DNA of 64,000 nt, taken from assembly GCF_035594765.1 (NCBI RefSeq), contig NW_026943819.1:17596703-17660702 (forward strand), in the 5' to 3' direction. Each line of letters begins with the position of its first letter. Position 1 is the stretch's first letter. Of the stretch, positions 1 through 64,000 are shown one piece after another. Below the pieces are notes generated by a model that made no database searches, was not told the DNA's origin, and worked only from the letters and a program-made list of their open reading frames with translations. This stretch comes from Anolis carolinensis (lineage: Eukaryota). The position numbers and the translations under genes are program-made.

Positions 1-11719: not shown

Positions 11720-12335
11720 CTGGAGCTGTGCTGGTACAGCTGTACCAGAACCTTCTACTTTATTTTCTTTCTGCAAATGTTTGCAATCATAGGACAGGCT
11801 ACCTGTCAATCACCATTACGTTTGGTTCCGCCCCTTGTTCAGGGCTCTGGGAGGGAAGGAGCCATTTTTTAAGTTAGTCTCAATTAGGAAGCTCAGCTAT
11901 AGGACGTAGACCAGCTTGTCCCGTAGAAAAGCTTCATATTTCAAGAACACCAGGGATATAGACTGTCCGGGGATACAGAACAGCAGCACAGAAACATCTG
12001 CAAGCCTTGGCTGGTAGGTCCACTCGACACCCAGACGCATTTGGAGTCGGCAGTGGGTCCCAGATAAGCTAGGCCCAGATAATAGATAGCCTGGGAGAGG
12101 TTATAAGAGGGTTTTCACAGTTATTCAAAGCCAATCGCCTGTCCCTTGGGAACAAGACTCCTTGAAGATTTATTATTTGTTCGTCAATAAAGACTTTGTT
12201 ATTTCTTTAAAGACTCAAAGGCCATCTTTTCAAGGAAATCCTCAACAACCTTTCTTTAGGCACCCTGGCTTCCCGCTGGGCGTAAAGTGTACGTCCTATA
12301 TAATAGACAATCAGTTACAGGCCCAGCGTGTGACA
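11720..12335 (+). mobile_element. LTR-like repeat (solo LTR fragment)
   Basis: Inverted near-identical copy at 50835-51420; contains AATAAA and ends in TGACA. Confidence 0.55.
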
Positions 12336-12996
12336 GAATAGGAGCTTTTTGCCTCTTTGCAGCACTTTGTGAATGGGACCTGCCGAGCGCTATCACATGG
12401 CCCCATTGATGGCCAAAGTGCTGAGAAAGCATTGCAAGACGCTTCCTCGGCCACCACGATTGAGTATTTTTTTTGTAGTTCCAATGAAACTACCTACATT
12501 TTTTACCTATTCCCCCATCTGATAGTGCCCCACGTGCCTGGCGTTTTGCCAGCAATTGCTGTTTAATAAACTTTTCCATGTTTTCTGTTCATATACAATT
12601 CTCTCATTAAAAAAAATAGTGTCATGTAGGTAAATATAGCTCAAGAAAGAGAACCCATGGGATGCAGGAAGAAGAGTTGAGTTTATTACTGTCAGGACCT
12701 CTGTGGAGGATGAGGAAGATGGGAAAGATTGTATTTGCCCAGCTTCTGAATCAGGGACAAATGTAGAACAGCAGCATAACACTCTGGAACTTAACTGCTG
12801 CTGAGCAGGAACAAGACTCTCCAGGGTTTGGGAAAACAGAGTTAAGGCAGGATAAGGTTCTTCAGAGGGAAGAGCAGGAGCAGTGTTTTATAAATGGATG
12901 TTGTGTGTATATTTGGCTGTGTGTATGTGTACTGTGTAGACATTTGTGTGCCCAAGATGTCTACTCATCTGACAAAGGATAAAAAATGGCTGATTA

Positions 12997-13392
12997 CTGT
13001 ATATACTTGAGTATAAGCCTAATTTTTCAGCCCTTTTTTAGGCCTGAAAAAGCTCCCCTCGGCTTATACTCAAGTGAGGGTCCTGGCCAGCTTCTATTCA
13101 GGTCAGCTTATACTTGAGTATAAAGGTATTCAGAGTTGGACTGTCTTATCTTATTAAAGTCTTATTGTTATCTTAAATTACAGTTTTACATAAATATTCA
13201 AAAACATTTAACCTACGGATGCCTCAAATAATTAAATTTTATTAATATCTATTTTTATTTTTGAATTTGACCCATAGCTGATGCATTTCCCACCCTCGTC
13301 TTATACTCGAGTCAATAAGTTTTCCTAGTTTTTGTGGTAAAATTAGGTGCCTCAGCTTATATTCAGCCCGGCTTATACTCGAGTATATACGG
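12997..13392. mobile_element. Tc1/mariner-family MITE
   Basis: TIR C(C/T)GTATATACT(C/T)GAGTATAAGCC, TA TSD; paralogous empty sites at about 35415 and 49175. Confidence 0.8.
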
Positions 13393-14221
13393 TATATGGA
13401 AACAGTGAGATTTTGCAAGAAGGTAAATTGTCTGGCAGAGAGGAATGAGTGGATTGAGACAGAATTAAAACAAACAGGAAAGGAAAAAATGGGACAAATT
13501 GATTTGCAACTCATATTTTTAATTGAGAGGAGCAAACTAGTCAGTCTTACTTCTGATGAAATGTGTACTTTGTTTTGGTACGTGGGATCCAAGATACACT
13601 TTAGATTTGAGACATCAGAAACAGTTGGCTGGGAATATAAAAGTTTGTCCTGAAAGCCATTTCCTTTCTGTGATGGTACCTTGCCGCAGGCTACAGGGAA
13701 AATGCAAATATGGACAGTGTTGGATAAGAAAACAAGCCTGACCAGAAGTGCAAAAGTATAACTACTAGGACTAGTCCATGCATTTGTTGAAAGCAAATGT
13801 CTTCCATTTGTGTTTTGCTTTCATCTCTTGCTATTTCTTCTTTCCTTATATAAATAGGCTCCCCTTCCTCTCAATGTGATGGATAATATATTTCTCAAAA
13901 CACTAGGAATTGTGGTGAAGATTCTTTTGTTCATCAGATATAGAAAACAATACAGTTCAGGCATAACAACATTCAAGATGAAGAATCAATGAAAAATCCA
14001 TGAATGCTTTGAAACAGGTGGGTTTATTGGCAAACATACCTATGGTGTTTGAATGAAAACCACGCAGGTCATTTCAGTTAGGACTACTACTAGTAGTAGT
14101 AGTAGCAGTAATTATATCTCCCAAAGGAGACTGAGTCAGGATGGATGCACTTTTGTTCCATAGGACCTAATGACATGTTATTCACTGAAAGCAGTCTTCT
14201 CTTGTGTCTCTGTAGAACGAT

Positions 14222-14726
14222 TCACCAGCAACCTGAGGAAAGAATGGATAATTGTTCACAATTACATTTGAAGGTGAGGCAGAGAGTGAGAAAATTACAT
14301 AACTAGCTTGAAAGCAATAATTACTGTTGCCTTTTCCAGAAATGGAGATGTATGATTCATATCCCATTATGATTGCAATGTCACAAGGAATATTATGACC
14401 CCTTTAGCTCTATATTAATAGTATTTTTGGAATGGGCACACTAAATAGTGCAGGAGAAATATCACATGGGGGTTAAATATTTCAATTTTTTGTTGTGGGT
14501 ATTTTATTTAAGGAAACGTTTGGTTTCTCGTGTATTAAACAGATGAAGCTTTAATATACCAATAACAATGAGCCCCTGGTGGCTCAATGGGTTAAACCAG
14601 GGGTCCCCAAACTAAGGCCCGGGGGCCGAATGCAGCCCATCGAAGCCATTTATCCGGCCCCCACGGCACAAGGGCAAAAAGGGGTTGGGCTAAATGATCC
14701 AAGGGATCTCTTCTTCTCTTACAACC

Positions 14727-14784
<58 letters not shown>

Positions 14785-17700
14785 GAGGCTGGGTGGCCAT
14801 CTGTCAGGGGTGCTTTGCTTGTGCTTTCGGTGCACAAAGGCAGAAGGGGATTGAACTCAATGGCCCAAAAAAAAAAACAGGGGCCCAACCCTCTTTTTTA
14901 TTATTATTATTGTTCTTATTATTATTATTATTATTATTAATTATTATTGCTCAGTGGCCAACTATAGTCTGGCCCTCCAACAGTCCGAAGGATCGTGAAC
15001 TGGCCCCCTGTTTAAAAAGTTTGGGGACCCTTGGGTTAAACCCTTGTGCCAGCAGGACTGCTGACCGACAGGTTGACGGTTCAAATCTGAGGAGAGTGGG
15101 TGAGCTCCCCCTGTCAGCTACAGCTCCCAATGCGGGGACATGAGAGAAGCCTCCCACAAGGATGGTAAAACATCAAAAACATCCGGGCGTCCCCTGGGCA
15201 ACATCCTTGCAGACAGCCAATTCTCTCACTCCAGAAGCAACTCCGGTTGCTCCTGACACAAAAAAAAAGTATTATATTGTATAACATTATAATATTATTA
15301 TCAATATTATATGTATATACAATATAATATATTATTTAAAATGATATAAAAATATTAGATTATAAAACTGAGGGTGGGGGCCAGGTAAATGACCTTGGAG
15401 GGCCGCATCCAGCCCCCGGGCCTTAGTTTGGGGACCCCTGGTCTAGGGCTTTAAAGGTCATAACCTTTAATGCTACATAGCTAAGGACTTTATCAGAAAG
15501 GCCAGGCGAAGCATCCTGCTTTGTCTGGCTTCTGGCAAGGAAAAAGGGTGCAGTGGGGTTAATTGTCACCCCATATTCAGCTCCCTATCACAGTGCTTTC
15601 CCCATCACACGGGAAAGCATTGCCATCAAAGGGAAACCTTCTGTGTTGGTGTATAAGCATTTGGCGATGCTTTCATCCCAGTTGGGAGCGTGGCAGATGT
15701 CACAAGATGTGGCGTCGGCCTCCATCCCCCAGAAGGAGGCTGATTTCAGCCAATCTGATGAGTTCATAAGTATGCGTAATATTATGCAATGTAGGCCATG
15801 ATAGAGACCTTTAGCCATTAACAACACAACCTGTGGATGATTTATTTTTACCTTACCTCCACACTTTGAAAGACATTCATCCTGTGTCAAAAAGTTATTT
15901 GCATTGCCTCCACAGCCACCATAAATGAACTTCTCACATTGCCCACTTTTGATGTCAAAGTAGAAACGAGGCATGGCTGCGTAACAAAATCCAACGTATG
16001 GTGGAAGTCTGCATATGAAAGAAGAACTGGATTCCCCTAGAAAGGCGAGAAAGGAAAGCAAGAACTTGTACAAGTTCAACTGTATTTATTTATTATTTAT
16101 TTACAGCATTTATATTCCACCCTTCTCACCCCGAAGGGGACTCAGGGCAGATCACATTGCACACATAAAGGCAAACATTCAATGCCATAACAGAACAGAG
16201 ACAGAGACAAGAAGCAGGCACGGGCTGGCCTCGAACTCATGACCTCTTGGTCAGAGTGATTTGTTGCAGTTGGCTTGCTTTCCAGCCTGCACCACAGCCC
16301 GGCCCAGATTACAGCACTATAAAACTGCAGCTCATGAGAAGAGGGATGAAGAAAGGAATATGACGGCACCTTCAGGTTTAAATAATAATTTATTTCCTTA
16401 TAAATTTCCATACAGTACAGCCTTCTTCAGAGACTGTAGGACAATGATGGGCAAGCTTTTGAGCTTGGTGTGTCAAAATTTACCAAACAATCTAGCATGA
16501 CTTGGGTGGTGTGTCACTTCGACACACATATGTATAGTTTAAATAACAAAAATGTATAATTGTAATATGTAACTGTATTTAATAAATCAAAAACTATTTA
16601 CTACCCTTATTTCCATGTACAACGATCTATGGTACCTCTTGCGGTTTCCACACTGATTTCTCTCTATTCTAGTTTCAATGTAGTCATGAATAATGAATAT
16701 TATAATAGTAATAATATGATAATATACTACAATAATAATAGAATAATAATAGAATGATATAATAATAATCTCTCTCTATATATATGTAATATGCATAATT
16801 CGCATGGAGTAAACAACAAAACCACTGGACCAAATCACACCAAATTTGGCCACAAAAGACATAGTCATCCAATCAATCTGCAGGCAGCAGCGTGTCAGCA
16901 AAAATGGCTAGGCGTGTCAGTGTTGACACACGTGTCATAGATTGGCCATCACTGCTGTAGGATAAGGGTAGGGTTTTTTTGAGATATTAGTTTCACATTG
17001 GGTGGTGTCGGAGGCAAGGAGTGGGGGATCTCTCCTGAAGATCTCAGGGCCCAGGCACGTTCATACAAGGGGATGCAGTTGGCCAAAAAACCTGGACCTG
17101 GACCATCTAGGACTTTAAAGGTCATAACCTTTAAAGCTACAGAGCTAACAATCTTATCAGAAAGGCCAGGTGAAGCGTATCATTTCCCCTGGTTTCTGGT
17201 GAGGAAAGAGGAAGCAGTTGGGTGAATCTGTCACCCTGCGCTCAGCTCCCTCTCGCAATGCTTTTTAAATCACATGGCGAAAGCGTTGCCCTTGAGAGGA
17301 GGCCTCTCATGTCGGGGTGAAATCGTTTGGCGATGCTTTCATCCTGGGTAGGGGTGTGGCCGATGCCAGATGTCACACGACATGGTTTGATGTCCGGCAT
17401 CGGCCTCCATCCCCTAGATGGGGTGAAAGCGTCTTAAAACACTGATTTCACCCCATCCGAAGAGTTCGTAAATATGCGTAATATTATGCAATGTAGGCTA
17501 TAATTGAGACCTTTAGCCATTAACAACACAACCTGTGTATGATTTATTTTTGCCTTACCTCCACACTTCGAAAAGCATTCATCCCGTGTTAAAAAGTTAT
17601 TTGCATTGCCTCCACAGCCACCATAAATGAACTTCTCACATTGCCCACTTTTGATGTCAAAGTAGAAACGAGGCATGGCTGCGTAACAAAATCCAACGTA

Positions 17701-19782
17701 TGGTGGAAGTCTGCATATGGAAGTGGACTTCCCTATAAAGGAGAGAAAGGAAAGCAAGAACTTGTACAAGTTGAGCTGTTGATAACAGCACTATAAAACT
17801 GCAGCTCATGAGAAGAGAGAAGAGGGAAGGAATATGATGGCACCAAGACTAAATAATTTATTTCCATACAAATGACCATTCAAGACTTTTTCAGAGACTG
17901 GAAAAATATGGGATTTGAGGGTGCTATTTTGAGACTTACGACAGTTAAATACCTTGATAGCACCAGAACTCATTTGCTATTGAAGACTGCCAGGGAATAA
18001 CAAGTGCAACAGCCTATATTCAGGAGGAAGGTGATTCCATACTCCCGCCGAGTACTACTTGCCACAGAAGACCTTATGAAATCGAAGGAATATACATTTT
18101 AATATTATTTTATGACTTCAGTCAATGGGTGTACCACAGTGTACAATTAATGCAGTTTGACACTACTGTAACTGCCATGGTTCAATGTGATGGAATTCAG
18201 AGAAATTTAGTTTAACAAAGTCTTTACTCTGCCAAAGAGCCCTGGTTTTCACCAAACTACAAGTCCCAGGACTTTGTAGTACTGAGCCATGACAGTCACA
18301 GTGGTGTGTATGCATTAAGTATACAGTGTAGATGAACCCTTGAAGATGGTGTTTTCCATCTGTGCAATGCTAGCATCTGTACAATATTATACACCAAACA
18401 TTCCAGCAAGGTTTATGAGTCTCCTGCAATGGGTTTAATCTTAATCTATATATATAAAAGGGTAATGAAATTTCGGCCTAGGACAAAACAACAAAACTAC
18501 ACATCCCAGAAACACTAAACTTGGCAGCACAACCCCTCATCCATGCCTCTACGTTCATACAACAAAAAGAAAAGAAAAATAAAGTCCTAATTAGAGGGAG
18601 AGGAATAATTGTTTTTATCCAATTGCTGCCAGTTAGAAGGCTAAACTCCGCCCACTTGGTCTCCTAGCAACCCAATCAGCCCAGGGGACAGGCAGAGTTA
18701 GGCCTCACTTAGGCCTCTTCCACACTGCCCATAAAATACAGATTATCTCATTTTAACTGGATTATACGGCAGTGTAGACTCAAGGCCCTTCCACACAGCT
18801 ATATAACCCATTTATAATGGACTTAATGTAAGGTAAAACCTTTACCCTTTACCTTAACTACCAGCAATTCCTCTATACTTTATTTCCCATACCACCATAC
18901 TTCGCCACAGCAACGCGTGGCTGGGCACAGCTAGTATAACATATTTTAGTAGTTTATCTACTGATGGACAGGAAATGTATTCAGAGGTAGTTGTGCTAGC
19001 CATTATCTGAACAAATCTGAAACCTTTGATGACATTACGGAAATATTCATTCTTGCAAATAGAGTAGACGAGGGAATTTCATCAGGTGCCGGTTGTCACA
19101 TAATCCAGGCAATAATACAGTGATAGCATAATAGGTTTTCTTCCACGTCTTTTACATTGATGACTCTTTGTATGTATTTGCTGTGTTTCATTGTCTGTTT
19201 CTTACGTAGCCTGTTAGCTTATTCAGAACACTTTTTCCATACATTTTAACCTCAACATGTTTTCAACAGATGCCAACAAGATATATGGGAATAATATGGG
19301 GAAGTTGGATTTGGTTTCGCAAGTCAGAGCTGAATGACAACCTAGAATCATATAAGCATAGAATAGTAGAGTTGGAAGAAACCTCATGGGCCATCCAGCC
19401 CAACCCCCTGCCAAGAAGCAGGAAATCGCATTCAAAGCACCCCCGACAGATGGCCATTCAACCTGTTCTTGCCATCAACCTAGCACAATATTCAATTTTC
19501 CCCTTTCTATTCTATTCTCACCAATTTTGCAAGGGGGGCAAATGGCAAACAGAGGCTAACAAAGATAATGCTCTTACCAAAATCATGGCAATAGGCATCC
19601 AGTGGTCCAAACCAGGAGACCAGAAATACCATAGGAAGGAGGACAAGGAGGACAATATGATTGGCAAACAAGCATTCAAACTTAGCAAAGATGGTGCTCT
19701 TACCTTCATCATAGGCATCCAGTGGTCCAAACAAGGAGACCAGAAGAAGGAGGACGAGGAGGAGAATATGATTATACATCAT
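14222..19782 (-). CDS. Kunitz gene C1, predicted bi-Kunitz protein of about 147 aa. Exons 19782-19704, 17732-17559, 16036-15857, 14232-14222
   Basis: Signal peptide [26 protein letters not shown] then GTAAGA; two intact 6-Cys exons (174 and 180 nt), both GFCYAAMPR (P1 Tyr); candidate terminal exon tttcctcAG then GCW*, with AATAAA at 14023-14028. Confidence 0.75.
14570..15270 (+). mobile_element. SINE2-like element interrupted by a hAT MITE at 14598-15033
   Basis: MITE TIR CAGGGGTCCCCAAACT with 8-bp TSD GGTTAAAC; SINE halves match 3153-3425. Confidence 0.8.
16085..16305 (-). mobile_element. tRNA-headed SINE with (TAAA)n tail
   Basis: GAGTTCGAGGCC B-box-like motif; second copy at 45692-45915; absent from paralogous introns. 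Confidence 0.6.
16442..16954. mobile_element. hAT non-autonomous element
   Basis: TIR CA(A/G)TGATGG, perfect 8-bp TSD CTGTAGGA; inverted relative at 57881-58495. Confidence 0.8.
18445..18934 (+). mobile_element. Helitron-like element
   Basis: A|TC ... hairpin, CTAG|T. Confidence 0.75.
19345..19460 (-). mobile_element. CR1 3' tail fragment
   Basis: Matches 11080-11190. Confidence 0.75.
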
Positions 19783-19814
19783 TTTGATGCGAATGCCCGA
19801 TGTTGAATAAAGCT

Positions 19815-19885
19815 ACTTTTTAAAGTCTTACATAGGGAAATGTAGGTAGAACAATTAGTCAACAAGTAAGGACATTGTGGCGTTG
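19815..19885 (-). promoter_or_regulatory. Family C promoter with TTTAAAA TATA-like box; paralogues at about 32225, 47678, 56005 and 62247
   Basis: Same position relative to ATG as the family A TATAAA; shares GGAAA and AGAACAATTAGT motifs. Confidence 0.55.
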
Positions 19886-20761
19886 GTCTGCTTACTTCAG
19901 AGTAACTCCCTGTTCTGCAATAAGTACTATTCCGTTCAAACTAGGGTTGAATTGGAGCCATAAAGCCAATTAGCATCATCTGGACCCAACCAGGAAGAGA
20001 TTAATTCCTAGGATATGGCATTGATACAAGCATTATATTTTGTCATACATATAAGTATAATCAGGCCTGTAGCCGGGGGAGGGTGTGTTAGGGGTTCAAA
20101 CCACTCCCAACATTTTTCAGGTTAAAATCCTTGGTTTACTCATGGATTTCAACTGGTTAACCAATCCTCATGCTACGTCTATGAGAAGCAAAAATGAAGA
20201 GTCCCTTCAGAACTGCAAGCACAATCTCAAGCAAATTTTGACAAATTATTCACCTACCTTTCCACCAATTTACATTGCAAAAGCAACAATTGCAGCATTA
20301 GCCGATATACTGGAAGCCACCAATTTGGCCCACCCACAACTGGCAGGCAAAGCCTAAGATGCAGGGGAAAATGTGAAGGTGCTCACAAAAGAGACCAGAC
20401 TTGGTGGGGGCAGTTGACAGGGGCAGAGCTGCAGGATATTTAAAGTTGTTCCACCTCCCTGCTATGCTTTTTGCTTTAGCTTGAGGTAGGAGGCAGGCTC
20501 CTAATGAGGAATGAGAACTTTTCCTCCTTGCTCCCTCCACTCCCCTTTTCCAGAGGACAATGGGGTTCTCTTTGCTATATCTTTGCCCCAGGAATTCACA
20601 CTACAATCTGGGAAGTTTCTGCCCTTTTCGTTTATTGGCAGGGATTTCCCAGTACAGCATAAGGGTTGGAGGTTTGGGTGGCTACACTACACTACATAAA
20701 AAGATCTGTCAAGGCAGTGGCATTGTCTCATTCATCATTAAGCTCTTTCGGTGGCAATATG

Positions 20762-21340
20762 TGTTGTGGTAATCTCTGAGCGGTTAGACTCAATTTAACC
20801 CTCTCTGGGGGAGATTCCACCAAAAAGCAGCAGAGTAGCAAAAGCAAAAGCTTTCAAATGCAGGGCGAACAAAGAGAAGCCTTTGACCATTTAGGATTGC
20901 AATGGACTGCGGAGTCTCAATAAAAGTTCAAAAAGGTATTTATTCAGGTAAAAAGAACTCCATTGTAGATAGAAAGGCTTGGGAGCTGTCTAGTCTACTC
21001 TAGACTGGTTTCTAAGGAAAAATAAGAAAGGAAAAATAACAAACATCTAAATAGTTACATCTTGCCAGGAGAGATGGCAGGACGTGTTGTTAGCTTGAAG
21101 AACAAAGGGGGAAGAGAGAACCAAAATGGTTCCAACCTCATGGTCCAGTTTATTGGGGCCATAAAAGACATTCTGACCAATGAGAAGTTAGTGTCCTTGG
21201 AGATTCACATTTCTACTAACTTCAAAGTAAGGGATGTGACGTAAACAGAATAGAGTGAAACACAGTAAAGCCTATCTAGGCATGCTTTGGAAACAGGGAA
21301 AGGATTCCCTCAATCTAACTCTATCATCTATCTAACTACA
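20762..21340 (-). mobile_element. Possible solo LTR
   Basis: TG...CA ends, minus-strand AATAAA, not seen in paralogous upstream regions; no clear TSD. Confidence 0.35.
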
Positions 21341-21905
21341 TTTATACTTGAGTAGTTCAGGATGATTCCCAACAATATGTTGTGTGTACATATGAGTATC
21401 AAAAGGAATGAAGAAATGGCCATTTGAGGCACAGAGAAACAGGATTGAGATTTCCACTCACGTCGAAGTGCAAGAATCTTTCTCTGCAGATATGGATTGG
21501 GTGTATAGTGTAAATAGTTGCTACGAACCTGTAAGAATCTTGAAATCTGCCAGGGAGGCCCTCCTCTTGCTCCCGCTGCCGTCTCAAACATGACCGGTGA
21601 GGACTAGGGAAAGGGCCTTTTTCTCGGTGGCCCCCAGCCCTGGAACTCCCTTCCAAGGAAATTAGATCAGCCCCAACTCTGGCCACAAAAGGGCTGAAAA
21701 CCTAATTATTTCAGTGTGCATTCGACTTAGCCGACATACTTGAAGCTATCCCTCTCCAATGTTCCCACTCATTCCCATCCACTGCACTTTATTGGCCCAA
21801 CTCCAGAAATTAGAATGATTGCACATATATATTTTATCGCCTGACCCCATTGAAATCCCTAACAGTGCCTTGTCCACTGTTTGTTTTATTGTTTATATGT
21901 TTTTA

Positions 21906-21944
<39 letters not shown>

Positions 21945-21945
<1 letters not shown>

Positions 21946-24900
21946 GACACAACAACGTTGTATGACACAGCAAACAAGATAGACATGCTGGATTTCGTTT
22001 CACAAAACCACAAGTCGAACACTTCCCAAGTGTCTAGGACTGTGTGATGTATTTTCGGATGATGCGTGCAGATCCCAGCAGGGTGGCCTTTTGCAGTTGG
22101 CAGATCGTAATTTTGTCAATGTCTATTGTTTCCAAATGCCGGCTGAGATCTTTTGGCACGGCACCCAGTGTGCCCATCACCACCGGGACCACCTGCACTG
22201 GTTTCTGCCAGAGTCTTTGGAGTTCAATCTTGAGGTCCTGATAGCAGCTGAGTTTTTCCTGTTGTTTTTCGTCAATGCGACTGTCACCTGGGATGGCAAC
22301 ATCAATGATCCAAACCTTTTTCTTTTCCACCACTGTGATGTCTGGTGTGTTGTGTTCCAGAACTTTGTCAGTCTGGATTCGGAAGTCCCACGGTATCTTT
22401 GCGTGTTCATTTTCCACGATCTTTGCTGGTTTGTGATCCCACCAGTTCTTGGCTGCTGGGAGGTGGTACTTGAGGCATAAGTTCCAATGGATCATTTGGG
22501 CCACACAGTTGTGCCTCTGTTTGTAGTCTGTCTGTGCAATTTTCTTACAGCAGCTGAGGATATGATCAATGGTTTCGTCAGCTTCCTTGCACAGTCTGCA
22601 TTTTGGGTCATCAGCTGATTTTTCAATCTTGGACTTAATTGCATTTGTCCTGATGGCTTGCTCCTGGGCTGCAAGGATCAGGCCTTCTGTCTCCTTCTTC
22701 AGGGTCCCATTCGTGAGCCAGAGCCAGGTCTTCTCCTTATCAGCTTTTCCTTCAATTTTGTCAAGGAACTTTCCATGCAGTGTTTTGTTGTGCCAGCTGT
22801 CAGCTCTAGTTTGTAGTGCAGTTTTCTTGTACTGGTTTTTTGTCTGCTGTGCTTTGAGGAGTTTCTGATTTTTGACTTCAATCAAAGCAGGTTCTTCACT
22901 TTGCTTTACATAATCTGCCAGGGCATGTTCTTCTTCTTTGACTGCTTGTTTTACTTGTAAGAGTCCTCTGCCCCCTGATCTTCTAGGCAGATAGAGCCGG
23001 TCAACATCACTGCGAGGGTGCAGTGAATGATGAATGGTCATGAGTTTTCTTGTTTTTCTGTCCAAATTGTCCAGTTCCGCCTGTGTCCAGTTTATGATGC
23101 CAGCAGTATATCTTATGACAGGTATGGCCCAGGTGTTTATGGCCTTGATGGTGTTGCCTCCATTGAGCTTGCTTTTAAGAATTTTTCTGACCCTTTGTGT
23201 GTATTCTTTGCTGACCACAGTTTTCACATGTTCATGCTTGATGTTGTCCAGCTGTAATATGCCCAGATATTTATAGGCTTCTGGCTGGTGACACTTTATT
23301 GTTTGGTCATTGGGCATATTTATGCCCTCACTTTCAATGATTTTTCCCTTCTTCAATGCCACTGTCGAACATTTGTCCAAACCAAACTCCATGTTGATAT
23401 CAGTGCTAAAAATTCGGACAGTGTTGGTCAGAGACTGGATTTCAGTTTGCGTTTTCCCATATAGCTTCAGGTCATCCATGTACATCAAATGTGAAATTTT
23501 GTGAGAATTCTAAGATGTTTGGTAGCCGAGATTTGTCTTTTGTAAGATTGTTGACAGAGGGATCATGGCAATAATGAAAAGCAGAGGGGACAATGAATCT
23601 CCCTGGAAAATTCCTCTTCTGATGTTGACAAGTCCATAGCTTTCATTTCCAACAAACAGTTCAGTTTTCCAGTGCTCCATCATGTTTTCAATGAAGGTGC
23701 CAACGCTTTTTACTAATCCCGATGGCGTCCAGGCACTTGATGATCCAGCTGTGTGGAAGTGAGTCAAAGGCCTTTTTGTAGTCAATCCACGTCATGTGAA
23801 GATTAGCTTTTCGGCTCTTACAGTTCTCCAGAATCATTTTGTCAATCAATAACTGGTCTTTTGTGCCCCTGCTTTTCCGTTTGTTGCCTTTCTGTTCATC
23901 TGGCAAGATGTTTTTTCTTCAAGATAGTCTTGAATTCTGTCAGCTATGATGCCAGTCAGTAGTTTAAACATAGTGGGCAGACACGTTATTGGCCTGTAGT
24001 TTCCTGGTGCTGCTCCTTTTGCTGGATCCTTTTGTATCAGGTATGTTCTTCCAGTTGTTAGCCATTCACTGATACTTCCTTTCTGCAGCATCTCATTGAA
24101 TTGTTGGGCCATTTTTCCATGTAAACTAATCAGATGTTTGAGCCAAAATCCATGAAGTTGATCACTACCAGGCGATGTCCAGTTCTTGACTTTTTGCACT
24201 CGTTTGCTGATCATTTCAGTTGTTATTTCCATCTGTTCCATTTTGTTCTGTGAGAATTTTCCTTCAAACTCCTTTATCCACCCAGCGTTTTTGTTGTAGT
24301 TTTTATTATTTTCCCAAAGTTCTTTCCAGAACTTCGTTGTTGCAGTTTTCTCTGGCTTTATGGTTACTGTGTCTGTTGTTTGGTTCAGACTCTGGTAGAA
24401 CCGTCTTTGGTCTGATTGAAACAGTTGATTTTGTCTGTACTGGATGATTCTGGCTTCATACCTTTCAATTTTTCTGGCTGTTGCTGTAATTTGTTCTTTC
24501 ACAATTTCCAAAGCTTCTTCAATTTTTCTGGTGTTCAGCCAGTACTTTCGGATCAGGTATTGCTTGATTTTGTCGTTCTTCAGTTTCTTCTCTTTCATAT
24601 TTTTCAGGTTACTTGCATCTGATCTAAGCTTTTTGATTTTCAACTCTAGCCTGACCTTCCACTTTGGTTTTCCAGTCGATTTTCTTTGGGGCTGCCTTGG
24701 TTGTAGGAGCCCAAGCTCTTCTGTTACTATCACTGCTGCACTGTAGGCATACTGGTTTGTTTGTTCAATTGATGTTATTTGGACAGTGGAGAGTACTGCA
24801 TTCACATCTTTCATGAGAGGCGCCAGGTGTCTCTTGGGCACTGTTTTTAGAGTTGGGAGCCGCTGTCTTATTGCATTTGCTGCAGCATGAGCCATGATCT

Positions 24901-25264
24901 TATCCTTGAGCTCTTGTTGTCTTGCTGTCACGGTTCCAGGTGCCACCTTGACGTGGTGGGGGGGGCTTAACTGCTCCAATGATGACTGAGGGCTGTGCTG
25001 GTGGTAGTGTAACTACTGGCAGGTCCAACCAAGCCAAAGAGGCCTCAGCTGAGGAGCAGAACTAAGAGCACCTAACCCATTAGCATTATGGAGAATCAAA
25101 CTCAAACGAAGTCTATACTGGCTCGGTCGTCGCCCAGGATAAAAAGGACCACGGTGGATGCTGCTGATTCTGGACATCCATCGATAAGTGGGCTACGGAA
25201 TCATCAAAACCCAAAAGAACAGTCACAGAAGCGGCAGAAATATACAATGCCAGAAAACCGCACA

Positions 25265-25265
<1 letters not shown>
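21945..25265 (-). mobile_element. Dong/R4-clade non-LTR retrotransposon (RT plus restriction-like endonuclease) inserted in (TAA)n, with inverted 5' end
   Basis: ORFs 23846-24979, 23688-23906, 23510-23785 and 22034-23488 join through 3 frameshifts: [34 protein letters not shown] finger CRLC..H..C, PD..D..K RLE motif; (TTA)n on both flanks. Confidence 0.92.
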
Positions 25266-25318
<53 letters not shown>

Positions 25319-26347
25319 TTGCCCAGTCAGATTAATCAAGCACAACTTTTTTAAAACCTTTGATTATAGTTTTAAAACTTTCCTATTGGAAAAGTTTGAC
25401 CATTTTTGAGGTCTTCAAACTAGTCACAACACAAGTCTTACCACTTCATCACATAACGGAGTTCTACACTTAAAATCTGCTATTCCACTGGGTCCACTAC
25501 ATTCATTTTGGTTAAAGTGCAGTTTTTGAGTCGTTTAAACGTTGAGGGCAGCATTATTTTCCAACGCATCAGGAAGAGGGGAGGAAATGAGTTTTTCCCA
25601 AAACTCAGGATATTTTTCCCAATTTCGAATGAATTAGCACTCGTTGCTCTCAGGTTAGAATCACACAATTTGTGGGAGGAGAGATTGGGGGCGGAGTCAA
25701 AATAAACTTTTTTTGGGAAATTTCCTTTTGTTCCCCAAACAGGAAGGCTATCTATTGTAAGCCATCTCATAACGCTTCTATTTTGCAAAAAAATAAAATA
25801 GCCTTTTAGGGTATCTTTCCCTTTCCTTCCATGATGTTTCTGTGTCCTGTGTTGGGAGGGCCAGTGCTGCTGCGCTTCCAAATGGGATTCCCTTCCATCC
25901 CTTTTCTCTCTCTCGCCCTCTCTGCTGTTGGGAATTGTGGGAGTTGAAGTACTGAAAAGCACCGAGAGGGATGGTGGATGGAGCCAAATGTCTGCAGTGT
26001 GGAAACCTCTTCATTGAAATATACGCAAGACAACTGAGTGCACTAAACAGTGTGATTGTAAGGTAGGGAAAAACTCCTTTTTATTATGGAATGGAGTTAG
26101 ACAGAAGTCTCTTCTTCTGAACACTTCTGAACACTTCCCAGCGTAATCGGATGAAGTCCAGAAAACAGCATGAATGGCAAACATTCGTTTTTTATCTTCT
26201 TTAGGATCGGTTGATATCACCAATGGAGAAACTGCTTAGATGCATAGGCCAGACGAATGGACATGATGATCAGAGGTGTTGGATTTGTTACTCCTCTGCG
26301 CCTATAAGGTTAATGTCCATTTCTGAAAAATACGAAAAAGCTTTGTT

Positions 26348-26552
26348 TTATTTCTTACCAAATCTGCACATCTGGAGGCATTCTATCACCGAATGAAAGT
26401 TATTGTCATTGCCTCCACAACCGTTATAAATGAACAGTTGACGTGTCTTATTCTCAGCATCATAATAATAGCGAGGAAATATCCATTGCAAAATCCCTCT
26501 GAATTAGGGAGTGTACATAATTTTGGGAAAGATCCAGGGTGGGGGGGACATC
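26348..26552 (-). pseudogene. B-type Kunitz exon, frameshifted
   Basis: Acceptor at 26553-26554 and donor at 26358 give 194 nt (1 nt short of 195); T-run deletion after GFCNGY; Cys30 changed to Arg; AATAAA at 26080-26085. Confidence 0.75.
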
Positions 26553-27180
26553 CTAGAAGGGTGGAAGATGGGAAACACAACAACAAAAGCTAAGATATCA
26601 TTTATACACATTTCAATCTCATATCACAAGAGTTTATGTCATGGCAGAATAGTTTTTCATAGGATTTGGTTAGAGAATTAATTGAGGGGAGGGGATGTAT
26701 GTTTGGGAATTATGTGGGGTGAGGCATATCTGCTAACATTTCAGAGATGACAACCAACCATGTGTGACCAAGCAGCAATAGTGTGTGACCAAGATGGAAA
26801 AAGTTTTTAATGAAGAAGAGCTCACAAGCTAGGAGAGAAAGGGGAGAGTGTCCTCCATTGTAAAGGTATTCACTTGCGGGCAGCTTAGGGCACATTGGGG
26901 GTCTTAGGTGCAGTTGAATTTAAAAGGACTGATAGCAATCCTATTGGTTAATCCCAAAGATAATAGGCACATTTTAAATCTACTTGATCCAAAGTGAGCA
27001 ATATAATCAGGATTATAGGACTTTAGACCTTAGTGGTAGGTTATTTGCTTCTCCTGCCCCCCTAACCATTTACATTGAGCAGTTTTGCAATAACTCTTTC
27101 CAGAGTGGATTTACTTTTCAAGTGCTAGATTCTTCTCACTTCCTGTTGTCAACCTTGAGTAATTTGTAAGTTGTAACTTG

Positions 27181-27512
27181 GGGAGCCCCGGTGGCGAAGT
27201 GTGTTAAAGCACTGAGCTGCAGAACTTGCAGACCGAAAGGTTGCAGGTTCAAATCCCGGGAGCGGAGTGAGCACCCGCTGTTAGCTCCAGCTTCTGCCAA
27301 TCTAGCAGTTCGAAAACATGCCAATGTGAGTAGATCAATAGGGACCGCTCCGGTGGGAAGGTAAAGGCGCTCCATGCAGTCATGCCGGCCGCATGACCTT
27401 GGAGGTGTCTACAGACAACGCCGGCTCTTTGGCTTAGAAATGGAGATGAGCACCAACCCCCAGAGTCAGACGTGACTGGACTTAATGTCAGAGAAAAACC
27501 TTTACCTTTACC
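27181..27512 (+). mobile_element. Sauria SINE, full length
   Basis: tRNA-like head and (ACCTTT)n tail. Confidence 0.85.
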
Positions 27513-27677
27513 TAACTTGGGGACTGCCTTTACACATATTCAACCAAGGGCTGCTGTCACGTTACTGCTTTAGAAAGACAACCAATTTCACATCAACCCC
27601 AATGCACAAAAGGATGTGATGTACATTGATTACATTTCTGAGCTTCATAATACAAGGTTTCTAAACATCTCTGCTAC

Positions 27678-27731
<54 letters not shown>

Positions 27732-27868
27732 ATTATGACACAGCAAACAAGATAGATATACTGGATTTCGTATCACAAAATCACAAGTCGAACACTTCCC
27801 AAGTGTCTAGGACTGTGTGATGTATTTTCGGATGATGCGTGCAGATCCCAGTACGGTGGCCTTTTGCA

Positions 27869-27922
<54 letters not shown>

Positions 27923-28144
27923 TTGACACAAAGACATAGTATGACACAGCAAACGAGATATATATGCTGGATTTCGTATTACAAAATCACAAGTCGAACA
28001 CTTCTCTAGTGTTTAGGTCTGTGTGATGTATTTTCAAATGATGCATGCATAAACCAGTAAGGTGGCCTTTTGTTTTGGCACGGCACCAAGTGTGCCAATT
28101 ATCACTGGACCCACCTGTACTGGTTTATGCCAGAGTTGTTGTTG

Positions 28145-28190
<46 letters not shown>
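27678..28190 (-). repeat. (TTA)n microsatellites hosting short Dong/R4 3' tails
   Basis: Repeated GACACAGCAAACAAGATAG...GTGGCCTTTT segments matching 21960-22090. Confidence 0.75.
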
Positions 28191-28193
<3 letters not shown>

Positions 28194-28509
28194 AACAGTA
28201 TAAAACATCATTGAAAGCATGTAAAATCACAGCAGCCCCTGGTGACCTTAAAAACCTTCTTCTTTCAAAGCCTGTCTGAATAAAAAGGTGTTAACCTGCT
28301 GCCTGAAGGACAGCAGGGAGGGGGCCATTCTGGCTTCCCGGGGCAGGGAGTTCCAGAGTTGAGGGACAACCACCAAGAAGGCCCTCTCTCTTGAGCTTGA
28401 GATGGAGGTGGGACGAAGAAAAGGGTCTCTCCTGAAGATCTCAGAGCCCAGGCACGTTCATACAAGCAGATGCGGTCGGCCAAATAACCTGGACTTGAAC
28501 CATCTAGGG

Positions 28510-28639
28510 CAGGGGTCCCCAAACTAAGGCCCAGGGGCCGGATGCGACCCATCGAAGCCATTTATCCGGCCCCCAAGGCACAAGGGCATAAGGGGGTTGG
28601 GCTAAATGACCCAAGGGGTCTCTTCTTCTCTTACAATCC

Positions 28640-28688
<49 letters not shown>

Positions 28689-29389
28689 GGCTGGGTGGCC
28701 ATCTCTCAGGGGTGCTTTGCGTGTACAGAAGGGGGTTGGACTCAATGGCCCAAGGAGTCTCTTCCAACCCTCTTTATTATTATTATGACACAGCAAACAA
28801 GATAGATATGCTGGATTTCATATCACAAAATCACAAGTCGAACACTTCCCAAGTGTCTAGGACTGTGTGATGTATTTTCGGATGATGCGCGCAGATCCCA
28901 GCAGGGTGGCCTTTTGCAGCTGGCAGATCCTAATTTTGTCAATGTCTATTGTTTCCAAATGCCGGCTGAGATCTTTTGGCACGGCACCCAGTGTGCCCAT
29001 CACCACCGGGACCACCTGCACTGGTTTCTGCCAGAGTCTTTGAAGTTCAATCTTGAGGTCCTGATAGCGGCTGAGTTTTTCCTGTTGTTTTTTGTCAATG
29101 TGACTGTCACCTGAGATGGCAACATCAATGTTCCAAACCTTTTTCTTTTCCACAACTGTGATGTCTGGTGTGTTGTGTTCCAGAACTTTGTCAGTCTGGA
29201 TTCGGAAGTCCCATAGTATCTTTGTGTGCTCATTTTCCAATACTTTTGCAGGTTTGTTGTTATTATTATTATTATTATTATTAACATTGAGGCTGGGTGG
29301 CCATCTGTCAGGGGTGCTTTGCTTGTGCTTTTGGTGCACAGAGGCAGAAGGGGATTGGACTAAATGGCCCAAAGGGTCTCTTCCAACCC

Positions 29390-29440
<51 letters not shown>

Positions 29441-29580
29441 ATTGAGGCTGGGTGGCCATCTGTCAGGAGTGCTTTACTTGTGCTTTTGGTGCAGAGGCAG
29501 AAGGGGGTTGGACTAAATGACGCAAAGGGTCTCTTCCAACACTCTTTTTATTATTATTGCTGTTGTTATTATTATTATTA

Positions 29581-29625
<45 letters not shown>

Positions 29626-29710
29626 GCTCAGTGGCCAACTATAGTCCGGCCCTCCAACGGTGCAAAGAATCGTGAACTGGCCCCCTGTTTAAAAAGTTTG
29701 GGAACCCCTG
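28510..29710. mobile_element. Composite hAT MITE containing a Dong/R4 3' fragment (28785-29256) and (TTA)n
   Basis: CAGGGGT(C/T)CCCAAACT termini; RLE-domain ORF 28857-29372. Confidence 0.7.
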
Positions 29711-30137
29711 CTGTAAAGCTACATAGCTAGCAACCTTATCTGATAGGCCAGCCAAAGCATCCCACTTCACCTGGCTTCTTGCAAGAAAAAAGCCAGCAGC
29801 GAGATGGATCTGTCACCCTGTGCTCGGCTCCCTCTCACAATGCTTTTCCCACCACATGAGGAAAGCGTTGCCCTCAAAGGGAAACTTTCTGTGTTGGGGT
29901 GAAAGTGTTTGGCGATGCTTTCATCCTGGTTGGAGGCACGGCCGACAGCAGATGTCACACAATGTGGTGTGATGTCCGGTGTCAGCCTCCATCCCGCAGA
30001 ATGGATGAAAGCGTCCTGGGATGCTGATCTCACCCCTGTCTGATTTTTAAGTATGTGTAATAGTATGCAATATAGGCCATGATGGAGACCTTTAGACATT
30101 AAAAACAAAACCTGTGGATGATTTATTTTTACCTTAC

Positions 30138-32190
30138 CTACACACTTTGAAAAGCATTCATCCTGTGTTAAAAAGTTATTTGCATTTCCACCGCAGCCAC
30201 CGTAATGGAAAATCTCACATTGCCCAGTTTCGATGTTAAAGTAAAAACGACGCAAGGATCTTCTACAACGTCCAGTTTCCCTTGGAAGGCTGCATATGGT
30301 CTCCTCTAGAAAGGAGAGAATGGAAAGCAAGAATTTGTACAAATTCAACTGTAGATCACAGCACTATAAAACTGCAGCCCAGGAGAAGCGGGAAGGGGAA
30401 GAAATATGGCAGCAACTTCAAGTCTAAATAATAATTTATTTCCATATAAATTTCAATTCACTCCTAACAACAGCCTTCTTTGAAGACTGAAAGATTATGG
30501 GATACCCTAATGGGACCAGAACTCATTTGCTATTGAGACTGCCAGGGAATGCCAAGTGCAGCAGCCTATACAGTAGATTCTCACTTATCCAACATAAACG
30601 GGCTAGCAGAACGTTGGATAAGTGAATATGTTGGATAATAAGGAGGGATTAAGGAAAAGCCTATTAAACATCAAATTAGGTTATAATTTTACAAATTAAG
30701 CACCAAGAAATCATGTTATACAACAAGTTTGACAGAAAAAGTAGTTCAATACGCAGTAATGCTATGTAGTAATTACTGTGTTTACCAATTTAGCACCAAA
30801 ATATCACGATGTATTGAAAACACCGACTACAAAAATGCGTTGGATAATCCAGAACATTGGATAAGCGAGTGTTGGATAAGTGAGACTCTACTGTATTCAG
30901 GAGGAAGATGATGCCAAACTCCCTCCGAGTACTTCTTGCCACAGAAAATCCTATGAAATTCATAGGCTTGGTATACATTGGAAGGTAAATAGAAGGAATA
31001 TACATTTTAATATTATGTTATGACTTCATAGAATCATAGAATAGTAGAGTTGGAAGAGACCTCATGGGCCATCCAGTCCAACCCCCTGCTAAGAAGCAGG
31101 AAATCGCACTCAAAGCACCCCTGACAGATGGCCATCCAGCCTCTGCTTAAAAGCTTCCAAAAAAGGAGCCTCCACCACAGTCTGGGGGAGAGAGTTCCAC
31201 TGTCAAACAGCCCTCACAGTGAGGAAGTTCTTCCTGATGTTCAGGTGGAATCTCCTTTCCTGTAGTTTGAAGCCATTGTTCCGTGTCCTAGTCTGCAGGG
31301 CAGCAGAAAACAAGCTTGCTCCCTCCTCCCTATGACTTCCCTTCACGTATTTGTACATGGCTATCATGTCTCCTCTCAGCCTTCTCTTCTGCAGGCTAAA
31401 CATGCCCAGCTCTTTAAGCCGCTCCTCATAGGGCTTGTTCTCCAGACCCTTAATCATTTTAGTTGCCCTCCTCTGGACGCTTTCCAGCTTGTCAACATCT
31501 CCCTTCAACTGTGGTGCCCAGAATTGGACACAGTATTCCAGGTGTGGTCTGACCAAGGCAGAATAGAGGGGGAGCATGACTTCCCTGGATCTAGATGCTA
31601 TTCCCCTATTTATGCAGGGCATAATCCCGTTGGCTTTTTTAGCTGCCGCATCACATTGTTGGCTCATGTTTAACTTGTTGTCCACGAGGACTCCAAGGTC
31701 TTTTTCGCACACACTGCTGTCAAGCCAGGCGTCCCCCATTCTGTATCTTTGATTTCCATTTTTTCTGCCGAAGTGAAGTATCTTGCATTTCTCCGTTGAC
31801 TTCAGTCAAGGGGTGTACCGCAGTGTACAATTAATGCAGTTTGACACTAATGAAACTGCCATGGCTCAAGGTGATGGAATTTGGAGAGTTTTAGATTGAC
31901 AAGGTCTCACCAAACTACAAATCCCAGGACTTCTTAGTACTGAGCCATGATAGTCAAAGTGGTGTCTTGCTGAATGAAAACTGTTTTTGCCATCAACCAA
32001 GCACAATATTCAGTATTCCCCTTTCTGTTCCATTCTCACTTATTTTGCAAGGGGAGGGGGGCGCACAAATGGCAAACAAGCATTCAAACTTAGCAAAGAT
32101 GGTGCTCTTACCTTCATCATAGGCATCCAGTGGTCCAAACAAGGAGACCAGAAGAAGGAGGACGAGGAGGAGAATATGATTATACATCAT
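30138..32190 (-). CDS. Kunitz gene C2. Signal exon 32190-32112, Kunitz exon 30305-30138; next acceptor is the frameshifted B exon at 26552
   Basis: [26 protein letters not shown]; 168-nt exon [40 protein letters not shown] with canonical AG/GTAAGG. Confidence 0.8.
30571..30893. mobile_element. Tc1/mariner (Tigger-like) MITE; further copies at 37222-37544, 42787-43115, 44589-44911, 56505-56827, 58091-58398
   Basis: TIR CAGTAGAGTCTCACTTATCCAAC, TA TSD, empty sites in paralogous introns. Confidence 0.85.
31027..31796 (-). mobile_element. CR1 LINE, 5'-truncated
   Basis: ORF 31203-31739 ([20 protein letters not shown]), CATAGAAT tail, TSD TGACTTCA, empty site at about 47240. Confidence 0.92.
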
Positions 32191-32565
32191 TTTGATGTGA
32201 ATGCCCGATGTTGAATAAAGCTACTTTTTAAAGGCTTCCATAGGGAAATGTAGGTAGAACAATTAGTCAACAGATAAGAACATTGTGGAGTTGGTCTGCT
32301 TACTTCAGAGTAACTCCCTGTTCTGCAATAAGTACTATTCCGTTCCACTGGGGCTGAATTGGAGCCATAAAGCCAATGAGCATCATCTGGACCCGGCCAG
32401 GAAGAGATTGATCCCTATGATACGGCATTGATACAAGCATTATATTTTGTCATGCATATAGGCGTAATCAGGCCTGTAGCTGGGAGGGAGTTGGTGGTTC
32501 AAACCACCCACAAAATTTTTCAGATTAAAATCCTTGGTTTACTCATGAATTTTAACTGGTTAAAC

Positions 32566-33468
32566 CAGGGGTCCCCAAACTAAGGCCCGTGGGCTGGATG
32601 CGGCCCTCCCAGGTCATTTACCTGGCCCTTGTCCTAAACTTCAGACTTAGGTTTGACCTAAGTCTACCTGGTCTTTGGAGGTATCTTTGCTTACTTATGG
32701 CCTTATGAGATCGTCTAGATGGGCTTTGAAGGTCTCTTTGCTTAGCTACGGCCTTACGAGACCATCTAGATGGCTTTTGGAGCTCACCTTCCTTACCTAT
32801 GGTCCTATGTGACCATCTAGATGTCTAGGGCCTTTGAGGGTCCCTTTCCTTACCTATGGTTTAATGAAATTGTCTAGATGGCCTTTGGGGGCCCCTTTCC
32901 TTACCCATGGTCTTATGAAACCATCTAGATGGCCTTTGAGGGTCCCTCTCATCTATGGTCCTATGGGACCATCTAGATGGCCTTTGATGGTCCCTTTCCT
33001 TACCTATGGTCTTATGAAACCATCTTGATGGTCTTTGAGGGTACCTTTCCTTATCTAAGGTCCTATGAGACAATTTAGATGGTCTTTGAGGGTCCCTTTC
33101 CTTATCTATGGTCTTCTAATGGCCTTATGAGATCATTTAGATGGCCTTTGAGGGTACCTTTCCTTACCTATGGTCTTATGAAACCATCTAGATGGTCTTT
33201 GGAGGTCTCTTTGCTTACCTCTGGTCTTATGAGATCGTCTAGATCAGGGGTCCCCAAATTAAGGCCCATGGGCCAGATGTGGCCCTCCAAGGTCATTGAC
33301 CTGGCCCTGTCCTAAACTTTAGACTTAGGGTTGACCTAAGTCTGAAATGACTTGGAAGGCACGCAACAACAACAATCCTAATTTGGGACTATTACATCAT
33401 AGTCCGACCCCCCAACAGTCTGAGGGACTGTGAATCGGCCCTCCGCTTAAAAAGTTCGAGGACCCCTG
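32566..33468. mobile_element. hAT element carrying an internal minisatellite
   Basis: TIRs, TSD GGTTAAAC, empty site at about 56338. Confidence 0.8.
32665..33243. repeat. Minisatellite, unit about 45 nt, about 12 copies
   Basis: Repeated TCTAGATGGCCTTTGAGGGTCCCTTTCCTTACCTATGGTCTTATG-like units. Confidence 0.8.
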
Positions 33469-34139
33469 GGTTAAACAAATCCCCATGCTAAGTCTACGAG
33501 AAGCTAAAATGAAGAGTCCCTCCAGATCTGCAAGCATAATCTCAAGCAAAAATTGACAAATTATTCACACTGTCATTACCTACCTTTCCACCAATTTACA
33601 TTGAAATAGCAACAATGGCAGCAATAGCCGATATACTGGAAGCAACAAATTTGGCCCACCTGCAACTGGCAGGCAAAGCCTAAGGCACAGGGGGAAATTT
33701 GAAAGTGTTCACGAAAGAGACCAGACTCGGTGGGGGCAGTTGACAGGGGCAGAGCTGCAGGATATTTAAGGTTGATCCACTTCCCTGCTATGCTCTTTGC
33801 TTCAGTCTGATGTAAGAGGCAGGTTCCTAGTGGGGAATGGGAACTTTTCCTCCTTGCTCCCTCCCCACTCCTTTTCCAGAGGATAATCAGGTTCCCTTTG
33901 CGATACCTTTGCCCCAGGGATTCACACTGCAATTTGTGCAGTTTCTGACCATGGCATTTATTGGTAGGGATTTCCCGGTACTCACAAAGGTTGGAGGTTT
34001 GGGTGGTTCCACTACAATGATTTCTCTTCTCTTCTCTTTCTCTCTAGCTACGGTCAAGTAGCAGTTTGAATATGCTATGCTGTAAATAGAATGCTGATGT
34101 TATTGATCTTATGCAACTAAATGGACATTGTACGATTGC

Positions 34140-34536
34140 AGACCTGTTTTATATTTCAACTCAACAAGCAAGAGTAAAGTTCTTTTGTTCTTTCAATTCC
34201 TCTGCCTGGTGTGAGTCTTTTGCACATGGTGTTAACTGGACACTGCTGGATTCCGCTATTCTTGCTAACATTTCCTGCCTGGGGGGCATCCTTTGTTCAG
34301 AGTCATTAGCTGTCCCTGGAGCTCCTCTGCCCTCAGAGTGTTGCTTCCCATCTACTGTTCTGATTTTTGAGGGTTTTTTTTATATTGGTAGCCAGATTTT
34401 GTTCATTTTCATGGTTTCCTCCTTTCTGTTGAAGTTGTCCACATGCTTGTGGATTTCTATGGCTTTTCTGTGTAGTCTGACATGATAGTTGTTGGAGTGG
34501 TCAAGCATTTCTGCGTTCTCACTTGACCACTCCAAC
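34140..34536 (-). mobile_element. Penelope-like fragment (GIY-YIG C-terminus)
   Basis: Reverse-complement similarity to 48010-48240. Confidence 0.7.
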
Positions 34537-35864
34537 CCTGCTCTTCATGTTGTGCTGCTCAGTACAGCAGGAATCCATCTGTCAGATGCCCAGTAGTTCC
34601 TTTCAGGGCTCTCGGCTATCTGTGAGACAAAGGTCCCGGATGAAACTGAGATTATAATCCCATCAACAAATATACATCTTTGGGACTCTTCCTTTGTCTC
34701 GTGTCATGGGGAGATGTCTGGGACAACTCCCATTGTGTTCTTCGGATGGGCCCCGGTATCTGCATAATCCTGTCATATCAGCTTTTGGACTTCTCTTTGT
34801 TTTCCACATTTTAGTGCTACTCACCCAGGGGCTGGCACAGCCTCTGGAGTCTCTACCTTTGCTTGACCACCTTTGCCAGTCCATTGGAAGCCCCGGGGCC
34901 TCTCTGCCCACTGCCTTCTCCAATCAGGGCACGCAACACCTTGGACCCACCTCCCGACCAATCAGAGGTTTGAAGGATGCCGGCACGCATCTTGATGCTG
35001 GCCAATCAGAGGAAATAGAGGGAGTTTTCAAACTGAACAATGGTGGTGAATGGAAACCTATGTGTATAAAAATGTCTGCTTATGATCATGCTTTCACACG
35101 TGTACTCTTCAAGCATCCATGCTGCAGAGGTGTCTCTTTTGCACAAATTGAAGAAAGTCTCTGTCATTTGCCTTCAACCTGGTGAGATACTCTGTTCTTG
35201 ATTCCTGATTTGTTATCCTTGGTTAGCGAAATTTGCCAGACGTCACTCGGCATACACGGGTCTTAGAAAAACTCTACATTTTGGGCATCTATGTGTACAA
35301 ACTAAATATGTGTTTATCAGTGGATGTTGTGTAACTATATATTTGACTGTGTGTGTGTTTAGACATGTGTGTGTCCAAGATGGCTAGTGATCTGACTATG
35401 AATAAAAAATGGCTGATTATATGGAAACAGTGAGATTAAGCTCATTCATAATTAAGCTCTTGATGTCAGTCCTTGGAAGGTGTAGGACACAACAACAACA
35501 ATTCTTTATTGATTAGTCACTTTTGACCATATCAAAACATGTAAAACATACAATACGTACACACTTACGCATACATACAATAAAACCATGTAAAGATACA
35601 AAACATCCCGACCTGCGGCCTAATAACCTGCTCCTAGACAAATACAGAGTAAAAAGGTTAAAATTAGTAATTTCCTAAGGAGAGGTTTGAACAAGGACAG
35701 GGGTAAGTAAAACAAGTGTCTTGTCCGTAGAAAATTTTAAGTTTGGATTTTGTTAGTGGCAATAATGTATCAGCTCTCAGCTTCCATCTTCTCACGAATG
35801 GCCAGCGCTTTTTGTGTAAAAAGGGCCAGTTTTAAAATAGAGTTTTTATCTGAACCCTGTAGAA

Positions 35865-36572
35865 CAGGGGTCCCCAAACTAAGGCCCGAGGGCCGGATGC
35901 GGCCCTCCAAGGTCATTTACCTAGCCCCCACCCTCATTTATAATATAATATTTTATATCAGTTTTAATAATATAATATATTGTATATACATATGATATTG
36001 ATAATATTATCATTTTATACAATATAATATTAATAATAATACCATATAATAATATTAATGTTATATATTACATATCATATTACAGTACAGTGGTATAGTT
36101 CAATATAGTAATATATAATGCTAATATTGTGCTATTCTAATAATATAATATATTGTATGTATGTATAGCTGCTCTGAGTTCACTTCAGGGTGAGAAGGGT
36201 GGGATATAAATGTAGTAAATAAATGTAGTAAATGAATAAATAAATAATTTTGGACTTAGGCTTGCCCAAAGTCTGAAATGACTTGAAGACACACAACAAC
36301 AACAATCCTAATTAACCTGACTATCTCATTGGTCAGAAGCAGGCCCACACTTCCTATTGAAATCCTGATAGGTTTATGTTGGTTAAAATTATTTTCATTT
36401 TTAAATATTGTATTGGTCTTTCATTGTTATTGTTGTTGTTTTGCACTACAAATAGGATATGTGCAGTGTGCATAGGAATTTTTTGGGTTTTTTTTTCAAA
36501 TGATAATTTGGCCCCTCAACAGTCTGAAGGATTGTGGACCGGCCTTCTGCTTTAAAGGTTTGAGGACCCCTG
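35865..36572. mobile_element. hAT non-autonomous element
   Basis: TIR CAGGGGTCC, 8-bp TSD CTGTAGAA. Confidence 0.8.
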
Positions 36573-36871
36573 CTGTAGAAGGATTGTAGGACACAAAGGT
36601 AGGCTCACACAGCTTGGAGCTATGGAAAACTTTATTGAATCCGCCTTGCCAAGATGATCACATAGCTTATACTGCCCCTCTTCCGCTCGTCCCCCAGTAT
36701 ATCAAGTTGCTTCTTCCCTCCCCCTCTCACGTTTCTCCTTCCCCATTCACACCTCCCCGCCAACTGTCCTCTCCCACGTTTGAAAACCAGAGCAGGTCAT
36801 AAATCAGTCTTCCCAAATGGTCTTCCTCATCCGTTTCTTTGCCCCCCTTTGCTCTGGTCGGATGTGAAATG

Positions 36872-39800
36872 TCAGTTTGGAGAATCCATCCCCCCTTCGG
36901 ACGACGACCCTGTAGGGAGATACAAAGGTGCAACAAGATGACAACAACAACAACAACGCAAGAAAGCAGGAAAAGGAAAGAAAAAGGAGAGGGAGAACCC
37001 AACCCTCTCCCCCCCCCCCCCCTCCGAGGTCATTGTCCAGGTTTATGGGGAAACTGAGTGTGAAACCATTTTATCAACTTTGGGGCTTTAACATGCTCAG
37101 ATGCTACCCATTCGGGGTGTAGGGTCTGGAGGCATTCTCTCACAGACTGAAAGTGATTGTCATTGCCTCCACAACCGTTATAAATGAACAGTTTACATGT
37201 CCTACTCTCAGCATCATAATACAGTAAAGTCTCACTTATCCAACACTCGCGTATCCAACGTTCTGGATTATCCAACATATTTTTGTAGTCAATGTTTTCA
37301 AAACATCGTGATATTTTGGTGCTAAATGCGTAAATACAGTTATTACTACATAGCATTACTGCGTATTGAACTGCTTTTTCTGTCAAATTTGTTATATAAC
37401 ATGATATTTTGGTGCTTAATTTGTAAAATCATAACCTAATTTGATGTGTAGTAGGCTTTTCCTTAATCCCTCCTTATTATCGACCATATTCACTTATCCA
37501 ACGTTCTTTCGGCCAGTTTATGTTGGATAAGTGAGACTCTACTGTATATTACTATCTGGTACTATACTATACATTTAATATATAATATATAATTAATATT
37601 ATTATATTATACAATATTATTATATTGTATAATTATTATTAGCTGCCCTGAGTCCCCTATTGAGTGAGAAGGGTGGGGTAGAAATACTGTAATAAATAAA
37701 TAAATATTATATTGTATTACATTATAATATTATTATCAATATTATATGTATACACAAGATATCATATTATTACCATAGCACAATACTAGTAAATAAAAGA
37801 ACAATATAATATTTAAAAATAAAAACAATTTTAACCAACATATTGTAAACCTATCAGGATTTCATTGGGAAGCGTGAGCCTGCTCCTGCCCAAAGAGATA
37901 GTCAAGTTAATTAGGATTGTTGTTGTTGTGCCTTCAAGTCATTTCAGACTTTGGGTGAGCCTAAGTCTAAAACTGAAGGCAGGGGCCAGGTCAATGACCT
38001 TGGAGGGCCGCATTCGGCCCCCGGGCCTTAGTTTGGGGACCCCTGATCTAGGGCTTTAAAGGTCATAACAGTTAAAGCTACATAGCTAGCAACCTTATCT
38101 GATAGGCCAGCCAAAGCATCCCACTTCACCTGGCTTCTTGCAAGAAAAAAGCCAGCAGCGAGATGGATCTGTCACCCTGCGCTCGGTTTCCTCTCACAAT
38201 GCTTTTCCCACCACATGAGGAAAGTGTTGCCCTCAAAGGGAAACTTTCTGTGTTGGGATGAAAGTGTTTGGCGATGCTTTCATCCTGGTTGGGGGCATGG
38301 CTGACAGCAGATGTCACACAATGTGGTGGGATGTCCGACGTCAGCCTCCATCCCGCAGAAGGGATGAAAGCGTCCTAGGAGGATGATTTCACCCCAGTCT
38401 GATTTGTAAGCATGCGTAATATTATGCAATATAGGCCATGATGGAGATCTTTAGACATTAAAAACAAAACCTGTGGATTATTTATTTTTACCTTACCTCC
38501 ACACTTTGTAACACAGTCATCCTGTGTTAAAAAGTTATTTGCATTTCCTCCGCGGCCACTATAACGGAAACTCTCACATTGCCCACTTTTGCTGTCAAAG
38601 TAAAAACGACGGAAGGATCTTCTACAACGTCCAGTTTCCCTTGGAAGGCTGCATATGAACTTATCTAGAAAGTAGAGAAAGGAAAGCAAGAAATTTACAA
38701 ATTCAACTGTAGATTACAGCACTATAAAACTGCAGCCCAGGAGAAGAGGGAAGGGGAAGGAATATGGCAGCACCTTCAAGTCTAAATAATAATTTATTTC
38801 CATATGAATTTCCATGCACTCCTGACAAAAGCATTTCACCACCAAGATACAGAAAGTTGGAAAAGTATACCTGGATGAAAAAAAAAATCACGGACCAATT
38901 TGTACAATTTTACAAAGAACTTTACCAAAAAGAAGAAATATCCAAAATATCAATAACGCAACATCTCTGTAAACTGAAACTACCAAGACTAACATAAAAG
39001 CAAAGAGATATAATAAATGTCCCAATAACAATGTTTGAAATTGATAATGCCATTAGCAAGCTCAAAAACAATAAGGCACCAGGTCCCAATGGATACACCA
39101 CCAACTTTTACTAAACTTTCAAAAACGAATTAGGCCCCCTGCTAAAAGAAATCTTAAACAATATACTAGAAAACAAAGAGATCCCAAAGTCATGGGGAAA
39201 AGCCAATATAACTTTAATCCATAAAGAAGACATGGACCCAACAGAAATTAAAAATTATCGGCCAATTTCTTTATTAAACAAGGATTACAAAATCTTCACA
39301 ACAATAATGGCAGACAGATGAAAAAGTTTTTTAAGAATCTGGATTTCCGAAGAACAAGCAGGCTTCTTACCCAATAGGCAAATCAAAGATAACATCAGAA
39401 CTTTAATTAACACAATTGAGTATTACGAAAAACATAATGAAAAACAACTGGCCTTATTATTTATAGATGCCGAAAAGGCATTTGACAAAATTAATTGGGA
39501 CTATCTAAAATTGTTGTTGAAGGAATTGGATATAGGATACAAATTTAAAAATGCGATAGAAGCCATTTACTCCAACCAAGAAGCAACATTAGTAATAAAT
39601 GGACAAGAATGCAAAAAACCTATCCAAATCAACCGAGGAACGAGACAGGGATGTCCACTCTTGCCATTACTGTTCATTCTAATTATGGAAACTTTGGTAA
39701 GAAACATAAATGAAGACCAAACCTTGGAAGGATTGAAAATAAGGAACCATAAATTTAAACTGAGAGTATATGCAGACCATGTGGTCTGCATTGTTGAAAA

Positions 39801-42635
39801 CCCGTTAAGAAATATTAACGCTTGGCTGGAAAAAATTGAAAAATTTGGGAAAATAGTGGGCTTCAAATTAAACAAACAAAAAACCAAAATATTAACTAAA
39901 AATATGGATGGAAAGGCAAAGAAGCAGCTAAAGATCAAAACAGAGATTAAAATAGAGAATAAAATAAAATATCTGGGAGTGATATTGACCTCTAATAATG
40001 CTAAGCTGTTAAAAAATAATTATGAACAATTGTGGACAAAGATACAAAGAGATTTAGAAAAATGGAAATATCAAAATGTCTCCCTACTATCTATGGTATA
40101 ACAAAAGGAAAACCGAAAAAAAATTCGGAAGTCATTTTATTAGAGCCTTCCTAATTAGAATATGGGAAAAATACAAACAAAGGTTATATGACAAAACCCC
40201 ATTATGGATTTCACCTATAGAGGCGAGACACAAAAGAGAATTGGCCACAGAAAACTGGCTTACTTACCAACAACGACTTAAAAAAATGATAATCAAGAAC
40301 TAGTAATCAAATCACAAGAAGAAATGATGTAGGAATTTAAAAAACTAACATGGCTCCAACATTTCCAAATAAAACAATGCTATAAAGAAGATGCAAAATC
40401 AGGCTTTAAGAAAGAACAAGATCTATGGGAACTAATAATGAAGGAGAGAAAAAAATTATAAGAACAATATACCAACAACTACTCCAATGGAACACAAAGG
40501 ATGAACAGATCAAAGACTGTCAAATAAAATGGACACAGGATTTTGGACATAATCTATATATATAAATGAGTGATGGCATCACGGCAACCAACAAAACAAC
40601 AAAACTACAGGCCCCCCAACCTTGAAATTTGACAACACAACCCATCATCCACGCCTCTAGGTTGATACAACAAAAAGAAAAGAAAAGTAAAGTCCTAATT
40701 AGAGAGAGAGGAATAATTGCTTTTATCCAATTGCTGCCAGTTAGAAGGCTAAGCTCCTCCAACTTGGTCTCCTAGCAACCCAATAAAAATAATAAAAAAC
40801 ACTAAAAAAATAATTAAAAACACTAAAAAAATTAATACAATAAAATACTATAATAACAGAAAATAACTAAAAAATAATACAAGAAAATAATAAAATATAA
40901 TAAATAAAAAGATAACTTACAATAAAATTAATTTTAAAAATACAAATAACGTCAAATAAAAATTACACAACAATTTTTAACCAATACCACCACCACTTTG
41001 CCACAGCAATGCGTGGCCGGGCACAGCTAGTATTAGAATAAATCAGTGGGAAGAAATCTGGAACAAAAAACTATAATTCTCCACAGCAATTGACATACAT
41101 GAAAACTGGTACAAAATGCAATTTTGGTGGTACCACACAGCTGTTAAGATTACAAAATTTAACAAAAGAATGTTCAATAAATGCTGGAAATGTGAAAAGG
41201 AAATTGGTACTTTCTTCCATCAATGGTGGGCATGTAAAAAAGTTAAAAGGTTCTGGAAAGACATACACAATATGTCACAAAAATATTAAAATTCAATTTC
41301 ACCTTAACACCAGATATGTACCTGATTGGCTTAACAAACGTAAAACTAAATGAAAATCAAGACAAAATTTTTTTCCTTATGTGCAGGGCGGCAAGACTTG
41401 TCTTAGCTAAAGTGTGGAAACAGGAGAAAATACCATCCCCAGATGAATGGACTTTGAAAATGTTTGACTTAATACAGATGGACTGTTTGACACAGAAACT
41501 AAGAAATGCAACCAAAAAAAACCAGACTGGTCGGGCTTTAAAAAGTTTACTGTATATACTCGAGTATAAGCTGACCCGAATATAAGCCGAGGCACCTAAT
41601 TTTAACACAAAAAACTGGGAAAACGTATTGACTCGAGTATAAGCCGAGGGTGGGAAATACAGCAGCTACTGGTAAATTTCAAAATAAAAATAGATATCAA
41701 TAAAATTACATTAACTGAGGCATAAGTGGGGTAAATGTTTTTTTAATATTTACCATATTTCAAAGAAAAACAGTAAGCTAACTCTGTAAGTGCATAAGTA
41801 GGGTCAACAAAAACAATATGGTCTCAACAATAACTTTATAATAATCATCATCATGATCATCTTCATCAACAATAACAACAACAACTTCCTTTGTATCCTG
41901 CTCTATTTATCTCCCCATGGGGACTCAGGCCGGCTTCCAACATAGTAACAGGCAAACATTCAATGCCTATATAATGAATGCAGAGCTAGATATAGCTCTA
42001 TAATTATATATACCAATTTCACATTTGCATTTCCCCCCTGAAAATTTTGCAAATCCTCTCTATGTGCATTTCCCTCCTGCAATATTTAAAAGGCCTATAT
42101 CTATATTAATATCTATCTATCTAGACATTGCTCTATATATAGCGAATTACTAGCTGTGCCCGGCCACTCATTGCTGTGGCGTTGTCTGGTGGTGTTGGTG
42201 AGAACTTGTTGAGGTAGTGGTGGTATTGAATGTCTGTTGTATGGTTGTCTTTATGTTTAGTATACATTTGGTTGTTTGTGTACTGTGAAAGTGGTGAGGG
42301 TAGAGGGGGGTCTATGTCCCTGTGTAGTAGTGTATAGTTTTTATACGTTGTCCATGTGCTGTGAATGCTTGGATTGTGTCCTGCTGTATAGTAGAAAGGG
42401 TTGGGCTGGATGGCCCTTAGGGGTCTCTCCAAACTCTTGGATTCTATGCTTCTGTTATTATTATTATTGTTATTATTATTATTATTATTATCATCATCAT
42501 CTTCATCAACATCATTATTATATAGAGGCTGGATGGCCATCCTTCAGGAGTGGTTGGATTGTGTCCTCCTGCATGGTAGAAGGAAGTTTATCTGGATGAT
42601 CCTTAGGGGTGTCTCCTAACCTTATGATTGTATGA

Positions 42636-42690
<55 letters not shown>

Positions 42691-45600
42691 GAGAGGCTGG
42701 GTGGCCATCTGTTGGGCGTGCTTGGATTGTGTCCTCCATAGCAGAATTGGGTTGGACTGGATTACCACAGTAATTATTTCATATTACAGTAGAATCTCAC
42801 TTATCCAACATTCGCTTATCCAGTGTTCTGGATTATCCAACGCAGTTTGCCTTTTAGTAGTCAATGTTTTAAATTCATTGTGATATTTTGGTGCTAAATT
42901 TGTAAATACAGTTATTACAACATAGCATTACTGCGCATGGAACTACTTTTTCTGTCCAATTTGTTGTATAACATGATGTTTGGTGCTTAATTTATATAAT
43001 CATTACGTAATTTGATGTTTAATAGACTTTTTCTTTATCCCTTCTTATTATCCAACATATTCACTTATCCAACGTTCTGCTGGCCTGTTTATGTTGGATA
43101 AGTGAGACTCTACTGTATATTTATAATTTTATATTATCTGTTTAGAACTGGATTATATGAGGCCCCTTCTACACAGCTGTATAAAATGCCCACTGAAGTG
43201 GATTATATGGCAGTGTGGATTCAAGATACTCCGGTTCAAAGCAGATAATATAAGATTATAAATGGGTAATATAGCTGTGTGGAAGGGCCTTGAGTCTACA
43301 CTGCCATATAATCCAGTTAAAATCAGATAATCTGTGGAAAAGGCCTAAGTGAGGCCTAACAGTGCCTGTCCCCTGGGCTGAGTAGGTTGCTAGGAGACCA
43401 AGTGGGCGGAGCCTAGCCCTCTAACTGGCAGCAATTGGATAAAAACAATTATTCCTGTCCCTCTAATTAGGACTTTATTTTTCTTTTGTTTTTGTTGTAT
43501 CAACCTAGAGCCGTGGATAATGGGTTGTGTTATCAAATTTCGAGGTTGGGGGGCTTGTAGTTTTGTTGTTTTGTCCGGTGCCCTGATTCCATCACTCTTT
43601 TATATAGATAGATATCTTTATAGGACTTGCAGAGAATTGCAAACATATGAGGGGAAAATTCATATATTAAATTAATGTATTTGTAGGGGGAAACCTATAT
43701 ATTATTTACAAGCTTTGGGGCATGCATTTGCCCAAGGAAGAAATGCAAGCAAAGCCCTCCTAAAAACAACTTTGGCCTCTTTTCTCCTCCCCTTTCCCAC
43801 CTCTTTTATTTATCCCTTTTCAAACTCTAAAAGTAGCTAGAAAAGGCTTTTTAAAACTTCCCTTCCTCTCCCAAAAACCCACCCCATTTTTGTTTCCTTG
43901 GGAATAAAAAGAAATACACACCTTCTGTTGCTCTTCTTTCCCTCCTTCCCTCCCTATTGACTCAAGTGTTCTTGCAATAATACTAATAATAATAATAATA
44001 AATCCTGCAAATTTGCAAGTCTTTTTTTCTTCCCCTTACACCCATGTAATATTTTTCTTCTTCCTGGCTTGCAAGAGGCTCTTACTCACTCTTCTTTCGC
44101 TTTTAAAAACATTCCCTCTTTGTCCCTCTCTCTCTTAAAAAATAAGATAACTCCAGCCTGGGAGGAGAAGCGGAGAAGGGAGATTTTGGAAAAGAAAACA
44201 TACTGTGGCCTCCAGGCTCCGCTGCCTGGCTTGACCTTGACCCGGAGATAAAAAACTCGGCTTATCTTCAAGTATATACGGTATTCAAAGTAGAGGAACA
44301 CCACTCATTATAAACTTAGCTGACGTATAAATGGTAATAATGGAACAAAAAACTGGAACAAACAGTTGAAAAATGCAAAGAAAGACAATTACCCCCAAAA
44401 AGGACAATGGGAAGTCATAGTTTTAACTCATGGGACGTATGTGGATTCCTTTTTTTATCTTCCTTTTTTTCTATTTTTTAACTTTTTTCTTTTTTACTTT
44501 CGCTCCCTTCTTATCTTCTTTTTTCCCCTACTTTTCTATACTTCCACAACCAATATTTTCCCCCATTTTTGCTGTAATTATCAAAATACAGTAGAGTCTC
44601 ACTTATCCAACATAAACGGGCCGGCAGAATGTTGGATAAGCGAATATGTTGGATAATAAGGAGGCATTAAGGAAAAGCCTATTAAACATCAAATTAGGTT
44701 ATGATTTTACAAATTAAGCACCCAAACATCATGTTAGACAACAAATTTGGCAGAAAAAGTAGTTCAATACGCAGTAATGCTATGTAGTAATTACTGTATT
44801 TACGAATTTAGCACCAAAATATCACGATATATTGAAAACATTGACTACAAAAATGCATTGGATAATCCAGAACGTTGGATAAGTGAGTGTTGGATAAGTG
44901 AGACTCTACTGTAGTCACAATAAAAACTATTACTAAAAAAAGGTCATAACCTTTAAAGCTACATAGCTAGCAACCTTATCGTCCTAGGATGCTGATTTCA
45001 CCCCTGTCTGATTTGAAAGTATGCATAATAGTTTGCAATATAGGCCATGATGGAGACCTTAAGCCATTAACAACAAAACCTGTGGATGATTTATTTTTAC
45101 CTTACCTTCACACTTTGAAAAGCATTCATCCCATGTTAAAAAATTATTTGCATTTCCTTCGCAGCCACCATAAGTGAAACTCTCACATTGCCCAGTTTCG
45201 CTGTTAAAGTAAAAACGGTGGAAGGCTGCTCTACATAGTCCAGTTTTCTTTGGAAGGCTGCATATGGTCTCCTCTAGAAAGGAGAGAAAGGAAAGCAACA
45301 ATTTTACAAATTCAACTGTAGATCATAGCACTATAAAACTGCAGCCCAGGAGAAGAGGGAGGGGAAGGAATATGGCAGCACCTTCAAATCAAAATACCGT
45401 ATATACTCGAGTATGAGCCGACCCGAATATAAGCCGAGGCACCTAATTTTACCACAAAAAAACTAGGAAAATTTATTGACTCAAGTATAAACGAAGGGTG
45501 GGAAATGCAGCAGCTACTGGTAAATTTCAAACTAAAAATAGATACCAATAAAATTACATTAATTGAGGCATAAGTGGGATAAATGTTTTTTGAATATTTG

Positions 45601-47643
45601 CCGTATTTCAAAGAAAAACAGTAAGCTAATTCTGTAAGTGCATAAGTAGGTTCAACAAAAATAATATGGTATCAACAATAACTTTATAATATTTATTATT
45701 TATTATTTACAGCATTTATATTCCGCCCTTCTCACCCCGAAGGGGACTCAGGGCGGATCACATTACACATATAGGCAAACATTCAATGCCTTTTAACATA
45801 GAACAAAGACAGACAAACATAGGCTCTGAGTGGGCCTCGAACTCATGACCTCCTGGTCAGAGTGATTCATTGCAGTGATTCATTGCAGCTGCTCTCCAGC
45901 CTGCGCCACAGCCCGAGCCCTTGTTTGCAATTAATAATATTAATCATTATCATCATCAATAACAACAACAACTTCCTTTGTATCCTGCTCTATTTATCTC
46001 CCCATGGGGACTCAGGCCGGCTTCCAACATAGTAACAGGCAAACATTCAGTGCCTATATAAACAATGCAGGGCTAGATATAGCTCTATAATTATATATAC
46101 TAATTTCACATTTGCATTTCCCCCCTGAAAAGTTTGCAAATCCTCTCTATGTGCATTTCCCTCCTGCAATATTTGCAAGTCCCATTTATCTATGTTTACA
46201 TCTATCTAGACATCTGTGTGTGTGTGTGTGTGTGCATATTTAAATGGCCTATATCTACATTAATATCTATCTATCTAGACATTGCTCTCTATATAGAGAA
46301 TTATATCTTTATAGGACTTGCAGAGATTTGCAAACATATGAGGGGAAAATTCATATATTAAATTAATGTATTTGTAGGGGGAAACCTATATATTATTTAC
46401 AAGCTTTGGGGCATGCATTTGCCCAAGGAAGAAATGCAAGCAAAGCCCTCCTAAAAACAACTTTGGCCTCTTTTCTCCTCCCCTTTCCCACCTCTTTTAT
46501 TTATCCCTTTTCAAACTCTAAAAGTAGCCAGAAAAGGCTTTTTAAAACTTCCCTTCCTCTCTCAAAAACCCACCCCATTTTTGTTTCCGTAGGAATAATA
46601 AGAAATGCACACCTTCTGTTGCTCTTCTTTCCCTCCTTCCCTCCCTATTGACACAAACGTTCTTGCAATAATAGTAATAATAATAATAAATCCTGCAAAT
46701 TTGCAAGAGTCTTTCTCCCCCCCCCCCCCCCCGCCTTTACACCCATGCAATATTTTTCTTCTTCCTGGCTTGCAAGAGGCTCTCACTCACTCTCCTTTCG
46801 CTTTTAAAAACATTCCCTCCTTGTCCCTCTCTCTCTTAAAAAATAAGATAACTCCAGCCTGGAAGGAGAAGCGGAGAAGGGAGATTTTGGAAAAGAAAAC
46901 ATACTGTGGCCTCCAGGCTCCGCTGCCTGGCTTGACCTTGACCCGATTATAAGCCGGGGGAGGCTATCTTCGAGTATATACGGTAATAATTCATTTCCAT
47001 TCACTCCTGACAACAGCTTTCTTCAAAGACTAAAAGATTATGGGATACCCTAATGGGACCAGAACTCATTTGCTTTTGAAGACTGCCAGGGAATACCAAG
47101 TGCAGCAACCTATATTCAGGAAGAAGGTGATGCCAACCCCCCTCCGAGTATTTCTTGCCACAGAAAATCCTATGAAATTCATAGGCTTGGTATACATTGG
47201 AAGGTAAATGGAAGGAATATACATTTTAATATTATGTTATGACTTCAGTCAACGTGTGTACCACAGTGTACAATTAATGCAGTTTGACACTAATGAAACT
47301 GCCATGGCTCAAGGTGATGGAATTTGGAGAGTTTTAGATCGACAAGGTCTCACCAAACTACAAATCCCAGGACTTCTTAGTACTGAGCCATGATAGTCAA
47401 AGTGGTGTCTTGCTGAATGAAAACTGTTTTTGCCGTCAACCTAGCAGAATATTCAGTATTCCCCTTTCTGTTCCATTCTCACTTATTTTGCAAGGGGAGG
47501 GGGGGCGCACAAATGGCAAACAAGCATTCAAACTTAGCAAAGATTGTGCTCTTACCTTCATCATAGGCATCCAGTGGTCCAAACCAGGAGACCAGAAATC
47601 CCATAAGAAGGAGGACGAGGAGGAGAATATGATCATACATCAT
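36872..47643 (-). CDS. Kunitz gene C3, predicted bi-Kunitz protein of about 153 aa. Exons 47643-47556, 45273-45106, 38664-38497, 36909-36872
   Basis: Signal peptide [29 protein letters not shown]; exon GLCRAAFHR (6 Cys); exon [15 protein letters not shown] (5 Cys); candidate terminal exon ctccctacAG then [12 protein letters not shown], with AATAAA at 36631-36636. Confidence 0.65.
37108..37221 (-). pseudogene. B-type Kunitz exon remnant
   Basis: [33 protein letters not shown]; 5' half lost at the MITE starting 37222; Cys55 region disrupted. Confidence 0.8.
37560..38045. mobile_element. Truncated hAT MITE
   Basis: One TIR (AGTTTGGGGACCCCTG) and internal sequence matching 62644-63346. Confidence 0.6.
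38830..44940 (+). mobile_element. Decayed L1/Tx1-clade LINE ORF2 with nested Helitron (40553-41030), Tc1-like element (41550-44281) and MITE (44589-44911)
   Basis: [36 protein letters not shown]-terminal CWKC..H..C; stops and frameshifts; AATAAA plus A tail at about 44918-44941. Confidence 0.85.
41550..44281. mobile_element. Tc1/mariner non-autonomous element with nested Helitron at 42150-43612
   Basis: C(C/T)GTATATACT TIRs with TA TSD; the sister copy at 45397-46983 shows the Helitron empty site GAATTA|TATCTT. Confidence 0.8.
45397..46983. mobile_element. Tc1/mariner non-autonomous element in C3 intron 1, with nested SINE at 45692-45915
   Basis: TIRs, TA TSD, colinear with 41550-44281. Confidence 0.8.
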
Positions 47644-47974
47644 TTTGATATGAATGCTCGATGTTGAATAAAGCTACTTTTTAAAGGCTTCCATAGGGAA
47701 CTGTAGGTAGAACAATTAGTCAACAAGTAAGGACATTGTGGAGTTGGTCTGCTTACTTCAGAGTAACTCCCTGTTCTGCAATAAGTACTATTACGTTCCA
47801 CTGGAGCTGAATTGGAGCCATAAAGCCAATGAGCATCATCTGGACCCGGCCAGGAAGAGATTGATCCCTATGATACGGCATTGATACAAGCATTATATTT
47901 TGTCATGCATATAGGCGTAATCAGGCCTGTAGCTGGAGGGAGTTGGTGGTTCAAAACACCCCCAAAATTTTTCA

Positions 47975-48512
47975 GATAGTTGTTGGAGTGTTCAAGCATT
48001 TCTGTGTTCTCACTTGACCACTCCAACAACTATCATGTCAGACTACACAGAGAAGCCATTGAAATCCACAAGCATGTGGACAACTTCAACAGAAAGGAGG
48101 ACACCATGAAAATGAACAAAATCTGGCTACCAGTATTAAAAAAACTCAAAAATCAGAACAGTAGATGGGAAGCAACACTCTGAGGGCAGAGGAGCTCCAA
48201 AGACGGCTAATGACTCTGAACAAAGGATGCCCTCCAGGCAAGAGACGAACCTTTCCAATGCTAATTAGGGTGTTTAACTGCAACATTCACGCTGGTTTCC
48301 AACTGACAAAGAACTCATCTCACACTCTGGACGTTCCACAGATATATATTAACCTTCCTTGCTTAGTTTGCTCCATGCCTCACAACCTCTGAGGATGCCT
48401 GCCATAGATGTAGGTGAAACGTCAGGAGAGAATACTTCTGGAACATGGCCATACAGCCCGGAATACATACAACAACCCTGTGATCCCGGCCATAAAAGCC
48501 TTCGACAACACA
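47975..48512 (+). mobile_element. Penelope-like element 3' part (GIY-YIG C-terminus plus pseudo-LTR)
   Basis: ORF 47980-48183 ..RLHREAIEIHKH..NFNRKE; short inverted 5' piece. Confidence 0.8.
48386..48426 (+). ncRNA. Minimal type I hammerhead ribozyme motif in the Penelope pseudo-LTR
   Basis: CCU, CUGAGGA, U, stem II GCCUGC/GUAGGU, GAAA, C, GUC cleavage triplet, AGG; palindromic ACGU in place of stem III. Confidence 0.65.
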
Positions 48513-49346
48513 TTAAACAGGACTGAGATTTACACTCACAATAAAGTGCAAGAATCTCTCTCTGCAGATATGGATTGGGTGTATAGGTCTCCTGCCCTGC
48601 TCTTCATGTTGTGCTGCTCAGTACAGCAGGAATCCATCTGCCATATGCCCAGCAGTTCTTTTCAGGGCTCTCGGCTAACCGCGAGACAAAGGTCCAGGAT
48701 GAAACTGAGATTATAATCCCATCAACAAATATACATCTTTGATGTTCTTCCTTTGTCTTGTGTCATGAGGAGATGTCTGGGGAAAGGGCATGCATTTTCA
48801 AATTGAACAATGGTGGCAACATATGTGTATTAAAATGTCTGCTTCTGATCATGCTTTCACACTTGTACTCTTCAAGCATCCATGCTGCAGAGGTGTCCCT
48901 TTTGCAGAAATTGAAGAAAGTCTGTCGTTTGCCTTCAACCTGGTGAGATACTCTGTTCTTGATTCCTGATTTGTTATCCGTGGTTAGCGAAATTTGCCAG
49001 ACGTCACTCGGCATACACGGGTCTTAGAAAAACTACATTTTCGGCATCTATGTGTACAAACTAAATATGTGTTTATCAGTGGATGTTGTGTAACTATATA
49101 TTTGACTGTGTGTGTGTGTGTAGACATGTGTGCGTCCAAGATGGCTAGTGATCTGACTAAGGATAAAAAATGGCTGATTATATGGAAACAGTGAGATTTT
49201 GCTAGAAGGTTGTCTGGCAGAGAGGAATGAATGGATTGAAACGGAATTAAAACAAACAGGAAAGAAAAGAATGGGACACATTGATTTGTGAAAGATCTTT
49301 TTAATTGAGAGGAGCAAACTAATCAGTTTTACTTCTGATGAAATCA

Positions 49347-50333
49347 TTGAATCATAGAATCATAGAATCGTAGAGTTGGAAGAGACCTCATGGGCCATCC
49401 AGTCCAACCCCCTGCCAAGAAGCAGGAAATCGCATTCAAAGCACCCCCGACAGATGGCCATCCAGCCTCTGCTTAAAAGCCTCCAAGGAAGGAGCCTCCA
49501 CCACAGTCCAGGGCAGAGAGTTCCACTGCCGAACAGCCCTCACAGTGAGGAAGTTCTTCCTGATGTTCAGGTGGAATCTCCTTTCCTGTAGTTTGAAGCC
49601 ATTGTTCCGTGTCCTAGTCTGCAGGGCAGCAGAAAACAAGCTTGCTCCCTCCTCCCTATGACTTCCCCTCACATATTTGTACATGGCTATCATGTCTCCT
49701 CTCAGCCTTCTCTTCTGCAGGCTAAACATGCCTAGTTCTTTAAGCCGCTCCTCATAGGGCTTGTTCTCCAGACCCTTAATCATTTTAGTCGCCCTCCTCT
49801 GGACGCTTTCCAGCTTGTCAACATCTCCCTTCAATTGCGGTGCACAGAATTGGACACAGTGTGATTCCAGGTGTGGTCTGACCAAGGCAGAATAGAGGGG
49901 GAGCAGGACTTCCCTGGATCTAGATGCTATTCCCCTATTGATGCAGGCCAGAATCCCGTTGGCTTTTTTAGCAGTCGCATCACATTGTTGGCTCATATTT
50001 AACTTGTTGTCCACGAGGACTCCAAGATCTTTTTCACATGTGTCGAGCCAGGCGTATCTTTGCATTACATTTAATCTGCCTAAGTGGAGTATCTTGCATT
50101 TGTCCCTGTTGAACTTCATTTTGTTAGTTTCAGCCCATCTCTCTAGTCTGTCAAGATCGTTTTGCATCCTGCTCCTGTCTTCTGGAGTGTTGGCTATCCT
50201 TCCCAGTTTGGTGTCATCTGCAAACTTGATGATCGTGCCTTCTAGCCCTTCATCCAAGTCGTTAATAAAGATGTTGAACAGAACCGGGCCCAGGACGGAG
50301 CCCTGTGGCACTCCACTCATGACTTCTTTCCAA
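49347..50333 (-). mobile_element. CR1 LINE, 5'-truncated
   Basis: ORF 49436-50320 with [10 protein letters not shown] and FADD; CATAGAAT tail; empty site at about 13560. Confidence 0.93.
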
Positions 50334-50834
50334 ATGCGTATTTTGGTTTGTTACATGCAATTCAGGATTTGAGACCTAAGAAACAGTTGGCTGGGGAAGA
50401 AAGATGCTATATAGGAGTCTTTCCTAAAAGCCATTTCCTTTCTGTGATGGTACCTTGCTGCAGGGGAAAATACAAATATGGACTATCAATATAAATAAAA
50501 ATGTAATGCCCGTTTGTGGGGCTCTCATATCTCCCAAACTACTTCAACGATTGCTATGAAATTTGGATACAATGTACCTTCGAATTGATGAGTGTTTTAA
50601 GGTATTCACATACCAACTATCACAAACATGTCACACCTGAGACAGGTAAAACTATGCCCCTTAGCAACAGCACTAGCAACGGCCAAACAATCTCCTCTCT
50701 TTAGCATCTGACATGGACAGGGCCGCAAGGGACAGCTAGGCCTGCCTCCTCGCTATTCAATTTGGCATGGCGAGTTACGCAAAGCCGGGGCTCAGTGGCC
50801 TAGCCACTGAAAGAAGGGATAATGACCATTGTTC

Positions 50835-51420
50835 TGTCACGCGCTGGGCCTGTAACTGATTGTCTATTATATAGGACGTACACTTTACGCCCAGCGGGAA
50901 GCCAGGGTGCCTAAAGAAAGGTTGTTGAGGATTTCCTTGAAAAGATGGCCTCTGAGTCTTTAAAGAAATAACAAAGTCTTTATTGACGAACAAATAATAA
51001 ATCTTCAAGGAGTCTTGTCCCCAAGGGACAGGCGATTGGCTTTGAATAACTGTGAAAACCCTCTTATAACCTCTCCCAGGCTGTCTATTATCTGGGCCTA
51101 GCTGATCTGGGACCCACTGCCGACTCCAAATGCGTCTGGGTGTCGAGTGGACCTACCAGCCAAGGCTTGCAGATGTTTCTGTGCTGCTGTTCTGTATCCC
51201 CGGACGGTCTTGAAATATGAAGCTTTTCTACGGGACGAACTGGTCTACATCCTATAGCTGAGCTTCCTAAGTGAGACTAACTTAAAAATGGCTCCTTCCC
51301 TCCCAGAGCCCTGAGCAAGGGGCGGAACCAAACTTAATGGTGATCGACAGGTGGCCTGTCCTATGATTGCAAACACTTGCAGAAAGAAAATAAAATTGGA
51401 GCTTTCTGGTACAGCTGTAC
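50835..51420 (-). mobile_element. LTR-like repeat, inverted copy of 11730-12335
   Basis: Direct sequence match. Confidence 0.55.
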
Positions 51421-52255
51421 CAGCACAACCATGAAAATCCTTTTCGTGGGCACCAGCGAGGTGAGTGAGAGAAACCACTACTGAACAGACTAGAGGAGGT
51501 TGGGAAGAATTCGCCATGATTTACAGGAGTTGTAGGGACTGGCATGTATAGTTCATCTACAATCTAAGACCAATGATGGACCTGAAACTAACTTGGTACA
51601 CAGACCCAACATGGCCAAATGTACATACTGCCAGGGTTTGGGTGTGATTGACCTTGACATCCAGGAGTCATAGTTCACCCGTATTCAGAGAACACTTCTC
51701 TCTCGCTCTCCCTCTCTGCTATTGGAAATTGTGGGAGTTGTAGTCCAAAACACTAGCTGAGCCTTTGCTGCTGCCCTTCCAAATGAGATTCCCTTCCATC
51801 CTTTTTTTCTCTCGCTCTCTCTGCTGTTGGGAATTGTGGGAGTTGAAGTACTGAAAAGCACTGAGAGGGATGGTGGATGGGGCCAAATGTCTGCAGTGTG
51901 GAAACCTCTTCATTGAAAAATACGCAAGACAAGTGACTGCACTGAACAGTGTGATTGTAAGGTAGGGAAAAACTCCTTTTTATTATGGAATGGAGTTAGA
52001 CGGAAGTCTTTTCTTCTGAACACTTCCAGGCGTAATCTGATGAAGTTCAGAAAACAGCATGAATGGCAATCATTAGTTTTTTATCTTTAAAATTCTTTAG
52101 GATCGGTCGATATCACCAATGGAGAAACTGCTTCATTTGCATCAAAGATGCATAGGCCAGACGAATGGACATGATGATCAGAGGTGTTGGATTTGTTAGT
52201 CCACTGCGCCTATAAAGTTAATCTTTAGTTCTGAAAAATACCAAAAAGCTTTGTT

Positions 52256-52460
52256 TTATTTCTTACCAAATCTGCACGTCTGAAGGCATTCTCTCACTGA
52301 ATGAAAGTTATTATCATTTCCTCCACAACCGTTATAAATGAATAGTTGACATGTCTTATTCTCAGCATTATAATAATAGTGAGGAAAATATCCATTGCAA
52401 AATCCCTCTGAATTAGGGAGTGTACTTAATTTTGGGAAAGATCCTGGGTGGGGGGACGTC
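52256..52460 (-). pseudogene. B-type Kunitz exon, out of phase at the acceptor, Cys5 changed to Ser
   Basis: 194 nt between AG at 52461-52462 and GT at 52266; C-run 1 nt shorter than in the 26.5 kb copy; AATAAA at 51979-51984. Confidence 0.7.
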
Positions 52461-53517
52461 CTAAAAGGGTGGAAGATGGGAAACACAACAACAAAATCTA
52501 TGGTATCATTTATACAAATTTCAGTCTCATAGCAGAAGAGTTTCTGTCATGGCAAAATAGTTTTTCATAGAATTCGGTTAGAGAATTTGGTTAGAGAGAG
52601 GGGAGGGGAGGTATGTTTGGGAATTATGTGGTATGAGGCATATCTGCTAACATTTCAGTGATGATAACCAACCATGTGTGACCAAGCACCAATACTTTGT
52701 GATCAAGATGGAAAAAGTTATTAATGAAGAAGAGCTCACAAGCTAGGAGAGAAAAGGGAGAGTGTCCTCCATTGTAAAGGTATTCACTTGCGGGCAGCTT
52801 AGGGCACATTGGGGGTCTTAGGTGCAGTTGAATTTAAAAGGACTGATAGCAATCATATTGGTTAATCCAAAGATAATAGGCACATTGTAAAACTAGTTGA
52901 TCTGAAGTGTCTAATGTAATCAGGAATATAGCAATAGGATTCAGACCTTAGTGGTAGGGGATTTGCTTCTTCTGCCTCCCAAGCCATTTACACTGAGCAG
53001 TTTTGCAATAACTCTTTCCAGAGTGGATTTACTTTTCAAGTGCTAGATTCTTCTCACTTCCTATTGTCAACCTTGAGTAATTTGTAAGTTGTAACTTGGG
53101 GAGCCCCGGTGGTGAAGTGTGTTAAAGCACTGAGCTGCTGAACTTGCAGACCGAAAGGTTGCAGGTTCAAATCCCGGGAGCGGAGTGAGCACCTGCTATT
53201 AGCTCCAGCTTCTGCCAACCTAGCAGTTCGAAAAACATGCCAATGTGAGTAGATCAACAGTTTTGCAATAACTCTTTCCGAAATTAGTTTACACTTTTCA
53301 AGTGCTGGATTCTTCTCATTTCCTGTTGTCAACTTTGAGTACCCCCAAGTTGTAACTTGGGGACTGCCTTTACACATATTCAGCCAAGGGCTGCTGTCAC
53401 GTTACTGCTTTTGAGAAACAACCAATTTCACATCAACCCCAATGCACAAAAGGATGTTATGTACATTGATTACATTTCTCAGCTTCACAATACAAGGTTT
53501 CTAAACATCTCTGCTAC

Positions 53518-53561
<44 letters not shown>

Positions 53562-54120
53562 TTGACACAAAGACATAGTATGACACAGCAAACGAGATAT
53601 ATATGCTGGATTTCGTATTGCAAAACCACAAATTGAACAATTCCCAAGTGTATACTCTGTAATGTATTTTTGGATGATGCATGCAGATCCCAGTAAGGTG
53701 GCCTTTCTGTGTTGGGGTGAAAGTATTTGGCGATGCTTTCATCCTGGTTGGAGGCACGGCCGACAGCAGATGTCACACAAGGTGGTGTTTTGTCCAGCGT
53801 CAGCCTCCATCCCCCAGAAGGGATGAAAGCGTCCTAGGATGCTGATCTCACCCCGTCTGATTTTTAAGTATGTGTAATAGTATGCAATATAGGCCATGAT
53901 GGAGACCTTTAGCCATTAAAAACAAAACCTGTGGATGATTTATTTTTACCTTACCTATACACTTTGAAACACATTCATCCTGTGTTAAAAAGTTATTTGC
54001 ATTTCCTCCGCAGCCACCATAAAGGAAACCCTCACATTGCCCAGTTTCGATGTCAAAGTAAAAACGATGCAAGGATCTTCTGCTGTGATTTTACATGCTT
54101 TCAATGATGTTTTATACTGT

Positions 54121-54169
<49 letters not shown>

Positions 54170-54443
54170 GCAGCTCTGGCATAAACCAGTACAGGCGGGC
54201 CCAGTGATAATTGGCACACTTGGTGCCGTGCCAAAAGATCTCAGCCGGCATTTGGAAACAATAAACATTCACAAAATTTCCATCCATCAACTGCAAAAGG
54301 CCACCTTACTGGGTTATGCATGCATCATTTGAAAATATATCACACAGTCCTAAACACTTGAGAAGTGTTTGACTCGTGATTTTGTAATATGAAATCCAGC
54401 ATATATATCTCATTTGCTGTGTCATACTATGTCTTTGTGTCAA

Positions 54444-54490
<47 letters not shown>

Positions 54491-55969
54491 GTAGCAGAGA
54501 TGTTTAGAAACCTTGTATAGTGAAGCTGAGAAATGTAATCAATGTACATCACATCCTTTTGTGCATTGGGGTTGATGTGAAATTGGTTGTCTCTGTAAAG
54601 CAGTAACATGACAGCAGCCCTTGCTGAATATGTGTAAAGGAAGTCCCCAAGTTAGGTAAAGGTAAAGGTTTCCCCTGACGTTAAGTCCAGTCATGTCTGA
54701 CTCTGGGGGTTGGTGCTCATCTCCATTTCTAAGCCAAAGAGCCGGCGTTGTCCGTAGATACCTCCAAGGTCATGTGGCCGGCATGACTGCATGGAGCGCC
54801 TTTACCTTCCCGCTGGAGTGGTACCTATTGATCTACTCACATTTGCATGTTTTCGAACTGCTAGGTTGGCAGGAAAAAAGGTAAAGGTTTCCCCTGACGT
54901 TAAGTCCAGTCATGTCTGATTTGTAAGCAAGTGTAATATTATGCAATATAGGCCATGATGGAGACCTTTAGCCATTAACAACAAAACCTGTGGATGATTT
55001 ATGTTTACCTTACCTTCACACTTTGTAACACAGTCATCCTCTGTTAAAAAGTTATTTGCATTTCCTCCGCAGCCACCATAAAAGAAAATCTCACATTGCC
55101 ACCTATTGGTGTCAAAGTAAAAACGAGGGAAGGATGCTTTACAACGTCCAATTTTCTTTGGAAGCTTGCATACGGGATCCACTAGAAAGGAGAGAAAGGA
55201 AAGCAAGAATTTGTACAAGTTCAACTGTAGATTACAACATTATAAAACTGCAGCCCAGGAGAAGAGGGAAGGGGAAGGAATATGACAGCACTTCCCAGTC
55301 TAAATAATAATTTATTTCCATATAAATTTCCATGCGCTCCTGACAACAGCCTTCTTCAAAGAGTGAAAGATTATGGGATACCTTAATGGGATCAGAACTT
55401 ATTTGCTATTGAAAACGGCCAGGGAATATCAAGTGAAGCAACCTATATTAAGGAGGAAGGTGATGCCAAACCCCCTCCGAGTACTTCTGGCCACAGAAAA
55501 TCCTATGAAATTAATAGGCTTGGTATACATTGGAAGGTAAACGGAAGGAATATACATTTTAGTATTATGTTATGACTTCAGTCAAGGGGTGTACCGCAGT
55601 GTACAATTAATGCAGTTTGACACTAATGAAACTGCCATGGCTCAAGGAGAGTTTTAGATTGACAAAGTCTCACCAAACTACAAATCCTAGGACTTCTTAG
55701 TACTGAGCCATGATAGCCAAAGTGGTGTCTTGCTGAATAAAAACCTGTTTTTGCCATCAACCTAGCATAATATTCAGTATTCCCCTTTCTGTTCAATTCT
55801 CACTTACTTTGCAAGGGGGGGTTGGGGCGCAAATGGCAAACAAGCATTCAAACATAGCAAAAATGGTGCTCTTACGATTATCATAGCGATAGGCATCCAG
55901 TGGTCCAAACCAGGAGAACAGAAATCCCATAAGAACGAGGATGAGGAGGAGAATATGATTATATATCAT
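52426..55969 (-). CDS. Kunitz gene C4, single domain with P1 Lys, about 98 aa. Exons 55969-55876, 55181-55014, probable terminal 52460-52426
   Basis: Signal peptide [31 protein letters not shown]; 168-nt exon [34 protein letters not shown]; splicing into the B exon gives [11 protein letters not shown]. Confidence 0.72.
53955..54081 (-). pseudogene. 5'-truncated Kunitz exon, paralogue of 30305-30138
   Basis: [36 protein letters not shown]; acceptor half replaced by an inverted segment. Confidence 0.8.
54655..54919 (-). mobile_element. Sauria SINE 3' part plus a duplicated tail of about 40 nt, within an inverted segment
   Basis: Reverse complement of 27290-27512; 54880-54919 repeats 54661-54700. 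Confidence 0.75.
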
Positions 55970-57323
55970 TTTTGATGTGAATGCCCGATGTTGAATAAAG
56001 CTACTTTTTAAAGGCTTCCATAGGGAAATATAGGTAGAACAATTAGTCAACAAGTAAGGACATTGTGGAGTTGGTCTGCTTACTTCAGAGTAACTCCCTG
56101 TTCTGCAATAAGTACTATTACGTTCCACTGGGGCTGAATTGGAGCCATAAAGCCAATGAGCATCATCTGGACCTGGCCAGGAAGAGATTAATTCCTATGA
56201 TATGGCATTGATACAAGCATTATATTTTGTCATGCAAATAGGTGTAATCAGGCCTGTAGCTGGGAGGGAGTTGGTGGTTCAAAACACCCCCAAAATTTTT
56301 CACATTAAAATCCTTGGTTTATTCATGGATTTTAACTGGTTAAACAAATCCCCATGCTAAGTCTACGAGAAGCTAAAATGAAGAGTCCCTCCAGATCTGC
56401 AAGCATAATCTCAAGCAAAAGTTGACACATTATTCACACTGTCATTACCTACCTTTCCACCAATTTACATTGAAATAGCAACAATGGCAGCAATAGCCGA
56501 TATACAGTAGAGTCTGTCTTATCCAACATAAATGGGACGGCAGAATGTTGGATAAGCGAATATGTTGGATAATAAGGAGAGATTAAGGAAAAGCCTATTA
56601 AACATCAAATTAGGTTATGATTTTACAAATTAAGCACCAAAACATCATGTTATACAACAAATTTGACAGAAAAAGTAGTTCAATACACAGTAATGCTATG
56701 TAGTAATTACTGTATTTATTAATTTGGCACCAAAATATCACAATGTATTGAAAACATTGACTACAAAAATGTGTTGGATAATCCAGAACGTTGGATAAGC
56801 GAATGTTGGATAAGTGAGACTCTACTGTACTGGAAGCAACAAATTTGGCCCACCTGCAACTGGCAGGCAAAGCCTAAGGCCGAGGGGAAAATTTAAAGGT
56901 GTTCACAAAAGAGACCAGACTTGGTGGGGGCAGTTGACAGGGGCAGAGCTGCAGGATATTTAAGGTTGCTCCATTTTCAAATACCAACAACTAATTTTAA
57001 AATAACATGTAATCATTTCCAACTTATAGCAACCCTAGAACCTGCCACATGATTTTCTGGGGCTGAGAATGTGTAGTTCACCCAATATTCCATGACTGAA
57101 CAGGAAATTGAACCCTGGACTCTGAAGTCATAGTCCAATGCTCAAGCCAATGCGTTATTCTGGGGGAAAGCACATGCATTGGCACTGAGCTGGTGAAATG
57201 CAGGGGCAACTGAATGTGTGATGATATATACAGAGGGACTAAACATGGAGTAATGATTCTCAGCCTGGTCAGGAATCTATAGCACTGTAAAATGAATATA
57301 ATTTGACACGACTTTGCCAGCCA

Positions 57324-57650
57324 TGGAGCTCTCAGTGGCGTAGCGGGTTAAACCGCTGAGCTACTGAACTTACTGACCAAAAGATTGGCAGTTCGAATCC
57401 TGTGAGCGGGGTGAGCTCTTGCTGTTAGCCCCAGTTTTTGCCAACCTAGCAGTTCAAAAACATTCAAATGTGAGTAAATCAATAGATACCACTCCGCCTG
57501 GAAGGTAACGGCGCTCCATGCAGTCATACCGGCCACATGACCTACGAGACATCTATGGATAATGCCAGCTCTTCATCTTAGAAATGGAGATGAGCACCAC
57601 TCCTCTGAGTCAAATATGATTAAACTTAATATCAGGGGAAAACTTTACCT
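57324..57650 (+). mobile_element. Sauria SINE
   Basis: Colinear with 27181-27512. Confidence 0.8.
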
Positions 57651-57880
57651 TTATTTTAACAGCAATGGCTCAGTGCTATAGATCTTTGGAAGTTGTTGTC
57701 TTACGTGCTCAGCTGCTCAAACAAAGAATGCTGATACCTCACCAAGCTACCAATCCTAGGATACCATAGCATTGAGACAACGAAGGCACGTAAATTGGTA
57801 TTAATCTACATTAATTCCATGGTGCACCCTTGGATGCTTAATGTGAATGCCCAGTACTTTGCTACAACTATTTTATGGGA

Positions 57881-58495
57881 CAGTGATGGCCAACCTATGA
57901 CACGCGTGTCAGCACTGACACACCTAGCCATTTTTGCCGCATGCAGATTGATTGGATGACTATGTCTTTTGTGGCCAAATTTGATGTGATTTGGTCCAGT
58001 GGTTTTGTTGTTTACTCCATGGGAATTATGCACATTACATTTATGTAGAAGAGCTGGCATTTATGTGTGTTTATTTATTATTTATAATTACAGTAGAGTC
58101 TCACTTATCCAACATAAATGGGCCGGCAGAACGTTGGATAAGCGAATATCTTGGATAATAAGGAGACATTAAGGAGAAGCCTATTAAACATCAAATTAGG
58201 TTATGATTTTACAAATTAAGCACCAAAACGTCATGTTTTACAACAAATTTGACAGAAAAAGTAGTTCAATATGCAGTAATGCTACGTAGTAATTACTGTA
58301 TTTACGAATTTAGTACCAAAATATCATGATGTATCAAAAACATTGACTGCAAAAATGCGTTGGATAATCCAGAATGTTGGATAAGTGAAACTCTACTGTA
58401 TTATGGTTTTTTTCTCAAAGTGACACACCACCCAAGTCATGCTAGGTTTTTTGGTGAATTTTGACACACCACGCACAAAAGCTTGCCCATCATTG
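57881..58495. mobile_element. hAT element with nested Tigger-like MITE
   Basis: Same family as 16442-16954, in the opposite orientation. Confidence 0.7.
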
Positions 58496-58757
58496 CTATA
58501 GGAGGAAATGGAAAAGGGTGCATGAACAATGAATCCGTTAACAGGAACATTTTGGGACTCTTGTTCTTTGAAAGAGGTTCCTGTTTCTATTAAAACTTCT
58601 CATTGAATGCTGGAATGTTATTTTTAGTGGCATTTGATCAACATAGAGAGACACTATGATGCTGATACAAACTTGCTGGTTTTTCATAGACATACCCACT
58701 CTCCCTTCCTTTTTAGTGTTTTCAATGCTAGCATACCCTGCCTGCCCAAGCTCTCAA

Positions 58758-59431
58758 TCTATATATATAAAAGGGTAATGAAATTTCAGCCTAGGACAAA
58801 ACAACAAAACTACACATCCCAGAAACACTAAACTTGGCAGCACAACCCCTCATCCATGCCTCTACGTTCATGCAACAAAAAGAAAAGAAAAATAAAGTCC
58901 TAATTAGGGGGAGAGGAATAATAGTTTTTATCCAATTGCTGCCAGTTTGAAGGCTAAGCTCCGCCCACTTGGTCTCCTAGCAACCTACTCAGCCCAGGGT
59001 ACAGGCACAGTTAGGCCTCACTTAGGTCTCTTCCACAGATTATTAGATTTTAACTGGATTATATGGCAGTGTAGACTCAAGGCCCTTCCACACAGCTATA
59101 TAACCCATTTAGAATCTTATATTATCTGCTTTGAACTGGATTATCTTGACTCCACACTGCCATATAATCCACTTCAGTGTGCATACTAAACATAAAGACA
59201 ACCATACAACAGACATCCAATACCACCACTACCTCAACAATTTCTCACCAACACCACCAGACAATGCCACAGCAACGCATGGCCGGGCACAGCTAGTATA
59301 ATAAATAAAAAGATAAATTACAATAAAATTAATTTTAAAAATACAAATAACGTCAAATAAAAATTACACAACAAATTTTAACCTATACCACCACCACTTT
59401 GCCACAGCAACGCATGGCTGGGCACAGCTAG
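58758..59431 (+). mobile_element. Helitron-like element with two tandem 3' termini
   Basis: TC start; hairpin plus CTAG at 59293-59296 and again at 59428-59431. Confidence 0.7.
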
Positions 59432-60168
59432 CGAAGTATAAAAGCCTGTATGGCAGAAGCATCTTTTGAACTCTCCCTTCAACTGCCCTGAAATGTTCAA
59501 CTAGAGTTTCCAGGTCTCAGAGGTTTTGTTGAGGCACAGTGCCAAAATTAGTCTCTTTTATTTCCCAGGCAGAAACGATAAACGAGGAGATTAAAATACA
59601 ATAGTTTTATTCTGCAGAAAAGCGCCAAGGGGTGGGTTATAAATTGCCAAAGCGGAGTACCACACTTTTCTCTCATGCAGCATAGGCTTATAGTCTCAGA
59701 TTGACGTAAACATGCACACACACAATCAAACCTCCTTTCCCCTTTTTCCTGTCGGTATTTTTCCGTCTCAACTTTATCCTGCAATTGAGTCGCACCTCTG
59801 TTTCTCCTTGTCCCTCTTTCTTCCTAAACAAAACAATCTTTCTCAAAACAATCTTCTGTGCGATTTTTCTTTCCTCCCATCTCTGTACACTATCCTTAGC
59901 TGTCCTGGAGAACACTCTTATGTTTCCTGTTAGTTGCCATGTAAAGTAGCACCATTTTATTCTTGGCCCCAGGCAGCAAAGTACTCTGGTTCAGATCTGC
60001 TCCATATTGAGAAAGAGTTTTGACAACAAAGTCAAAGCAAATTCGGAGACAAAGTTGCACGTATTAATTTAATTTTCCATATGTAATTCTCAAGTCTTTC
60101 ATGTAGACAATAAATTCATTTAGATAAAAAAGAGCACAAGAAAGAAAACCAATGAAATGCAGAAATAG

Positions 60169-60307
60169 TTTATTGAAGAGCATGCAATGTTGGTACAATA
60201 GACTTCTGACTTTTCCCAAGTGCTTTCATTCCAAAAGAACAAGTGGCGTGGTAACAGATCTCTGAATGTTCCAGTCTATGGTCTGCATTATGACGCTAGT
60301 GATTTTT
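60169..60307 (-). other. Family-A-type terminal exon (EKSLAS*, stop 60288-60290, AATAAA 60169-60174)
   Basis: Acceptor ttccatccacAG, phase 1; homologous to 3990-4127 including the upstream intron. Confidence 0.65.
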
Positions 60308-61261
60308 CTGTGGATGGAAGAAAGAAAATCTGTCAGATGGGAACAATGGCATCGAATGTTCTGAATTTCAGTAGCCATTAAAAAAAGATACTGAGATTAG
60401 AAACACAACTATCTTCTCAACTGTCATCCTGAGTTCATTTATCTGATAGTAAGCCCCACTGCACTCACTGGGGCTTCTTTTACCATAAAGCTGTATGCGA
60501 TCCTGCTATCCCAGTGCTAAACTGTTGGAGTGCAGCTATGCTCTACACAATGGTCCTAAAGATACTAGAGGTTGTGGAGTAAGAACCTAACAGAGAAGTG
60601 ACACATTTATTTCTAGATGTGGAGAAAGCCTTTGATTATGTTCATTGGGAGTTTATAGAAAAAGTACTTGCTCATTATGGGGCAGGTCAGCAATTAAAAG
60701 AACAGTCTGTAATGTTTACTCTTTAAAATTGGTCTTACAATTACCTTTTTTCAGGCAAGATGGTACCCTACCCTGGCCCATAGAAGCATTGACAATTGGC
60801 CAACCCCCCTCCAAGGTTTTGGAAAAGGGAAAATGAGAATGCTAAAGAATGCTAATCCTCCCTCAGTGGGATTAGATCAGCCCCTTCCCTCCTGTCATTT
60901 TGCAAACAAGTAAAAACTTGGCTTTGGGAGCAAACATTTGGCCCAGCATAATTATCTGTACAATATAGTTAGAACTGGCTTTGAATTGATGAATATAATT
61001 ATCTGATTATCTGGCTTTGGATCTATGCACAACAGTCGTCTGATGTCTACATATGTTGTTTTAATGTTGTCTTAAATTGTTGTTTAATTGCCTTTAATGT
61101 TGTTGTTTGGGCATGGAATAATGCCACTCATTTAAGCCACTCTTCGGGGTGAGAAGGGTGGGGTATAAATGTCATAAATAAATAAACCGAAGAGAAAAAT
61201 TATTAGAGTACTGTATATCCAAATGGCCAAGCTATCCAATAGCATTCGGGAAGGAAGCAAA

Positions 61262-62212
61262 GCATAAATTAAATTATCACATTGCCCACTTATGATGTCA
61301 AAGTAGAAACGAGGAAGTTCTTCATGACAAAGTCTAGTGTTTTCTGGATGTCCGCATTTGGAAGTGGACTTCCCTATAAAGGAGAGAAAGGAAAGCAAGA
61401 ACTTGTACAAGTTGAGCTGTAGATGACAGCACTATAAAACTGCAGCTCATGAGAAGAGGGAAGAGGGAAGGAATATGACAGTACCAAGACTAAATAATTA
61501 ATTTCCATACAAATTACTATGCATGCCAGCCTTTTTCAGAGACTGGAAAATTATGGGATTTGAGGGTGCTATTTTGTGGCTTACAGAATTTTAATTCCTC
61601 GATAGCACCAGAACTCATTTGCTATTGAAGACTGCCAGGGAATACCAAGTGCAACAGCCTATATTCAGGAGCAAGATGATGCCAAACTCCCTCTGAGTAC
61701 TTCTTGCCACAGAAAACCCTATGAAATTCATAGGGTTGGTATACATTAGAAGGTAAATAGAAGGAATGTACATTTTAATATTATTTTATGACTTCAGTCA
61801 ATGGGTGTACCACAGTGTATAATTAATGCACTGACACTACTGTAACTTCCATGGCTCAATGTGATGGAATTTGGAGAGTTTAGTTTGACAAGCTCTTTAC
61901 TCTGCAAAAGAGCCCTGGTGCTCACCAAACTACAAATCCCAGGACTTCTTAGTACTGAGCCATGACAGTCAAAGTGGTGTCAAGTTGAATGACAACACAT
62001 TTTTTGCCATCAACCTAGCACAATCTTCATCTTTCCCCTTCCTATTCCATTCTCACCTATTTTGCAAGGTGGGCAAATGGCAAACAGAGCCATTCAAACC
62101 TAACAAAGATGGTGCTCTTACCTAAATCATAGTGATAGGCATACAGTGGTCCAAACCAGGAGACCAGAAATCCCATAGGAAGGAGGAGGAGGACAATTTG
62201 ATTATACATCAT
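61262..62212 (-). pseudogene. Kunitz gene C5: intact signal exon 62212-62122 and truncated Kunitz exon 61373 to about 61262
   Basis: [30 protein letters not shown]; exon CGHPENTRLCHEELPRFYFDIISGQCDNLIYA, after which homology ends (no GGC.GN motif, no donor). Confidence 0.75.
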
Positions 62213-62643
62213 CTTTGATGTGAATGCCCAATGTTGAATAAATCTACTTTTTAAAGTCTTACATGAGGAAATGTAGGTAGAACAATTAGTTAACAAGTAA
62301 GGACATTGTGGAGTTGGTCTGTTTACTTCAGAGTAACTCCCTGTTTTGCAATAAGTATTATTACGTTCATTTAGGGCTAAATTGGAGCCATAAAGGAAGC
62401 AAAGAAGACTTTGTTAGGAAATGAGGCTATCTAGAAAGGAAGACAAAAATATACTTTAAAGTAGTTGCAAGGGGAATTTATTAATGTAGGATAAGGGTAG
62501 GGTTTTTTTTGAGATATTAGTTTCACACTGCGTGGTGTCGGAGGCAAAGAGTGGGGGAACCTCTCCTGAAGATCTCGGGGCCCGGGCATGTTCATACAAG
62601 GGGGTGCGGTTGACCAAAAAGCCTGGACCTGAACCATCTAGGA

Positions 62644-63346
62644 CAGGGGTCCCCAAACTTTTTAAGCAGAGGGCCGGTCCACAATCTTTCAGACTGCTGA
62701 GGGGCCGAATTATCATTTTAAAAAAATACAAACAAATTCCTATGCATACTGCACATGTCTTATTTGTAGTGCAACAACAACAACAACAAAAGAACAATAC
62801 AATATTTAAAAATGAAAACAATTTTAACCAACATAAACCTATTAGGATTTCAATGGGAAGTGTGGGCCTGCTACTGGCCAATGAGATAGTCAAGTTAATT
62901 AGGATTGTTGTTGTTGTTGTGTGCCTTCAAGTCATGTCAGACTTTGGCCGAGCCTAAGTCTAAAATTAATTATTTATTTACTGCATTTATCTACTACATT
63001 TATATCCCACCCTTCTCACCCCGAAGGGGACTCAGAGCAGCTGTATGTACATACAATATATTATATTATTAGCATAACACAATATTAGCATTATATATTA
63101 CTATATTGAACTATACCACTATAGTATTATATAATATGTAATATATAACATATAATTAATATTATTATATGGTTTTACTATTAGTATTATATTGTATAAC
63201 GTAAGATTATTATCGATATTATATGTATATACAATATATTATATTATTAAAACTGATATAAAAATATTATATTATAAAACTGAGGGCCAGGTAAATGACC
63301 TTGGAGGGCCGCATCCGGCCCCCGGGCCTTAGTTTGGGGAACCCTG
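62644..63346. mobile_element. hAT non-autonomous element
   Basis: TIRs, TSD ATCTAGGA, empty site at about 17105. Confidence 0.82.
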
Positions 63347-63772
63347 ATCTAGGACTTTAAAGGTCATAACCTTTAAAACTACATAACTAACGACCTTAAC
63401 AGAAAGGCCAGGCGAAGCGTATCACTTTCCCTGGTTTCTGCCGAGGAAAGAGGGAGCAGCGGGGTGAATCTCTGCGCTCAGCTCCCTCTCGCAATGCTTT
63501 CGACATCACATGGTGAAAGTGTTGCCCTTGAGGGGAGGCCTCGCATGATGGGGTGAAATCGTTTTGTTATGCTTTCATCCTGGGTAGGGGTGAGTCCGAT
63601 GCCAGATGTTACACAACGTGGTGTGATGTCCGGCGTCGGCCTCCGTCCTAAGACACTGATTTCACCCCATCTGATGAGTTCGTAAGTATGCGTAATATTA
63701 TGCAATGTAGGCCATAATGGAGACCTTTCGCGATTAACAACACAACCTGTGGATGATTTATTTTTACGTTAC

Positions 63773-63946
63773 CTCCACATTTTGAAAAGCATTCATCCCA
63801 TGTTAAAAAGATATTTGCATTGCCTCCGCAGCCACCATAAACGAAATCCTCACATTGCCCACTTTTGATGTCAAAGTAGAAAAGAGGAATGCTTGCTTTA
63901 CAAGGTCCAGTGTCTTTTGGAAGTCTGCATATGGAAGTGGGCTCCC
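63773..63946 (-). CDS. Kunitz exon of gene C6 (signal exon beyond the window), BPTI-like P1 Lys
   Basis: 174-nt exon [40 protein letters not shown]; AG at 63947-63948, GTAACG at 63772. Confidence 0.85.

Positions 63947-64000: not shown

Follow-up and report, generated by a model that had tools for sequence, protein, structure and literature searches.

A tandem cluster of secreted Kunitz inhibitor genes in the green anole, with support for diversifying selection on the reactive loops

The Kunitz family is well known for exons of phase 1-1 and for reactive sites that are hypervariable. The window analysed here, a stretch of 64,000 nucleotides of the Anolis carolinensis genome (NCBI RefSeq assembly GCF_035594765.1, contig NW_026943819.1, positions 17,596,703 to 17,660,702), includes a long row of such exons. 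It raises the question of whether they belong to discrete genes or form a common pool from which mono- and multi-domain inhibitors are spliced combinatorially, as the initial annotation proposed, and whether their reactive loops have diverged under selection. The locus is a tandem cluster of genes for small secreted Kunitz protease inhibitors, and all Kunitz exons of the array lie on the minus strand. Between positions 14005 and 63946, this strand carries five signal exons, four tail exons, seven splice-competent and two truncated type-A Kunitz exons, and three type-B Kunitz exons that have decayed, listed here with window coordinates.

63773-63946, minus strand: K63, type-A Kunitz exon, intact, 174 nt, phase 1-1, P1 Lys, loop TGPCKASI; an orphan with no annotated gene
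62122-62212, minus strand: S1, unannotated signal exon, TATA-like promoter, phase-1 donor; followed only by truncated K61
61261-61373, minus strand: K61, type-A Kunitz exon, 3' end truncated, no donor; a dead fragment
55876-55969, minus strand: S2, signal exon of the NCBI 98-aa gene (P0054)
55014-55181, minus strand: K55, type-A Kunitz exon, intact, 168 nt, phase 1-1, P1 Lys, loop IGRCKASF; sole Kunitz domain in P0054
53955-54081, minus strand: K53, type-A Kunitz exon, 5' end truncated beside an (ATT)n run, no in-phase acceptor; skipped in the NCBI model
52267-52443, minus strand: B52, type-B Kunitz exon, loop EGFCNGYF, Cys5 replaced by Ser; skipped in P0054
51979-52230, minus strand: T52, tail exon of the S2 gene, its phase-1 acceptor separated by 36 nt from the preceding B52 donor, stop 52198-52196, AATAAA 51984-51979
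47556-47643, minus strand: S3, signal exon of the NCBI 153-aa bi-Kunitz gene
45106-45273, minus strand: K45, type-A Kunitz exon, intact, 168 nt, P1 Arg, loop TGLCRAAF; domain 1 of the 153-aa gene
38497-38664, minus strand: K38, type-A Kunitz exon, loop TGRCRRSF, Cys38 replaced by Arg, five Cys, splice sites intact
37129-37245, minus strand: B37, type-B Kunitz exon, both ends truncated by inserted sequence; dead
36631-36909, minus strand: T36, tail exon of the S3 gene, single-copy, phase-1 acceptor, 12-aa tail, stop 36874-36872, AATAAA 36636
32112-32190, minus strand: S4, signal exon of the NCBI 93-aa gene (P0001)
30138-30305, minus strand: K30, type-A Kunitz exon, intact, 168 nt, P1 Arg, loop TGRCRRSL; sole domain in P0001
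26359-26521, minus strand: B26, type-B Kunitz exon, 1-nt frameshift, in-phase acceptor lost; skipped in P0001
26080-26322, minus strand: T26, tail exon of the S4 gene, sharing 85% identity with T52, stop ending at 26288, AATAAA 26085
19704-19782, minus strand: S5, signal exon encoding the S4 peptide, in frame with K17 and unlinked to it by NCBI
17559-17732, minus strand: K17, type-A Kunitz exon, intact, 174 nt, P1 Tyr, loop VGFCYAAM; the start of P0006 is its internal Met (17676)
15857-16036, minus strand: K15, type-A Kunitz exon, intact, 180 nt, P1 Tyr, loop VGFCYAAM; domain 2 of P0006
14023-14232, minus strand: T14, tail exon of the K17/K15 gene, phase-1 acceptor, 3-aa tail, stop ending at 14222, AATAAA 14028

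The many promoters and symmetric exons described in the initial annotation were recovered. All five signal exons close with the phase-1 donor GTAAGAGC, and upstream of each lies a conserved segment of ~200 nt with TTTAAAAAG ~42 nt before the ATG. The promoter and signal exon of S5 are 92.6% identical to those of S4. The seven splice-competent type-A exons (174, 168, 168, 168, 168, 174, and 180 nt) are without exception phase 1-1: two nucleotides separate the polypyrimidine/AG acceptor from the first full codon, and one extra nucleotide precedes the GT donor.

All ten Kunitz exons scanned matched the Pfam PF00014 profile with 59.7-77 bits (curated cut-off 21) and E values of 1e-16 to 1e-21. Six type-A exons keep the six Cys of the three disulfides in the spacing C-x8-C-x15-C-x7-C-x12-C-x3-C, together with the scaffold Gly, Tyr, Phe, and Asn residues, an open frame, and a splice site at either end; for these the earlier description as intact holds. 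It does not hold for K38 (domain at 38501-38653), in which loss of Cys38 leaves one Cys unpaired, or for B52, which lacks Cys5 and has its first AG acceptor out of phase, and in which read-through of the donor leads to a stop six codons past the last Cys. Three four-Cys exons at 107-9458 also miss the six-Cys pattern.

The sharply different loop strings reported earlier were all present: TGPCKASI (63777-63929), IGRCKASF (55018-55170), EGFCNGYF (52274-52429), TGLCRAAF (45110-45262), TGRCRRSL (30142-30294), and VGFCYAAM (17563-17715 and 15861-16013). In an ungapped alignment with BPTI numbering, P1 is Lys in K63 and K55, Arg in K45, K38, and K30, and Tyr in K17 and K15. Thus, as judged by sequence, the P1 residue after Cys14 would suit a serine protease, as expected of a canonical binding loop.

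NCBI models divide the array into four discrete genes with products of 98, 153, 93, and 102 aa, whose ranges do not overlap and whose CDS ends coincide exactly with the exon coordinates found here. None shares its TATA-like promoter or its AATAAA-bearing tail exon with another. The terminal exons, described as few in the initial annotation, actually number four for four annotated genes, and all begin in phase 1. P0001 maps exactly to S4-K30-T26, its Kunitz domain being 100% identical to the K30 exon, and P0054 maps exactly to S2-K55-T52; all junctions are in phase 1. Both thus have the three-exon layout of secreted Kunitz genes (signal, Kunitz, short tail; phase-1 introns), and the snake-venom-like arrangement noted earlier was found here. 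The exon-length sums of 98, 153, and 93 codons match three NCBI products. The 153-aa product was assigned to exons by this arithmetic only, and the exon lengths indicate that K38 is its second domain. Both mono- and bi-Kunitz products are predicted from the array, as fixed gene structures. The word 'toxin' in NCBI names of the array genes reflects automatic naming by similarity.

Over the 5 kb compared, the window was identical to assembly GCA_035594765.1. Scans of the whole window revealed no Rfam match and no WAP-domain motif, and no non-Kunitz flanking gene was found in the window or in the neighbouring loci examined. No contig encoding P0001 or P0054 was found in public assemblies besides the genome. 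Position 51972, an end that contigs have in common, was considered as a poly(A) site and rejected, as a high-copy repeat adjoins it.

The array is best explained, with good though not complete confidence, as a birth-and-death tandem array of discrete secreted Kunitz/BPTI genes whose loops diverged under positive selection. In this reading, each gene starts with a TATA-like promoter and a signal-peptide exon, continues with one or two Kunitz exons, and closes with a poly(A)-signal-bearing tail of its own. Its ancestor was probably a unit of signal, Kunitz A, and terminal Kunitz B; the B domains later decayed, and an acceptor in their 3' region would now provide the tail. The block K53-B52-T52 is a copy of the K30 gene, and K38 is 92.6% identical to the K30 unit and lacks a signal exon. 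T26 and T52 derive from the 3' region of a decayed exon, and T36 was recruited from inserted sequence. T14 has no second copy within the window, but upstream of it a 272-aa multi-Kunitz gene closes with a similar tail. Intron homology ends at 16436 for K15 and at 17105 for K17. Since every intron is in phase 1, deletions and duplications that fuse neighbouring units would keep the frame. Hence, the bi-domain genes (K45+K38 and K17+K15) and those with borrowed tails look like deletion fusions of ancestral signal–Kunitz A–Kunitz B/tail units and presumably arose at the DNA level. The uniform phases are not independent coincidences, because duplication passed them on from a single ancestor and Kunitz exons in general have them.

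Three observations sit less easily with an array of discrete genes: NCBI does not join S5 to K17, K38 has an unpaired Cys, and K63 and S1 are intact yet unannotated. K63 lies 1.7 kb downstream of the stop codon of the 272-aa gene, which is beyond the window end. No signal exon was found in the 1970 nt past that end, and no T14-like or T26-like tail after K63 or K61.

Divergence of the loops was assessed on seven short paralogous exons only, in which three phylogenetically independent pairs showed 0.244 nonsynonymous changes per site in the contact loops (BPTI 11-19 and 34-39), as compared with 0.108 at synonymous sites (one-sided Fisher p=0.010) and 0.120 at nonsynonymous sites of the scaffold. 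In the same pairs, flanking introns changed by 0.091 (p=6e-5), a contrast that would be inflated if intron flanks near splice sites are constrained or homogenised. Loop codons thus changed ~2.3 times as much as synonymous sites and ~2.7 times as much as flanking introns. As alignments of 250-nt flanks were partly non-homologous, they were replaced by local alignments and by 50/95-nt flanks alignable in all copies. Parsimony gave 1.00 Fitch steps/site for contact codon positions 1+2, 0.54 for the rest, and 0.34 for introns (MWU p=9e-5). Promoters with signal exons differ by K of 0.04-0.08 and the matching Kunitz exons by 0.14-0.25. Because loop codons outpace both synonymous sites and introns, diversifying selection on the reactive loops of the array is supported. 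The loop excess of amino-acid change on which the initial annotation made its proposal depend is therefore present, and its remark that loops differ sharply amid similar introns is borne out by exon divergence in excess of intron divergence. After duplication, the protease-contacting loops (P1 Lys, Arg, or Tyr) would have diverged by positive selection, resulting in a repertoire of standard-mechanism inhibitors against different trypsin-like and chymotrypsin-like proteases, a function suggested by knowledge of the family.

The scaffold omega of ~1.1 is compatible with relaxed constraint too. The array might accordingly be read as largely a graveyard of decaying duplicates, its high dN/dS reflecting relaxation rather than adaptation; besides the scaffold omega, five of the 12 type-A/B exons are broken, two more are without a disulfide Cys, and public assemblies yielded no assembled transcript. 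This is unlikely, as six exons remain complete in all the features given above, the promoters are highly conserved, and neutrality does not predict nonsynonymous change in the loops above both synonymous and intron change. Moreover, the K17/K15 pair shows dN of 0.024 versus dS of 0.10, which indicates purifying selection.

The alternative raised at the outset is that transcripts from the promoters read through the array and signal exons are joined to varying Kunitz and tail exons, in the way that variable exons in other clusters are spliced to shared ones. Phase-1 donors and acceptors throughout would put any chain in frame, intact K63 and the intact promoter and signal exon S1 have no partners of their own, and old Ensembl/UniRef models chain several Kunitz domains. 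However, any-to-any compatibility follows trivially from uniform phase-1 introns, and phase 1-1 symmetry is a general property of Kunitz exons that the related mammalian locus shows as well (PMC3209443). The Ensembl/UniRef multi-Kunitz models P0004-P0010 were rejected as evidence of multi-domain chains; they run straight through introns, translating intron sequence, and are poor models. Each of the four annotated genes has a tail exon followed by AATAAA, and none of three NCBI product names inspected among the four genes has an isoform label. Contigs covering 50100-56100 were all colinear with the genome and had no spliced joint, either at the predicted introns or across predicted exon borders; they came from four runs, none on record as RNA, two of which (X1 and X4) resemble whole-genome DNA and two (X6 and X9) are uneven and of no evident kind. 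With four tails and non-overlapping gene ranges, the array is not organised as a variable-exon cluster with shared constant exons. Read-through splicing of this kind is thus very unlikely, and it is equally improbable that read-through or alternative splicing exploits the phase-1 design at the RNA level and makes additional mono-, bi-, or tri-Kunitz isoforms from S1, K63, B52 (which is still open), and exons of neighbouring genes; if true, the array would be a combinatorial inhibitor generator. Of the earlier proposal, the diversifying locus in a non-venomous lizard stands, with change concentrated in the loops, but combinatorial production is not supported, and discrete genes with their own tails are the better explanation.

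It is also highly improbable that exons diverge more than introns mainly as an artefact of gene conversion or unequal crossing-over, which would have homogenised flanks and promoters around old exon differences: the Kunitz exons of S5 do belong to another subgroup, with introns differing by 0.23, despite its S4-like promoter, and third codon positions do outpace introns (0.46-0.62 vs 0.34 Fitch steps/site), but if conversion had run up to a 170-nt exon from either side and spared it in many pairs, selection would be required to keep the exons distinct, and contact-loop dN exceeds dS within the exon, a comparison independent of introns.

An array of discrete genes with diversifying loops has several known counterparts. 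Snake vKUN clusters and ku-wap-fusin genes likewise comprise a signal exon, a single Kunitz exon, and a short tail exon, and vKUN genes, as those of the anole, form many-copy tandem arrays. Zupunski and Kordis reportedly described accelerated change in the snake Kunitz exon, and the anole Kunitz exons behave likewise. The type-A domains are 58-60% identical to Erythrolamprus Kunitz/WAP proteins; unlike ku-wap-fusin genes, the anole window includes no WAP exon. The green anole is not known to be venomous. Sea snakes have 14-15 vKUN copies (PMC8557462), and Hargreaves et al. found lizard and snake Kunitz genes to be expressed in several tissues and to form no venom-specific clade (bioRxiv 10.1101/006031).

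The CTI/PTI(BPTI)/STI/TKDP1-5 genes of bovine chromosome 13 are, as in the anole, three-exon Kunitz genes expanded in tandem within one lineage; their non-coding regions are conserved, transposable elements drove rearrangement, and new exons were recruited (PMC3426482). The two expansions are independent. N-domain exons were added in TKDP genes, and Kunitz and tail exons were gained or lost in anole genes; an ELP/CTI orthologue was not found in the anole (PMC3426482). Mammalian WFDC/SPINT3-5 genes (human 20q13) also specify small secreted proteins with one Kunitz domain; a signal exon is followed by a variable second exon, its acceptor always in phase 1, and by a third exon with the 3' end, and, as in the anole, the middle exon evolves fast between conserved outer exons (PMC3209443). 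They are epididymis-specific, and all three recombinant proteins tested failed to inhibit the proteases assayed. Bikunin, TFPI/TFPI2, and boophilin, of which boophilin, TFPI, and bikunin are among the PDB sequence matches, share with the anole bi-Kunitz genes two domains per secreted chain on separate phase 1-1 exons. The anole bi-Kunitz genes differ in being putative recent fusions of paralogous single-domain units rather than old conserved architectures, and in having a second domain, K38, without Cys38.

Loop change that outpaces introns is familiar from the Kunitz clusters of snake venom and of mammals, and the gain is incremental because the genes are already in the RefSeq annotation and the principles are established. 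The locus illustrates cleanly how, when all introns are in phase 1, deletions can fuse neighbours into double-headed inhibitors and recruit new tails. It adds a non-venomous iguanian lizard to the taxa with reactive-loop diversification in tandem Kunitz genes and bears on the question of whether an already fast-evolving locus was the source of snake-venom Kunitz toxins.

The window contains no N and is letter-identical to JAWQEF010000008.1 (GCA_035594765.1) across the 5 kb compared. A six-frame pattern search and tblastn over the whole window placed all Kunitz-like exons on the minus strand, and transcription in the array runs from high to low coordinates. PF00014 was matched far above the cut-off by all ten exons scanned, and Rfam gave no match in the whole window. 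The solved structures nearest to the domains of the array are ordinary Kunitz inhibitors (SmCI, boophilin, TFPI, bikunin, SHPI-1 and textilinin). The Kunitz array itself is real, and the initial annotation had parsed it accurately. Beside the type-A Kunitz exons (K), a second sequence type, type B (B), is present; signal exons are labelled S.

Kunitz and signal exons of the array
63773-63946, minus strand: K63, type A, intact, six Cys
62212-62122, minus strand: S1, signal exon
61261-61373, minus strand: K61, type A, 3' end lost
55969-55876, minus strand: S2, signal exon
55014-55181, minus strand: K55, type A, intact, six Cys
53955-54081, minus strand: K53, type A, 5' end lost
52267-52443, minus strand: B52, type B, Cys5 replaced by Ser
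47643-47556, minus strand: S3, signal exon
45106-45273, minus strand: K45, type A, intact, six Cys
38497-38664, minus strand: K38, type A, Cys38 replaced by Arg, splice-competent
37129-37245, minus strand: B37, type B, truncated at both ends
32190-32112, minus strand: S4, signal exon
30138-30305, minus strand: K30, type A, intact, six Cys
~26359-26521, minus strand: B26, type B, frameshift and in-phase acceptor lost
19782-19704, minus strand: S5, signal exon
17559-17732, minus strand: K17, type A, intact, six Cys
15857-16036, minus strand: K15, type A, intact, six Cys

Outside the range 14005-63946, three more Kunitz genes lie on the minus strand, with domains at 107-259, 5421-5573 and 9306-9458 and signal exons near 1833-1725, ~6400 and ~10440. 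Their exons are phase 1-1 and match PF00014 with E values of 1e-16 to 1e-17, the domains retain only four Cys (Cys14 and Cys38 are both missing), and each gene has a conserved TATA box (cttataaaggg). In the middle gene the donor after the signal exon is altered. A protein search also returned P0012, a 263-aa entry labelled as a Planctomycetota metagenome bin, with 63% identity to the lizard Kunitz domain; it may stem from contamination or from an animal-like multi-Kunitz gene that was acquired.

Splice-competent type-A exons are 168, 174 or 180 nt long; 2 nt lie between their polypyrimidine/AG acceptor and the first complete codon, and 1 additional nt lies between the last codon and the GT donor. 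Each of the five signal exons ends in phase 1 with the donor GTAAGAGC, and all four tail exons (T) start in phase 1. The uniform phase 1 of Kunitz exons, signal-exon donors and tail acceptors was thus reported correctly. Kunitz modules are generally class 1-1 exons, and the shared phase within the array is no coincidence to be explained, since the copies share one ancestor. At the related mammalian WFDC/SPINT locus, a phase-1 acceptor on the Kunitz exon is the rule (PMC3209443). Conservation extends over the 200 nt 5' of each signal exon (K 0.04-0.17), where TTTAAAAAG is present ~42 nt 5' of the ATG; judged from sequence alone, these blocks make the proposed presence of many promoters plausible. 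Just upstream of the S4 promoter block, 32662-33244 holds an internal tandem repeat, with self-matches at 76-79% identity that are offset by ~50-160 nt.

Four protein-coding genes are called by NCBI in the array, and the joined products cited here are database entries.

NCBI gene models in the array
Minus strand: S2 + K55 + T52 (acceptor 52230, stop 52198-52196), product P0054, 98 aa
47643 to 36872, minus strand: S3 + K45 + K38 + T36, 153-aa product, composition from exon-length arithmetic (88+168+168+35 nt)
Minus strand: S4 + K30 + T26 (acceptor 26322, stop ends 26288), product P0001 of Anolis carolinensis, 93 aa, to which the K30 exon is 100% identical
Minus strand: Met inside K17 (17676) + K15 + T14 (acceptor 14232, 3-aa tail), product P0006, 102 aa

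After every tail comes an AATAAA, at 51984 (T52), 36636 (T36), 26085 (T26) and 14028 (T14). The claim of few terminal exons was overstated, since each annotated gene has one, though K63, K61, K45 and K17 do lack a tail of their own. K63, S1 and K61 are assigned to no gene because no gene is annotated by NCBI from 65695 to 55969. A multi-Kunitz gene for a 272-aa product has its stop codon 1.7 kb upstream of K63, and no signal exon was found between them. The tail exon and AATAAA of that gene (L002:1-620, ~65969-65350 in window coordinates, past the window end) have a T14-like acceptor context. The Kunitz array extends upstream, past the end of the window.

These models bear on the proposal that the exons are spliced combinatorially. 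An isoform label is absent from the three products whose NCBI names were checked. Among the sequencing runs that contain the stretch, none is on record as RNA. In four of these runs, all contigs over 50100-56100 were colinear with the genome, with no spliced joint at a predicted intron. One contig (51972-52615), from two uneven-depth runs of unspecified kind, spans T52, B52 and >170 nt of upstream intron without a break at predicted splice sites, and its end at 51972 adjoins a high-copy repeat; an unspliced transcript and enriched DNA are both possible sources. Among public assemblies, no contig besides the genome encodes P0001 or P0054. With four genes that each have their own tail and AATAAA, and no cross-exon joint in 50100-56100, combinatorial splicing is unsupported and appears very improbable. 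Very high-copy interspersed repeats (53115-53315, 54120-54923 and 50100-50300; contig depth in each of the four runs 1e5 to 1e6) interrupt the introns adjoining the truncated exon K53.

The history of the gene structures was reconstructed from self-similarity of the window sequence. A type-B exon left unspliced at its donor reaches a stop six codons past the last Cys, with AATAAA ~270 nt further, and therefore suggests an ancestral unit of signal, Kunitz A and terminal Kunitz B. In the S4 and S2 genes the B domain is damaged, and the tail acceptor of the models is only 36 nt past the B donor, within the old 3' region. In the S2 gene, the lower half (K53-B52-T52, 51766-54081) is probably a copy of a K30-type gene lacking its 5' end; hence S2-K55 would borrow T52. 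K38 and B37, placed behind S3-K45, appear to be another copy of the K30 type (92.6% identical) that has no signal exon, and T36 was probably derived from unique inserted sequence. For K15, the native intron-1 homology runs only as far as 16436, and for K17 the homology of the downstream intron breaks off at 17105; repeat fragments lie in the interval. This pattern fits a deletion that would have fused two single-Kunitz genes. The S5 promoter and signal exon (19662-20163) are 92.6% identical to those of S4 (32070-32567) and encode the same signal peptide, with homology ending 42 nt into intron 1. This S4-like 5' end precedes Kunitz and tail exons of the other subgroup, so the S5 gene is apparently chimeric. 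Given such fusions, borrowed tails and the S5 chimera, we infer that modular recombination occurred repeatedly at the DNA level, with the uniform phase 1 preserving the reading frame.

Whole-exon pairwise dN/dS (NG86) was 0.6-2 in most pairs. The proportion of nonsynonymous differences in the protease-contacting loops (BPTI positions 11-19 and 34-39, Cys excluded) was 0.2-0.55, as compared with 0.0-0.29 for synonymous sites and 0.07-0.20 for introns. For three independent pairs taken together (K38-K30, K55-K45 and K63-K17), contact nonsynonymous change was 0.244 per site versus 0.108 for synonymous change (one-sided Fisher p=0.010) and 0.120 for scaffold nonsynonymous change (p=0.0045); scaffold nonsynonymous and synonymous change did not differ significantly in these pairs. 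The comparison of exon with intron divergence had been set as a check beforehand, and the contact loops did change faster than introns (0.091 per site in the same three pairs, p=6e-5). The rate data as a whole come from seven short sequences, and their intron flanks may be under constraint or have been homogenised. On the maximum-likelihood tree, introns had 0.34 Fitch steps per site and third positions 0.46-0.62; at positions 1+2 the values were 1.00 in contact codons and 0.54 in the others (contact versus intron, Mann-Whitney p=9e-5). K17 and K15 are an exception, their exons being 96% identical (dN 0.024, dS 0.10) and their flanking introns differing by ~18%. Both heads of this gene have the same Tyr-P1 loop, and the likeness suggests that both are kept Tyr-P1 by purifying selection or by conversion limited to the exons.

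The anole locus resembles the snake vKUN arrays (PMC8557462), and is similar to the ruminant CTI/BPTI/TKDP cluster, of which transposon-driven exon recruitment is a feature (PMC3426482), and to the mammalian SPINT3-5/WFDC locus, where the variable middle exon is phase 1 (PMC3209443). Kunitz transcripts occur in several lizard and snake tissues and form no venom-specific clade (Hargreaves et al., bioRxiv 10.1101/006031). The array belongs to a known kind, of which it is an ordinary and already annotated member; tandem duplication would have come first and loop diversification second. From family knowledge and the rate data, its products are predicted to be secreted standard-mechanism inhibitors; those with Lys or Arg at the reactive-site residue P1 would have trypsin-like targets, and the double-headed K17/K15 product with Tyr at P1 would act on chymotrypsin-like ones.
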